52,387 nt of DNA from a virus (lineage: Duplodnaviria > Caudoviricetes), in IMG/VR virus record IMGVR_UViG_3300043449_001060, positions 1-52,387 of that record; one strand, written 5' to 3'. Both the position numbers and the translations under genes were made by a program. Within the stretch, counting starts at the first letter, position 1. Each line of letters opens with the position of its first letter. Below the pieces are notes generated by a model. The model did not search any database. It was not told where the DNA came from and saw only the letters and a list, made by a program, of their open reading frames with translations. This document shows positions 1-52,387 of the stretch, in pieces.

Positions 1-726
1 ACAATGAGGATTACTATTAATGGTCAGCTAAGCTTGTCAATGCTGTATGAGATGATCTGTGAAGAGATTCCCGGTGCAATTCCACTAATGCAAAATACAG
101 ATGGTCTTGAGACAATGATCCCAAGACAGCATGTAGATAAGTATATGGAGATTTGTAAGAGATGGGAAGATATGACTAATCTACAGTTAGAACATGATAC
201 TTATAGTAAGATTGTTCTGGGTGATGTAAATAATTACATTGCTGTTACTGAAGATGGTAAGTCAAAATGCAAGGGCAGATTTGAGTACAAAGATTTGGCC
301 ATGCATAAGAACAAAAGCTTTTTGATTATTCCTAAAGCTTTACATGCATATTTTGTAGATGGAATAGACCCTGAAGACTTTATGAAAGCTAACACAGATA
401 TATTTGATTATTGTGGTGGTGTTAAAATTAAAGGAGACTGGTCTTTTCACTTCCACAAGGTACACCAGGGAGAGTATCAAGATATTCCTCTACAGCATAC
501 TATCAGATATTATATATCTAATAGTGGTGGTAAGATTGTTAAGAAGAATAATGAGGACATGCGGGCTATACAAGTTGAAGCTGGCAAATGGATGCAGACC
601 CTTATGATTGATTATGAAAAGAAAGAGTTTGAGGAGTATGATATTAATCTCAAGTATTACCTAGAGAAAGTAAGAAAGGAAATTGAGAACCTTGAACCAA
701 GTACAAACCAACTAACTTTATTTTAA
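1..726 (+). CDS. Family B DNA polymerase, C-terminal part (5'-truncated by the window edge)
   Basis: Frame is open from base 1. Contains 'ITINGQL' followed by PolB motif C 'MQNTDG', then 'DVNNYIA...KCKGRFE', typical of crAss-like PolB. Confidence 0.88.
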   Translation, partial: TMRITINGQLSLSMLYEMICEEIPGAIPLMQNTDGLETMIPRQHVDKYMEICKRWEDMTNLQLEHDTYSKIVLGDVNNYIAVTEDGKSKCKGRFEYKDLAMHKNKSFLIIPKALHAYFVDGIDPEDFMKANTDIFDYCGGVKIKGDWSFHFHKVHQGEYQDIPLQHTIRYYISNSGGKIVKKNNEDMRAIQVEAGKWMQTLMIDYEKKEFEEYDINLKYYLEKVRKEIENLEPSTNQLTLF

Positions 727-727
727 A

Positions 728-1909
728 ATGCCAAAGAAAATTAAAGAATGCGGAAAGGCGCACTTGATTAGTGTGCCACTACCAGATCATGGAGATACTT
801 ATACAGTAATTAGCCATGAGTCAGTTATTGATTATGCATATACAGAACTAGCTAATGCTGGTTTTGGAATTGTATCTGAAGAGTATAGAGCTACTGCAGA
901 TGGCAATATTGCACAAGGTATATACAGACTTCAGTATCAGAATGATCCTGAGTTATCTATGATGTTTGCTTGGACAAATAGTTACAACAAACAAGTAAGA
1001 TTTAAGTGCGGTGTTGGTGCATATGTGAACCACATAGGCACCACTATGGTCTGTGGTGACATGGGTAGCTGGGCTAGAAAACATACTGGTACAGCAGATG
1101 AAGAGACTGTAGCTACAATTAAAGAACAGATTGCTAATGCACACATGTATTATGATCAGTTAGTAGCTGATAAAGATGCAATGAAAGAAATCAAGATGAA
1201 TAAAAGAAAACAAGCTCAGCTTCTTGGTATCTTGTTTGCTGAATATCAGATACTTACAACTGAGCAAGCTAGTATTGTAAGATCTCAGATGGATAAGCCA
1301 AAACATGTGTTTGAAGACTCTAGTAGTCTATGGGCTTTCTATAACTATGTGACTATTGCTTTACAATCTTCTCATCCAAAAACATGGATGGAAGATCAAA
1401 GAGTTCTTCACTACTTTATCTCTAGTGTAAATAATTTTGCTAAACCACTTCCAGTTGAAGTAGAAGTGGAACATGAAGAAGAAGAAAAAGTTACTGATCC
1501 ATTGTTGAATAACTATGGTCAGCCTGAGAATCAAACTAATCTTTTAGTTCAGATTGCAGAAGCTGAAGAAATTGAAGCTGAAATTGTTCAGGCTGCATTA
1601 GCAACTGAAGCTCTTGAAGAAACAGTAACTTATACTGATCCAATGGGTAATACTTTTGAAGCACCAGTATTTGATACTATTGATCTTAACAAAGACACCA
1701 AGATGTCAGTTATGGTAAGTCCTTGTGCTGCACATGATGCTGAAAGTGACTTCATGGATGGTATTGATGAGTCTATTGAACCTGTAGTAGTTTCATTAGA
1801 ACCTACACCAGAAGATCATTTAGTGTTTGAAACACAACAAATAGAAACTGAAGATGATTTTGCATTTGATTTCTCAGATGAGGAAGATGATAATGAAACA
1901 TTCTTCTAA
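728..1909 (+). CDS. DUF932-like phage protein with a long acidic C-terminal tail
   Basis: N-terminal ~235 aa ('TYTVISHESVID', 'WTNSYNK', 'RKHTG', 'SLWAFYNYVT') resemble the DUF932 family. The last ~150 aa are strongly D/E-rich and end 'DNETFF'. Confidence 0.6.
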   Translation: MPKKIKECGKAHLISVPLPDHGDTYTVISHESVIDYAYTELANAGFGIVSEEYRATADGNIAQGIYRLQYQNDPELSMMFAWTNSYNKQVRFKCGVGAYVNHIGTTMVCGDMGSWARKHTGTADEETVATIKEQIANAHMYYDQLVADKDAMKEIKMNKRKQAQLLGILFAEYQILTTEQASIVRSQMDKPKHVFEDSSSLWAFYNYVTIALQSSHPKTWMEDQRVLHYFISSVNNFAKPLPVEVEVEHEEEEKVTDPLLNNYGQPENQTNLLVQIAEAEEIEAEIVQAALATEALEETVTYTDPMGNTFEAPVFDTIDLNKDTKMSVMVSPCAAHDAESDFMDGIDESIEPVVVSLEPTPEDHLVFETQQIETEDDFAFDFSDEEDDNETFF

Positions 1910-1947
1910 AGATCCTTGTTAGCAAGGTTAATTAATTATCACAAAAG

Positions 1948-1983
1948 AAAAGGGGGGTAGCTTAGGCTATCCCCTTTTTTTTT
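1948..1983. terminator. Intrinsic terminator, probably bidirectional
   Basis: Hairpin GGGGGTAGC-TTAG-GCTATCCCC (1953-1974) followed by T9 and preceded by AAAAGAAAA. Confidence 0.85.
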
Positions 1984-1990
1984 AACTTTG
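1983..1990 (+). promoter_or_regulatory. Putative Bacteroidota-type -7 promoter element (TAACTTTG)
   Basis: Exact match to TAnnTTTG, directly after the terminator and 4 nt before the ATG at 1995. No clear -33 TTTG element. Confidence 0.45.
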
Positions 1991-1994
1991 AATT

Positions 1995-2384
1995 ATGAAA
2001 GAACAATTAAAAGCAGTAGAGACATTCCATAACGCATTTGGACAAAAAAATGGTAAATGGCCACAACCTTTATCAGAACATGAGTTTAATCTCAGACACT
2101 CATTAATGAAAGAAGAGAATGATGAATACTTAGAAGCTTGTTTTAAGAATTCATTAATAGAAATTGCTGATGCATTAGGAGATCAATTATACATTCTCTG
2201 CGGAACTATTCTTAAGCATGGTATGCAACATATCATAGAAGATGTATTTAATGAAATACAAGCCAGTAATATGAGCAAATTAGGAGATGATGGTAAACCT
2301 ATTCTTCGTGAAGATGGTAAAATTTTAAAAGGGCCTGGGTATTTTAGTCCAAACCTTTCTAAATTTATTGAAATAAAGAGTTAA
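1995..2384 (+). CDS. MazG-like nucleoside triphosphate pyrophosphohydrolase (PRA-PH/DR2231-like)
   Basis: All-alpha NTP-PPase pattern 'EENDEY...EIADALGD' plus C-terminal 'SNMSKLGDDGKPILREDGKILKGP'. Confidence 0.88.
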   Translation: MKEQLKAVETFHNAFGQKNGKWPQPLSEHEFNLRHSLMKEENDEYLEACFKNSLIEIADALGDQLYILCGTILKHGMQHIIEDVFNEIQASNMSKLGDDGKPILREDGKILKGPGYFSPNLSKFIEIKS

Positions 2385-2389
2385 AATAG

Positions 2390-5300
2390 TTAAATTCCAA
2401 TTCTACTTGCACTATTTCTTAAATTCTTAATTGCAGTCTCAGGATCTCCTGTTGAACCAGTAAATCCAAATGCTTTCATTAAGTGATCCCAGAACTTATA
2501 GTCTCCTTTTTCTTCCCAAGAATATGGACCCGCATCTCTTTGGAACTTAGCAGCTTCATTAAATGTAGCCATGTTAAGTAAATCTCCAAATAACTGCATA
2601 TAAAGTAAGAATGTATTACCAAATGCTGTACTAGTAGAAGTTAACATTTTACCATAATCATCCATACCAAAGTTAATACCACCAACTTTAGGTAGAGGAA
2701 TGAATGCAGTAGTTTCACCTTGTACACCCATTAGTAAGTTTAACATGTGATTTTGAAGGAAGCCATATGTTTGATAACCATCAGTTCCAAATGCTTCAGA
2801 ACGTCCAGCAATTTTTTGCCATTTTTCTTCATCATCATCATCATAACCAAAGAGGAGTGATGCCATCAATGCAAATGCCGTAATAAATAATCCATCTGCA
2901 GCAAGTTTTCTGAAAGCAATCTTTTCTTCTGTACTTAAATACTTATAGCTTTTACCACGACTTTTAAGCATCTCAACCATTGCACTAAATCCAGTTAAGT
3001 AAAAACCTTTTCTAGTTTTACCAAGAGCCCAGTCATATCTTGCATTAAATTTAGGAAGCATTTTACCTTCAGTCCATACAAGCTCAGCACCAAATCTGTT
3101 AGTAAACATTGGCGTAAACCATTTTCTCATAAACATGTATAGTCTATACAGTGCAAACTTATTTCCTTCAGGTTGACCAAATTTATCATATGTACCAAAG
3201 AGTAATCTTGAGGTACCTTGAACTTGATTTCTAAATAAATCAAATGCTTCTGACTTAGCAATAACTACTTCATCACCATCAGCTAATTCTAATACACTGT
3301 TGATTTTATTCTTAGCTTTAAGTTCTTCAACAGTAATACCATATTGTTTAGCAATATCATCTAAAGATTCTCCTTTAGTATATTTATGATAGACATGTGT
3401 ATTATTCCACTTTGGATGAATGCCGCTTTTAAGTTTGATAATACCATCAGCATCTTGTTCCCAAGCATCTTTATATCTTATTGTTTGAGTACTACCATCT
3501 GGCATTTTTCTTTCAAGTTTTTGAGCATTTAAGAATGAACCAAATAATGATAGACTTACTTCCATCTCACCAAACTTGCGGTGCATATACATCCATTCAC
3601 CATCAATGAGATCTTTGTAAAGACTTCTACTAATTGATCTCCCAGCATTATCAGTACTTCTAAACACAGGGTCAAAAATTTCTACCATCTGTACTGTTAA
3701 ATCAGGTGGCCCAACTGCATAGATTCCTTTTCTTGAAGACCAACTTGTCATAGTTTTAAATGCCCAAGCGCGTCCATTTGCAATATCTTTTAAGTTTACA
3801 AATTCAGCTCCGGCACCTTCAATAATTAACTGCACCATTGCACCATACTTGTTTTTTAAATCTGATGGAATGTTAACTGCCAATGATGATACAGCTGATA
3901 GTCTCTGCATACCATTTAGTAGCTTAGTAATTCTTGGATATTTCTCTGAGGTATCGGAGTTATGGATACCGTAGAACTCTCTTTCAAATAAAGACTTAAC
4001 CTGGCCAAGCATTTGATTAGTTGAATCTTTTTTAGTCACATTCTTTAACACACCATAAGCATTATATAAGTCCTTACGGTACTTATTCATTTCTTTTGGC
4101 TGCGCTTCTGGACTAGAAAGTGAATCAATTAATGACTCTACTAGTGGTAAGTTCTGAAGTAATACATCATGTGTTTCAAGTGATAATGCATAACGCATTA
4201 ATCCTCTAAATACATCTGGAGAAATTTTATCTGCATCAAGATTGTATATACCTGTTACAGGGATATAACTTATTTGCTCTCCATTTAAATCAGTATTTAC
4301 TAAGTTGTTTTCAGGATTGTAGTTAAAACCATTCTCAAAATCTACTTTTGATTTACCCCACATCTGATCCCACATCTCACTAACATTAGACTTAATCTGG
4401 CTATATCTTTCACCATATTGCCCAGCTTGAAATGCTTCTACTACATTGTCAATTGCATATCTAGGCATATCTAAGTATAGCTTAGCCATACTTGATTTAC
4501 CTTCTTGGTTAGATAAGTGATATTCTTTAATAAGTTCAAGTAATTCAAAGGCTGAACTTTTAGATTGTTTTAGAGATTGATATTTCTTATTGATATACTT
4601 ATCAGTTTTAGCACCATTCTTAGTACCGTCATACTGTTTTGGTAAGAAGTTTCCTTTATTGTCAATTACTTTACCAATGTATTTCTTTTTCTCCTCAGCA
4701 GTTAATCCAAAAGGAATAGTTCTGTATTTATCTTTTACTGTATAGATGGAGTGTCTAGAGTTAGGAACCCCAAGTATAGATATTGTCTCTCCAGTAGATT
4801 CATCTATGATATCTGTAGTTTTAATCATAGAAGGGTCTTTTGGAATAGTTACAGAGTTAGCCATAGTTCTTTCAAACTTGTCTACATATCTTTTATCTTT
4901 TGTACTCCAAACTTTTCTAGTTACGTGGTTTAATAAAAACCAGTCATAGAAGTTTTTATCTTGCTCAAGAATATCAAAGAACTCATCTGAGTTAATATAC
5001 TCATTGACTTTGTCTTCAGCAATAGCTCCTACATTATACTTAGATAAGTTGTAGTTAAGTTCATCTAAGTAATATTCAGTTGGAACTCTCAAAGATAGAT
5101 CACCTAGTTCTGAGAAGATTCCTTCTAGTTCAGCTATCTCTTCAATTGTAAGACCCTTACCTGATTGTTTACCAACTAAAAAGACATATCTTTTCTCTTC
5201 ATCTTTAGTAAGTTTACGAATCTTTAATGCTTGAGCATAACCCCTAAGTTCATCCAGCTCATCTCTACTTAATCCACTAGAATTATCAAAGTTGAATTTA

Positions 5301-8300
5301 TAATCATTGATTTGTTGTTGTAACTCTTTAATAGTAGTAAGTCTATCTTCTCCTAGTGCTGTTGGATCAGGTTGCCCTTGCTCATCTTTAAATCCAAAAA
5401 TTAAATCTGAAATTTGTTTGAATGCACCACTGATATCAAAATCAGATTCTACAGCTGCATTTGCTTTTTCTTGTAACTCAGATAGTCTAGTACGTAGTTC
5501 TTTAACTCTTGTATAGTAACTCTCATCATACACAAGTCTAGTGTTTTGTTTAGTCCACTCTTTTACCTTTTCATTGAATAACTCATCTCCTCTTCTGATT
5601 CCTTGTGACTCTAATAAATTTGCAAACTCATTATATGCAGTCTGTAGTGAACCTGGAATAGGAACAAACTCATGAAAGTCTCTAGTCTGTTCTTTATGCT
5701 CTCTTAAGATTTTTGCTTTAGATAAATCAAAGATTCCATTTTCAGGGTCATCAACTTTTGGTGTACCATCTTCATAGTAAAGTGAATAAAGTTGTTGGTA
5801 TTTTCTCCAAGCAGCCTCCGTTATAGCATACTGTTCAAAGCGCTCTAACTCATTATTAAGTTTATTTGCTTCTGCACTAAATTCATCAAGGGCAAGTTTT
5901 CTATCTAGCCATGCATCCTGTGCAATTGGAGATGAATCAAAGATTGCATCCTTCTCATAGTACTCAGGAACATATTCATCATGCATGTAATCTGCCTTGA
6001 ACCTTCTGAGATCTTTCATAGCTTGTCTAAGCTTTTCTACATCTCCTGAATTTCTAGCTTCATCTACTGCATGCTCAAGTATATCTAAATCATATCTCCA
6101 ACCATTACCAAACTCATTTAAGAAAGTATATACTTCCCTCTTTTCCATCTTGCCAGTCTTTCTGTCAAAGAATGCAACTGAATCTTTTTCAGCAACAAGA
6201 TCAAGCATTTGTCTTGTATTCCATTTACTGAACTCTGCAACTTTAGGTAGTAAAGACTCAAGTTTCTTTCTGAACTTCATAGACTTAGTCCACATTTGTT
6301 GCTCAGCCTGACGCTTCTGGTTCTCAATGTAAATAGATAATGAACCTACTATAGGGCTAGTACTAGAAGAATAACTCTCCATGAATCTATTGATGATACT
6401 TACATCTTTAAATTTACCCTCAAGGATATCCTGGATTTTATTCTCATTAATAACAAAGTAATTATACCTTTCAATAAAGTTGTTGATATACTTTACTTCT
6501 ACACCTTTTTGAGCTAGGGCTTCTAGATCACTGTCTTCAACTTTTTGCTGTACAATTTTGTTATATAAATTTTCAAACTCATTTTCAGTAAGCACCCCTT
6601 TTAGCGCATTGCCTAAATCTGTTCTAAGTTGTTCCTTAACAAAGTCACTCATGTATCCAGTAATCTCAACAAAGAACTGTACTGAATGGTCTTTGTAGAG
6701 TCCTGTAATAATCTCTTGTCCACGGATAATATTTCTAGTAATCTCATTAAGTAGATTAGAGAATGGATTGTCTGTAGTTAGATTAAAGTCAGCCTTAAGA
6801 ATCTGGTCAATGTCTGAGATAGATTGATACCATCTTGTTAATGATCCTTTATATAATCCAAGTAATGCAATATCGGATCTGCTTCCAAAGTTTGACTTCT
6901 TCTGGAGTCTTTCAAGTTCTTTCTGAATTAACTGTGTAATGTTCAGGGTTACATCTAATGAACTCACTAATGATACCGCTCTGTTATTTAAGTCTCTTAG
7001 TCTTTTTTCCTCAGCATTTAATGCATTGTCTATAACATCATCTACAGATTTTCTGTTAGACTTTACCACAGTCTGGTATCCCTGTAGTGATTTTTTAATT
7101 CCAGGAGTAAGCTCTGATGTTCCTTCTCTTAATAAACTTTTCTTAACTGCTTCTGCAGTCTTCTTGTCGGCCTTAAAGTTCTTAGCCCTTTCAAGAATAG
7201 TATTATTAGAAACAAACATTGCGTTGATTGCATCTGTCACAGCTTTTGATGATGCATTATCTGTGAGAACCTTTGCTCTGTCAATTTCAAATCTAACAAA
7301 TGCAGCAGCATCTTCCGGTGTTATCTTATCAGTCTCAAACTCAAAGTCCTTTTCCAATAGCATGTCTGCTAGTTGGTCAAGTGTAGTACTCTCATTGAGT
7401 TTGGCGACTTTGACTTTGTTACCGAATATATTCTTAAGCAGTTGCTTGATCTGGTTAAGTAAGTTCTTGATAAAACTATCAAATCCATCTGACTCAAGTT
7501 GTTTAGTAACTCTGTCTGATGCTCTTCTTTGTAATCCATATGCAAGTGCTTCCTCCATGAATCTTGGTGATTCAAATTCCAGCTCAGGGTAAGCTTTCTG
7601 AATTCTTCTAATGATCTCTTGACCCTCTGATGTGCCAGCTAATTGAAAGTAAAGTTCATTAAAAAGTCTGGGATTGGTTTGTCTGATACCTTGAAGTAAA
7701 GGGTGTGAGAACTCATGTAGTACAGTATCCACTGAGACATTCTCCCCTACCGTATAGACAGAGCCTGCAAAGTAAAAGGCTGGTTCTCCTTGATATGGTA
7801 TAGAGCTGTTTTTAAGAAGGTTTCTCGCTTCTTGTTGAGTGATGTTTACGTAATTTGTTTTGAGTCCGATAGAGAGTCTTTCTGCTAAGACTGTTGCTAT
7901 TTCTCTAGTGCGTGCGTTTTGTAGATCTGATAGATCATATTCAAAAACTGGGAAGTCTTCAAACTGATCAAACAGCTTGAACTGAAAAGGAGTATTTACA
8001 GCAGTCTCTTCTACAGCTTCTCTGTTTTCGTATTGATCAATGAGATTATCTAATTGATTGAAGAGAGGTTCATTTGGTATAGCTCTTGGTATAGTATAGT
8101 TAGATTCTCTATAGTATGGTTCATTCATGTATCTTTTAGATTCATAGGCGACACTAAAGAGATTTGCTCCCATTGTATCTAGACCGTATTTTGTTTGAGC
8201 AAGCTTTGTGAGTTTCTCATTAGCTGCATCAAACTTAGCCATGTCAATGATTTTTCTTACATCATCAGTGGCCCCGTTTTCTAATAGGAATTTAATTGAG

Positions 8301-8323
8301 TTATCTTTTGAACTACAGATCAT
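2390..8323 (-). CDS. Giant putative virion cargo/ejection protein (1977 aa) with zincin-like and LysM domains
   Basis: HEFSH at 7703-7717 followed by 'EEALA'. LysM 'HKYTKGESLDDIAKQYGITVEELKAKNKI...DGDEVVI' at ~3257-3391. Hydrophobic 'GLFITAFALMASLLFG' near the C-terminus. Lies directly downstream of the vRNAP gene. Confidence 0.75.
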   Translation of the reverse strand: MICSSKDNSIKFLLENGATDDVRKIIDMAKFDAANEKLTKLAQTKYGLDTMGANLFSVAYESKRYMNEPYYRESNYTIPRAIPNEPLFNQLDNLIDQYENREAVEETAVNTPFQFKLFDQFEDFPVFEYDLSDLQNARTREIATVLAERLSIGLKTNYVNITQQEARNLLKNSSIPYQGEPAFYFAGSVYTVGENVSVDTVLHEFSHPLLQGIRQTNPRLFNELYFQLAGTSEGQEIIRRIQKAYPELEFESPRFMEEALAYGLQRRASDRVTKQLESDGFDSFIKNLLNQIKQLLKNIFGNKVKVAKLNESTTLDQLADMLLEKDFEFETDKITPEDAAAFVRFEIDRAKVLTDNASSKAVTDAINAMFVSNNTILERAKNFKADKKTAEAVKKSLLREGTSELTPGIKKSLQGYQTVVKSNRKSVDDVIDNALNAEEKRLRDLNNRAVSLVSSLDVTLNITQLIQKELERLQKKSNFGSRSDIALLGLYKGSLTRWYQSISDIDQILKADFNLTTDNPFSNLLNEITRNIIRGQEIITGLYKDHSVQFFVEITGYMSDFVKEQLRTDLGNALKGVLTENEFENLYNKIVQQKVEDSDLEALAQKGVEVKYINNFIERYNYFVINENKIQDILEGKFKDVSIINRFMESYSSSTSPIVGSLSIYIENQKRQAEQQMWTKSMKFRKKLESLLPKVAEFSKWNTRQMLDLVAEKDSVAFFDRKTGKMEKREVYTFLNEFGNGWRYDLDILEHAVDEARNSGDVEKLRQAMKDLRRFKADYMHDEYVPEYYEKDAIFDSSPIAQDAWLDRKLALDEFSAEANKLNNELERFEQYAITEAAWRKYQQLYSLYYEDGTPKVDDPENGIFDLSKAKILREHKEQTRDFHEFVPIPGSLQTAYNEFANLLESQGIRRGDELFNEKVKEWTKQNTRLVYDESYYTRVKELRTRLSELQEKANAAVESDFDISGAFKQISDLIFGFKDEQGQPDPTALGEDRLTTIKELQQQINDYKFNFDNSSGLSRDELDELRGYAQALKIRKLTKDEEKRYVFLVGKQSGKGLTIEEIAELEGIFSELGDLSLRVPTEYYLDELNYNLSKYNVGAIAEDKVNEYINSDEFFDILEQDKNFYDWFLLNHVTRKVWSTKDKRYVDKFERTMANSVTIPKDPSMIKTTDIIDESTGETISILGVPNSRHSIYTVKDKYRTIPFGLTAEEKKKYIGKVIDNKGNFLPKQYDGTKNGAKTDKYINKKYQSLKQSKSSAFELLELIKEYHLSNQEGKSSMAKLYLDMPRYAIDNVVEAFQAGQYGERYSQIKSNVSEMWDQMWGKSKVDFENGFNYNPENNLVNTDLNGEQISYIPVTGIYNLDADKISPDVFRGLMRYALSLETHDVLLQNLPLVESLIDSLSSPEAQPKEMNKYRKDLYNAYGVLKNVTKKDSTNQMLGQVKSLFEREFYGIHNSDTSEKYPRITKLLNGMQRLSAVSSLAVNIPSDLKNKYGAMVQLIIEGAGAEFVNLKDIANGRAWAFKTMTSWSSRKGIYAVGPPDLTVQMVEIFDPVFRSTDNAGRSISRSLYKDLIDGEWMYMHRKFGEMEVSLSLFGSFLNAQKLERKMPDGSTQTIRYKDAWEQDADGIIKLKSGIHPKWNNTHVYHKYTKGESLDDIAKQYGITVEELKAKNKINSVLELADGDEVVIAKSEAFDLFRNQVQGTSRLLFGTYDKFGQPEGNKFALYRLYMFMRKWFTPMFTNRFGAELVWTEGKMLPKFNARYDWALGKTRKGFYLTGFSAMVEMLKSRGKSYKYLSTEEKIAFRKLAADGLFITAFALMASLLFGYDDDDEEKWQKIAGRSEAFGTDGYQTYGFLQNHMLNLLMGVQGETTAFIPLPKVGGINFGMDDYGKMLTSTSTAFGNTFLLYMQLFGDLLNMATFNEAAKFQRDAGPYSWEEKGDYKFWDHLMKAFGFTGSTGDPETAIKNLRNSASRIGI

Positions 8324-8327
8324 TTTA

Positions 8328-11300
8328 TTATATTTTACACGTAAATGGATCTTCTTCTAGACCGAGTCTATCTAGAATTTCCTTATCACTTATACCTTGT
8401 CTTTTTCCTACTAAATCTTGTACTTCTTCATACATTGTAGATCCAGGATTCAAGAAACCAAATTCATCATAAAGTCTCTTAGATAAATATACAAATAATT
8501 CTTGAGGCATTTTAGTTGAATCCCCAAATCCTTCGGATGGAAATGCTACTTGGAAACCTTCTTTTAAAAGATCTTTAATCTCTTGGATACCATTTTCATA
8601 GGCATCTTTGATGATTTGATAGTTTTGAGGTTCTAAAGCTGATAGATTATCAAATAAACTATTGAGACCAACAGGGAATCCAATTGTCATGTCTCCCGCA
8701 ATGTTTTTAATAACAGCTCTTCCTACACCCGGTGCTTTACCTTGTAGCATAGCTACGGATGCAGGGTAGATAAATGTTATATCTCTATTGCTTGCTACCG
8801 CTCTATTGTAATCTGTTGGCGTAAATCCTTTTTCATTAAGAATAAATATATCAGGAGTTCTTGACTCAGTTAAGTATTCTCTATCTAGAATAGTTTCTTC
8901 ACCATCAATTTTTGTTTCTTCAATGTTTGCTAATGTATCAAGATCAATATTGAATAAGTAGTTTTTATACCTACCTCTATCAGTTCTTGTTCTTGAGTTC
9001 TCTCTTATAAATCTATTGTAATATGCATCTAAGAAAATGTTAGCAAGTTCCGGATCTTCAAGAGCTTTAATTAATTTCTTGGACTCATTATCTACTAGAT
9101 ACATGAACTGATTATACTCTACTATACTTGTAAAGTTAAATTTAGTTCTGTTGATACCAGTTTGCATAAATGCATATAGAGGTAATCTAGAGAAGAAGTC
9201 ACTTATCATTTGATTGTCAGCAACATCATCTACTTTCTTAATTGATGGATCTGCAAGATCTCTTAAGTTTTTATAGTATAGATTTGAAGTATCATTTGTA
9301 AAGTCCTTTTCTGCTACGTACAAGTTAAACATTGTTCTAGCTGAGTTAGGATCATTCTTCAATTTATTAAGAACAGAGAAGTTTTTCTTAAGCTCAGTTC
9401 CATATTTATTCATCATTTGTGTGTACTGTGTAGCATATGCATACACAGGATCCTTAAACATATGGAATGGGTTTAATGTATTTTCTAAAGCTTTAATTGC
9501 AAGTATTTTTTCATATGTCATGTTTGCAAGCTTAGAAGCAGGTACTCCAGGATTAGATTCTTTAACTAATTTGAGTTCTGCTTTGTAGTTAGCCATCTTT
9601 TTAACATCAGCTTTTGAATAAACTGATCTTAGATATTCTCTTTCTGCTACAAATTTTACATACTCACCTTCATTAGTAAGACCATCAAAGTGGAAGTGTC
9701 CATAAGTTAGTGGATATAAACCACGTTTCTCATAGCTGTCGGACTCTTCAGAACCTTTTATATACACTTTTCTTTGGAAGTCATCCTTCAATGCTTTTTC
9801 ATCAATATAAAGTGTTTTATTACCAGCTTTATCTTCTTTGACAAATGCACCAAATTTTAATTCATCAACCAAAGAAACAGGAACTGTAGTTTTTAATGCA
9901 TAAGATTTATATGATTTACCTAGCGCATATCTTCTAGCTGCTGTCTGGAACAAGAAACTTACCAAGTCATTTCTAAATGTATTAACAAATACATCTGATT
10001 TGTTCTCTCCAAATGTAGCCTCACTATCTTGTCTAATAGTTCTATTTTTAGCAATCAAATAACTTGAGATAGCTTTATTATAGCGCAGTGGAAAGATAAC
10101 CTCATTGATTGCTAATGCAAGTGGATTATTAAAGAATGAAGAAATTACTGTATCACTCATCATTCTTTCTGTAAGACCTTCCTCAAGTTTAGTTTCTGTC
10201 AATAGTGACTCAAGATTTGCTTGAGATTGTTCTGCTTCACTACCAGTTGATCTTGTTGACGTATCTGGATTAGCTGCAATTTTTAATTGTGTTAGACCAG
10301 TAATTTGTTGTTCAATCTGAAGGTAATGTAAGAACATTGCTAATGATAATTCAGATGATGCTACCTCAGGATTTTTCTTAAAATCTTTGATAAGCTTATA
10401 CATTTCTCTTTCTGTAAAGTTCTTAGCTCTTCTTTTCTCAAAAACTTGATCTGCTAACTTTAAACCTTCTTCATATCTTGTTACATTTTTTGAAAGACTG
10501 GCTACTAAAGTTGGTTCAAAATATTTTGCAAGAGTTTCTGTTGCAGCTTGATATTTTACAAAGTTTCTTGAATCTGGTTCTTTACCTAATACATCAGCAA
10601 ATGTTGACTTACCTAGACGTTGTTCTTTTACATATTCTCTTACAAGAGGTTGAGATACAAAGTATACTGCTTCTTTAACAGGTACACCAGCTTTAACTAG
10701 ATATAAAAGAATAGGAGCTACTTCATAATTACCCTGAATGAAGAATACCCATGCATCTTTTTCCACATCCACCCAGCCGTTCATCATCTGAGAGATAATA
10801 TCTGCAATCTTATTTACACCATCTACATCATATCTACTTGCAATTGATATTCTCTCTTCTCCATTTTTATTTACTGTATTATGTCTTAACCATAGTACAG
10901 ATTCTCTTGGATCAGATTCATTACCATGATAGAATTTAGAAGGCATAGCAACTCCACCCTCTGTTTCAATTGAGTTGATCAGAGTATGGAATGTGTTTTC
11001 TACTGCACCTAAACCAAGCGTTCTCTTACCTACAACATTTGATTCATGTTTGTAAATATTATATAAAGTTTCAAGAACTCTTGTAGGGCTAATAACAGTT
11101 TTATTTTTACCATCACCTGAAAGATTGGATTGCTCTGATGATTTATTTACAAATGGATCATAGTCCATTACGTATTTAGATAAGTCATCTGCTAAGTCTT
11201 TTAATAAGAAAGTACCATTAGGGGTAATTAATGATGTATAGTTTTGTGGTAATTCAAGAATACCTCTGATACTATCTATTAAAGAGTTTTGCAATACAGT

Positions 11301-14300
11301 TTCTTGCATTTCTAATGCAAATGCTTTATCCTCTTGTGATACTTCTGGATTTTGTATGTATTCTTTAAGTTGATCTACATTGTCAAACATTCTAGTTGGT
11401 AATGCACCATCTTCATTTATGTTTGCCATGTACAATGTCAACTTATCAATATCAAAGTCAGCTCCTGATTTAGCAACAATCTCTGTTGGAGGCACAATAA
11501 TATTTCCTGCTTGTGGTGGAAGGAAGTGATATACCTCCATAAATTCCATAGAGTTAAGACCCTGTACAGGAATACGTACACCTACAATAGTAATTGCTTT
11601 TCTATTAGCACCATCATTCTCATCTAACCACTCATCATCTTTGATAGCTTCATTTAATCTATCAATATCTCCAATTGGATTACCATCTGGATGTTTGAGA
11701 TTTAAAAGGTTTGAATAGTCCCCTTGCAAAGCAATCATAACTTTCATTGCAGCAGTTAAACCATCAGCTTTTTTATGATATGTTGGGAGGAAGTTAGACC
11801 CTACATATTTTTTAATATCTTCGTCTGTACCTAGTTTTAATTTACCTTCTGGTCTTTTAAATGCACCAGTATAAAATGCTGCAGATACTTGTACTAAAGG
11901 TTCACCATTTACTTTTTGTTTAATAAGTCTTTTATTAATAACAGACATTATTAATTTTTCAATCTTGGCTGCTTCTGGATGAAGAGATACATCATATCTT
12001 AATGTACCATCATCTAATACATCAATAAAGTCAATTAAGTGGTCTCCTACTACATCATCAATTTCAAGACTTGTTCTAACTAATTCTGCAAGTTTTTCAA
12101 TACTGTCTTGATTTTTAGGATAGTATTTACCATCAATTTCTTCATAACCAATCTCTTCAAGTAATCCTATTTTAAGAGTATCAGTATATTCTGCTACATC
12201 ATTAAGATATTTTCTTACTCTTGGGTTAGTAAGTTGATCTTCTTCAGTTGTATCAATTACACCTTTTTCATAAAGTCCTTCCAAGATTAACTTTCTCATC
12301 TGAGTTGAGAAGAGAGATCCACCTTTGTATTTAGAGTTTACCTCTGTTTGATTTTTAAGATACTCAGCAAATACAATGTTTGGAGTAAATGTAACATCAT
12401 TATTAAAGTTACCATCACTATCAATTACTACATCACCTGACCCAATGTGTCCAACTTTTGATCCGGTTTCAAATGTTACATAATCAATTTGCTGACTCAT
12501 CATTTTATCATGAAGCTTTTCATAATAAGAGTTATTAGCAGTTGTATTTGGAATCAATGGAGCCAATGAGAACTTATGGAATGAAGTAATAGGTAAACCT
12601 TCACTCTTAATATTACCAAAGTACTGTAATTTGTATGGTGGGAAGAATTGAATTACATCTTCAACACTAATCTGTTCACCAGCAACAATCTTTTTATAAA
12701 GCAATTCTTGTTGATCAGACCAGTTTCCTTCAAGAGTCTTAAGCATTCGGTATGCTTCAAATGTAATATGTCCTTGACCATCACCCTCTTTCATACCAAG
12801 GTATTCTGCTAATGCAGTTTCTGCAGCTTGTTTAGCTAGTACAGGATCCTTGATTCTTTTATTCATTGACTTAGTTAATTCATCTAAGTACTCTTTATAG
12901 TAAACAGACTCTTTAACTTTCTTTTCTTTTATAATAGCAGTAGCAAGAGTTCCATCATATGGTCTTACTTTGTAACCATTCTTTTTAGCATAAAGTCTAG
13001 GGAATAAACTAGAATTGATAAAAGATTGTGCTTGTAAGTCAACTCTAAATCCTAATCCACCTGAACCTAAACCAGCATTTCTTTTGTGGAATTCTTCTTT
13101 ATCATGATTATACTGAGCAAGATCACCATATGCTAGGATTAGAGTTTCAAACTTATGAATCCAAGAGTTATAAGTATAGGCTTTCATAAGAGTTTCATCA
13201 ATCATATCTCTTGATAAACCTGATTGAGCACCCTTTTGATATAATGCTTGGTCAACAAATCTAGAAGATTGTAATCTTCCAAGATTGGCTGCTACTTCTT
13301 TTTCAAAGTAATTAAGTACATCTCTCTTAACACGTTGTCTTAATTCAAGATTGTTTTCTAATTCTTCAACTAAGTTTCCTTTAATTTTGTATAGTTCTTC
13401 TTTTACAGGCTCTGTTAATACATCATCAAATGCTGTAAATACTTCTGCTGCTGCAACTGTAGTTCCATCTTTCTTTTGTACCGGTCTATTGTATCCAGTA
13501 TAAGTTGAGTATAACTCACGATTACCTTTATATCTATTTATTCTTTCTAACTCTCCAGCCATATATCCTACTAGAATATTAAAGCCTTCAGTTTCTCCAA
13601 GACCGGCATTTTTTGGTTTAAATAGATCAATGTCAATATAGAGATGCTTATCTTTTTTACCTGGATAAGTATCAATGTCATCTGTTGATAATGACATTGC
13701 AGTATTCTTAGATGCATGACGCATGAATTCTTCAATACCACTAAGTAACATAGTGTGTACTTCTTGTAAGAATTTACTTGTTGCATCAAGAGATGCTGTT
13801 GAACTTCCTACAGAATCATTACCATTCTTAACAATAAGTTGAGTACCTCCTACATTATTTAATGTAAGTTTAGCCGGTACTTGTTCAGTACCTTTTCTAA
13901 TCATTCTTTTATCCCCATAGTTTTCAGCTAATGGGTCGTCTAAATGAAAGATTGAATTAAGAAGAACGGACCACTTACTATGTGGGTTATTTTCTTCCGC
14001 TAACCAACGCATATGTTTGTACTTACCATTTGGATCAGCTGCATCACGGGTTAGTTCTTGCCAAGTGCTTGCATGATTTATAGATGTTACAACTCTTGTA
14101 ATTGTGTTATCTACAACTTGTTCCCAGACTCTATTTCCTTCTGGAGATAATACACTAAAATTAGAATAACCGTCAGAGAACTGTGCTTGAAGTTCTGCTA
14201 ATATCTTTATAGAAGATGCAATATCTGTAGATTGTTCTCCTGGTTGTTTTAATACATCAGGTAATCCTTTAATTAATCCAGCTAATGGGTCATGTTTAAA

Positions 14301-17300
14301 TGTTTCAGCTGCTCCAACTTTAGCAAAGTCTGTAGATTTTGAAGCAGCATGTACCGTTTTAATTGTTTCAAAAACTAACGGAAGTCTAAATGCATTTGAT
14401 AGATTGAGAGTATCCTCAAAAATTGCATTAATTTCTGAGCTTGATCTATCCATATAGATACCCATAGCCTCAAGAAACTCTCTAGCATATTCATGTTTAA
14501 ACATTCCTCTATCTGTACCAAAATGTCTAATGATTTTTTCAGTATTCAATACAGGATTTAAATCACCATCAAGCTCAACATATGGATTTATTTCAGTACT
14601 AGCAGTAGTAAAGTTATTTTTCCAGTCTGTTACTACAGCATTATAGTTAAAGTTAGCAGTTGTTACAACACTTTCATAGCTTGCTTTTTCATCTTGTATT
14701 TTTCTGCCTTCTTCATCATACTGTTTACGTTGAAGAATGTTTTTATTGATATTATACTGAATGAATTTTACTCTTGGTTTCTTGAAGTCTTTAAAGAAGT
14801 TAGTTTCAATTGCAAACTGCAATGCATCATTAACTTCAAACTCATTAGGATTTCTTAGAGTATCTAAGATTTGTTGAAATTCTGGATAGTTTTCAGAGTA
14901 TCTTACAATTCTTTCATACATTTCAGGATAATCAAATGAACCTTCTAAAATTCTAGAAAGTTTATTCCACATAATATCAACATCTTCTAATTGTGGAATA
15001 CCAAAAACATCAAGCACTTCATTTACATTTCCATCCTCATCTTTTTCTACTTTAATGATATTAGAAATAATCATCATGGTTGATGGGGCTGCGAGATTTT
15101 TAGGATTAATTACATTACCCTTATAGTCTTGTAAGATTCTTGAATTCTCTAGATCTGTTGGATCTTCTAAGATCTCTTCTTGAATTATTTTAAATCTTGA
15201 CTTCTTCATATGGAAGCCAACAACTGAGTATGGTTGTTTTTTATTGAAGGCTTCTTCTGGATCACCAAACTGATCAATAGCTCTAGAAAGAAGATCAATT
15301 ATATCCTTGAGCCTTTCTTGTTCTCCAATCATATTTGGATCATCCTCAAGAATATTTGCATACTGTTCTAAATAATACTCTACAGTATTTATCATTTGTT
15401 GTCTTACAGACTCATATGCTTTAATTCTATTTACATTGTCTGAGAATACTCTTACTGCACCTGTAGAAGAATCATTTACATCATTATAGTATTGGACTTC
15501 TAAACCTAACAAGTTGTCCATAGTATTGACAATCTTATCTGTCTCGTCAATAGTAAAGCCTTCAATTGTTCTTGCTCTGTTTAGTTTAGTAAACATTATA
15601 TTTTCCATACTAGGCTTAAGATCTAAGATCTCTCCTTTGTATAGTTTGTCAAAAAGTTCTTTGACATTAGCAATATCTCTAGGTCTTGTCATGTCCTGTC
15701 TGGTAATCTTACCAAACATTGCACGTAAGAAGTCTCTTACTTTTTTAAAGATTTTTCCAATGAAGCCTGTAAATACAGTTTCATCTCTTAAATAACTTCT
15801 TGCATCTTCTGCAATAGCTTCTTCAATATCTACATACTCTGCAGTCTCCCATTTAGGAAGTTTTCTAAACTCATCATATAGTTTAGTTTTTTCTTCTATT
15901 GTGAGGAATAACTGAGAGAATCCATGCCATGCCTCATGATAAAGGTCAATAGGTGTACCTTTATCTGCAAGATATAGTGTAATACCGTGTTGACTCCAAG
16001 TTGCAAATGCATTAGAGTTTACTACCTCAGTAATTTTTTCAAGAGGAATAGTTTTAGAAAGTTCATTAGTTTCCCACCAAGAGATAATTGATTCTCTCTG
16101 AGCTTTAGTTGTAAACAATCTTTCAAAGAAACCACCAAGTCTTCTTTCCAAAGTCTCAATTCTGTTAAGCTTATCAGAACTAAATATTGTTCTTCTTTGC
16201 TGTAATCTTTCAAGCAAAGAAACTTGAGGTACAGTATTGATCTGTTTGTCTTTTGCTTTTTGAGTTGCCTTAGTTTTTGTACCTGTAGTCTTTTTACCAG
16301 TAGCTGTCTTTTTTGCAATAGCTTTTTTCTTTGCTATCTCTGCTCTTAGTTTTTCATTTCTAGTTGCAGTCTTTGCAGTTTTTCTTTTAGCATTTGTTTT
16401 TGCAGGTGCATCTCCAAATCTTGATAAGAATTCATCTTTATTAGAAATAGTATATGTACCAGACTTAGAGTTGGCCCATGGAACTGTATATTTCCATCCA
16501 GCAGGAACTGTAACCTCAACACCAATACCAAGCTTTTTGGCAGCTCTAATTGCTGCTTCTGATACACCTGACTCACCATTAGTTACAATCTTTGTTATAG
16601 GCTCAAATAAATTACTTGAGTTAACAATCTTTTCTAGTATTTGATATACTACAGAATCTACATCCTTTTGAGAATATCCACCTTTGAATAACTCAACAAT
16701 ATTGTTACCTGTTAAGTTAACTGAAGAAGATTTATATCTGTTTAATGTAGTTACTGTTTGTGCAGCAATGGCTCCAATATTAGGGAAAGTTGTTTGCTTT
16801 TTAGACTTCTTACTTAATGTAATAGGTGCATATTGCTTTGCTTTCTTTTTTGCAATATTAGCCTGACCTATTTCTAGATTGGTACCAATGTTTAATGTAA
16901 CTGGAACATTTTTAATGTTCTGATTAATTACATAAACAGGAGAAACTTTCTGTACATTATAAACAACTTCTCCCGGCTCAACAACTAAGTCAGGAACATT
17001 GTCTACTTCATTTTCTACTTTGGTTATTGCTTTTCTTTTTGATACTGGAGTAACTGAAGCAAGATCATAATTTGTTTTAGTTACTGGCATTATCTCAGAT
17101 GGCACTGAATAACTTAGATATGCATTACTGTTTACAAAGAATGCAGCAGAATCTTTACTAAATTCAATTTTCATCATTGGTTTGATAAACTCAAAGTAGT
17201 CTACCTTCTTAGCAGTGATTCTATCTCCTTCAACCGTGTAATCTGTAAAAGTATCACCAATGTATTCTTTAGTATAGTTTAAGTTTGCAGGAACAACTCT

Positions 17301-18899
17301 ACCATCTTTTAATGTAATGGCATTTAATAAGTGTTGTTTGATCTGTTCTTTAGCTGTTGGTGAATCAAGTAAAACAGGTACATCATTAATACTTACTGTT
17401 AATGTTGTGACACCATTTATTTCAGGAGTTAAGATTTCAATATTGTTTTTAATCTTACCCGTATTACTATCAATTACATTATCCCCTAAGAAGATCTCTG
17501 CATATCTACGTTTTGCAATTGGGGATAATTCTTCACCTCTATAGATTGCTTTTGTTGTAAGGATAGTAGCAACTTTATCTGCTACAAGTTCATTAACATC
17601 TCCTTTTTGTAAATATACCGGATGTTTAACTGAAATACCAGGAAGATCTTGTGCAATTTGCACTTGAATATATCCTGATTTAGGACCACCTATAATAGGT
17701 TGGCTGATTTGATCTAGTGATAAACCTGTTTCAGAAATTGGAATGTATTGATTCTTAAAGTTACCAAAGCTACCACCGGTAATTCTAAGCACAACTGTTT
17801 CCTCTGGATTTTCTTTTATGTAAGTCTGAAGTCTGTAAAGATCATTCATACTTTTCTTTTGCTTAGCTTTTTCTTGTTTAAGCAATTTTTTCTTTTCTTC
17901 CTGCAACATACCTAATGGCATGTTATTAACTTGCTTATATTGATTGTTTTTTCTTTCAACAATTTCTTCAGGTGAAACAAGAGTGTATGCAAAGCCAGAT
18001 CTGTTTACTAACATGAGCTTATTGTCTTTCATGACAACATCTCTCATGTATTGATAGACTAATCTTCCTTTTTCTGGATCTGATGTAATATCACCATTCT
18101 CTGTAAAGTATATAAAGTTTCCTTCAGTGTCTGTAATTACGTTAAGGATGCCATTGTAATCAGGATTCTTTTCTAAAAACCTTTGCTCATCTCCTGTTAA
18201 AAGAGAAGTACCATCTTCTCTAGTTGGAAAGTTTTTAATAAGCACAGGTCTTTGAGCTAATGCTACATCTTGGTAAATAATCTCATCATTTTCTGCAGTT
18301 CTTTTTTCATTTAGCAAAATAATTTGCTTAATGACTTTATAGAACATTTCTTTTTCAGGATCTTGTTTGTCTTGATCTTCATCTGCAACAAATTCTGGAT
18401 TTTCGGTAACTGCAAAATTAAGTGTGTTAGTTAAAGGGTCTTCTACCTTACCCTTCTTTTGCACATTACTGTAGTTTATAGTAGCATCATTAGGATCAAT
18501 AACATCAACATCTTTTTTAGATTGTCTTTTTCTTTTAATTGTGCTTTGATAATCAGCTAAACTTTTTGTTTGACCAGAAATAAACTTTTGAACCATCTCA
18601 ACATCTTCAAAACTAATAGACATTTCAGAGATTGGGTCTTGGCTAATTTTATTTTCAACAAAGTATTGTCTTACATTTTTTCTTGTAGCAATTACTTGCA
18701 ACATGATTTCAGGAGCAGCTTGTGCAACTTCTAATGCAAACTTAGGATCATTTATCTCTGCAATTTCTGCATGAAGATTTTTAATATACTCAGCGGGATT
18801 AAACTTTGTTTTTACATCACCATTGATTCTACCTAATAAAGTTTCATAGATATCACCATAGATTGCTAGAACATCATCTTTGTCAAGTAAACAAGCCAT
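8328..18899 (-). CDS. Virion-packaged DNA-dependent RNA polymerase, crAss-type single-chain two-barrel, multidomain (3523 aa)
   Basis: Catalytic loop 'VGVRIPVQG...KSGADFDIDKL' with DFDID at 11445-11459 (aa 2481-2485). Upstream second-barrel motifs 'EGDGQG', 'YKLQYFG', 'HKFSLAPL', 'GSKVG'. Zincin HEAWH at 15924-15938. Confidence 0.92.
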   Translation of the reverse strand: MACLLDKDDVLAIYGDIYETLLGRINGDVKTKFNPAEYIKNLHAEIAEINDPKFALEVAQAAPEIMLQVIATRKNVRQYFVENKISQDPISEMSISFEDVEMVQKFISGQTKSLADYQSTIKRKRQSKKDVDVIDPNDATINYSNVQKKGKVEDPLTNTLNFAVTENPEFVADEDQDKQDPEKEMFYKVIKQIILLNEKRTAENDEIIYQDVALAQRPVLIKNFPTREDGTSLLTGDEQRFLEKNPDYNGILNVITDTEGNFIYFTENGDITSDPEKGRLVYQYMRDVVMKDNKLMLVNRSGFAYTLVSPEEIVERKNNQYKQVNNMPLGMLQEEKKKLLKQEKAKQKKSMNDLYRLQTYIKENPEETVVLRITGGSFGNFKNQYIPISETGLSLDQISQPIIGGPKSGYIQVQIAQDLPGISVKHPVYLQKGDVNELVADKVATILTTKAIYRGEELSPIAKRRYAEIFLGDNVIDSNTGKIKNNIEILTPEINGVTTLTVSINDVPVLLDSPTAKEQIKQHLLNAITLKDGRVVPANLNYTKEYIGDTFTDYTVEGDRITAKKVDYFEFIKPMMKIEFSKDSAAFFVNSNAYLSYSVPSEIMPVTKTNYDLASVTPVSKRKAITKVENEVDNVPDLVVEPGEVVYNVQKVSPVYVINQNIKNVPVTLNIGTNLEIGQANIAKKKAKQYAPITLSKKSKKQTTFPNIGAIAAQTVTTLNRYKSSSVNLTGNNIVELFKGGYSQKDVDSVVYQILEKIVNSSNLFEPITKIVTNGESGVSEAAIRAAKKLGIGVEVTVPAGWKYTVPWANSKSGTYTISNKDEFLSRFGDAPAKTNAKRKTAKTATRNEKLRAEIAKKKAIAKKTATGKKTTGTKTKATQKAKDKQINTVPQVSLLERLQQRRTIFSSDKLNRIETLERRLGGFFERLFTTKAQRESIISWWETNELSKTIPLEKITEVVNSNAFATWSQHGITLYLADKGTPIDLYHEAWHGFSQLFLTIEEKTKLYDEFRKLPKWETAEYVDIEEAIAEDARSYLRDETVFTGFIGKIFKKVRDFLRAMFGKITRQDMTRPRDIANVKELFDKLYKGEILDLKPSMENIMFTKLNRARTIEGFTIDETDKIVNTMDNLLGLEVQYYNDVNDSSTGAVRVFSDNVNRIKAYESVRQQMINTVEYYLEQYANILEDDPNMIGEQERLKDIIDLLSRAIDQFGDPEEAFNKKQPYSVVGFHMKKSRFKIIQEEILEDPTDLENSRILQDYKGNVINPKNLAAPSTMMIISNIIKVEKDEDGNVNEVLDVFGIPQLEDVDIMWNKLSRILEGSFDYPEMYERIVRYSENYPEFQQILDTLRNPNEFEVNDALQFAIETNFFKDFKKPRVKFIQYNINKNILQRKQYDEEGRKIQDEKASYESVVTTANFNYNAVVTDWKNNFTTASTEINPYVELDGDLNPVLNTEKIIRHFGTDRGMFKHEYAREFLEAMGIYMDRSSSEINAIFEDTLNLSNAFRLPLVFETIKTVHAASKSTDFAKVGAAETFKHDPLAGLIKGLPDVLKQPGEQSTDIASSIKILAELQAQFSDGYSNFSVLSPEGNRVWEQVVDNTITRVVTSINHASTWQELTRDAADPNGKYKHMRWLAEENNPHSKWSVLLNSIFHLDDPLAENYGDKRMIRKGTEQVPAKLTLNNVGGTQLIVKNGNDSVGSSTASLDATSKFLQEVHTMLLSGIEEFMRHASKNTAMSLSTDDIDTYPGKKDKHLYIDIDLFKPKNAGLGETEGFNILVGYMAGELERINRYKGNRELYSTYTGYNRPVQKKDGTTVAAAEVFTAFDDVLTEPVKEELYKIKGNLVEELENNLELRQRVKRDVLNYFEKEVAANLGRLQSSRFVDQALYQKGAQSGLSRDMIDETLMKAYTYNSWIHKFETLILAYGDLAQYNHDKEEFHKRNAGLGSGGLGFRVDLQAQSFINSSLFPRLYAKKNGYKVRPYDGTLATAIIKEKKVKESVYYKEYLDELTKSMNKRIKDPVLAKQAAETALAEYLGMKEGDGQGHITFEAYRMLKTLEGNWSDQQELLYKKIVAGEQISVEDVIQFFPPYKLQYFGNIKSEGLPITSFHKFSLAPLIPNTTANNSYYEKLHDKMMSQQIDYVTFETGSKVGHIGSGDVVIDSDGNFNNDVTFTPNIVFAEYLKNQTEVNSKYKGGSLFSTQMRKLILEGLYEKGVIDTTEEDQLTNPRVRKYLNDVAEYTDTLKIGLLEEIGYEEIDGKYYPKNQDSIEKLAELVRTSLEIDDVVGDHLIDFIDVLDDGTLRYDVSLHPEAAKIEKLIMSVINKRLIKQKVNGEPLVQVSAAFYTGAFKRPEGKLKLGTDEDIKKYVGSNFLPTYHKKADGLTAAMKVMIALQGDYSNLLNLKHPDGNPIGDIDRLNEAIKDDEWLDENDGANRKAITIVGVRIPVQGLNSMEFMEVYHFLPPQAGNIIVPPTEIVAKSGADFDIDKLTLYMANINEDGALPTRMFDNVDQLKEYIQNPEVSQEDKAFALEMQETVLQNSLIDSIRGILELPQNYTSLITPNGTFLLKDLADDLSKYVMDYDPFVNKSSEQSNLSGDGKNKTVISPTRVLETLYNIYKHESNVVGKRTLGLGAVENTFHTLINSIETEGGVAMPSKFYHGNESDPRESVLWLRHNTVNKNGEERISIASRYDVDGVNKIADIISQMMNGWVDVEKDAWVFFIQGNYEVAPILLYLVKAGVPVKEAVYFVSQPLVREYVKEQRLGKSTFADVLGKEPDSRNFVKYQAATETLAKYFEPTLVASLSKNVTRYEEGLKLADQVFEKRRAKNFTEREMYKLIKDFKKNPEVASSELSLAMFLHYLQIEQQITGLTQLKIAANPDTSTRSTGSEAEQSQANLESLLTETKLEEGLTERMMSDTVISSFFNNPLALAINEVIFPLRYNKAISSYLIAKNRTIRQDSEATFGENKSDVFVNTFRNDLVSFLFQTAARRYALGKSYKSYALKTTVPVSLVDELKFGAFVKEDKAGNKTLYIDEKALKDDFQRKVYIKGSEESDSYEKRGLYPLTYGHFHFDGLTNEGEYVKFVAEREYLRSVYSKADVKKMANYKAELKLVKESNPGVPASKLANMTYEKILAIKALENTLNPFHMFKDPVYAYATQYTQMMNKYGTELKKNFSVLNKLKNDPNSARTMFNLYVAEKDFTNDTSNLYYKNLRDLADPSIKKVDDVADNQMISDFFSRLPLYAFMQTGINRTKFNFTSIVEYNQFMYLVDNESKKLIKALEDPELANIFLDAYYNRFIRENSRTRTDRGRYKNYLFNIDLDTLANIEETKIDGEETILDREYLTESRTPDIFILNEKGFTPTDYNRAVASNRDITFIYPASVAMLQGKAPGVGRAVIKNIAGDMTIGFPVGLNSLFDNLSALEPQNYQIIKDAYENGIQEIKDLLKEGFQVAFPSEGFGDSTKMPQELFVYLSKRLYDEFGFLNPGSTMYEEVQDLVGKRQGISDKEILDRLGLEEDPFTCKI

Positions 18900-18902
18900 T
18901 TC

Positions 18903-21900
18903 TTAAATATTACATTTTTTATTTTTCAGTCTATCTCTAAAAGAACCTTTTGTTTCAGCTTCTTCAACAGCTTTAGCTGTATCATTTAATGCTGTTACAT
19001 CTTCTAGTGTATCAGTAATTGTTTCGGTATTCTTTTTAAAATCCTCTACATCCTCTGGAGTAAGATCAACTCCTTGTTGTTCTGTTATTGCTTCTTCAGT
19101 CATTCTAGTAAAGTTTTTTAATTCTTCTTCAAGTACAGCATCTGCTTGTCCCGTTACAACATCTTTAATTGCAATTCCTTTAGGACCTATTTTAGTAATA
19201 TATACAGGTTCTATTCTAGTATTACCAAAGATAGGAGTTTTAGGTAAAAGAGTGTCTCCAACTTTGAGGGCGGCTAAAGACATTTCAACTTGAAGTTCTT
19301 CCATTCTTTGATCAAATACATCCTTAAGTTCTGTAGTATTTATACTTCCAGGATTTTCTTTGAGTTCTTCTATTGCTGCTATATAAGCTGCATTAATTTC
19401 ATCTAAAGATGCATTCTTTATTGCGTCAATAAGCTTGGCTCCTTTTTCAGTAGTAACTCCTTCTGTTGTATCAAGGCCGGATAATATATTTGCTGTAGTA
19501 ATTTGACTTTCAGCAATCTTAGATTTCATTTGCTCTGTTGACGGTTTTCCTCCTTTTGGCTCAGGAACTCCCTCTGTTTGTCCTGGGGTAACCCCTTCAT
19601 CCTTAGATAGACCAGACCTGTCTGATACTTTTGTTTCTCCAAAGATGTCTTTGACTTCTCTTGGTTGCCTTTTACTGATTTCTCCATTTTTAGTTAATTT
19701 GATTAGCTCTAGATCATTTAATAGATCATAGATTGCATTAATTTGATTATCTATATCTGTAGTTAAATTACCTTTAACAGCTTCTCTAGAACCTAGCATT
19801 TCTAATTCAACAAGAACATTGTTTGACCAATTATAAATTGCAGACAATCCTGTTGAACTAACTGCACCAGTACCTTGTTCAATTAAAGTATTAAGAGCTT
19901 CAGGGAAATTCTCAGCTAATATAGCATCAATTTTTGTAGCTATTGCGCTTGAAACAGATAAATTATTAATGATTTTTAAATCATCTTGTTGATCTTTATT
20001 AGTCTTACCTTTATAGAGCTTAGTACTTTCTGGTAAAGAGTTAATTGCAAAAATTAGATCCTCAAGATTACCACCACGCATTGTTCTTTTAGGATTATTT
20101 TCTCTTAAAGATTTGAGTTTAGAATTAACTTTTTCAAGTTCTAATCTATAAGCACCAAGTTCTTGCATTTTAGAATTTTGTTTTACTTTTCCGTAGAACA
20201 ATTCTTTTTCTAATGCTGCACGAGTTTTTAATAATTCATCTTTAACATCTGCGTCTTCATCTGTAAGTTTATCAAGCCTGTTATTAATACCTTGAATTCT
20301 TCTATTAGTGTCTTTTACAACATCATTAGGCAAATAAGATGCATAGTCTTTTCTAGCTTTTTCAATTCTATCCTCAAAGTATTCTTTATCTATTTCTAAT
20401 TGTGCTATCTCAGCATCATTAGCTCTATAAGTTAAAGATGCAATTGCTTTACCTGGGCCTTCTGTTGTCCAGTTAATCTTATAGATTACTCCGTTAATTT
20501 CTGCACTATTTAATCCAACTAATTTTACAGTATATGTTTTACCATTTATAACTATTGTTTCAAACGGTGATTGTTTCTGTTTAATTGGAGATATACCAAC
20601 TTGATTAAAAGTTAAGTTACCATCAAATGCAGGAGCCTGATTATACATTATAGACTCAATACCATCTTTATTTTTAATAGTATATGTACCATCAGAATTT
20701 AACATAAGAGTACCTACAGCACCGCCATATACTACCTGGTTACCTACATTATTTATAAGTCTAGTAGGTGCATCAGGATCTTGTTCAACTAATTGTTTTT
20801 CAGTAGGTGCCGTTGGGATTGGTTTTTTAGGCTCAGCTTTTAGAGGAACAATAGCTTCTACCTCTGGCATGTATTCCAATTCTATTGTTGCATCACCTTT
20901 AGGAACAACATCAGATAACTTAGCATCTAAAAGATTACCCTCATTATCATAGTCTACTTCTAATGCCATAAGACCAATGCTGGTTGGCATTATCCCAGTC
21001 ATATTATAAAATAAGTTTCTATAGATAGATTGCTGTATTCTAAAGTATTGCTTCTTACTTGCCTTTTTAGCTTTTTCTAAATCAATTACATCTATATTCT
21101 TTGCAATATCTTCTTCTGAAACACCTTCTTTAGTAAGTTTCTCTTTTAATGCCTCAAGTTCAATATCTGCATTAAATTTTTTCCAGTTACTAGCAAGAAG
21201 TGCTTTAACATCAATAATCTTAAAGTTACCATTTCCATCAATTGCAATAAGGTCAGTCTCACCAACTAAACCATTCTCAAATAAAGATTTGTCAAAGACC
21301 ATGTCACTAGCTCCTACAATCATGTAGTCACCATCAATAACACCATCTCTAAAAGAAGTGATAACACCAGCAGTTCCAAATAATGCATCAAAAGCTTTTT
21401 GAGACATTTTCTCAGGCTTAGTAATTTGTTTAAAGCCTGTACCCTCTCTTGTTAAAAAGTCTTTGATTAATTCATCAAGCATATTACCAACATCCGCAGC
21501 TTGTTTGAATGCTAATTGATTGACAGTTTTAATTACATTTTCTCTTGAAAAATCTTCTGTTAAAGCTTCTCTTAGTAATCTAAATTTCTCTGCATTAAGG
21601 CCTTTGTTATTCTTATCTTTAAATACACTTTTTCCTGTTGACTTAGCAAAAGCTTCAAATGCTGCCATGAATGCATCTAGCTTATCTTCTTCTTTTATTG
21701 AAGCATCACTCATGATAGAATCAAAAGCACTTAAAATAGGAGAAGGAATAGTTACTAAAGTTTCAACACCCTCTTCATCTTTTATACGTTTTTCTTGATC
21801 TTCAAGAGCATAAAAAGTAAAAGGAGTTTTTCCAGGAGTAAGTTGAAGATCTAGCTCCTCAGCTTTTTTAGTTACTCTATCTGCTGTTTTACCATCTATT

Positions 21901-24900
21901 TTTCTTGATACAAGCTTACCATCTTCATCATAAATCTTTTCAATCTCATCTTGTCTTGCAATAATAAAGTCATTAAAGATTTGAAGAGATCTATCAAATG
22001 CTGAATTTTCTTGTACAATACCTTGAGCTCTTAAAAAATCAATAGCAATCTCTAATTGTTTTAAGTCTTCTGTAAGATTCTCCTTTTGTTTTTTAGTTAA
22101 ACGTTTCATCTCTTTAGTTTTCTCAGAAAAATACTCACCAGCATCTAATATATTTTGGTGGGTATCTCTTAATAAAACAAGTGGAGAAATTGAACTTGCA
22201 ATATTTATTTCATAACCTTTAGGTAGTTTAATAAACTTAAACTTAGGTACCTTAAATTGTTTTGCTTCTTGTTCTTGAAGAATTTTCTCGGCATACTTTT
22301 TAGCATTGTATTCCTTAATGATATCCTCTTGTTGTTCTAGCCAGTTTGCTCTAACTAAATCATACTTATCATCCTCAGGACTAATAGCAATTTCATCAGC
22401 AAATTTTTGATCTAATAGTTGGAATAATTCAGGAGCAAGTTTTTCAATCTCTGCCCATGTTGTATTTGTAGGTACAATTACATTTTTAGGAACAGTACTT
22501 GTACTTACACCTTTCTTTGCAAAGTCATCAGTAAGCTCTTGAATAAATTGAGCATAGCGCGCATCTATTTCTCTAAGGGCTGCTTGATAGTCTTTCCAAG
22601 ATTGGGTATCCTTAATTATTTCAACTGGTTCTGTTTCTGTAACTTCTTCAGTACTAGTAGAGATTCTTTCTATTTGAGCATTTAATAATGCAATAGCGGC
22701 TGCACCAGAGTATGCTGCTTCTTCTCTATTACCAATATCATAAGTTTCTTCAAATCTGGTATAGATAGGAACTGCCTCTGCAGATAGCCTTTCTTTATCA
22801 TTTTGTATTTTAAAGATTTCATTATCAATTAGTTCACGGCTAAACTGTTCTTCAGTTAAGTCATAATTACCAATGATATCTTTAATAGCATCAAGGATTA
22901 CAATTGGATCATCACTATCTAATGAATCAATAGCTTCATTAAGCTGTGCTATTTTTCTTTGTTTTGTTTCATCAGAGATTGGCTTGGTTACTTGTTTACC
23001 TTCTGCCTCTTGTTTCTGAAGTTGTTCTAGAGTTGATCCAGTTTCTTTCTTAATGTCATCTTTAAAATTCTCTTCTGCTTGTTCAATCTCTACTTGTTTT
23101 TTAGCAAGTAAATCTTGAATAGCACTTTCTAATTGACCTTCTACATCAACCGGATCTCCAGCTGGTTTTTCAGCTTGCATTCTTGCAACCATGATAAATG
23201 ATTGTATAACTTGCTCATAAGCTAAACTACCTCTTGGAATTATTCTTTCCTGACCTTTAGAACCTTCAATAAAATAACTTGGAAGATTCTCTGGATTTTC
23301 TACCCAATCTGCAAACTCCTCTAGATCTACATAAATATTTTGATCTGCCAATGATTTTAAAAGATCATTGTTTTCTTTTGCCTTAATAGCTTGATCAATG
23401 ATTTCCTTATAGTAGTTTTCTCTATTAAGGTACATGTTACGCATCCACTCAAAGTTTCTTTCTACATGCTCATAGAAAGAGGCCGGCTGCATTAAAAGAT
23501 TGATATAAGGAATAATGTTTTTGTTATCATGTTCAAGCTTATGTAAGTCAATTAAGTCATTGAACATTGCCTCTATACCACCTTTATATGATCCATCTCC
23601 TGCACGGTCCATACTTATCATAGCACTCTGATAGTTCATTTCTGAACCAGCAATTTTCTTAAGTAAGTTTTCAAATGCAGTTTTATATTCAGCTACTGGG
23701 TCTTGACCATTTGATTTATAGTATTCAATCAATTCATCAAAAGCTTGTGTAACTGATTCTTCATCTTCATTACCTTCTTCTTTATATCTCTTCTTAGCTT
23801 CTTCAAAAAAGTCAAGAGCCTGAAGTTTATTTATTTCTTGTTGCTTTGATTCAAACTCAGATAATGCATCAAGAAGTTCTTGTTTATCTTTTATTTGAGC
23901 TTCAGCACCAGCTGTTTGTAAACTTTTTAAAGACTCAATTTCAGTTGACAGCATGTCAATTGTATTTGAAAGTCTTGTAGTATCTGTAAGAGTTTGAAAA
24001 TTTAAAGACGGTTGTGAAGCAAATAAAGGAGATCTGTTTAATCTATTAACTATACCATTGACTCTTTCAAGGTTATTATCAAATGACTCACTTAAGAATA
24101 CCATATTGAATATACCTCTATCTATAGCTTTATTATAGATAGCAGCCTTGTCATACTCTGGTGTACCTTCTTTAAAGTTTTGTAGTTTTAGTTTTTTAGT
24201 TGCTAAATTGTCCTGAGCAAATTGCCATCTCTTACTGATTATGTCAGCTTTTTTAGTATGCTCATCTAAGATTTTGCGCATCTTAGCACCTTCACCTTCT
24301 TTAAGTTCCAAAGTCTCTTCAAGATCTTTATCACTTAAAGTGCCATACTTAGAGAAGTTGTCCTTAAATACTTTGAATGTACCAGCATTAAGAGATGTGA
24401 GTACATCAGAAACAAAGCTTGCATGTGTTGCATCAAATTTTTCTTTTGTATCTGTATCTTCATCACCGTTAATTTTTGCAATAATGCTTTGATCTCCATA
24501 GTTTCTTGATCTTTCATTAAGATACTCTACAGGATTCTGGTGCATATTATTCATTGCATTTTTAACACTTTCACCAAAGGCTTTGCGTTCTCCTATGTAT
24601 TCTTCATACTTAACGGGGTCCATTGTGTATTTGTTGTACAAAATAGATGCGTATCTAGGTACTGCACCATTGAATGGTCTCATAAGACCACCCATTACAA
24701 AACCTGACATGAATGTTTCAAACCCTTCTCCACTCATCTGATGTCCAAAAGCATTTGTAAGTGTTGACATTGAATAATCAAATGTAGCTTTTGACGGATC
24801 ATAAAATGAATTAACATAGTAATCCTCTGTAGATTTAGCAAGAACATCTTGCATAACCTCTTGAGCACCTTCTATTAAGTTAGTTTTGAAGTAAGCAAGA

Positions 24901-26399
24901 GAAGCTTTACCAAAGTTTGCTGGTTTAATAAAACCTTTAAGAGCATTCTTTAAATTAAAATCTACTATTTCATATGCACCTTCTTTGATAGCTTTTCCGC
25001 CACCACCTTTTGCAGCTTGAAATACTAAATCAAACTCTTTACCAATAGATCTAATTGTTCTTGATTGACCAGCAAAGATGTTACCTTTTACAAGATTAGG
25101 AAAAGCTAACTTGTTGCTATAATATACAAGTAATCCATTCTTATATGTATCCTGGAATCCGGCAACTTTGGCTTGCTTACGCATATCCATTTGCTCTTGA
25201 TCACTTGGTGCTCTACCATTAATCTTCCAGAACTTATCGTAAAGTTTAGAATAAGTATTGTTTTCTACAAAGCCTCCTTCAAGTCTACCTTCAGAAAGAG
25301 CCATGTTCATTCCAATTACATCTCTAAATAAACCTGCTGATGTTTTTACTGTTCTTGCAAGACCGGATAGGTTAGAAGCTTCGGCAAATGCAGTTGTAGT
25401 GTTATTAATTGGATTGATAAAATTAAAAGTACCTTTAGAGGCTTGAGTAAAGAATTGTTTAGCAGCATTATAGTTTTCAAGATTCTTTAAGTTTGTAAGC
25501 ATTTTACCGCCATACTTACCCATATTATACAGGTTCTTAGGAAGACTTGCCAAACCTTTTACTGCACCCGCAGCTCCACCAATTAATCCACCAGCAATAG
25601 TTCCTTCAGGACCAACCAGTGAACCTTCTATAGCACCAATAGCTGCATACTCAGCAGCTGCTTCAAACATAATACCAGCACTATACGCTAAGCTATTAAT
25701 TGTATTATTAAAGAATCCACCAATACCACCTTTGGTTGACATACCAATAGCATTGTATTCTTCATAATCTGTAGCCTCATCTATATCCTGACCAATGTTA
25801 CCTTGAAACAGTTGACCATAACTTTTAGGATTTGCAACTAAACCTAATGTAAACATAGGCCAAGCAGCATGCGTAGCCATTCTTACATAGTCATCTACAA
25901 TAGTAGTATTGGCATTAAAGATTTCTTCATTGTTCAATTCTGGATTAAAGCCAATTCTATCATATGTCTTTTGTCCATAGGCTTTGTATCTTGCTTTATG
26001 TGCACCAGTTGAACTAGCATCATACATAAAGGATTTTGCATACTGATTTGGATCTTCAAGATTCACCATCTGGTGGTTCATCTTTTTAATCAAATTATTA
26101 GCAAAGTCTTGAGACCCATTCTTTACTTTTGATAATTGATTTTTATCAAATGGATTAAATCCTACTGTAGTATCTCTAATAGGATCCTTTTGAATTGTAG
26201 GTGACTGATTTGGATCTCTTGGATTAATTACTTGAACTGGAGTTTTCTCAGGATTAATAGTAAAAAAGTTTGGATCAGGATTATAGAACCCTGTTCCAAA
26301 AGGTAAAAAACTTTGAACGTCTGTAGTACCAGGTCTTGTAAACTCAGTTCTTGCTTCTACATTAGGTCCTTCAATGTTTGGATCTTGATTTTCAGCCAT
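18903..26399 (-). CDS. Giant putative virion cargo protein (2498 aa) with a PD-(D/E)xK nuclease-like domain
   Basis: 'VGETDLIAIDGNGNFKIIDVK...IQQSIYRNL' at ~21010-21270. Gly/Ala-rich hydrophobic stretch near the N-terminus. Long acidic helical regions. Directly upstream of the vRNAP gene. Confidence 0.72.
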   Translation of the reverse strand: MAENQDPNIEGPNVEARTEFTRPGTTDVQSFLPFGTGFYNPDPNFFTINPEKTPVQVINPRDPNQSPTIQKDPIRDTTVGFNPFDKNQLSKVKNGSQDFANNLIKKMNHQMVNLEDPNQYAKSFMYDASSTGAHKARYKAYGQKTYDRIGFNPELNNEEIFNANTTIVDDYVRMATHAAWPMFTLGLVANPKSYGQLFQGNIGQDIDEATDYEEYNAIGMSTKGGIGGFFNNTINSLAYSAGIMFEAAAEYAAIGAIEGSLVGPEGTIAGGLIGGAAGAVKGLASLPKNLYNMGKYGGKMLTNLKNLENYNAAKQFFTQASKGTFNFINPINNTTTAFAEASNLSGLARTVKTSAGLFRDVIGMNMALSEGRLEGGFVENNTYSKLYDKFWKINGRAPSDQEQMDMRKQAKVAGFQDTYKNGLLVYYSNKLAFPNLVKGNIFAGQSRTIRSIGKEFDLVFQAAKGGGGKAIKEGAYEIVDFNLKNALKGFIKPANFGKASLAYFKTNLIEGAQEVMQDVLAKSTEDYYVNSFYDPSKATFDYSMSTLTNAFGHQMSGEGFETFMSGFVMGGLMRPFNGAVPRYASILYNKYTMDPVKYEEYIGERKAFGESVKNAMNNMHQNPVEYLNERSRNYGDQSIIAKINGDEDTDTKEKFDATHASFVSDVLTSLNAGTFKVFKDNFSKYGTLSDKDLEETLELKEGEGAKMRKILDEHTKKADIISKRWQFAQDNLATKKLKLQNFKEGTPEYDKAAIYNKAIDRGIFNMVFLSESFDNNLERVNGIVNRLNRSPLFASQPSLNFQTLTDTTRLSNTIDMLSTEIESLKSLQTAGAEAQIKDKQELLDALSEFESKQQEINKLQALDFFEEAKKRYKEEGNEDEESVTQAFDELIEYYKSNGQDPVAEYKTAFENLLKKIAGSEMNYQSAMISMDRAGDGSYKGGIEAMFNDLIDLHKLEHDNKNIIPYINLLMQPASFYEHVERNFEWMRNMYLNRENYYKEIIDQAIKAKENNDLLKSLADQNIYVDLEEFADWVENPENLPSYFIEGSKGQERIIPRGSLAYEQVIQSFIMVARMQAEKPAGDPVDVEGQLESAIQDLLAKKQVEIEQAEENFKDDIKKETGSTLEQLQKQEAEGKQVTKPISDETKQRKIAQLNEAIDSLDSDDPIVILDAIKDIIGNYDLTEEQFSRELIDNEIFKIQNDKERLSAEAVPIYTRFEETYDIGNREEAAYSGAAAIALLNAQIERISTSTEEVTETEPVEIIKDTQSWKDYQAALREIDARYAQFIQELTDDFAKKGVSTSTVPKNVIVPTNTTWAEIEKLAPELFQLLDQKFADEIAISPEDDKYDLVRANWLEQQEDIIKEYNAKKYAEKILQEQEAKQFKVPKFKFIKLPKGYEINIASSISPLVLLRDTHQNILDAGEYFSEKTKEMKRLTKKQKENLTEDLKQLEIAIDFLRAQGIVQENSAFDRSLQIFNDFIIARQDEIEKIYDEDGKLVSRKIDGKTADRVTKKAEELDLQLTPGKTPFTFYALEDQEKRIKDEEGVETLVTIPSPILSAFDSIMSDASIKEEDKLDAFMAAFEAFAKSTGKSVFKDKNNKGLNAEKFRLLREALTEDFSRENVIKTVNQLAFKQAADVGNMLDELIKDFLTREGTGFKQITKPEKMSQKAFDALFGTAGVITSFRDGVIDGDYMIVGASDMVFDKSLFENGLVGETDLIAIDGNGNFKIIDVKALLASNWKKFNADIELEALKEKLTKEGVSEEDIAKNIDVIDLEKAKKASKKQYFRIQQSIYRNLFYNMTGIMPTSIGLMALEVDYDNEGNLLDAKLSDVVPKGDATIELEYMPEVEAIVPLKAEPKKPIPTAPTEKQLVEQDPDAPTRLINNVGNQVVYGGAVGTLMLNSDGTYTIKNKDGIESIMYNQAPAFDGNLTFNQVGISPIKQKQSPFETIVINGKTYTVKLVGLNSAEINGVIYKINWTTEGPGKAIASLTYRANDAEIAQLEIDKEYFEDRIEKARKDYASYLPNDVVKDTNRRIQGINNRLDKLTDEDADVKDELLKTRAALEKELFYGKVKQNSKMQELGAYRLELEKVNSKLKSLRENNPKRTMRGGNLEDLIFAINSLPESTKLYKGKTNKDQQDDLKIINNLSVSSAIATKIDAILAENFPEALNTLIEQGTGAVSSTGLSAIYNWSNNVLVELEMLGSREAVKGNLTTDIDNQINAIYDLLNDLELIKLTKNGEISKRQPREVKDIFGETKVSDRSGLSKDEGVTPGQTEGVPEPKGGKPSTEQMKSKIAESQITTANILSGLDTTEGVTTEKGAKLIDAIKNASLDEINAAYIAAIEELKENPGSINTTELKDVFDQRMEELQVEMSLAALKVGDTLLPKTPIFGNTRIEPVYITKIGPKGIAIKDVVTGQADAVLEEELKNFTRMTEEAITEQQGVDLTPEDVEDFKKNTETITDTLEDVTALNDTAKAVEEAETKGSFRDRLKNKKCNI

Positions 26400-26402
26400 T
26401 TT

Positions 26403-29400
26403 TTATTGATTTACAGGTAGGGATCTTCCTTGTAGTGATGTTTTTGAAACTCCTGGTCTATAATTTTGAGCATGAAACTGTTGCCATACTACTGCATTAT
26501 AATTAGCCATTTCTTGTAAATTTTTTCTTGCTAATTCATTTGCCAAACCAATATTATTTTGAAAATTAACAGGAGGTACAACAAAAGGCACTTCTACTTT
26601 TGTACCATCTGGTTGCATTTGTAACATGGTGCCATACACTTTATATGGTGCAGCACCTGATTCATCTTTTTCAATTGTAAAGTTACCACCACCCATAGGG
26701 TCTTCATATTCAACTTTACCCAACGCATTAATCATACCTTCAAGAGGATCTAATTCATTACCTTTAATAAGCCAGTTATTAAAGTTTTTTCTATCTGATA
26801 CAAATGAAATTCCATTTGTTGCAATTGCATTAATAGTTTCCTCATCAAGCAATCCTTTACCTTCTCCTGCTTTAAGTTTATTAAGAACATCTAAGGTAGG
26901 GTATAATATCATTGCTCCTTTATTTCTATTTTCTACAGCAACTTGGACACTAGATAAATTAAATGTTTTAAAGTCTTTTTTACCTACACCATTTTGATAT
27001 TCTCTAACTAATAGTTCAGCAATTTTGACATTTCTATACATATCATCTGCATCTTCATATAGTTCTTTAGTTTGTTCAACACCAGATATATTAGGACCGT
27101 AGAAACTTATAGGATTATTCTTAGTATCGTAAAAGTTAATCTTACTTGCATCTTGAGTAAACTCTAAGAATGCTTTAAAACCTGTAGTTTGAATTGCAGA
27201 TAAGTTAACGCCAACAGCACTTTCAGATGTATTAAATACTGCATTTGCTTTATTCTTACTTATAAGATTACTTGCACTTTTAATTTCTTTTGGATTCTGA
27301 ATAACATCTTTATATGCAAGCGCCATTTCATCATAAATAGCCTTAAGTTTTGCTTCCGGATCTGCTTTTCCTTCATTAGCTGCATTATCTTTTAAATTAA
27401 ATTTACCAATAATATATTGTCTTTCAATTTCATAATAGTCCCGTTCAGATAAACTTGGATATTTTTCAATTATAAAACCTTCAGTTCTTGGTTTATTAAT
27501 TTTATCATTTGCTTTTTTACGCAATGCTTCAATAGCAGCTTTATCTGCAGAAGTTAGATTTCTTTTACCCTCTATTACAGATGTAATGTTAGGATATTTA
27601 TCAGCATTAACAAGATAAGCTTTACCATATTTTACAAAATCTTCTTTACTGATCATTGTTAAATCACTATTGAGAACTAAGTTTGTTAACTTATTTTTTA
27701 GTTCTAGTGACATTCCTTCTACTCTAGGTGTTGATCTTAAAGTTTTTTGAATTGTCTTATCATTTGCTTGTGTTACAAGTTCATTGTTTCTAACAAAAAC
27801 AAGATATTTATCAAAGTCCGTATGAGGCGCCTTTTCTAAAAATGAATCAGATACTCCTTTATCACCTTTAGTTGCTTGAGCAAATTGCATTACTCTTGCA
27901 TATGTTTTAGATAAAAGATCTGCACCTCTTCCTGTTAAGAAATTTGCCGGATCTTTTTTATAGTTGGCAATAAACTGTGACGTAGTCATAATTGCCCTAT
28001 TATCTTTTAACCTTTGACTAGTTTGAGTCCAAGATTCCCCTGGTTTAAAAAGTAAAACTTGATCAATTGCTTCTCTTGCACTTGATGGTTTACCTTTTAC
28101 AGCAGCAAGTCCAGAATCAGAAAAGAAATATTGAGCAGCTTCTTCTCTTGTCATTCGTTTTAACTTAACCCAACTATCAATTGTAGATGCAATTTGTTTA
28201 ACCATTCCATCTGCATATTCTCTAGTAAAATCTTCAGTAAGATTTTTACCTTCTTGAATAAGTGACATAGATTTATCTGTTGCTCCTCCTGATTTATTTT
28301 TACCCGGAATAGTAAATCTATTGTTTAATGCTGGGTTTGCAATTGGTTCATAATCTACAATGTTACCTTGATCATCTGTAACAGGATTCATTCCAATATA
28401 TGAGCCGTTTTTCAAACCAGCTTCAATCATTAAATTCTTTTTCTCTTTAAGATCTTTATCAATTAGTAATTGATCTTTATGAGCTTGTGCTGCTAATTGT
28501 CTTTGCAAAGCATATGCATGATTTTGTGCAGCTACACCATACGGATCTGCGGACATATCAGTCACCATACCTACTCTTGAGTAGTTATATGCAGCTTCAT
28601 TAATATCTTGTTCAGCTAACATAGAAGATACACCTGCATCTACTTGGAACCTTAATCTTTCTATATCAGAAAGATCAGGTGCTGCATTAGAAGTAGTTGG
28701 AGTTTTACTTGGTCTATCTGAAATTTGTTCAGATAAACCTTGTGTATACTGTGCGTTATCTTTTGCAATACCTAAAGATGTTTCAAGACTTTGTAAATAA
28801 CGTGGAGTAAATTCATTTGAATTTCCACTTTCTAATTTTTGTTTTACATCATCTCTTTCTTTTTCAAGATTATCAGCATCTTGAGTATTTTTTTCATTCT
28901 TAAGTTTAATATACTCTTGAATAGTTGCATACTGTTTTGTTAAATAATCTCTCTCAGCTGCAACTAAATCTCCATTAAACTTATCTTTATTTTGCAGTAC
29001 ATGATCCTTACGGTTTACATAAGCTTGTGCTTTATAAACTTCTTGTAAAGCTGGGTCATTTGCAAACTGAGAAGTAAAGTAATTTGTAAGAGGTTGAAGA
29101 ATTAAATCACCATTCTTTTGTCTAATAAAGTATCTACCATTAGATTGTGTAATGTCTGCAGATATACCCATCTCTTTTGCAGACTTCATGTACTTTTCTA
29201 TAGCATTTACATATGGAGTATATGTAACATTAGCAAATGTCATTGATTCTTCATCAGTAGAGTTCTTAAACTCTTCTCTTTCATAAAGCATTTTCTTTAC
29301 TCCGGTATCCCAATATTGTCCTCTGACTTTTTCATCCTTTGAAGCTTTCAAACCATTAGCTCTACTATATTCACTCATAAAGTTTTTAGTATAAGCCATA

Positions 29401-29723
29401 TCTTTCATCAAAGTTTTGTCCTCATAGAAAGGAGTAAAAATCTGAGTTGCTTGAGTAACATTTTGTTCAAGTGAAAGATCAAGTCCTGCAATTCTATTAA
29501 GATTAAAGTCTATCTGCTTTAACAAATCATCTTTCTTTTTGATATTTGATTCTCTTGTTAAATCAGCATAGAAGTATTGGCCATATAAATTATTTAAGGA
29601 TTTCCAGTTTGAATCATACTGACTTTGCTTTGTTTGTAAATAATTATTATAAAAGTTTAAGTCAGGCTGAAAAGGCTGATAATCCGGAATATAATCTGTG
29701 ACACCTTGTAGGTACGTTGCCAT
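26403..29723 (-). CDS. Large putative virion cargo protein (1106 aa), function unknown
   Basis: Long ORF in the cargo cluster with a helical/coiled-coil-like N-terminal half. No Cys and no catalytic motif recognised. Confidence 0.6.
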   Translation of the reverse strand: MATYLQGVTDYIPDYQPFQPDLNFYNNYLQTKQSQYDSNWKSLNNLYGQYFYADLTRESNIKKKDDLLKQIDFNLNRIAGLDLSLEQNVTQATQIFTPFYEDKTLMKDMAYTKNFMSEYSRANGLKASKDEKVRGQYWDTGVKKMLYEREEFKNSTDEESMTFANVTYTPYVNAIEKYMKSAKEMGISADITQSNGRYFIRQKNGDLILQPLTNYFTSQFANDPALQEVYKAQAYVNRKDHVLQNKDKFNGDLVAAERDYLTKQYATIQEYIKLKNEKNTQDADNLEKERDDVKQKLESGNSNEFTPRYLQSLETSLGIAKDNAQYTQGLSEQISDRPSKTPTTSNAAPDLSDIERLRFQVDAGVSSMLAEQDINEAAYNYSRVGMVTDMSADPYGVAAQNHAYALQRQLAAQAHKDQLLIDKDLKEKKNLMIEAGLKNGSYIGMNPVTDDQGNIVDYEPIANPALNNRFTIPGKNKSGGATDKSMSLIQEGKNLTEDFTREYADGMVKQIASTIDSWVKLKRMTREEAAQYFFSDSGLAAVKGKPSSAREAIDQVLLFKPGESWTQTSQRLKDNRAIMTTSQFIANYKKDPANFLTGRGADLLSKTYARVMQFAQATKGDKGVSDSFLEKAPHTDFDKYLVFVRNNELVTQANDKTIQKTLRSTPRVEGMSLELKNKLTNLVLNSDLTMISKEDFVKYGKAYLVNADKYPNITSVIEGKRNLTSADKAAIEALRKKANDKINKPRTEGFIIEKYPSLSERDYYEIERQYIIGKFNLKDNAANEGKADPEAKLKAIYDEMALAYKDVIQNPKEIKSASNLISKNKANAVFNTSESAVGVNLSAIQTTGFKAFLEFTQDASKINFYDTKNNPISFYGPNISGVEQTKELYEDADDMYRNVKIAELLVREYQNGVGKKDFKTFNLSSVQVAVENRNKGAMILYPTLDVLNKLKAGEGKGLLDEETINAIATNGISFVSDRKNFNNWLIKGNELDPLEGMINALGKVEYEDPMGGGNFTIEKDESGAAPYKVYGTMLQMQPDGTKVEVPFVVPPVNFQNNIGLANELARKNLQEMANYNAVVWQQFHAQNYRPGVSKTSLQGRSLPVNQ

Positions 29724-29742
29724 AATTTATTGTCTATAAGTA

Positions 29743-29785
29743 AATATATTAAAATTTTTTAAGTTTAATAAACTTATAAAATTTA
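29743..29785 (-). promoter_or_regulatory. Putative promoter box (TTAATATATT variant) with adjacent near-palindromes
   Basis: Plus-strand AATATATTAA at 29743-29752, 19 nt from the ATG at 29723. TAAACTTATAAAATTTA at 29769-29785. Perfect inverted repeat TAAGTTT-AAT-AAACTTA at 29760-29776. Confidence 0.5.
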
Positions 29786-32614
29786 GAATGTAAAAGGATA
29801 AATACTATCTGCATATACAAAACCACCCTCATCCATATATCCTCCATACTTTTGTTGAGGTACACCATACTGTGCATTTATTACTGCTAATGCATCATCA
29901 TCTGCAGTGCTACCACTTTGATTTTTATATGCTTTTTCAGCAGCTGCAATTGCTTCGGTATTGTTAAATCCTTTACTTAAATAATACTGTAAAAATTCAT
30001 CATAACTTTTTGTACCACCTGTTTGAGGTTTAATTCTTTTACCAAACTCAAATCCTGGCATACCACCTGTTTCAGGTAATACAGAGTATTGTGGATATAA
30101 GGCATTCAATGCAGCTGTCTTAGCTCTATTAGTAATTGCATTAGCATAATAATTTCTTAGCTGATTTCTCATTGCAAGCTTAGCATTATCATACTGTTGA
30201 TTAGCAATTGTATTTTGATCATATAGTTTAGATTGTGCAGCTTGATTTGCAAGAGCTTCTTGGTTTCTTACGTCAACAGATTTAAACTCAAACTGATCAG
30301 CAATATTAACATTAGCATTGTTAAATCTAGCGAGAGTATCTGCAGCTTGTTTTGCACCGGTACCTTGAATACTTGACGCTCTAGCAGAAAGTTGTTGTGG
30401 TCCGGCAAATTGCGCTAATGCTTGTGATGCAATGTTAGCTTGTTCTGACTGTTGCGCAAGCTCTCTAGTTGGATCTAAGAACGTAGGTCTTGGTTCTTCA
30501 AGGTCTACTAATGGAGAATATGGCATATACTTATTGATACCCATTAAATCTCCAAATGCACCAGCTGTTTTAATGGTATCTTGTAACCACCAATTAGTAG
30601 GTTTTTCTTGTGGTGGTTGACATGGCAAACATTTTTTAGTTGCTGGATCATATCCACATGGACATTTTTTGTCATCAGGACAAGGACAATTACCATCTTT
30701 ATCTCTTACTACTGGTTTACCAGATTCATCATTACATGGACATGGTTGATCTTTAGGAGGTATTTCTGAGAACATAAGATCCTCATAGTTTGATATCTGC
30801 CCTGCAGTAGTATTAGTATAGTACGCATCAATAGGAGAAATATCAGTAACTGCTTGACCAGTTTCATCATTATATCCTCTTTGAAGATTACCTCTAAAGT
30901 TTAGTAATCTTACCATGTCATCTTCATTAGTAATTTTACCTTCATTGAAGTCTTTTACTAATTGATTATAACCTTGGAATGTTGCTTGTTGTAGTAATGC
31001 TTTTTTCTCAGCTGCAGTTCCTTTTGCTTGAGCTGGCATTTCTAAACCAATGTTTTTAAATGCCGTATCAAGATCTGGTGCAGTTCTTTGCATTTCCTGG
31101 TACTTGGCATTTATTTCTGCATCAGTATAAGAACTTCCATCTGGTTTTTTAAGGGTTTTCATTATATCCTTAAAGCCACGATTATCTCCTGAACCATTAC
31201 CAGTACTTTCAAAAGATCTTAATTTACCATTAGCATCTTTATATAAGAAAGATTCATTTCCAGAAGCTGCAAGTTTTAAGTTTCTTTCTTGGTGCTCTAA
31301 GAAGTTCTTTACAATTTCCTCATCAGATAATTGAGAAGCATCAAGTGTTCCATAACTTCTACCAACAACACCTTTTTTAGATCTATAAAATTCTTGATTT
31401 TGTATAGCTTTTCTAGTAGCATCTGCAAATAACTTAGCAGTTGCTGGATCCTTTAATGCAGTTTCCATTGCATAGTATCTAGATGCAACAGCAGCATTAT
31501 TATTCCATTTAGTTACATCTCCTGTATATCCAGCTGGAGCTTTATACTCAGCTTTTATTTCAGTATATTTTCCATTTGGTTCTTGTACCCAAATTTGTTG
31601 ACCATTATCTTTTGCTTTTAAGTAAGCTTTTTTAAGAGCTAATTGATATGCAGCATTATCTGCATAATCAGATCTTTTTATAATTTGGCCTTTAGGTGGT
31701 TCTCCTCCATCAGGATATTCATCTAGTTCTCCACCATCTTCATACCACTCTTTAGTTCTACCCATGTAGTTCATAGGATTAGCTCCCATAGGCATACCAT
31801 ATTCAGCATAAGGCATATCATAACCACCTATCATCATACCATATTCTGCCATAGGTGGGAGCATTTGTTCTTCACCTTGAGGCATCATATCTTCTTGCAT
31901 CATTTCTTGATCCTCATATGCCATCATATCTTCTTGATCAGGGGATGCTGGTGCTTGTGGTTCTGGAAGTTGTGGTGGAAGAAGTTGTTCTTCTTCAATA
32001 CCATTAGCTTCAAGATATGGTAGAGCCATAACAGGAATACCTTGTGGAAATCCTTTTTTAGATTCTTGAGCAAGAGCTAGTGCACCCAATTTCATATTGT
32101 AATTGCGTATCATTAACTCTGCAGTTTTTCTATCTATATTATCTGAATTAGGGTCTTGAAGAATTTTTCTATATTTATCAATATCATATTGCTTAGCTAA
32201 TTCAGCTGGAGTGTAACCTTTATTACCTTTACCTTTTTTCATAGGCTTATTGAACATCTGTAAGATATTCTCATCATTTATTTTCATTGAATTAGTATCA
32301 CTGAAAATAAAACTATCTTCTGGTAACTTTAAAGGAACCCCACCTTCAGAGTGACGTGGGCCTTTTATAACTTTGTGCTCTGGAAAGTTATCTCCATTGA
32401 GATCACCATAAACAGTTTCACCACCCTCTGCTTCAAGATTTGCTTCATCTCTTGGTACAGCAGTGATATATTTGCTTATTTCCATATCAGGCACCCCAAT
32501 ATAATGATTGTAGTCTGCGCCACCAAAGCCAGCAACATCATTTTTAAGAGAACCATTTACTTGGTAACCAGTTCTAGCTTGCGGCAATTTTTTAATTCTT
32601 ACTTTACGAAACAT
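29783..32614 (-). CDS. Putative virion cargo protein (943 aa) with GG motifs and a CPC-rich cluster
   Basis: N-terminal 'NLEAEGGETV...GPRHSEGGVP...IFSD' domain, M/Q/E/P-rich linker, YEDGG/YPDGG/QKYGG/MDEGG motifs, 8-Cys cluster at 30620-30742, Q/N/A-rich helical C-terminus. Confidence 0.6.
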   Translation of the reverse strand: MFRKVRIKKLPQARTGYQVNGSLKNDVAGFGGADYNHYIGVPDMEISKYITAVPRDEANLEAEGGETVYGDLNGDNFPEHKVIKGPRHSEGGVPLKLPEDSFIFSDTNSMKINDENILQMFNKPMKKGKGNKGYTPAELAKQYDIDKYRKILQDPNSDNIDRKTAELMIRNYNMKLGALALAQESKKGFPQGIPVMALPYLEANGIEEEQLLPPQLPEPQAPASPDQEDMMAYEDQEMMQEDMMPQGEEQMLPPMAEYGMMIGGYDMPYAEYGMPMGANPMNYMGRTKEWYEDGGELDEYPDGGEPPKGQIIKRSDYADNAAYQLALKKAYLKAKDNGQQIWVQEPNGKYTEIKAEYKAPAGYTGDVTKWNNNAAVASRYYAMETALKDPATAKLFADATRKAIQNQEFYRSKKGVVGRSYGTLDASQLSDEEIVKNFLEHQERNLKLAASGNESFLYKDANGKLRSFESTGNGSGDNRGFKDIMKTLKKPDGSSYTDAEINAKYQEMQRTAPDLDTAFKNIGLEMPAQAKGTAAEKKALLQQATFQGYNQLVKDFNEGKITNEDDMVRLLNFRGNLQRGYNDETGQAVTDISPIDAYYTNTTAGQISNYEDLMFSEIPPKDQPCPCNDESGKPVVRDKDGNCPCPDDKKCPCGYDPATKKCLPCQPPQEKPTNWWLQDTIKTAGAFGDLMGINKYMPYSPLVDLEEPRPTFLDPTRELAQQSEQANIASQALAQFAGPQQLSARASSIQGTGAKQAADTLARFNNANVNIADQFEFKSVDVRNQEALANQAAQSKLYDQNTIANQQYDNAKLAMRNQLRNYYANAITNRAKTAALNALYPQYSVLPETGGMPGFEFGKRIKPQTGGTKSYDEFLQYYLSKGFNNTEAIAAAEKAYKNQSGSTADDDALAVINAQYGVPQQKYGGYMDEGGFVYADSIYPFTF

Positions 32615-32623
32615 GTGACAAAA

Positions 32624-35563
32624 TTATAAAAATTCAATTTCACCTCCGGCAGCCATAAATTCTTGGATCTGCTCATCAGTCATGTACATTACATCTTCTT
32701 CATTTGGATCAGTCATAGGACCTCCAAACTGTTTTGATCTACCTAATCTATTTGAACCTTGTTGGTCAAATCTATATGAACCTTGGTTTACTTCCCAGTC
32801 ACCTCTATCCTTTCTTGCTTTAACACCGTAAAGCTTCATAGGATTAAAGTTTTGTTCATACATTTGACGCTCTTGTTCTCTCTGTTCTTTTCTACCAGCC
32901 AGACCTAATCCAAAGTTGGCAGCAGAATTAAACATGTTAAGTGCTGCTTCTGGATCAACCGTTCTAACATCTTCTCTTTGTCTATTTACTTGAACTAAAG
33001 TTTTACCTTTAATTGGATCAGGCATTTTTGGAGCTGTAGTAGATTTAGTAGCTTGATACTCTTCTACATTTTCAGGTTCAATATTAATTTGTTTTGGTTG
33101 CTGAATAGCTGGACCAGGCACTTCAGTAGATTGAAAATTAGACCAAAAGCTAGAAGGTTGTAAGTTTGTATTACCTGCTGTATTAACAGTAAAATCTACT
33201 TCTGTTTGTCCTTCTAATGCAGGATTAGATGTATATGACACTGGAGTATTTTCTAAACCTTCAAAAGCCATAGGAAGTCTACCACCTCTTCTCATCATTG
33301 GAGGAGGAGTATACATACCTTTTTCAATTCTTCTATAGAAATCAAAGTTTTCATCTTCTGGAGATTGTTCATATTCTGACTCACCTCCCATTTGATAACC
33401 TTCTTTTTCTGCCCTAGCTAATTGTCTTTCAGTTTGTCTTTCACCTTTATTGATAGCCATTCTAGCTCTGATTCCTAAATCACTATAATCATCACCACCT
33501 TGTATTTCCTGTTGTGATGGTTTTTGTAACATAGGATGTTGACTTAGATCTACATTAGAACCGTCATCTTCTGCTAAATAATAGTCTGTCCATTGCTTAG
33601 GTGCTCCAAGAATTCCTCTTTTAGTTACATCAGAAAAAACTAACGGGGCTCCACTCATTGAACCAGAATAAATAGCATCTGAATTATAAATAGTAGGCAT
33701 ACCCATTTGTTGAGCATAACTACCTTCATAATCAATAAATCTATTAATAGGGATTAAGTTATCTCTTAACATAGAATTTTGCGCTCTCCTTACTCTTCTT
33801 GCCTGTGCTTTTGTTGGACCTCCTTTTTTAGCTTGCTCAACTGTATTCATGGGTTGATGAAAAATATCAGAAGCTTGACTATACATACTTAAATGATGCA
33901 TAGGATTTTCTGGATCTTCATCAGGATTGGGAAACATCATTCCACCATCTTGATACTGACCCATATCAGTAAAGTAAGGGTCATTAACATTCTTTGCTTC
34001 TTCAGGAAAATCATTTCCACCATAAACAAATTTTGTTAAGTTTGGTAAAGATGGATCTACAAATCCACCATATTGACCACCAGATGCATAACCTTGGATA
34101 AGATCATTTGCACTAGGAACATCTTTTGGATCACCAGGAACTTGTAAACTTACTTGAGTTTCATTTACAGTTACTTGAGCATTAGGATCATTCTCAATGT
34201 TATTCTTAAGAGTTGCTTCTTCTGCTTGTTGTTCTGCAGTACCTTTAGATGCTTGCGGATATAGGATTCTATATTTTTTAGGTCTTCCAAAAAATCCTGT
34301 TTCATAAACATCAATCATTGGCATTAATGGTTGATCTTGTTGAGTTGCAGGTAAATTAGCTAAATCAGAAAAATATTTTTCTAATGTAGGAACATCAATA
34401 GTTTCAAAACTTTGTTGCATAAAAGGCTGAAACTTATTGTAACTATTCATAGGAATATTGCCAAAGTCTGATGGATACATTCCTTCAACTCCTAATAATC
34501 TATTAGTTCTTTCAATAAGGTTTCTATACTTTCTTTTAGCTTTCTTCTGACCACCTCTACGCATTTGGTCTTCACTCATTGCTTGATCTATCTGCATTTG
34601 TTGTTCTTGTGCAGGATCCCCTTGAGGCACCGGAGATAGAATTTGATCTAATAAAGGATCTTGAGTTTCTTTTAATTTTTCAAACCACTCATCTATCTTA
34701 ACTTTCTTAGCAGTATTACCAACAGCATCAATAAAGTTTGTTTTCTTTTTCTTTACGGTACCTGTTAAGTCATCAGTTTGTTTTGCAATACCGGCATCAA
34801 CAACTTCATCTTCTTGCATTCCACCAGCTTGCTTCTTTAGTAAGTTCATTACATTCTTTGCAAACTTTTTCTTTTGACTACCGCCATATTTTGCAGTAGG
34901 AGTAGACATATCTGGTAATTCAAGACTATCACTAGCTAATGGACTATATGGTAGGTAGTAAGCTTCTAGTCCAGGAAAGTTTAGATTCTGTGTACCAACA
35001 GTATTTTCAACTAATGCATCTAAACTAAATTTTCCATCTAGAGTAGTTGTTTCTTCTTCCTCAACTTCTGTACCATCAGAGTTTTCATAGAGAGATGCAT
35101 AACTTGTTTGTTGACCACCATCTTGAAAACCAAATATTTCTTCCGTACTATTTGCATCTTCTTCTTCAGCCATGTCAGCAGCAGATGTATCCATAGCTGC
35201 AGCCATACTTTGTTGACGGTATTGATCCATTTGTTGTTGAGCAGCTGCATCTTGTTCATTTGCCATGAGCGCTTTCTCTTGCTCCATAGCTTGAATTTCT
35301 GCAGCATCTTTTTGTTCTGCTTGATCTAAAGCATCTTCTTCAAGTTCACCAGCTTCCATCATATACTTAACCACAGATGAAACTAATTGCATAGCAAGTT
35401 TCTGATCCATCTTACGTGCAATAAGTGATTCATAGATATCTTGTGGCGTCTGACCTCTTTTAATAGCCTGTTGAACGGAAGTAGCCATTCTAGCATACAT
35501 CTCATTCTGCTCTGTACCTCCGCCCATCTGAGCTTTATAAAGTGGCATATTGGATTTTTTCAT
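32624..35563 (-). CDS. Putative virion cargo protein (979 aa), low-complexity, with ~14 xxxGG motifs
   Basis: Q/M/E/P-rich and Cys-free. Contains AQMGG, FQDGG, AKYGG, KQAGG, MRRGG (x2), YASGG, GQYGG, FVYGG, YQDGG, AKKGG, YQMGG, KQFGG, MAAGG. Confidence 0.6.
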   Translation of the reverse strand: MKKSNMPLYKAQMGGGTEQNEMYARMATSVQQAIKRGQTPQDIYESLIARKMDQKLAMQLVSSVVKYMMEAGELEEDALDQAEQKDAAEIQAMEQEKALMANEQDAAAQQQMDQYRQQSMAAAMDTSAADMAEEEDANSTEEIFGFQDGGQQTSYASLYENSDGTEVEEEETTTLDGKFSLDALVENTVGTQNLNFPGLEAYYLPYSPLASDSLELPDMSTPTAKYGGSQKKKFAKNVMNLLKKQAGGMQEDEVVDAGIAKQTDDLTGTVKKKKTNFIDAVGNTAKKVKIDEWFEKLKETQDPLLDQILSPVPQGDPAQEQQMQIDQAMSEDQMRRGGQKKAKRKYRNLIERTNRLLGVEGMYPSDFGNIPMNSYNKFQPFMQQSFETIDVPTLEKYFSDLANLPATQQDQPLMPMIDVYETGFFGRPKKYRILYPQASKGTAEQQAEEATLKNNIENDPNAQVTVNETQVSLQVPGDPKDVPSANDLIQGYASGGQYGGFVDPSLPNLTKFVYGGNDFPEEAKNVNDPYFTDMGQYQDGGMMFPNPDEDPENPMHHLSMYSQASDIFHQPMNTVEQAKKGGPTKAQARRVRRAQNSMLRDNLIPINRFIDYEGSYAQQMGMPTIYNSDAIYSGSMSGAPLVFSDVTKRGILGAPKQWTDYYLAEDDGSNVDLSQHPMLQKPSQQEIQGGDDYSDLGIRARMAINKGERQTERQLARAEKEGYQMGGESEYEQSPEDENFDFYRRIEKGMYTPPPMMRRGGRLPMAFEGLENTPVSYTSNPALEGQTEVDFTVNTAGNTNLQPSSFWSNFQSTEVPGPAIQQPKQINIEPENVEEYQATKSTTAPKMPDPIKGKTLVQVNRQREDVRTVDPEAALNMFNSAANFGLGLAGRKEQREQERQMYEQNFNPMKLYGVKARKDRGDWEVNQGSYRFDQQGSNRLGRSKQFGGPMTDPNEEDVMYMTDEQIQEFMAAGGEIEFL

Positions 35564-35581
35564 TTTATACCTTATATATTA

Positions 35582-35624
35582 AATATACTAATTTTAAATT
35601 TATTGGGTAAACCTTAAAAGTTTA
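35582..35624 (-). promoter_or_regulatory. Putative promoter box AATTAGTATATT with a 17-bp near-palindrome
   Basis: Plus-strand AATATACTAATT at 35582-35593, 18 nt from the ATG at 35563. TAAACCTTAAAAGTTTA at 35608-35624. Confidence 0.55.
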
Positions 35625-38600
35625 GGAACATCCCCACCTTTCTTTCTTAAAATAAAAACTGGTAGTCTATTATCCATACTTATATCATAATCTAATCTTG
35701 GTCCTTGAACAAATCCTGCCTTAGGAATACCTTGATCATTAAATTGTTTTGATTGACTTTTCCAATAATCTTCTGCTCTATACCTAGTAACTGGTAGTCC
35801 GGTAACGGGGTCCACTAATGTGGTTGAAGCAAAATGTTGTTTTGTTCCAATTCCACCTCTAGTATCTTTAATACCATGATGTACACCTCTATAAAGTGCT
35901 TCTGCAAATCTATTGTTATTATTTCTTTGTAATAAAGCAATTTCTTCTGCGGCTTTTGTATTAGCTTTTTTAGTTAGTGATTTAACAACAATAGGATTTT
36001 TTCTATCTGATGCATTTGTAATTTTATTTAACTCTTCATCTAAGTATCTTTTAGCTAATGCATCTTGAGCTTTATCCCAATTTTTAAAACCAGAAGCTTT
36101 TAAGTTATAACCATGATATTTAGTACTTAGACCTGTTGATCCAATTTGACTGAATGTTACTCCATTATACACACCTGGATCAAATTTTAAAGTACCAATT
36201 ACATTACCATCTTTATCTACCATAGACTTTGCTCTTTTTTCTGATGTTACAATTGTAATTTTTTCAATTTCATCTGGATTTAATCCTGCTGCACGAAGTT
36301 CTTGAGCATATTCAGTTCTTAACCATTGAGTTGCTCTTAAGTCTTCAAGTTTATTTTGAATATCCATATGAACAGGATTACTAGAATTTTTTGGAATTTG
36401 AGAAAAAGCTTCTTCATATGCAGCTAATTCTTCAGCAAGTTCATCATTATCTATAATAACTTTTTTATCTACTACTTTTGGTAACTTAGGATCTAAAGTT
36501 CTATTATACTCTACCGTTCCTGTTGTTTGTGATTTATTAGAATATCTTGTTTTTTCAATTTTATCTTTTGATTTTTTAGATATATTTAACATACCTAAGT
36601 CATCTTCATTACCTTTTAATTGTGGTGAAAGAGTTTGTCTATTTGCAAAATCTAAAGCTGGTGCATTAGGATTAGGTGTGTTATATTTTGTTATAAATGT
36701 ATAATCATCCAACACTTGATTCATTCCAATTTTTATTGCTTGATCTGAAATGCCAGAATTGTTAAATAAAAACTCAATATCATTTAATCCATAACCATAA
36801 TTATTTCTAAGAACATCATCTAAAGTTGCATCTGGAATTGCCATTAATTCATTTAATGCTTCATTTCTTGAAAGCATACTTCCAGTATATGGTTTATCAG
36901 GATTAGTAGCTGCTATTTCCTTGAAGAAATCAAAATCTTCATACATATCAGATGTAGGTTTTACAGCATCTTTGAGCCCACTTAATAATTCATTATAAAC
37001 TTCTCTATTAATATTACCATTTGCATATTGATTACGCAGTCTATTAACAAAATCAATTGGATCATTAGCATCTCTTAATTGAGCTTCTAATGTCATACGT
37101 GATCTATCTGGTCTACGTCTTATTGCTTCTCTAGTAGCCTCACTAAATTTAACTGGAGGAGTGCCCGGTTTTATATTACTATACACTTGTGATGTTCTAA
37201 TGGGAGCAGGTAAATTACTTCCTGTATATTCTGTTACACCTGGCGTTGGTCTTGTTGTATCAAATGAACCTGTAAGTCTTTGGTTCATATTTTGTGCAGC
37301 AGTTGCTCCAGCATTTAAAGCTACCTCATCAGGATTTAAAAATTGACGTACTCTTTCAGCTGTCTGTGCTGGATCATCAATCATCTCAGCATCTAATCTA
37401 CGTTGTTGTTGTGCAGCAAGAGCTTCTTCCACTTGTTGGTTATGAAAATTATCAATTTGATTTGTAAGAAGATCTCTTTCATCTATTGCTGCTTGAAAAT
37501 ATGGTGAATTTGTATTACCCTCATTTCTTAATCCTTGTATAATCCTATCTACTTCTGTTCTTTGATCATACAAGTTTTCTATTTGAGATACAGCTTCTCT
37601 TGTTAATAAAGAAGATTCTGAAGATCTATAACTATCTATAGCTCTTCGTAATTCTTGCATTGAATTTAATCCCGGAGTAGAAAGTGCAAGTGGTTTAAAC
37701 TGAGTAGGGGTAAATTCTGATATTATATTTTTACCTGACAACTGTTGAAGAGGAGTTAATCTTTCTCCTTTCATTAAAGCACTTAATGCACCTTTTGATC
37801 CTATTACCTCAGGTGCAATAAAATCTAATGCAGTCATGCCTACTTGATTTACTGCAGCTCTAATATCTTCCGTCTTACCAGTTTGACCAGCTTTATATAA
37901 TGCTTTGGCTGTTGTAGGTAAAGAAAGAGTACCTGATGCAACACCAGTAGCCCCAGCAAGAGTTCCTATATCTGTAGCACCTAATGCACCTAGATTAACT
38001 TGTTTGCCCATTAATGAATTTAATGCACCGGGAGCTCTAGTTAATATAGCTGTTTTTAATAATCCTTCTCCAAATTCTTTTGCCGTACCAAGTAAGTTAC
38101 CTTGTCTTGCATATACTGTCGCATCTGCTGCAGATGAAAAAGGGTTGATTAGATTAACCATATTATTCAATCCGCTATTATCATATCCAGTTTCTTTTCT
38201 ATAATATGCATTTAATGGGTTTCTTGGATCTCTTAGAATGTTAGCTCTATCTGGTAAGTATTGATCTCCCCAAATTGCTTCTTCAGTAACGTTAATAGGG
38301 TCAGCTAAAAAACTTCTTGTTACATCTCCAGCTTTACCTAGTATAGATGATTGATTCCATTTCTTATTTACTTGGTTTAAACGAGACTGATCTAATCTTT
38401 TTTGGAAATCTTTCTTAGTCATTTCCTCAATCATTAACTGTTGTAATGATTTTGGATTTGCAGAGTTTGCATTTTGTGGACTAAGATACTTTGCAGTAAC
38501 GCCCATATCTCTTGCTGCTCCAGAAGTAATTAATCTTTGAGCTTCCTCCTGTAACTTTTCAGGATACTTCAATGATTCTACTAAACTAGGTTGATCTACA

Positions 38601-41600
38601 AAAGAAGGTTTTGGAATAAATGGTTGAACAACTCCAGTTGCATCAGATACATTACCTCTTGGAACATTTCTTTCAATAGGTTGTGAAGGCTTAACATTTT
38701 TAGATGCTTTAACTAACTGTTCTGCATTCATTCTTCCAGGAGCACTTTGAACTACAGGAGAACCAACTGGTTTACCTTCCCCATAGTTAAGCTTTTGTAA
38801 CGTCATGGTATCAGTTACTGGGGCTCCAGATGTAAATGTCCAAGCACCTTTAGAATCTTTTTTATATTGATTACCATTTAGTTCTACAATACCACCATCT
38901 TGATATTGTTGATTTTTTGCATCTTGAAACTTATTATACTGTTGTTTTAAATTTACAACATCACTTACAACTGAGAATGGAGCTAATTTAGTTCTAGGAC
39001 TTTTTAAAGGAGACAATATATCACTAATAACACTAATTTGATTACTTTGATTATTAGGATCTTTTGTGTAATCATAGGCATCAGATGCATTTAATAAATA
39101 GTTTATACCTGTTTGAACTGGCCCAGGCATAAAATATTTACCTATTGTAAGCATTGAATTTCCAATAGATTCAACTTGATCTAATCTTGGTGTGTTCTTT
39201 AATTTTTCTTTATTTTGTGCTTCTAAATTCACTATCTCTTTAAAAATCTCAGCTCTCTTAGACATATCAGATATATTTGAAGGTCCTTGGCCATCATTTT
39301 GAGAATCAAAATATTGTAATTTTTTTCTTAACGCATTTAGTTTCTGAAGTGTAGGATCAACTTTTGGTTTATTAGTAACTCTAATTGCAGGATACTCCTG
39401 CACATATTGTGCCCATTCTTTACTAGGCATTTTTTCCGAATCTTTTTTAGTAAACCTTCTTTTTTTAGGTTCGCCACCATCTTGATATTGTTGTGGTGGT
39501 AATTCTACTGCAGTAGGTCCTTGTAAGAAATTAGGTTGAACTACACTTGTTGCATCTGGTACATTAGCTAACGGTACAGTAACTTCTTTCATTGGATCAT
39601 ATGGTTTTGGAATCTCCAAATTATTGATCACATTAGCTGTCCATTCATTTCTTTTAGTAAGAGGTTTACCTGCACCAAATCTTTTGTGCTCCGCTAACAT
39701 CTTTTCTTTGTTACCTTCTACAGTGGCTTTAACAAAACTTGGGAATCCCGAAAGAGTTCCTAAGTTGTATTGATAGTCTACTAATAGCATTTGTGAATCT
39801 TGTGGGAGATTGTCAAATGTACCGGGACCGTATTTTTTATCTACCTGTTTTTTTGCAAGCGCTTGATTTCTTAATACATCTTGCTCTTGTAATTTTAAAG
39901 CTTGATCTTCTGTAATACCTCTTTTTAATGCAGAGTCATTAGGCGTAAGTTTATGACCATAGGCAATTGTATCTGCACCACCTTCCACACTTGCATGTGG
40001 ATACCACATACCGTTTTTATATCCTTTTCTAATACTATTCTCTTGCATTCTTAAATCTGCAAGATACCTTTTCATATGTTCAGGATCTAAGTCTTTTGGA
40101 GATGCTACACCACCTGGTGCAAATTGTTTTATAATTCTACCATACTTACCCATTTGAGGTTGAGTAGTATCCTGGCCTTTATCTTGATTTTTAGAAATAT
40201 TGTTTAGCATCCACAATATTTCTTCATCTGTATAAACATCTTTTAATTGTTTTAATGCATCAAAACCTTCTTTAGATGGTGATTCAAAATCTGTATTAAG
40301 TAATTTCTTAAAAGTTTTAGGAGTTACTTTTTCTGTAAATGGATCGTATATACCCATTTGTTTTGCTTGATATCTTATGTCATTTAATCTTGCTCTTGTC
40401 TCAGTATCTTCTCCTACATAGTCATACCATTCTTTTTGATCTTTTAAAAATTCTTGAAAAGCAGGATGATTTTTTGCTTGTAAATCTTCTTTCTTTTCTT
40501 GAGCAGATTGTCTTGCAAATTCAGGAGAAGAAAACCAATCTTTTGCTCTATGTTTATTTATCCATAACTGATCTTTATCAGGAATAGCTCTACGACCAAC
40601 TAATGGATGAGGTCTATCAGTTGAATGTGACCATTCATGAGGTAACAAACCTCTAACACCAAAACCATGTGGTAGTACTGTTATATCACCAGTATCACTC
40701 ATTGAATATCCTCCAGTTCTTGGCATATCCTTTGGTTGATCATGGTGAACTCGAGTAATTGGATTTTCAAGATTATGCCTTCTTGCTGCATCAACATTAC
40801 TCCAATTTTCAGGATCACTTTTTTGAAGCATTTCCAAATATCTTGGAGAATTATGATATTCCTTATAATATTTCTTTATTTTGTTACTAGTATTTTTAAC
40901 AGCTTTTTCAAGTGCTGCTCTTTGCTGTTTAATTACTTGTCGTCTATGTTCAAATGGATCTTTGCCAAGAAAGCTTGGTTGACGTTCTTGATAAATATTA
41001 TTTACTGCTGTTGATTCACTAACCTGTTTATATCTAGGATCATTAGCATATGATCTATTTTGAGCATTTGGACGAACAACAATATCTGCTTCTTCTTGAA
41101 CATACTGACCCCATTCATCTTTTGGAAATGCCTGAGCTTCTTCTTCAGTATATCTTCTTTTTTTCCTACCTCGTTCTCCACCATTTTGAAACTCCTCTTT
41201 TCTGTAAGATTCATCTGGAGTTATTTTTTTATAATTCTCTGCAAAATACATTGCATCTTCAGGGTTATCAAATCTTATAGCTTCTGCAGATTCAGGACCA
41301 TAGTCTCCTAACATAAGCTGACCATTAACATCTTGTATTAATGGTACAGCATAATTATCCATAGACGCCATATAATGAGTACCTGTTATACCATTACCAA
41401 AGTCATAAGGTTGATCTGGTGCAACTACCATTCTTTGTGCAGCAGGATTACCATGCATTTGTGCATACGCCAATCTTGCTTTCATCATAGCATCATTAGC
41501 TGCATCTATTTCTTCTTGTGAAGTTATTCCACCATCTTGAAAATACTTTGCATTTGGATGAAAGAATTTTTTCTTTTTAGACTTAGGTTTTTTAAACAAA

Positions 41601-41941
41601 GCAGACTCTCTAAATAACTCTCCTATACCTTCTAAACTTCTAGTATATTTTTTAGAATTTATTCCGCCACCTTTTCTCATTTGTGGATATTCATCAACAT
41701 ACTTTGCTCCTGGAAACTTATAATCTTGTCCTGGTTGCATCATTTGTTTTTGGCCATTATCTGCTATACCAAGCACTGGATAACCAACCCCTTTCATTGT
41801 AATATCACTTGAAGGTATTCTAGTAGGTTTACCTGGATATTTATACTGACCCTGTGGATCAGTAATAATGTCCTTTGAATATGGATTTGGCTTATTGTAT
41901 TTTCCCAAATCAATTTTAGAAAGTAATCTTTTATTATACAT
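35600..41941 (-). CDS. Modular putative virion protein (2113 aa) with zincin-like and lysozyme (GH24-like) domains
   Basis: HEWSH at 40625-40639 with downstream 'ETRAR'. Muramidase-like 'QENS...DTIAYGHKL...GITEDQA...LVDYQYNLG' at ~39620-40060. Modules are separated by xxxGG motifs. Confidence 0.72.
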   Translation of the reverse strand: MYNKRLLSKIDLGKYNKPNPYSKDIITDPQGQYKYPGKPTRIPSSDITMKGVGYPVLGIADNGQKQMMQPGQDYKFPGAKYVDEYPQMRKGGGINSKKYTRSLEGIGELFRESALFKKPKSKKKKFFHPNAKYFQDGGITSQEEIDAANDAMMKARLAYAQMHGNPAAQRMVVAPDQPYDFGNGITGTHYMASMDNYAVPLIQDVNGQLMLGDYGPESAEAIRFDNPEDAMYFAENYKKITPDESYRKEEFQNGGERGRKKRRYTEEEAQAFPKDEWGQYVQEEADIVVRPNAQNRSYANDPRYKQVSESTAVNNIYQERQPSFLGKDPFEHRRQVIKQQRAALEKAVKNTSNKIKKYYKEYHNSPRYLEMLQKSDPENWSNVDAARRHNLENPITRVHHDQPKDMPRTGGYSMSDTGDITVLPHGFGVRGLLPHEWSHSTDRPHPLVGRRAIPDKDQLWINKHRAKDWFSSPEFARQSAQEKKEDLQAKNHPAFQEFLKDQKEWYDYVGEDTETRARLNDIRYQAKQMGIYDPFTEKVTPKTFKKLLNTDFESPSKEGFDALKQLKDVYTDEEILWMLNNISKNQDKGQDTTQPQMGKYGRIIKQFAPGGVASPKDLDPEHMKRYLADLRMQENSIRKGYKNGMWYPHASVEGGADTIAYGHKLTPNDSALKRGITEDQALKLQEQDVLRNQALAKKQVDKKYGPGTFDNLPQDSQMLLVDYQYNLGTLSGFPSFVKATVEGNKEKMLAEHKRFGAGKPLTKRNEWTANVINNLEIPKPYDPMKEVTVPLANVPDATSVVQPNFLQGPTAVELPPQQYQDGGEPKKRRFTKKDSEKMPSKEWAQYVQEYPAIRVTNKPKVDPTLQKLNALRKKLQYFDSQNDGQGPSNISDMSKRAEIFKEIVNLEAQNKEKLKNTPRLDQVESIGNSMLTIGKYFMPGPVQTGINYLLNASDAYDYTKDPNNQSNQISVISDILSPLKSPRTKLAPFSVVSDVVNLKQQYNKFQDAKNQQYQDGGIVELNGNQYKKDSKGAWTFTSGAPVTDTMTLQKLNYGEGKPVGSPVVQSAPGRMNAEQLVKASKNVKPSQPIERNVPRGNVSDATGVVQPFIPKPSFVDQPSLVESLKYPEKLQEEAQRLITSGAARDMGVTAKYLSPQNANSANPKSLQQLMIEEMTKKDFQKRLDQSRLNQVNKKWNQSSILGKAGDVTRSFLADPINVTEEAIWGDQYLPDRANILRDPRNPLNAYYRKETGYDNSGLNNMVNLINPFSSAADATVYARQGNLLGTAKEFGEGLLKTAILTRAPGALNSLMGKQVNLGALGATDIGTLAGATGVASGTLSLPTTAKALYKAGQTGKTEDIRAAVNQVGMTALDFIAPEVIGSKGALSALMKGERLTPLQQLSGKNIISEFTPTQFKPLALSTPGLNSMQELRRAIDSYRSSESSLLTREAVSQIENLYDQRTEVDRIIQGLRNEGNTNSPYFQAAIDERDLLTNQIDNFHNQQVEEALAAQQQRRLDAEMIDDPAQTAERVRQFLNPDEVALNAGATAAQNMNQRLTGSFDTTRPTPGVTEYTGSNLPAPIRTSQVYSNIKPGTPPVKFSEATREAIRRRPDRSRMTLEAQLRDANDPIDFVNRLRNQYANGNINREVYNELLSGLKDAVKPTSDMYEDFDFFKEIAATNPDKPYTGSMLSRNEALNELMAIPDATLDDVLRNNYGYGLNDIEFLFNNSGISDQAIKIGMNQVLDDYTFITKYNTPNPNAPALDFANRQTLSPQLKGNEDDLGMLNISKKSKDKIEKTRYSNKSQTTGTVEYNRTLDPKLPKVVDKKVIIDNDELAEELAAYEEAFSQIPKNSSNPVHMDIQNKLEDLRATQWLRTEYAQELRAAGLNPDEIEKITIVTSEKRAKSMVDKDGNVIGTLKFDPGVYNGVTFSQIGSTGLSTKYHGYNLKASGFKNWDKAQDALAKRYLDEELNKITNASDRKNPIVVKSLTKKANTKAAEEIALLQRNNNNRFAEALYRGVHHGIKDTRGGIGTKQHFASTTLVDPVTGLPVTRYRAEDYWKSQSKQFNDQGIPKAGFVQGPRLDYDISMDNRLPVFILRKKGGDVPKLLRFTQ
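38892..39493. repeat. Two identical 20-nt copies of CCACCATCTTGATATTGTTG (encoding QQYQDGG on the minus strand)
   Basis: Copies at 38892-38911 and 39474-39493. Shorter CCACCATCTTGA matches at 33942, 35115 and 41529. Confidence 0.85.
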
Positions 41942-44900
41942 TATCTAGGAGAGATTTGATTCTTGGTATTAGTAATTTTAACTATCATGTTGGTATCCGT
42001 AGAAATATCTTTGATAAATCTAATAAAGTTTAAGTAATGTCTAAACTTCTTTCTTTGAGTTTCTGGTTTTTGAAAATCAAGATTAGCTAGATTTAAATCT
42101 TTAATGTATCCATTTGGTTGTGTTATCCAAATAAATCTATCCGCATAGTTACCTTGTAATACTGTTGTTCCAGGAATAACAGGTCCTGTTGGTGGATAGT
42201 CTGATCCAATTGGAAACTCTGATCTATCTCTAGTAATATCCCAGAACTGATTAAATCTATACTTGTTTTCTTCTTTACTAAATAATATATCAAAAGAGGC
42301 TAAGTTAGATTGATTTAGTTTAGGATACTGTTCACTTAATGTAACATTATTCTTAGGGAATATATTTAAATTAAGATATCCAGATACTTGTTCTGAATTA
42401 AATATTAAAGCTCTATCAAAATTAAAGTCAAGTACATGGAATTGGTCAACACAATTATTACGTTCTTTTCTATAAGATTCTAAGATATACTCAACTGATT
42501 TTAATGTCGTAACAGTTTGACCAGTGATAATAGGAAGTTCTATTTCAAATGGATAATTAGTTCCATAGAAATTACAGTAACTACTACAACCACTATTATG
42601 TTTCCATATACCATTAACTTTTGTTGTTAAGAATGTATTCTTAGTTGGAAAAGTTAAATCTGGATGCCAGTCATGGAAAGAAAGAAAGAATTGATTTTTA
42701 GGGTCAAAACTAACTGTCCAAGATGCATTGTCAAAAATTGCTTCATCTCCTAATAAATAAGTTGATCCTGGGAAATTGATATTAGTAAAATAGTCACCCT
42801 TACCTTTATTTTTACCAGAAGTAATTAATGGTACATATTGAATAACATTCTGACCAACAAACTCTTGTTTTAACTTATAGTCTTTCTTTGAAAAGTATAC
42901 AACAGAGTTTTCATTATCATATACAGATTGGCAACCAATACCGGATACTGGATTATCTTGGTATGGGTAATCTGGAAAATCTTCAGTTAGCTTATATGGT
43001 AAAAATTCAGAGAACCACCATTTTAATCCAGCTTGAGAAATTTCTTTTAGACCTCCTCCATATAAGAATATCTTACCTTGGTTTTGTGAGATATAATAAA
43101 TACCTGCTGGTGTACCAATTACAGATAATCTATTTTGAGATGAACCATACTCATATGGTTTATCTGAATTAGAAACTGCTTGAAGCGGTTGACTAAATAA
43201 TCCACCATCACCAATAGTTACTTTAGTGCCTAGTTCTGTTTGTAAAGTGTCAACACCTTGATACATTAATGGGCTATCATTTTTAAATGTAATAATGATA
43301 CCACTTTTATTTATTGACTTAACTGCAGAAATTTGAGACTTAAATTCTTTATAGTTATTTACAAGAAAAATAAACCAACTATCTTTTGAGGACTCTTCTT
43401 GTTGTGGCAATGAATAAATAATCCTATCTGGATAATATGTGTAACAAAGTTTTGCAACTTTAGGATTATAATATCTACTTTGTAAATTACCTGAAGAAAA
43501 ATACTGATTAAATAACTTAGTAATACTTAATGAATAATCATATCTCCATATGTTTCCTCTTGAAATAATTTGTGGATCAGTATCAAACATAGATACTAAA
43601 TCAGTATATCTGTAAGGATTATAATGTTTTTCATACTCAAGTTCCCCATCAGTTCTAAAGTCTACAAGAACTTCTGATTCTACAAAGAAATCTCTTACAC
43701 CTGAATTAGCAAGATAAAAGTATGAGTCATTAACTCTAAATACACCAGGATAATTACCAACTGAGTCATTACTAAACTCATAGTTTTTATTATCAAGTTT
43801 ATAAAACTTTGTTGGAAATGCACCTGTACCTGGTTGCATTGATGGTCCAAAACTATTTGGAATTAAATCTTGTACATCATACTTTTTAGAGTTTACCCAG
43901 AATCTAGCATCTGGAATCATATTGTATAACTTGTAATTATATTCAAAACCATCTGGCTGATCATATAACCAGTTATAAAAGAAAAGCATTGAGTTTTTTT
44001 CAGTGTATCTATTAATAAAGATATCTCCTCCAAAAAAGATTGGTGTTCTATATATTTGATTTACTGAATATGGTGTTCCTGGATCAGTAGGACATGATGT
44101 ATAAAAACCTGTATTAATTATATAGTCACTTAACTTTTGCTCACATGGAGTAATTGGAATTTGTTTTATAGAATCTAACTGACCGTATAAGTTTCTAATT
44201 CTATATTTCAAACCTGCATAATGACTGGCAATTTGAGTTGAGAAAGGAGAACTTGGATCTTCCCATGTTGGATAGTTAGCAATTGGATTAAGAGTACCAT
44301 TAGATGTAATATCTGTATTACCATCAAAAGCTGAAAGTGTAACTAATGAATTATCCTTAAATGCTGTAATCTCATACGGTCCAGTACTTGCTCCATTTGG
44401 ATAAGTAATTGGATTATAGTATGGTCCGGTTAAGGTTCTTAGAGTTACTGTATCTCCTCGTTGTAAGTTATTAATTGTATATCTTACATACTGACCTGTA
44501 GTATTTAATTGATATGCCGGTACTTGTTGAATATTATCTCTAATATAGAATGAATCCTGAAGCTTAAATCTTTGAATTTGTGTTCTATTAAATGCTCCCC
44601 ACCTGTTGTAAAATCCATGACCAATACACTGTAATGCATATTGTTGATATGGAAGAAATGTATAGAATGCGCTAATTGCTAAATTAGCTCCTTCTGAAAA
44701 ATAAAATGATAATCTATTAAGAGCTCCTAATTGTGAAAGAACAGGAGGCAAATATGCACTATCTGGAAATTCAATAGTTCCAGTAATTGACATTGGAATA
44801 ATACCTGATAATGCTAATGCTGCTGGGTTGTTAACAGTATTTGTTAAGTTAAATAATGCTGCACTTGTTGAAGTAGCATCATAACCAATACTAGCTGCAG

Positions 44901-47385
44901 CTAAAGCATCTAAAATAGGCGTTGTACCTCCATAATAATTTCTTAGATAATTATTATAAATTTCAATAGCTGTTGCCGTTAATCCAGATAATTCTGCTAT
45001 CTGACCAAGATTTGTATTACCACCAACTAATTGTTGAAGTACGCCATTAATATCAGGTTGGTTCATTGTTCTTTTACCAATCATTGATATTACACCTTGA
45101 GCAGCTCCTGCAATAAATGCAACAGCTACAATAAGATCACTTAACAATTTAAACTCTGGGTGGTCTTGTGGATACTTAAATTGTTGTTCAGAATATCCTC
45201 TTAGTTCACCATATATTTTTAATTCTGTAGCAGAAAGAAATGGTGTACTAAACATTAAATCTGGAGAGTGAATAGATGTAATATCTAACGGTACCTGTTG
45301 ACCAATCTCTGATTTAATGTATGGATCAGAATATGCAGTAGCTAATGAAGCTGCTTGTACAGGTTTAATTGTATTAAAAGGATAGTTAGCATACAAACCT
45401 CTAACAATAGAACCTGCTTGATTAAGAGGATAACTTTTATTCTCAAAAGTTCTAAAGTTATTGATCATTCCTTTTGCAAGAATAGTTCTATTGCCTTCTC
45501 TTGATCCTCTTAAGATTTCATAACCTACTATACCTTCAATTAATTTTCCTTCATTATCTACCGGAAGAAGAATGTTTTCAAATACAACTCCAAGAATTCT
45601 AATATTTAATTCATTTGAATTATTGGCTACATTTGGTTTGTAATGAAGTGTTACACTATTAGGTCCAGTATCTGTTCCATTATCCGGAAATTTGTGATGC
45701 CTAATTTGTTTACCACATAAGTCATTTACATATTGTCCTAAATAAGGTCCTGATAGATATTGGTCTTGACCTTTAGGACCAGTCCAACAATGCTCACTAG
45801 AGTTCCAAATTTCAGCTTGATTATTAGGATATATTTCTGTTGATTCCCAATATCCCATATCACCATAACCAATTACTTTACCACCATCTGGCAATGTAGT
45901 GTTTAGTGCAGCTGGAAGACCTAGTACAGTAGCGGTATTGTATGTTTCAAATAACTCTTCTGTACCGTCTAACTTGTTTTGATCAAATATACCCGGGTCT
46001 GTTTCATACTCTAAACTTGTACCTCCTTGTGGATTTACATAATTATAGTATTGAGGCGGTCTTCCCGGAATATGATATGATGAAGATTTATCTCCTGTAT
46101 CATAAACCCATCTAATAAAAAATGCATATACCTCATCTCTATAGTAACTTCCTTTATTTCCACCCTTTACATAATAGTCTGCTGGATATTCTACTGATAC
46201 CCATTTAGATCTTATTAAGTTAGCTAATGGTTGATAGTTAAAATCAAATTTAGTTCTAGGACCAACTCTAAGTAAATAATTGTTAACCTCAGACATTTGA
46301 TCTGAAGTTTCATAAACTGGAGTCTGAATAGGAATTTGCTCAATAGGAACAGTAATTAAATCTTCTTTAATTCTATCTAATTCAATTCTTGTAGTTTGAG
46401 TAGAGTAAATACCAATCTGTTTAGCTACAGTCTGTTGATTAACATTAAATACAATAACCAATATAAACTCATCAAAGTTTACTGTATCTGCATTAACTTC
46501 TAATGATAAAGCTCCTTGTAAATCCAAAGGAGACCAAATAGGTTGTGTATTACTTGGAGAAAAATAATCAGTAACTCTTTGACCTTTAATTGCATATGCA
46601 ATAGTTGCAAAGTATGTGCCATTAGCAAGAGTTCCTCCAAGGGGACCTAGTTGCAAGTTTAAACATGGTGTTTCTACTAATCTTGCTAATCTTGTATTAG
46701 AACAATTGAGTTCATTATCATCTACACAAAATTCACAAGGAGTTGCCGGTGTACACTTTTGTTTCCATTGAACTCCTGGCCATAATACTTCTTGACCAGT
46801 TGTACTTGTATATGTATTTTGTAAAGTTGTACCATATGTTCCAAATACCGGAAATTGAGATGGACTTGGCCATAGTTGTGGATCTCCCACATTAAGATAT
46901 CTATCAGGATTTAATCCATCAGCCCAATACACTTGCCAAGAACAATCTTCTTTTTCTCTTGATACACCAGATATAAGATATCTTTTATCAAAGCCTAGAC
47001 ATGTATCTTGAACAATAGGTCTATAAATACATCTTTCTTCTTCTAATAAACCTATTTCAGATAATACTGGCTGTCCAAAACTATTATGACCGGCAGTAAA
47101 TATAATCCATTTATCAGAAAACAATTGAATACCACCAATAATATATTTATTAGCTACAGCATATTGACCTGTAGTTGGCATTGTAGCCCCTGCAGTAGCA
47201 CATAGAAAGTTGGATGTCTCATTAGATAATGTACCTATGTTACCTTCATCAGTATTGTTTACAGCATTTCTTGCATGCGTCCACATACCTTCTGATACAA
47301 ATGATGGATCAGAATCTTTATTAAGACCTTTTACAAATGTATTAGTAATTAACTGAGCACTATTTTGTCTTTGCTTTTTTGCCAT
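41941..47385 (-). CDS. Tail stabilisation / muzzle protein (P22 gp10-like 'Tstab' of crAss-like phages)
   Basis: 1814 aa, beta-rich. N-terminal 'NTFVKGLNKD...ARNAVN', also 'YYRDEVYAFFIRWVY', 'IRHHKFP', 'FGGDIFI' and 'WTVSFDP...SFHDWHP'. Directly follows the tubular/ring gene. Confidence 0.75.
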   Translation of the reverse strand: MAKKQRQNSAQLITNTFVKGLNKDSDPSFVSEGMWTHARNAVNNTDEGNIGTLSNETSNFLCATAGATMPTTGQYAVANKYIIGGIQLFSDKWIIFTAGHNSFGQPVLSEIGLLEEERCIYRPIVQDTCLGFDKRYLISGVSREKEDCSWQVYWADGLNPDRYLNVGDPQLWPSPSQFPVFGTYGTTLQNTYTSTTGQEVLWPGVQWKQKCTPATPCEFCVDDNELNCSNTRLARLVETPCLNLQLGPLGGTLANGTYFATIAYAIKGQRVTDYFSPSNTQPIWSPLDLQGALSLEVNADTVNFDEFILVIVFNVNQQTVAKQIGIYSTQTTRIELDRIKEDLITVPIEQIPIQTPVYETSDQMSEVNNYLLRVGPRTKFDFNYQPLANLIRSKWVSVEYPADYYVKGGNKGSYYRDEVYAFFIRWVYDTGDKSSSYHIPGRPPQYYNYVNPQGGTSLEYETDPGIFDQNKLDGTEELFETYNTATVLGLPAALNTTLPDGGKVIGYGDMGYWESTEIYPNNQAEIWNSSEHCWTGPKGQDQYLSGPYLGQYVNDLCGKQIRHHKFPDNGTDTGPNSVTLHYKPNVANNSNELNIRILGVVFENILLPVDNEGKLIEGIVGYEILRGSREGNRTILAKGMINNFRTFENKSYPLNQAGSIVRGLYANYPFNTIKPVQAASLATAYSDPYIKSEIGQQVPLDITSIHSPDLMFSTPFLSATELKIYGELRGYSEQQFKYPQDHPEFKLLSDLIVAVAFIAGAAQGVISMIGKRTMNQPDINGVLQQLVGGNTNLGQIAELSGLTATAIEIYNNYLRNYYGGTTPILDALAAASIGYDATSTSAALFNLTNTVNNPAALALSGIIPMSITGTIEFPDSAYLPPVLSQLGALNRLSFYFSEGANLAISAFYTFLPYQQYALQCIGHGFYNRWGAFNRTQIQRFKLQDSFYIRDNIQQVPAYQLNTTGQYVRYTINNLQRGDTVTLRTLTGPYYNPITYPNGASTGPYEITAFKDNSLVTLSAFDGNTDITSNGTLNPIANYPTWEDPSSPFSTQIASHYAGLKYRIRNLYGQLDSIKQIPITPCEQKLSDYIINTGFYTSCPTDPGTPYSVNQIYRTPIFFGGDIFINRYTEKNSMLFFYNWLYDQPDGFEYNYKLYNMIPDARFWVNSKKYDVQDLIPNSFGPSMQPGTGAFPTKFYKLDNKNYEFSNDSVGNYPGVFRVNDSYFYLANSGVRDFFVESEVLVDFRTDGELEYEKHYNPYRYTDLVSMFDTDPQIISRGNIWRYDYSLSITKLFNQYFSSGNLQSRYYNPKVAKLCYTYYPDRIIYSLPQQEESSKDSWFIFLVNNYKEFKSQISAVKSINKSGIIITFKNDSPLMYQGVDTLQTELGTKVTIGDGGLFSQPLQAVSNSDKPYEYGSSQNRLSVIGTPAGIYYISQNQGKIFLYGGGLKEISQAGLKWWFSEFLPYKLTEDFPDYPYQDNPVSGIGCQSVYDNENSVVYFSKKDYKLKQEFVGQNVIQYVPLITSGKNKGKGDYFTNINFPGSTYLLGDEAIFDNASWTVSFDPKNQFFLSFHDWHPDLTFPTKNTFLTTKVNGIWKHNSGCSSYCNFYGTNYPFEIELPIITGQTVTTLKSVEYILESYRKERNNCVDQFHVLDFNFDRALIFNSEQVSGYLNLNIFPKNNVTLSEQYPKLNQSNLASFDILFSKEENKYRFNQFWDITRDRSEFPIGSDYPPTGPVIPGTTVLQGNYADRFIWITQPNGYIKDLNLANLDFQKPETQRKKFRHYLNFIRFIKDISTDTNMIVKITNTKNQISPR

Positions 47386-47386
47386 C

Positions 47387-48445
47387 TTATATTACTCTAT
47401 TGCGTCCTAAAACCCCACGATATCCCCAGTTAGGTGAGAAACTTTCAAACATGTTGTAATACTTACCGTACATGGCTTTTCTATTTGTCCACCACATTTC
47501 TTGAAGCTCTCTAAAGTTTGGAGTATTAACTACACTCAATGCTTGATTTCTAGCAGCTCTAAGTCTTTGTTCAATAAGTTGCATTCTTTGAGCAACATCT
47601 TCTCCATTTAAATAAAGATTTTCCATGATTCTAGCTTTTAATGCATACTCATAATATTCATTAATAAGATCATGATCTGGAACAAGAAGATCACCATTCT
47701 CATCTTCCATTTGACCTTGATAATTTAAATATACTTTACCAGTATCAAATGTTGTAAATAAAAATCCTCCTTTAATCCATCCTTCATTTGGAGTATTCCA
47801 ATAAAGATTAGGACAGTCACATTCTATATTTTGACTTGTCTTCATTCTTAGTGGAAATAACTGTGTATAAACTCTTGTAGCTCCAGGATTACTAATTACT
47901 TGAACAAGTTCATACTTATCTCCTTTACAGTTCATAAAGACTCTTGGTCTTGTACAAACATCTCCATAAGGTGCAAGTGGATCATATTCTGTAGGAATAG
48001 GATTAGGAGCACATGTAGCAGGACATGTATTGTCTGGACATGCTGCAGTATAGTTACATGGATTTGCGTTGCATACAGAGCAGTTTACAGTTTGTGGTGC
48101 ACATACATCAACTGTGGCTGGTGTTTCCACATAAGGAACTTCTTGAATATTTGTACCACCAGCCCAGCCATCATAACCAATATGTTCAGTAAAAGTACCA
48201 CAGATAAAAGCAAAATTAAATGTATAAAAGTCATCAGGTAATTTTACTTTACCATGACATACATCTAAAATTACTTCCTTTTGTTGATTAATTCTTAAGC
48301 CAAGATCATAGTTAAGTTTCTTGACTAATTTAATTAACTGTTGAGGCTCTATCATATTTTCTAGAGCAAAAGTATTTAAGTCAACTGTTACATCTTCTAA
48401 CAATTGATTAAAGGTTCTATATCTAAGAGTGTAATTAAAATCCAT
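47387..48445 (-). CDS. Tail tubular / ring (adaptor) protein
   Basis: 352 aa. 'KVKLPDDFY', 'FTTFDTGKVYLNYQGQMEDENGDLLVPDHDLINEYYEYALK' resemble crAss-like Ttub/ring proteins. Sits just before the muzzle gene and carries a Cys-rich insertion. Confidence 0.7.
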   Translation of the reverse strand: MDFNYTLRYRTFNQLLEDVTVDLNTFALENMIEPQQLIKLVKKLNYDLGLRINQQKEVILDVCHGKVKLPDDFYTFNFAFICGTFTEHIGYDGWAGGTNIQEVPYVETPATVDVCAPQTVNCSVCNANPCNYTAACPDNTCPATCAPNPIPTEYDPLAPYGDVCTRPRVFMNCKGDKYELVQVISNPGATRVYTQLFPLRMKTSQNIECDCPNLYWNTPNEGWIKGGFLFTTFDTGKVYLNYQGQMEDENGDLLVPDHDLINEYYEYALKARIMENLYLNGEDVAQRMQLIEQRLRAARNQALSVVNTPNFRELQEMWWTNRKAMYGKYYNMFESFSPNWGYRGVLGRNRVI

Positions 48446-49107
48446 TATCTAAGTATATTTTGACTATCATCTAATCCATCAGTTGGGACTTGCATAGTTA
48501 TGGTTAACTCTTTTACTGTATATTGCTCTATTTCAGAAAATAAATATTCTGGAAATGGTAATGGTTGATCTTGTTTAATTAAACAATCATCTGTTGTACA
48601 GGTATCTACTTGACCTTCAAATATTGCTTCCATGCGAACAGCATCCCAGTCTACATTAGGAATATATAAATAGCCATCTAAATACCAGAAATAAATATTA
48701 CGGTTATATTTAAATGTTGTAGTTTTAGTCATAGAAACCCAAGTACCTGGATCTGTACGGAATAATTCTATAGTACCATCTATTGAAGATACTGTACGTA
48801 TAATAGGACCAAATGTGCCATTTAAAATTGTAGGAAGCTTTTCTTTTGATCTTTTAAAGTAACAACCTGAGTATACACCAATACATCCTGCTTCTACTTT
48901 ATCAACATCAATTAACTCAAGATAAGGTAGTACTTGAAAAATTGAACTGATCTTCATTAATTTAAATTGGTTATCTTCTCTTTTCAAGAGTGTCTGCCCA
49001 TACTTAGTTAATAAAAAGTATATAGTTCTATCTGTAAGAAACGGATCTTCTTTTGCAGCTTTAAGTGTATTTCTTACCCTAGAAATTGCTTCACCAATTG
49101 TTGTCAT
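48445..49107 (-). CDS. Putative tail ring protein
   Basis: 220 aa, translationally coupled at both ends (ATGA and TAATG overlaps). Helical termini around a beta core ('RSKEKLP', 'YFWYLDGYLYIP', 'PFPEYL'). Confidence 0.55.
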   Translation of the reverse strand: MTTIGEAISRVRNTLKAAKEDPFLTDRTIYFLLTKYGQTLLKREDNQFKLMKISSIFQVLPYLELIDVDKVEAGCIGVYSGCYFKRSKEKLPTILNGTFGPIIRTVSSIDGTIELFRTDPGTWVSMTKTTTFKYNRNIYFWYLDGYLYIPNVDWDAVRMEAIFEGQVDTCTTDDCLIKQDQPLPFPEYLFSEIEQYTVKELTITMQVPTDGLDDSQNILR

Positions 49108-49685
49108 AAGTCAAATTCATTATATTCATTCAGTTGTTGTTTAACTGAATTATTTATAAATTCTCTATAAATAGTTTTTTGATAGTCTAGTTTAAGTTTT
49201 TTAGTTGAATCAATTGGCATATACAAATTCCAATTTTCTGGGTAAGTTTTAGCTACACTTCTTTTAAAATCTCTACATGCAACAAACTTCCAAAATTCTC
49301 TATTCTTCATCTTATGTTTTAATGCATAACTTGTAAAAAATATTTTAGCTAATTTACCATCGGTTTCCCAATTCTTATTTGTTACTGAAACTCCGTATTT
49401 ATTAGATTTAGCATAATCAATATTATCTTTTTTACTTTGTCTACATGATCCAATAAATATCCATCCAATTGATTCTGGTAATTGTATACCGTCTCTATTT
49501 TCAATTACAGCATTATACATATACTCATTAAAAGTTTTAACAACTTTTCTTAAATCTTTATCATCCAAATTTTTGTATTTTGGATGCTTCTTTTTAAAAC
49601 TATCAAAGAACTCTTTGTTCATTATTGTATGCACTGTAGGTCTATACCGAGGTGCATGTAAATCTGGTTTTTTAAATTCCTTCAT
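49104..49685 (-). CDS. IHF/HU-like DNA-binding protein of crAss-like phages
   Basis: Basic 193 aa. A helix followed by 'GIQLPESIGWIFI' and 'KFVACRDFKRSV' resembles the HU/IHF fold. The position in the tail block matches crAss-like IHF homologues. Confidence 0.55.
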   Translation of the reverse strand: MKEFKKPDLHAPRYRPTVHTIMNKEFFDSFKKKHPKYKNLDDKDLRKVVKTFNEYMYNAVIENRDGIQLPESIGWIFIGSCRQSKKDNIDYAKSNKYGVSVTNKNWETDGKLAKIFFTSYALKHKMKNREFWKFVACRDFKRSVAKTYPENWNLYMPIDSTKKLKLDYQKTIYREFINNSVKQQLNEYNEFDL

Positions 49686-49697
49686 ACCATATAGATT

Positions 49698-49735
49698 AAT
49701 ATACTAAAAATAACTCACTTTAGCAAATATACTGA
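49698..49735 (-). promoter_or_regulatory. Tandem putative promoter boxes (TTAGTATATT and CAGTATATTTGC)
   Basis: Plus-strand AATATACTAA at 49698-49707 and AATATACTGA at 49726-49735. The second reads TATATTTG on the minus strand, matching Bacteroidota TAnnTTTG. Both lie just downstream of a terminator. Confidence 0.55.
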
Positions 49736-49768
49736 TAAAACAAAACCCCCGCGAGTGCAGGGGCTTTG
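49733..49768 (-). terminator. Intrinsic terminator
   Basis: Minus-strand GCCCCTGC-ACTC-GCGGGGGT followed by TTTGTTTTAT, ~35 nt after the stop at 49805. Confidence 0.75.
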
Positions 49769-49804
49769 CCTTGTTGTCACAGAAACCAACAAACTGTAAC
49801 TTTT

Positions 49805-50677
49805 TTAAATTACTGGAGTAAATGTAATGTCAATCTTATCTATATGATAAAACTGTGCTGGATTTTCAATATATGCTTGCAACTCTATCCATCTATTTGC
49901 TGATCCTCCTCCTGCAAGTAGATTAAAGTCTACTAATATTGTTGAAAAAGCTACCTCATCAAGAGCAGTTCCAATAACTGTTTGCCATGTATTAAATAGG
50001 TAAGTAGCTGAATTTACTTCATAAAGATTTATTCTTAAATTAGAACCTGCGTTATGTTCACTAGTTATCATAAGTCTTAACAGTGCTTTTCCTGTTGGGA
50101 ATAATTCAGTAGCAATAAATAGAGCAGAGTTTCTATACCATGACTCCGCTAAAGTATTGTTCTTCCATGGAAATACAGAAACAATGGGACTATAAGCTAA
50201 TGTCATATGCACTGCCTTTGGAGTCTCTTGTATTTGTTCACAATAACTAGAACCAAGTTTTTGAACTGCAGAACTTATTGTATCTCCTGTTGTTACACTA
50301 ATACAAGTAATATCATCACCTGTGTATAATGGTTCATATGAACAATAAAACTCTGAAAGATCTTGAATTGCTTGATCAACAGTTACACCAGATACTACAA
50401 CATTTTGTCCATTACATGTAATGGTAGGCCCATCATATGTTGATTCATAAGTACAAAAGAATGCAGTAATTTGATCTAGCGCCTCTGATACTGGGGTATT
50501 TGAAGCAATAACAATATCATTTCCGCACAGAATATCAGCACCTGTATATACTATACACTGTGCATCAAATACTTCGGAACATGGTTCTGGATCTGGACAA
50601 CCTCCTGGTGTAGGACATGGTGGAAGAGTTACTAATGGATCTTCACACCCACAATTTTGACATTTATTTAGTGACAT
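49805..50677 (-). CDS. Cys-rich putative tail fibre / virion decoration protein with three ~35-aa repeats
   Basis: ATG at 50677 preferred over the overlapping TTG at 50698. Repeats follow Y[TD]GxxIxC...T[VI]xxA[LIV]xx[IL]xx[FY]C, then a beta-rich C-terminal domain. Confidence 0.55.
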   Translation of the reverse strand: MSLNKCQNCGCEDPLVTLPPCPTPGGCPDPEPCSEVFDAQCIVYTGADILCGNDIVIASNTPVSEALDQITAFFCTYESTYDGPTITCNGQNVVVSGVTVDQAIQDLSEFYCSYEPLYTGDDITCISVTTGDTISSAVQKLGSSYCEQIQETPKAVHMTLAYSPIVSVFPWKNNTLAESWYRNSALFIATELFPTGKALLRLMITSEHNAGSNLRINLYEVNSATYLFNTWQTVIGTALDEVAFSTILVDFNLLAGGGSANRWIELQAYIENPAQFYHIDKIDITFTPVI

Positions 50678-50688
50678 ATCTTTTAGTA

Positions 50689-52335
50689 TTATGGACAAAC
50701 AGTTGAGAATCCAGTTTCAGTATTACATGGTTCTAAATATCCAATAAGTCCGTCTAGTTTAAATTGGAATCCTCCCACTTGATTTTCATTTCCAGCATCA
50801 CAGCTAAACGGCCATGTAAGATTAAATGTATTAGATACTAATGGAAAGTTAGCATTAGAAGGTGCATTATGAATATCTGTTGCTGCAGCAATGTAGTTTG
50901 GTAAATATTCTCCTAATCTTACATTACTAGTAATAAATCTTAAAGGTGAATTACCTTGTACACCAGCACCTCTTGTTGTAGTAATTTCTATATCATGAAC
51001 AAGAGCTACAGTTAAACCTTTTGTATTTGTAATTGATACATTCATTGCGGAAGATAAAGATGTACCATATGTAGCATCTATATCAATTCCTCTTGTTGCA
51101 ATAATCCAACCTAGTGAATATGAACTATCAAGATTAGCTGATGTTATAGAAGCGGGTATAACTGATCCACCATTATTAAATGAAATTGCACCATTAGCAT
51201 CAATTGTACAACCACCAGTTCCGCTCCATGTTGTGCATCCGCCAACTGAGTTATAAGCAGATGTAGAAGATAATGTAACTACATTTCCAGGAGATGCTGG
51301 ATTTTCTAATGGAACAAATACAGTTCCTCTAAAATGAATTTGATTTCCAATTCTTCTACATTGTGGTTTTGCTACACCAGAATAATAAGCGAATCCATCA
51401 AGATCTACCCAACCGGTATCTGTAATTTTTGCAGATATTGCATAAGCTGGACCAGATGATACAGTTAAATCAATTGTTGATGTATCTGAAACAGTAATTG
51501 CTATTGATGAAACATATTGATAAACATCACAAAGGGAAATCCAAATATTAGTAATTGCATCAGCAACTGTATCTACTGTAACTACAGGGATCCAAGTACC
51601 CGCATATGCTAATGAAAATGGAGTTCCAAATACTAATGAAATATCTGAGTCATCAATACATTGTGATTGTACTGCAGCAAGAATTTCTGATGGCATTCCT
51701 GTTGTGCCTCTTAATGCACAAAAACCAAATGTTGTATCATTAATTAATGCTTCTAATACAGCATCCATTGCATATGACCCAGGCGCAGTAATTGTAGCAC
51801 TTAAATCACATTCCTGAACCGGAATGTTTGGTAATGTAAATGTTGGAACTGGAGCAGCCTCTAATGCCGTTACTCTAATATCTAAATTAGTTAACTGTAA
51901 ATTTAATGCTGCAATCTGAGATACTAATGAACATACCTTAGTTCCAATTGCTTGAGCATATTGAGAAACTGTCATTACTGTTACTCCACCTACTACAAAA
52001 CAATCTGCAACAGTAATTAAATCTTCACTCTTTGTTGTATTTGTTGTACTAGTAGTTGTTTGATTATTTAATGCACAAATCTGTTCAATTAAAAATTGTA
52101 CAAGTGCTTGGAAATCATTTGGAGGACATGCAACCAAATTAAAACATGACAAATCATAGTTTGTCACATTTAAAATATCTAGAACTGTACATAATTCTGT
52201 AGCCAGTTTAGCAACAACATCTGATACAGTGTCACCCGTGCAAAGTTTAATGCACGGAATATCTGGTCCTTGCCAAATCACACAGTTAGATGAAATTGGG
52301 CTACAAGGTCTATTATCTAAGTTCAAAGGTTTCAT
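50689..52335 (-). CDS. Cys-rich putative tail fibre / structural protein (548 aa)
   Basis: N-terminal 'SSNCVIWQGPDIPC...GDTVSDVVAKL' is the same repeat unit as in the neighbouring gene. Coiled coil 'QIAALNLQLTNLDIRVTALE', then a fibre-tip-like 'TDTGWVDL...PQCRRIGNQIHFRG'. Confidence 0.6.
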   Translation of the reverse strand: MKPLNLDNRPCSPISSNCVIWQGPDIPCIKLCTGDTVSDVVAKLATELCTVLDILNVTNYDLSCFNLVACPPNDFQALVQFLIEQICALNNQTTTSTTNTTKSEDLITVADCFVVGGVTVMTVSQYAQAIGTKVCSLVSQIAALNLQLTNLDIRVTALEAAPVPTFTLPNIPVQECDLSATITAPGSYAMDAVLEALINDTTFGFCALRGTTGMPSEILAAVQSQCIDDSDISLVFGTPFSLAYAGTWIPVVTVDTVADAITNIWISLCDVYQYVSSIAITVSDTSTIDLTVSSGPAYAISAKITDTGWVDLDGFAYYSGVAKPQCRRIGNQIHFRGTVFVPLENPASPGNVVTLSSTSAYNSVGGCTTWSGTGGCTIDANGAISFNNGGSVIPASITSANLDSSYSLGWIIATRGIDIDATYGTSLSSAMNVSITNTKGLTVALVHDIEITTTRGAGVQGNSPLRFITSNVRLGEYLPNYIAAATDIHNAPSNANFPLVSNTFNLTWPFSCDAGNENQVGGFQFKLDGLIGYLEPCNTETGFSTVCP

Positions 52336-52341
52336 ATCTAT

Positions 52342-52353
52342 AATATACTAATT
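52342..52353 (-). promoter_or_regulatory. Putative promoter box AATTAGTATATT
   Basis: Plus-strand AATATACTAATT, 12/12 identical to 35582-35593, 6 nt from the ATG at 52335. Confidence 0.55.
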
Positions 52354-52387
52354 ATTAATTAGAATTACAAGTCTTTAGAGTGGTATT

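Follow-up and report, generated by a model that had tools for sequence, protein, structure and literature searches.

Three adjacent giant genes in the window, the 52,387 nt stretch of virus DNA analysed here, encode proteins (A, B and C) that together comprise 7,998 residues and contain four cysteines, each of which is the third residue from a terminus that faces a neighbouring member of the trio. From sequence evidence, we consider it probable (about 0.65) that these are cargo proteins whose facing thiols are linked in pairs, most simply as disulfides, to make a head-to-tail pseudo-polyprotein. The functional pairing of facing termini into an ordered chain, which had been predicted from the window alone, is supported by the conservation of the cysteines and by their co-variation with gene fusion and fission. 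The crAss001 virion structure poses the problem of how nearly a megadalton of cargo protein, with the polymerase that initiates infection among it, is packed, ordered and ejected by crassviruses. A rule that can be read from sequence, namely one cysteine per junction-facing end and none elsewhere, gives a hypothesis that is testable in cultured phi14:2 and crAss001.

Three giant proteins and their four cysteines

The features of the window, all on the minus strand, are listed below.

41941-47385 (-): muzzle protein, 1814 aa with 19 Cys (PF25731 crAss_MUZ, E 1.3e-29)
35600-41941 (-): 2113-aa ORF, Cys-free, between the muzzle gene and the putative chain; weak Phage_lysozyme match below the Pfam cut-off
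32624-35563 (-): 979-aa ORF, Cys-free by count, between the muzzle gene and the putative chain
26403-29723 (-): 1106-aa ORF, Cys-free, outside the putative chain; no Pfam or PHROG match; negative control for a junction with A
18903-26399 (-): protein A, 2498 aa, counterpart of crAss001 gp47 and phi14:2 g067, first in the putative chain
18912-18914 (-): TGT codon for the sole Cys of A, residue 2496, facing B (C-terminus KKCNI, stop)
8328-18899 (-): protein B, 3523 aa, virion RNA polymerase (vRNAP), middle of the putative chain
18891-18893 (-): codon for Cys3 of B, facing A (N-terminus MAC)
11445-11459 (-): DFDID catalytic motif of the vRNAP (invariant columns D452, F453, D454 and D456)
8337-8339 (-): codon for Cys3521 of B, facing C (C-terminus FTCKI, stop)
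2390-8323 (-): protein C, 1977 aa, counterpart of crAss001 gp49 and phi14:2 g065, last in the putative chain
8315-8317 (-): codon for Cys3, the sole Cys of C, facing B (N-terminus MIC)
3296-3376 (-): LysM domain of C, residues 1650-1676 (PF01476, 25.2 bits against a Pfam cut-off of 20.9)

Counting the cysteines of the trio reproduced the number and every coordinate of the original prediction. Internal cysteines that might have been missed were looked for and none is present, and the two outer ends of the trio also lack cysteine, as had been claimed (A begins MAENQD and C ends ASRIGI, stop). Other ORFs in the window contain 0.85-4.5 % cysteine, compared with 4 of 7,998 residues in the trio. Depletion reaches past the span covered by the original prediction, as the 1106-, 979- and 2113-aa ORFs upstream have no cysteine at all. 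From their position, the 979- and 2113-aa ORFs are probably further ejected or cargo proteins.

Protein B matches phi14:2 g066 and other Crassvirales in tblastn searches and PDB entry 6VR4 chain A in a phmmer search (E 5.2e-23). It contains the DFDxD motif of Crassvirales vRNAPs of the phi14:2 gp66 type, with the invariant columns read from alignment A1, whose first row is window 11400-12812 (-). Its gene is also where a crassvirus vRNAP gene is expected, in the tail/cargo block, following the muzzle gene and flanked by two associated giant genes, the gp47 and gp49/gp65 homologues, which were assigned through transitive BLAST labels. The presence of the muzzle gene identifies the block as a crassvirus tail/cargo module. 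In crAss001 (gp47, gp50 and gp49) and phi14:2 (gp67, gp66 and gp65), proteins homologous to the trio are encoded in the same order and adjoin the muzzle gene. Searches of the giant proteins against Pfam and PHROGs returned only the LysM, muzzle and sub-threshold lysozyme matches, and the label 'nuclease protein' given earlier to A is therefore unsupported, as A has no match in either collection. A megablast search of window 7000-20500 against a phage collection found no match.

Conservation in homologues and at gene junctions

Homologues were surveyed in 296 database sequences (57 A, 120 B and 119 C). All 57 A homologues have a cysteine in the last 8 residues and none has one at the N-terminus; 56 of them contain no other. 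A C-terminal cysteine is found in all 120 B homologues, 108 of which have no internal cysteine, and 110 start M-x-C. The remaining 10 are N-truncated gene calls that begin at residues 93-2017 of the nearest full-length relative, and the possibility that the real starts lie downstream of the M-x-C is thereby ruled out. For C, 107 of 119 homologues have a cysteine at positions 3-10, and the 12 that do not are 11 N-truncated calls and P0294, which has no relative matching its N-terminus and is also the only one of the 119 with a C-terminal cysteine. Across all homologues, there are 24 internal cysteines in 823,677 residues.

The pattern is found in distant relatives, at ~24 % identity. In phi14:2, the only cysteine of g067 is the last residue, g066 (2180 aa) has just two, at 3 and 2179, and g065 has a single one at 3. 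In crAss001, the only cysteine of gp47 is residue 2339 of 2341 and that of gp49 is residue 5, while gp50 has cysteines at 5, 1334 and 2404 of 2412. The terminal cysteines are kept in Steigviridae (phi14:2, crAss001 and cr108_1), Intestiviridae (crAss002 and at least 36 IMG/VR loci) and Suoliviridae (cr52_1), and in 80 IMG/VR loci at 26-65 % identity. Conservation across the order Crassvirales, which had been proposed as a check, is thus borne out in three named families and these 80 loci. In some lineages the upstream cysteine is further from the end, at -9 in crAss001 gp50, -19 and -21 in two IMG/VR loci (L078 and L075, respectively) and -50 in cr273_1 gp35.

In the 80 diverse IMG/VR loci, a cysteine is found within 10 residues on both sides of 132 of 135 gene junctions. 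One of the three exceptions is a frameshift (L043) and the other two are those with the upstream cysteine at -19 or -21. With these explained, the module junctions agree with a rule of one cysteine per side. None was found at the outer ends, either at the N-termini that start the chain (0/17, with five B proteins for which A lies off the locus set aside) or at the C-termini that end it (0/42). The genes visible upstream of the chain start are all Cys-free (13/13).

An absence of other cysteines is not universal, as the Intestiviridae B+C fusions hold 4-23 internal cysteines. When the crAss002 B+C fusion was aligned, only the B core and the C-terminal half of C could be matched, and a 'DDPNC' at residue 3119 of this fusion is probably due to chance. 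Judged by the terminal-Cys rule, the annotated start of crAss002 gp33 looks 32 codons too early.

We assign a negligible probability to the idea that the pattern arises from a nucleotide signal at tightly coupled junctions, from mis-called starts or by chance. The sequence TGTAA does precede the ATG by 15-16 nt at three window junctions, including that between the genes for the 1106-aa protein and A, where it is out of frame. However, the spacing is 11 nt in L005 and the cysteine is still in frame. In addition, the A gene of crAss001 (gp47) is on the strand opposite to B and C and retains the C-terminal cysteine, and loci with B-C gaps of 500-1300 nt (L054, L057 and L062) keep both cysteines; neither a nucleotide nor a translational-coupling signal can account for this. 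The probability that four cysteines placed at random in 7,998 residues would all fall within three residues of junction-facing termini is ~5e-12, and the pattern is also conserved at 26 % identity. Together, these results refute the explanation.

Gene fusions, extra links and the pairing of ends

Five A+B fusions of 4065-4902 aa (L050, L059, L083, L084 and L086), confirmed by homology, contain a single cysteine, which is C-terminal, and have none at the A+B boundary. Conversely, four loci include an extra chain member with a cysteine at both ends, namely a 655-aa protein in L020, 396 aa in L021, 583 aa in L044 and 328 aa in L088, and these extra genes are four independent insertions or splits. 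Cysteines are thus gained with a junction and lost with a fusion. The last ~130 residues of the L020 protein align to the C-terminal part of B in L026, the sister of L020, and in L029, and no match was found for the remainder. The longer B proteins of L026 and L029 have no junction cysteine at the site matching the L020 piece.

The number of phylogenetically independent fusion or fission events is small, with six that are robust. For the extra links there are four independent contrasts, all concordant (p 0.125 alone). For the A+B state there are two that are well supported (five on the best tree), also all concordant (p 0.5 for the two). A sign test combining them by hand (6/6 contrasts) gives a two-sided p of ~0.03, a level that neither set reaches alone.

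The original prediction had asked whether new terminal cysteines appear where the RNAP gene is split. They do appear at the new gene boundaries of the four extra links, and do not at two sites where the RNAP core seems to be split, both of which are pseudo-splits. In L043, B is interrupted by a frameshift, and in cr108_1 the core is interrupted by a group I intron. Neither is a real junction, and the absence of new cysteines is what would be expected there.

An alternative is that the cysteines set only a 'valence', and form cross-links without a fixed order (A-A, A-C, B rings or networks) or bonds to other virion proteins that would anchor the cargo in the head. The extra link of L088 has an N-terminus that resembles that of B, the terminal peptides are otherwise poorly conserved so that specific docking is not evident, crAss001 gp45 has two cysteines and, in the published account of the virion, the tail is rich in disulfides. 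Against this, the polarity is strict, with the cysteine of A always C-terminal (57/57) and that of C always N-terminal (107/107 full-length sequences). The fusions seen are all A-B or B-C in order, and the fused A-B junctions lose both cysteines, a loss that would not be expected if the cargo were anchored to a third protein. On balance, we regard cross-linking of this kind as unlikely and retain the ordered chain. The B-like N-terminus in L088 does argue for low pairing specificity, and the order of the chain may be less than strictly fixed.

The terminal peptides and the proposed chain

In alignments of the C-termini of B and of the N-termini of C (27 sequences for C), the cysteine is the sole invariant column. 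Counted from the nearest end, junction cysteines are at positions 3-6 when N-terminal and mostly at 1-5 when C-terminal. The C-terminal cysteine of B is preceded by a conserved motif, [DN]P[FL]x(x)C, often with acidic residues upstream (E-[DN]-P-F-x-C). AlphaFold2 places Cys3521 of B on a low-confidence tail (mean pLDDT 53 for the last 10 residues) that follows a confidently predicted domain, and in the model of C the N-terminal cysteine is located just before the first helix. A Foldseek search of PDB with the modelled C-terminal domain of B found nothing at E <= 0.001 (best 0.13). Prediction of a complex between the last 150 aa of B and the first 150 aa of C, using alignments of 27 rows each, gave a median ipSAE of 0.21, against a mark of 0.32.

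The facing thiols could instead be bridged by a metal ion (Zn, Fe or Cu), with the same chain held together by coordination. Such a bridge is equally compatible with the pairwise coupling of the cysteines, would need no oxidant in an anaerobic habitat and could draw additional ligands from the acidic residues before the C-terminal cysteine. However, a pair of thiolates by itself would hold a metal poorly and neither a His nor a second Cys is conserved near either terminus, and we consider metal bridging improbable. A single Zn(Cys)4 clasp joining all four termini was rejected, as the cysteines number two per junction (two with A+B fusions and six with extra links).

It is very unlikely that the terminal cysteines serve a processing chemistry (thiol-dependent cleavage, ligation or lipidation) that leaves no stable link. 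Cleavage of the fused forms and a Zincin-like protease domain in gp65 orthologues are proposed in the main text of Drobysheva et al. (10.1101/2020.03.07.982082). However, no intein or protease was matched in A, B or C using Pfam, the residues flanking the cysteines are variable, and with cysteines 1-6 residues from the ends there is no space for intein halves. Protein trans-splicing by a split intein, which needs halves of about 100 and 35 aa beside the junction cysteine, was rejected because these are absent.

For the preferred reading, a disulfide-linked chain, we infer the chemistry, the time of its formation and its roles in threading, stoichiometry and release from sequence features. Selection would have removed all cysteines from ~8,000 residues except for one thiol at each junction-facing terminus. 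The C-terminus of A would then pair with the N-terminus of B, and the C-terminus of B with the N-terminus of C. The simplest chemistry would be an inter-protein disulfide formed inside the virion, making A, B and C a single N-to-C string with S-S bonds in place of peptide bonds. In crAss001, a string of gp47, gp50 and gp49 would have a mass of about 694 kDa. With no other cysteines present, bonds could not scramble and the unfolded proteins would not be trapped by periplasmic oxidases during ejection. As the cysteines are 1-6 residues from the chain end, a junction would be hardly thicker than a single chain and could pass through a narrow tail channel. In the reducing cytoplasm of the host, the links would open and the three proteins would be freed. 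When and how the thiols would be oxidized is a difficulty for the disulfide reading, because the cytoplasm of the host is a reducing environment and the gut an anaerobic one. A search of the 44 %-complete record for an Erv1/Alr sulfhydryl oxidase found no match, and control genomes gave none either.

Structural disulfides are present in crAss001 virions, in the tail and gp57, according to the main text of Bayfield 2023 (PMC10172136), a study that also acquired data on reduced and non-reduced virions. There and in the main text of the 2020 preprint (10.1101/2020.03.07.982082), the trios of crAss001 and phi14:2 are packed in the virion and are expected to be partly unfolded on ejection. The three are viewed there either as distinct cargo proteins or as a polyprotein that is cleaved, and no disulfide chain is considered. 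These cysteines are not mentioned in the main text of either paper. A full-text literature search found no description of a terminal-Cys chain pattern.

The N4-like phages (Schitoviridae; N4 gp50 and DEV gp71/72/73) have a giant virion RNAP and companions that are almost devoid of cysteine, which, in the account given in PMC11445570, is explained by passage through the oxidizing periplasm. That account dismisses the rare cysteines as annotation errors and describes no terminal pairs. Depletion of cysteine in ejected phage proteins is thus already known for N4-like phages, and the trio and its homologues show the same depletion. However, the Schitoviridae ejection proteins have essentially no cysteines, whereas the crassvirus trio has exactly one per junction-facing end.

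The tether-and-release logic of the proposed chain is like that of toxins of the diphtheria, botulinum/tetanus and ricin types, in which an unfolded chain that crosses a membrane is tethered to its partner by a single interchain disulfide, and reduction of this bond in the cytosol lets it go. The toxin disulfide connects internal sites of one nicked polypeptide, whereas the chain proposed here would join separate giant proteins end to end, with a phage tail as the vehicle. Von Willebrand factor and gel-forming mucins form long linear polymers via cysteines near the chain ends. These are homopolymers, in which Cys-rich domains make head-to-head and tail-to-tail contacts, while the crassvirus chain would be a head-to-tail hetero-trimer with single cysteines in otherwise Cys-free proteins.

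A broader proposal, that Crassvirales exchange peptide bonds for disulfides at gene boundaries, is put forward tentatively and at somewhat below even odds. A string of 6,000-9,000 residues would be ejected as one thread and unzipped by host thiol reductases, and links could be freely inserted, split or fused provided that each new end brings a cysteine. If this is true, delivery of the transcription machinery by the most abundant phages of the human gut depends on a release that is triggered by redox state, and the rule on terminal cysteines would mark which proteins of any crassvirus leave as chain members. A redox-released, head-to-tail protein string would be added to the known routes of protein delivery by phages, and would account for the occurrence of the module in fused form in some lineages and in split form in others. 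The rule would also be a simple aid to annotation, flagging genuine starts and stops and the members of the chain, which number three as a rule and two to four over the lineages seen.

Terminal cysteines of the cargo proteins

The window record is a 52-kb fragment from an uncultured crassvirus, and the ORFs of interest here are:

18903-26399, minus strand: A, 2498-aa ORF, sole Cys at residue 2496 (...KKCNI*), codon 18912-18914
8328-18899, minus strand: B, 3523-aa ORF, Cys only at residues 3 (MAC..., 18891-18893) and 3521 (...FTCKI*, 8337-8339)
2390-8323, minus strand: C, 1977-aa ORF, sole Cys at residue 3 (MIC...), codon 8315-8317
41941-47385 (-): muzzle protein, 1814-aa ORF (PF25731, E 1.3e-29)

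B is the Crassvirales virion RNA polymerase (vRNAP), based on tblastn matches to phi14:2 g066 and many 'cr' phages, a match to PDB 6VR4 (E 5.2e-23) and the presence of the DFDID motif, which is invariant in the catalytic-region alignment. C carries a LysM domain, and A matched no Pfam or PHROG family. The counterparts of A, B and C are gp47, gp50 and gp49 in crAss001 and g067, g066 and g065 in phi14:2, which are described as virion cargo (PMC10172136; 10.1101/2020.03.07.982082).

Translation of the three adjacent ORFs yields only 4 Cys in 7,998 residues, and the probability that four randomly placed Cys would all lie within 3 residues of the four junction-facing ends, i.e. the ends that face each other in the order A-B-C, is ~5e-12. 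The Cys content of ORFs elsewhere in the window is 0.85-4.5 %. The observation on which the original prediction was based is confirmed and greatly extended here, and its four-Cys count and codon coordinates all match the translated ORFs.

The giant ORFs of 1106, 979 and 2113 aa upstream of A have no Cys. In this otherwise Cys-free block of giant genes, a 943-aa ORF (29783-32614) contains 8 Cys in a single cluster at residues 625-665 (30620-30742, minus strand; CxC, CxC, CxC, CxxC) that looks like a metal-binding knuckle, and this ORF matched nothing in Pfam or PHROG. The free chain ends (26399 and 2390 in the window) are also conserved among the database homologues (P0121-P0296). The N-terminus of A is mostly MAE[DEN]... 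and the C-terminus of C is often Ser/Gly/Arg-rich, e.g. ...S-x-R-[IL]-G-x, and these motifs may mark the leading and trailing ends of the chain.

Conservation and polarity of the junction cysteines

All junction Cys are retained in close relatives at 97-99 %, 79-82 % and 51 % identity. In phi14:2 (~24 % identity), the single Cys of g067 (1797 aa) is the final residue, g066 (2180 aa) has Cys only at 3 and 2179, and g065 (1421 aa) only at 3. In crAss001, gp47 has Cys only at 2339 of 2341 and gp49 only at 5; gp50 (2412 residues) has Cys at 5, 1334 and 2404.

Among the database matches, A homologues have a C-terminal Cys in 57/57 and an N-terminal Cys in 0/57, and C homologues have an N-terminal Cys in 107/119 and a C-terminal Cys in 1/119. 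For B, the best 120 of 603 matches, all from the window's own Crassvirales branch, include 120 with a C-terminal and 110 with an N-terminal Cys. Of the exceptions at the N-terminus, all 10 in B and 11 of 12 in C come from gene calls whose start lies 14-2017 residues inside the nearest full-length relative; for the twelfth C exception, P0294, no relative matched at the N-terminus. Internal Cys in A, B and C homologues number 24 in 823,677 residues.

To survey junctions, 80 IMG/VR loci (26-65 % identity, 10-kb flanks) were retrieved with a catalytic-region alignment of four distant phages; ORFs and Cys were listed, A, B and C were labelled by transitive BLAST and the junctions were scored. A Cys was found ≤10 residues from the end on both sides of 132 of the 135 junctions. 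The upstream Cys is further in, at -21 (L075) and -19 (L078), at two of the others, and the third (L043, about 10729) is a frameshift inside B, with homology resuming in another frame without a gap, pointing to a sequencing error or else to a pseudogene. A Cys is present at none of 17 visible chain-start N-termini, a count that leaves out 5 apparent Cys-bearing starts, namely B proteins whose A falls outside the locus, and at none of 42 visible chain-end C-termini. The gene preceding the chain start, visible in 13 cases, lacks Cys in all of them.

At three consecutive window junctions (8323-8339, 18899-18914 and 26399-26415), the ATG is preceded by TGTAA at a distance of 15-16 nt, once out of frame. 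As an explanation for the Cys, a nucleotide signal was rejected: in locus L005 the spacing is 11 nt and the Cys is still in frame, the crAss001 A gene is on the strand opposite B and C, and both Cys are kept in loci where 500-1300 nt separate B and C. Given L005 and crAss001, the three occurrences are probably coincidence, with room for a weak upstream signal. In the window, genes are spaced just as closely at the junctions preceding A, which lack Cys.

The N-terminal Cys is at positions 3-6, never 2, and the C-terminal Cys is mostly 1-5 residues from the end. No column other than the Cys is invariant when 27 C-termini of B, or 27 N-termini of C, are aligned. AlphaFold2 models the end of B as a small confident domain (blocks with pLDDT >90) followed by a low-confidence Cys-bearing tail (mean 53 over the last 10 residues), and C as beginning with a confident domain in which the first helix runs from residue 4, directly after Cys3. 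The last 150 residues of B (8331-8780, minus strand) include this well-conserved, confidently modelled alpha/beta domain (MPxELFVYLSxRLxEEFGYxNPGS), and its model matched no PDB fold at E ≤0.001.

Fusions, splits and additional links

In five loci (L050, L059, L083, L084 and L086), A and B are fused (4065-4902 aa, both homology labels) and each fusion has a single Cys, which is C-terminal. Three more (L066, L070 and L077) are fusion-like by length and context, with 1-2 Cys deep within the B part. Four loci have an extra chain member with Cys at both ends: L020 (655 aa, 3 and -1), L021 (396 aa, 3 and -2; C is split after ~104 residues), L044 (583 aa, 4 and -3; missing from the 64 %-identical sister L045) and L088 (328 aa, 14536-15522, 3 and -4). 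Over its last ~130 residues, the L020 piece aligns to the C-terminus of B from L029 and from the sister locus L026; the remainder matched neither B. The longer B proteins of L026 and L029 have no Cys at the internal position corresponding to the L020 junction. The first 32 residues of the L088 member resemble the B N-terminus of L078, a related locus (41 % identity, 37 aligned positions), which would fit duplication of a terminal 'linker' peptide.

In cr108_1 (NC_055878), a group I intron (L166:13352-13670, RF00028, 80 bits, E 8.8e-21) cuts the catalytic GSD|YDID motif of the vRNAP, and this pseudo-junction is without Cys. In the record, each exon carries its own protein annotation (gp054 and gp053).

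In the Intestiviridae, the human-gut crAssphage family (L089-L165), B and C are fused. Counts cover the 36 loci displayed of 77 fetched. All 36 have a Cys at -2 of A, and all 36 keep the A(-2)/B(3-5) pair. The B+C protein opens with M-x-C or, where an ATG further upstream has probably been called spuriously, shows this motif at residues 17-29. It lacks a Cys at the C-terminus and contains 4-23 internal Cys, indicating relaxed depletion, a background too high for scoring loss of the B-C pair. In crAss002 gp33 (L008:11951-12047), M-S-C is at residues 33-35 and the close relatives L089 and L115 start MSC; the start has probably been annotated 32 codons upstream of the real one, and the terminal-Cys rule could serve to correct start calls.

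In the Suoliviridae, the large protein of cr52_1 has Cys at -4 and the next protein at 6. In cr273_1, the downstream protein has Cys 3 and the nearest upstream Cys (gp35) is at -50, making this phage a partial exception to the rule. Cargo genes of cr52_1 (L167:1621-19724) and cr273_1 (L168) contain many in-frame TAG (37 in gp34 and 26 in gp35 of cr52_1) and lack TAA and TGA in frame, which fits recoding of TAG.

A quick maximum-likelihood tree built from 90 catalytic regions shows the extra links in four loci as 4 separate events and places the B+C fusion in one clade; for the A+B state, it yields 2 independent contrasts with good support (5 on the best tree). Every contrast is in the predicted direction; the single tests are under-powered (p 0.125 for extra links and 0.5 for A+B), and the hand-combined 6/6 contrasts give p ~0.03.

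Proposed linkage of the chain

Two Cys per junction, strict polarity, and gain and loss together with junctions lead us to infer that the facing thiols act on each other. The core of the original prediction, that facing termini are linked, is supported by the computational tests it proposed (Cys count, conservation, start calls and split genes). An inter-protein disulfide would be the simplest reading. The nearest parallels to such a chain are translocated toxins held by a disulfide tether and concatemers joined through terminal disulfides, von Willebrand factor among them.

Disulfides are reported elsewhere in crAss001 virions (PMC10172136). Under the disulfide reading, phages with anaerobic hosts would need to obtain an oxidant; a metal bridge between the facing thiols could take the place of the disulfide, and pairing may not be strictly specific. 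A disulfide-joined chain would resemble the polyprotein encoded as such in some lineages, a form noted by Drobysheva et al. (10.1101/2020.03.07.982082). In N4-like phages, Cys absence has been explained as avoiding periplasmic oxidation (PMC11445570); in the chain, it would also prevent mis-pairing. The channel forces cargo to unfold (PMC10172136), and with Cys right beside the chain ends the junction would stay narrow enough to pass. Release by cytoplasmic reduction, fixed 1:1:1 packaging and sequential threading would follow from such a chain.

No mention of these Cys was found in full-text literature searches or in the main text of two key crassvirus papers (PMC10172136 and the preprint 10.1101/2020.03.07.982082). 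What appears to be new is the junction-facing rule, together with the way the Cys co-vary with gene architecture; depletion of Cys in ejected proteins was already known. A gene annotated with a thioredoxin domain is found near the cr108_1 cargo module (gp046, L166:24629-24898), and phage thiol-redox proteins such as this could bear on the forming or opening of the proposed disulfides.

Follow-up and report, generated by a model that had tools for sequence, protein, structure and literature searches.

A conserved Gly-Gly junction motif, most likely a signal for cleavage or docking, in the cargo proteins of a crAss-like phage

Virion maturation proteases act at short sites: L/I-x-E for T4 gp21, S/A/G-x-E for phiKZ-like gp175, (M/L/I)-x-G-G-x for the adenovirus protease and G-G-x for ASFV pS273R, the latter two cut after the second glycine. 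Encapsulin cargo-loading peptides and the T4 capsid-targeting sequence are short conserved peptides, sometimes in several copies, at the disordered termini of proteins destined for the interior of an HK97-fold shell. In ΦcrAss001, the ring proteins are followed by the muzzle, the cargo proteins and then the RNA-polymerase-associated giants (Bayfield et al. 2023, PMC10172136); the accessible part of that paper mentions neither the motif described here nor processing. Phages and conjugative elements encode polyvalent proteins that string together varying effector domains and carry embedded zincin-like peptidases predicted to process them, with autoproteolytic release of domains (Iyer, Burroughs, Anand, de Souza & Aravind 2017, PMC5512222). 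In the available text of that study no junction motif is named, and the words 'linker' and 'glycine' occur 0 times each. For the crAss RNA-polymerase polyprotein, a zincin-like domain and likely cleavage have been proposed in the portion of the preprint at hand (bioRxiv 10.1101/2020.03.07.982082).

We analyzed a window of 52,387 nucleotides from a crAss-like phage (IMG/VR record IMGVR_UViG_3300043449_001060). Its tail/cargo block has the ΦcrAss001 order: ring proteins, the muzzle and then three proteins that carry a recurrent Gly-Gly motif. Judged by this synteny, the three are ejected virion cargo, and like the ΦcrAss001 cargo proteins, as far as the accessible text describes them, they are largely unstructured.

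41941..47385, minus strand: gene of the motif-free muzzle protein (PF25731 crAss_MUZ, E 1.3e-29)
35600..41941, minus strand: ORF of a 2113-aa modular ("polyvalent") cargo protein, the first gene past the muzzle gene
32624..35563, minus strand: ORF of a 979-aa cargo protein, the motif-richest and mostly low-confidence/disordered
29783..32614, minus strand: ORF of a 943-aa cargo protein

Relatives of the 2113-aa protein carry Amidase_2, lysozyme, SET, VanY, SLT, NlpC/P60, YkuD and ART-PolyVal domains in variable order, as polyvalent proteins string together their effectors, and the family has an HExxH module to set beside the polyvalent zincin-like peptidases. PG_binding_1 is also among the peptidoglycan-acting domains of the motif-bearing families. 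The 979-aa protein matched nothing in Pfam or PHROG, belongs to a family of 699 representative clusters (E<=0.001) and was modeled by AF2 with a mean pLDDT of 44.9 (709/979 residues below 50). The 943-aa protein has 1783 relatives at E<=0.001, and its conservation profile resolves a conserved N-terminal domain (aa 1-200), a Met/Gly-rich linker and conserved C-terminal two thirds. An ESM Atlas lead that linked this N-terminal domain to crAss_CARG1 was unconfirmed: the CARG1 HMM had no match in the window, and hhalign returned a probability of 0.2.

In this short linear motif, a hydrophobic residue (Y/F/M, sometimes L) is followed by Q/K/R/A, any residue and Gly-Gly, with [KQ]-[YF]-G-G as a register variant. 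An earlier note on this DNA had listed about 25 copies under the pattern [YFMAK][QKRAE]xGG. All of its coordinates were correct and on the minus strand (including MRRGG at 33281-33295, MAAGG at 32642-32656 and MDEGG at 29822-29836), and all of its single-G variants (LPQARTG, LPMAFEG, MAEYG and MGKYG) were found. Its total is reached only with loose variants; 19 copies fit the pattern, and RKKGG, YPDGG, QKYGG and MDEGG fall outside it.

We compared observed counts in the window with a composition-based Poisson expectation, for this pattern and for a strict form, [YFM][QRK]xGG. The three cargo proteins hold 19 copies of the broader pattern where 1.98 are expected (12, 6 and 1 copies) and 10 strict copies where 0.46 are expected, with five strict copies each in the 2113-aa protein (0.18 expected) and the 979-aa protein (0.14 expected). 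For [YF]QxGG there were 7 copies vs 0.12 expected. The enrichment claimed for the three proteins holds for them as a trio and fails for the 943-aa protein alone (1 copy vs 0.65 expected); the family of the latter is enriched (89 vs 10.7 in 52 relatives). Counted by itself, the GG pair occurs 16 times in the 979-aa protein (5.7 expected) and shows only mild enrichment in the 943-aa and 2113-aa proteins. The other ten ORFs of the window (12,528 aa) contain 2 copies of the broader pattern (3.39 expected) and 0 strict copies (0.81 expected; 0.18 for the muzzle protein, which has 0), in agreement with the claim that other giant proteins are unenriched. Muzzle relatives have 10 copies vs 6.2 expected, and the RNA-polymerase-associated giants and their relatives showed no enrichment in window or family counts.

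The pattern was defined post hoc, after inspection of the sequence, and the window P-values are therefore optimistic, so that family-level controls bear the weight. We examined 150 relatives of the 979-aa protein that are mutually <50% identical. These contain 534 motif copies vs 38.5 expected, a 13.9-fold enrichment, with at least one copy in 148/150. By contrast, the reversed motif occurred 41 times in the same sequences (1.06-fold), and substituting AA or SS for GG gave 0.6-fold. The earlier note had listed a lack of enrichment over composition among the outcomes that would refute it, and the motif exceeded composition both in the window and in this family. Motif glycines account for 12 of the 21 columns that are invariant among 54 sequences of the 979-aa family. 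Information lies upstream of GG (0.64, 0.74 and 0.48 bits at P5, P4 and P3) and is at most 0.16 bits at P1'-P8'; Q occupies P4 in 37% of 1850 GG sites in the family representatives, and Y/F/M are preferred at P5 or P3. The glycine codons show ordinary usage, mostly GGT, and no internal repeats or paralogy among the three proteins were found at E < 0.03. The motif is no DNA-level or repeat artefact.

We next placed the copies on the proteins. The 2113-aa protein carries the following:

41666..41680, minus strand: MRKGG (aa 88-92), at a cluster of HSP boundaries at aa 80-99
41528..41542, minus strand: FQDGG (aa 134-138), with HSP boundaries at aa 120-149
41177..41191, minus strand: FQNGG (aa 251-255), then a basic stretch, with HSP ends at aa 240-259
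40109..40123, minus strand: FAPGG (aa 607-611), in the linker that joins the zincin-like module to the lysozyme-like one; HSP boundaries at aa 590-619
39677..39982, minus strand: lysozyme-like module (aa 654-755; Pfam Phage_lysozyme, E 0.0047, which fails the cut-off)
39473..39487, minus strand: YQDGG (aa 819-823), directly after the lysozyme-like module, with 31 HSP ends in the bin aa 820-829
38891..38905, minus strand: YQDGG (aa 1013-1017), where the C-terminal half begins, with 16 HSP starts at aa 1010-1019
35633..35647, minus strand: RKKGG, a loose variant 10 aa before the C-terminus

In this family, 59% of 460 internal BLAST HSP boundaries fall within 12 aa of the six motif sites, compared to 13% for random sites, and 0/5000 random placements matched the overlap. 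FQDGG at aa 134-138 is unchanged in two relatives (G001 and G003). MGKYG lies shortly upstream of FAPGG, and the module model drops below pLDDT 50 from aa 587 on, ahead of both. In relatives, PF00959 scores above the cut-off. Most Pfam catalytic domains in five relatives scanned are flanked by the motif on at least one side, as in YQEGG-lysozyme-YQMGG and YKSGG-SLT-MKYGG/MDKGG-VanY-MKKGG.

The copies in the 979-aa protein, with conservation in 38 relatives unless noted, are:

35516..35533, minus strand: AQMGGG close to the N-terminus (aa 11-16); G14 invariant, G15 and G16 at least 90% conserved (54 sequences)
35114..35128, minus strand: FQDGG (aa 146-150); GG kept in 37/38
34820..34894, minus strand: AKYGG, a conserved basic helix and KQAGG (aa 224-248); both GG kept in 38/38
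34550..34564, minus strand: MRRGG (aa 334-338); GG 38/38, P5 Met 38/38
33941..34078, minus strand: cluster of GQYGG, FVYGG and YQDGG (aa 496-541); GG kept in 38, 35 and 37/38
33281..33397, minus strand: YQMGG (aa 723-727) and MRRGG (aa 757-761, followed by LPMAFEG); GG 24/38 and 38/38
32642..32734, minus strand: KQFGG (aa 944-948) and the tail F-M-A-A-G-G-E-I-E-F-L (aa 968-979); GG 38/38 in both

At FQDGG, 33 of the 38 relatives have F and 4 have Y in P5, and 34 have Q in P4. Each of the 16 GG pairs in this protein falls in coil with pLDDT below 50, several directly at the ends of predicted helices: helix 229-245 sits between the AKYGG and KQAGG pairs, 339-356 begins after GG 337/338, and 963-971 stops before GG 973/974. 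In the tail, A971, G973 and G974 are invariant (54 sequences), and in 113/150 family representatives a copy sits 3-15 aa before the C-terminus. The 943-aa protein carries two groups:

31703..31837, minus strand: MMIGG, YEDGG and YPDGG in the Met/Gly-rich linker (aa 260-304)
29822..29854, minus strand: QKYGG and MDEGG in the C-terminal region (aa 921-931), partly conserved as K[YF]GG..M..GG

A GM.[MF]GG position is conserved in the 943-aa family, and YEDGG and YPDGG are unconserved. As previously claimed, each protein has a copy near its C-terminus: RKKGG, MAAGG (5 aa before the end of the 979-aa protein) and MDEGG (12 aa before that of the 943-aa protein). The expectation that motifs lie outside folded domains holds for the linker copies and not for three GG pairs of the 943-aa protein (aa 31, 64 and 91), absent from the earlier list, which lie inside its conserved N-terminal domain. 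Collectively, these data show that the motif is real, selected at the protein level, confined to these families, unstructured and located at module boundaries. Our literature search returned no description of it, and it is most likely a conserved GG junction signal, for cutting or docking, that is new to the literature. Of the proposal that it is a cleavage site or docking tag, the selected linker motif at cargo module boundaries stands, and the evidence does not separate the two readings.

We tentatively propose that the copies are processing sites, whose enzyme may be a zincin-like module within the 2113-aa protein. The motif would mark flexible junctions between modules of ejected cargo proteins, and a phage-borne protease would cut these beads-on-a-string proteins at or next to each copy, inside the head or after ejection, setting free peptidoglycan hydrolases, tail-barrel-docking helices and small terminal peptides as modules. 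We infer the cutting of any bond, the enzyme, the timing and the side of the motif that is cut. The best candidate protease would be the zincin-like module, or HExxH sites in the RNA-polymerase-associated giants.

40184..40924, minus strand: zincin-like metallopeptidase module of the 2113-aa protein (aa 340-586)
40625-40639, minus strand: HEWSH in this module (aa 435-439)

HExxH is present in 41/41 HSPs of the module, down to 27% identity, and in 62/119 relatives of the 2113-aa protein (2.1 expected). Invariant module residues in 16 sequences are H96, E97, H100, D103, R104 and E175. The AF2 model has a pLDDT of 87.3 and a pTM of 0.84; its best five VIA-align matches are M13 zinc peptidases (Z 8.6-7.8, a range the tool calls common), and zinc peptidases or related metallohydrolases make up most of the 50 matches listed. 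Foldseek gave no significant match. The model shows that a confidently predicted fold with an invariant HExxH sits in the motif-bearing protein. Outside this module, HExxH was seen in the 3523-aa and 1977-aa proteins of the window and, at comparable positions, in three relatives. Three complete relatives encode a small basic protein (121-131 aa) with four (G001, G003) or two (G002) strict copies and 7-8 GG pairs; in G002 its gene is flanked by the capsid and ring genes. If a protease reads its site on one side of the scissile bond, information is expected on that side only. The upstream-only information, together with the selection on the motif, the module boundaries, coil context, HExxH module, small basic proteins and the published proposals of zincin-linked processing, supports the processing-site reading. 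Like virion maturation sites, the motif is short and degenerate and recurs within internal virion proteins, where many copies lie at domain boundaries or near termini, and it shares with the adenovirus site a hydrophobic residue a few positions ahead of Gly-Gly, at P5 here and at P4, one position nearer GG, in the adenain consensus. The analogy to adenovirus and ASFV proteases drawn previously is one of resemblance only.

Several observations argue against processing. The ordered portal-bound domain of ΦcrAss001 comprises residues 425-552 and therefore includes A425-F426-G427-G428, continuous across GG, and the bond there is probably intact in the virion; 'proteoly', 'cleav' and 'protease' occur 0 times in the available text of the paper (PMC10172136). 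In the 979-aa family, Pro directly follows GG at position 947 in 13/38 relatives and at position 581 in 13/14. Many proteases would not cut before this Pro. Zincins typically recognize residues on the primed side and favor a hydrophobic P1', a preference that fits only with a cut before the aromatic residue instead of after GG. The RNA-polymerase-associated giants, proposed in print as cleaved, lack the motif, which also counts against processing. G002 and G001 keep the motif, yet their 2113-aa homologues (425 and 497 aa) are without HExxH. Unlike in virion maturation systems, no protease of families C48, S78, ClpP, C5, C39 or MPTase-PolyVal, which include the known Gly-Gly-specific families C48, C5 and C39, was found in five 99-100% complete relatives; the Pfam MPTase-PolyVal model also had no match in the window 2113-aa protein. 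The capsid, portal and terminase proteins of G002 have 0 copies, so that a classical prohead-protease scheme, with trimming of the capsid protein as well, is unlikely. Finally, the conserved E-I-E-F-L tail beyond the last GG resembles a functional peptide more closely than a leaving group.

That tail fits a docking or packaging tag, a possible but doubtful account in which weak copies jointly bind a putative site in the procapsid interior, portal, scaffold or tail barrel to load and position cargo, by analogy with the encapsulin and T4 peptides. The C-terminal copies are embedded in a conserved 12-residue tail, the 979-aa protein has a copy close to its N-terminus, and the motif is restricted to cargo proteins, joined in relatives by the small basic proteins of the head module. 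ΦcrAss001 cargo protein C1 (gp45) has four A[FY]GG copies vs 0.10 expected, plus FAEGG and FAYGG. In gp45 and three orthologues (four Steigviridae sequences), GG pairs edge the portal-binding CARG1 domain and precede the ring-bound helix, with [FY]-[AS]-x-G-G after the domain in 4/4; in the cryo-EM model, as far as the available text describes it, AFGG 425-428 is ordered. The AKYGG-helix-KQAGG layout of the 979-aa protein resembles [FY]SAYGG followed by helix 214-245 in gp45, and the gut-phage variant favors A/S at P4, not Q as in the window family. Neither tblastn nor the CARG1 HMM and hhalign comparisons detected sequence homology between the window proteins and gp45. However, the RNA-polymerase-associated giants need packaging too and lack the motif, and a tag has no reason to match module-shuffling boundaries or flank each enzyme domain. 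Unlike encapsulin and T4 peptides, most copies are internal, at module junctions, and shell binding here is putative.

Alternatively, and in our view unlikely, the motif could be a structural joint, in which GG is a helix-breaking hinge and the aromatic residue or Met a small anchor, with no enzyme or dedicated receptor. Such joints would delimit independent folding or docking segments, allowing the long proteins to be kept extended, passed through portal and tail and folded again. The coil positions at helix ends and at module boundaries are consistent with this idea, and so is C1, whose chain is described in the accessible text as unfolded in part and ordered at stations in the tail and the capsid (PMC10172136); motif variants flank these stations. 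A hinge, however, needs only small residues, leaving unexplained the P4 Q, the Y/F/M preference and the lack of enrichment of AA/SS forms, and other giant cargo proteins must be threaded too, yet lack the motif.

An improbable and purely circumstantial reading is that the motif acts after ejection by binding a periplasmic or envelope component of the host that helps disordered proteins ratchet across, in the manner of the short binding epitopes of colicin translocation domains. The motif-bearing families are those with peptidoglycan-acting domains, and the polymerase-associated proteins, presumed to be cytoplasm-bound, lack the motif. The many-copy small basic head-module proteins, however, are no obvious fit, and the motif is conserved from gut Bacteroides phages to the marine Cellulophaga phage phi4:1, so that the host target would have to be very conserved. 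In phi4:1, gp040 (NC_021788.1), the second gene past the muzzle homologue and annotated as a virion structural protein by MS/MS proteomics, has four [YF]QxGG copies vs 0.04 expected; it is a positional analogue only, with no homology to the window proteins detected by tblastn of the 979-aa and 2113-aa proteins against 50,697 phage records, which gave no match.

The last alternative, that the motif arose by chance or from the composition of low-complexity sequence rich in Gly, Gln and Met, or through duplication of longer repeats, could draw on the post hoc pattern, the somewhat Gly-rich 979-aa and 943-aa proteins (7.7% and 8.1% Gly) and the mild GG enrichment, but it is effectively refuted by the position-specifically invariant glycines, the composition-corrected family enrichment with its flat reversed control and the P5-P3 information, alongside the ordinary codons and lack of detected repeats.

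The minus strand carries every large open reading frame of the window. The block that concerns us here is laid out as follows:

48445-49107, minus strand, ring protein 2 (Pfam PF25702, E 1.9e-25)
47387-48445, minus strand, ring protein 1 (Pfam PF24228, E 1.3e-9)
41941-47385, minus strand, crassvirus muzzle protein (Pfam PF25731, E 1.3e-29)
35600-41941, minus strand, 2113-aa protein
32624-35563, minus strand, 979-aa protein
29783-32614, minus strand, 943-aa protein
8328-18899, minus strand, 3523-aa protein, with DFDID, a motif of the RNA-polymerase catalytic type, at aa 2481 and HEAWH at aa 988
2390-8323, minus strand, 1977-aa protein, with HEFSH at aa 203 and a LysM domain at aa 1650-1676

The ring protein 1, ring protein 2 and muzzle genes adjoin the cargo genes on their upstream side, an arrangement of the Crassvirales type, and DFDID of the 3523-aa protein resembles DFDVD of ΦcrAss001 gp50. 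The ring proteins, the muzzle and DFDID therefore identify the window as the tail/cargo block of a crAss-like phage. By position, the 2113-, 979- and 943-aa proteins are the cargo proteins that precede the polymerase-associated giants; in ΦcrAss001, all proteins of the cargo block were detected in virions by mass spectrometry (PMC10172136, in part). The record is a fragment, with a CheckV completeness estimate of 44%, and the portal gene is absent from the window. Its nearest cultured relatives are distant: Cellulophaga phages phi4:1 and phi17:2, a Leptolyngbya phage and an epsilon-type crAss phage, with the muzzle at ~25% identity in all of them. The three cargo proteins had no above-threshold family in Pfam or PHROG and no relevant match in sequence searches of PDB chains, and searches of 50,697 phage records by tblastn and megablast left the 979-aa protein, the 2113-aa protein and the 13-kb region unmatched. 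None of the three contains a clear transmembrane segment: 19-residue Kyte-Doolittle means peak at 1.13, around aa 1317 of the 2113-aa protein, where the sequence is rich in Gly/Ala. Scans of the window for tRNAs, promoters and terminators yielded nothing of note.

The earlier note had drawn attention to a recurrent pentapeptide in these three proteins, in which Y/F/M/A/K, then Q/K/R/A/E and any residue (P5-P3) precede two glycines. All of the coordinates that it listed are correct, and both the copy close to the C-terminus of each protein and the single-glycine variants that it named are present. Its own pattern, [YFMAK][QKRAE]xGG, occurred 19 times in the three proteins versus 1.98 expected from a composition-based Poisson calculation; the proposed enrichment holds for the proteins jointly and fails for the 943-aa protein taken alone. 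The stricter form [YFM][QRK]xGG was found 10 times in the three proteins versus 0.46 expected (5, 5 and 0 in the 2113-, 979- and 943-aa proteins, respectively) and 0 times versus 0.81 expected across the other 12,528 aa. The other large proteins were indeed not similarly enriched, with 2 copies of the broader pattern versus 3.39 expected.

A cause at the DNA level, such as an internal Shine-Dalgarno-like GGAGG or another nucleotide motif, was rejected because the motif glycines are encoded mostly by GGT, the ordinary usage of these genes. Self-comparison gave no match at E < 0.03, and an origin in longer duplicated repeats, or in the three proteins being paralogues, was rejected as well. By eye, we spotted a likeness in the 2113-aa protein that the BLAST self-comparison had left unreported: two motif copies (41177-41074 and 39473-39370, minus strand) are each followed by a similar stretch of ~40 aa (aa ~251-290 and 819-860), made up of a basic run and then P-x-x-E-W-[GA]-Q-Y-V-Q-E. 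Runs of Lys/Arg follow several other motif copies in the window proteins.

We then counted the motif by protein family across related loci.

Motif copies by protein family in 54 related viral loci (327 ORFs), observed versus expected
979-aa protein family: 196 versus 14.2
2113-aa protein family: 143 versus 7.7
943-aa protein family: 89 versus 10.7
Muzzle family: 10 versus 6.2
2498-aa protein family: 3 versus 7.3
1106-aa protein family: 1 versus 5.1

The whole proteomes of three 100%-complete relatives held 14, 15 and 27 copies versus ~4 expected, and these copies concentrate in the three cargo proteins. The total for the complete genome G003 (135.9 kb; loci L092-L098) is inflated because some copies are counted twice: the same ORFs appear at both ends of the record, including a 909-aa ORF at 8337-11066 and 130514-133243 and near-identical ORFs of 130/131 aa, which probably reflects a terminal repeat or assembly through circular permutation. 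The strict motif is also carried by a small basic protein of 121-131 aa, with four copies in G001 and G003 and two in G002 (complete related genomes) and 7-8 GG pairs, and the motif recurs in a 230-aa basic protein of G002. Both G002 genes have the capsid gene on one side and a ring 3/4 gene on the other:

L080:14334-15026, head module, motif-bearing basic protein
L080:15666-16052, head module, motif-bearing basic protein

Equivalent ORFs are present in G001 and G003. The motif appears every 10-30 residues in these very basic head-module proteins, the first copy at residue 5; they matched no Pfam or PHROG family and are possible core or scaffold-like internal proteins. The capsid, portal and terminase of G002 contain no copy.

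The motif persists in homologues while its surroundings vary. Among 38 relatives of the 979-aa protein, with identity down to ~30%, the GG pairs at 227, 247, 337, 499, 760, 947 and 973 were retained in all 38 and those at 149 and 540 in 37, the surroundings being otherwise poorly conserved. The residues before GG were also constrained (P5 Met in 38/38 at position 334; Q in 34/37 at 147), and motif glycines accounted for 12 of the 21 invariant columns in an alignment of 54 sequences. A profile search of 1.84 billion representatives returned 699 clusters for this family at E <= 0.001. In the best 150 of the 699, with mutual identity <50%, the motif occurred 534 times versus 38.5 expected; 148 had at least one copy and 113 had a copy 3-15 aa from the C-terminus. 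On the same 150 representatives the reversed motif gave 41 occurrences against that expectation, and replacing GG by AA or SS gave 0.6-fold, while patterns with an aliphatic P5 or with an acidic or hydroxyl P4 reached 4.1-fold and 2.3-fold, respectively. Sequence information was confined to the upstream side of GG, with 0.64, 0.74 and 0.48 bits at P5-P3 and <=0.16 bits downstream.

The 979-aa protein is mostly without confident predicted structure (mean pLDDT 44.9, modelled from 54 sequences; low pLDDT is no proof of disorder). All 16 of its GG pairs are predicted to lie in coil with pLDDT<50, several exactly at helix ends, placing the linker copies outside folded domains in the models. The 2113-aa family is modular, and its relatives combine Amidase_2, Phage_lysozyme, SET, VanY, SLT, NlpC/P60, YkuD, PG_binding_1 and ART-PolyVal variously. 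Many (P0227, P0231, P0292 and others) have a SET match (PF00856) near the N-terminus, and one has ART-PolyVal together with YkuD; these three are unusual effectors in a phage ejection protein. The family resembles the polyvalent proteins (Iyer et al. 2017) in joining several unrelated effector domains per polypeptide in variable combinations; the HExxH module that it carries is another one than MPTase-PolyVal, the peptidase domain of those proteins. Modules common to the relatives stand at differing positions, and 59% of 460 internal boundaries of BLAST aligned segments (HSPs) fell within 12 aa of six motif sites, versus 13% for random sites. None of 5000 random placements matched this clustering, a figure obtained with non-independent relatives and with conserved islands that tend to end an HSP. 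Scanning of five relatives showed the majority of Pfam catalytic domains to be flanked by a motif copy on one side or both.

Residues 340-586 of the 2113-aa protein, with HEWSH at aa 435-439, form a mobile zincin-like module, all 41 HSPs of which contain HExxH; across the relatives, 62 of 119 contain HExxH versus 2.1 expected. H96, E97, H100, D103, R104 and E175 of the module are invariant in 16 sequences. The model is confident (pLDDT 87.3, pTM 0.84), with disorder beginning exactly at MGKYG and FAPGG, and it places H96, E97 and H100 on a predicted helix (93-103), with D103 and E175 as candidate third metal ligands. Foldseek with this model gave nothing significant (best E 0.93), and a profile search against PDB sequences gave 0 matches. 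In an unbiased VIA-align comparison, most of the 50 rows shown were zinc peptidases or related metallohydrolases: M13 enzymes scored Z 8.6-7.8 (PepO 8.6, rmsd 4.3, 181 aligned; neprilysin 8.3; ECE-1 7.9), lethal factor 6.9 and the Pro-Pro endopeptidase PPEP-2 6.6, on a scale where a best Z of 7-8 is typical even without a true match. The 3523-aa and 1977-aa proteins have HExxH sites too, and these recur at comparable positions in three complete relatives. The HExxH modules are candidates for the cognate protease of the motif sites. A complex prediction of the module with Zn and residues 518-562 of the 979-aa protein, which include the YQDGG linker, reached a score of 0.01, the mark being 0.32, and is evidence neither way. 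A zincin-like domain has been proposed for crAss polymerase-associated proteins, with fused forms likely being cleaved (bioRxiv 10.1101/2020.03.07.982082), and processing by embedded zincins has been predicted for polyvalent proteins (PMC5512222); the available part of each source names no site.

Searches for other proteases covered five relatives that are 99-100% complete. Of the families searched, S78, ClpP and C48 were absent from them, and the missing C5 match is uninformative because the C5 control matched 0/14 control genomes. Neither the C39 peptidase (PF03412), the partner of double-glycine leader peptides, nor MPTase-PolyVal (PF18818) had a match in the five genomes, the window itself being a fragment, and the latter had none in the window protein at E<=0.01. 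A 417-aa ORF without a known family lies at L080:10307-11560 in G002, between the portal and major capsid genes. The gap between these genes is the usual site of a scaffold or prohead protease.

Variants of the motif are also found in cultured phages. ΦcrAss001 gp45, which is cargo protein C1 with its portal-binding CARG1 domain, contains A[FY]GG 4 times versus 0.10 expected, plus FAEGG and FAYGG. Cryo-EM has resolved two of its segments, one in the tail barrel (214-245) and one on the portal (425-552) (PMC10172136, in part), and motif variants flank both. Four Steigviridae orthologues have a GG pair before the CARG1 domain and [FY]-[AS]-x-G-G after it, and three of the four have [FY]SAYGG ahead of the ring-bound helix. 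We liken aa 224-248 of the 979-aa protein, where AKYGG, a conserved basic helix and KQAGG follow one another, to the layout of gp45. In Cellulophaga phage phi4:1, gp040, annotated as a virion protein by MS/MS, has [YF]QxGG 4 times versus 0.04 expected. Because variants occur in gp45, its Steigviridae orthologues and gp040, the motif seems general to crAss-like cargo proteins. No homology of the ΦcrAss001 or phi4:1 cargo to the window proteins was detected by tblastn against 50,697 phage records, the CARG1 HMM or hhalign. The 943-aa protein's N-terminal domain was considered as a CARG1 domain on the lead of an ESM Atlas feature match (rank 6, score 0.94, 183 shared features). This identity was unconfirmed by hhalign (probability 0.2) and by the CARG1 model (PF25725), which had no match at E<=10 in this domain or the six-frame window and found gp45 itself at 2.3e-66.

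The earlier note had offered maturation cleavage or a docking tag as the role of the motif. We consider it plausible, while short of probable, that the cargo proteins are cut at the motif junctions. Cleavage is favoured by where the copies lie, at junctions, by the confinement of sequence information to one side, by the abundance of copies in small basic proteins and by the peptidase-like module embedded in the cargo, and a short consensus recurring at domain boundaries or termini of internal virion proteins is reminiscent of the maturation-site sets of T4, phiKZ and adenovirus. However, cleavage has never been reported, in ΦcrAss001 AFGG forms one continuous stretch with the ordered domain, Pro follows GG at some conserved sites, and no known Gly-Gly protease family was found in five near-complete relatives. 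Moreover, G001 and G002 retain the motif although their 2113-aa homologues lack HExxH. We put forward more tentatively the specific proposal that Φ-Q-x-G-G is the cleavage code of crassvirus cargo, in which a zincin-like peptidase embedded in the cargo would sever every junction of the ejection proteins that act on the envelope and of small basic core proteins. A variant of this proposal puts the cut ahead of the aromatic residue, where enzymes of the thermolysin or neprilysin type would be expected to act. If such a code were true, the virion would contain sets of separate modules instead of long chains, and the parts of ΦcrAss001 C1 in the tail barrel and on the portal would be separate fragments instead of twelve chains threaded through the portal tunnel.

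A docking tag, which we regard as doubtful, better fits the conserved C-terminal 12-mer and the terminal copies. A plain hinge or structural joint accounts for the glycines but leaves the Q and aromatic preferences, and the absence of the motif from other threaded cargo, unexplained, and we think it unlikely. Binding to the host envelope is distinctly improbable, and chance can be dismissed as having next to no likelihood.

A set of protease sites or a cargo tag in virion-internal proteins is a known kind of thing; what appears to be new is this particular code, with the logic of its placement at junctions of crAss-like cargo and the breadth of its distribution in the group. No description of the motif was found in the literature, with subscription-only papers and supplementary files outside the scope. 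The motif is the most conserved feature of a fast-evolving, disordered protein family, marks module junctions and is absent from polymerase-associated cargo. Crassvirales are described as the most abundant human gut viruses in PMC10172136 (in part), which leaves open how so large a cargo is packed, put in order and expelled; a five-residue motif makes this question experimentally approachable. In practice, the motif provides a sequence marker by which proteins that are ejected and act on the envelope, and the boundaries of their domains, can be recognised in uncultured crAss-like phages.

Two further features of the window deserve mention. At its left end (1-1909), two plus-strand genes, one with a weak DUF4127 match and the other DUF932, are opposed to the structural block and probably mark the boundary with another module. 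In the 943-aa protein, aa 624-665 (30620-30745, minus strand) are Cys-rich, with repeated C-P-C and C-x-x-C and ~10 Cys per 42 residues; this stretch is partially conserved among relatives and may be a metal-binding or disulfide knot.
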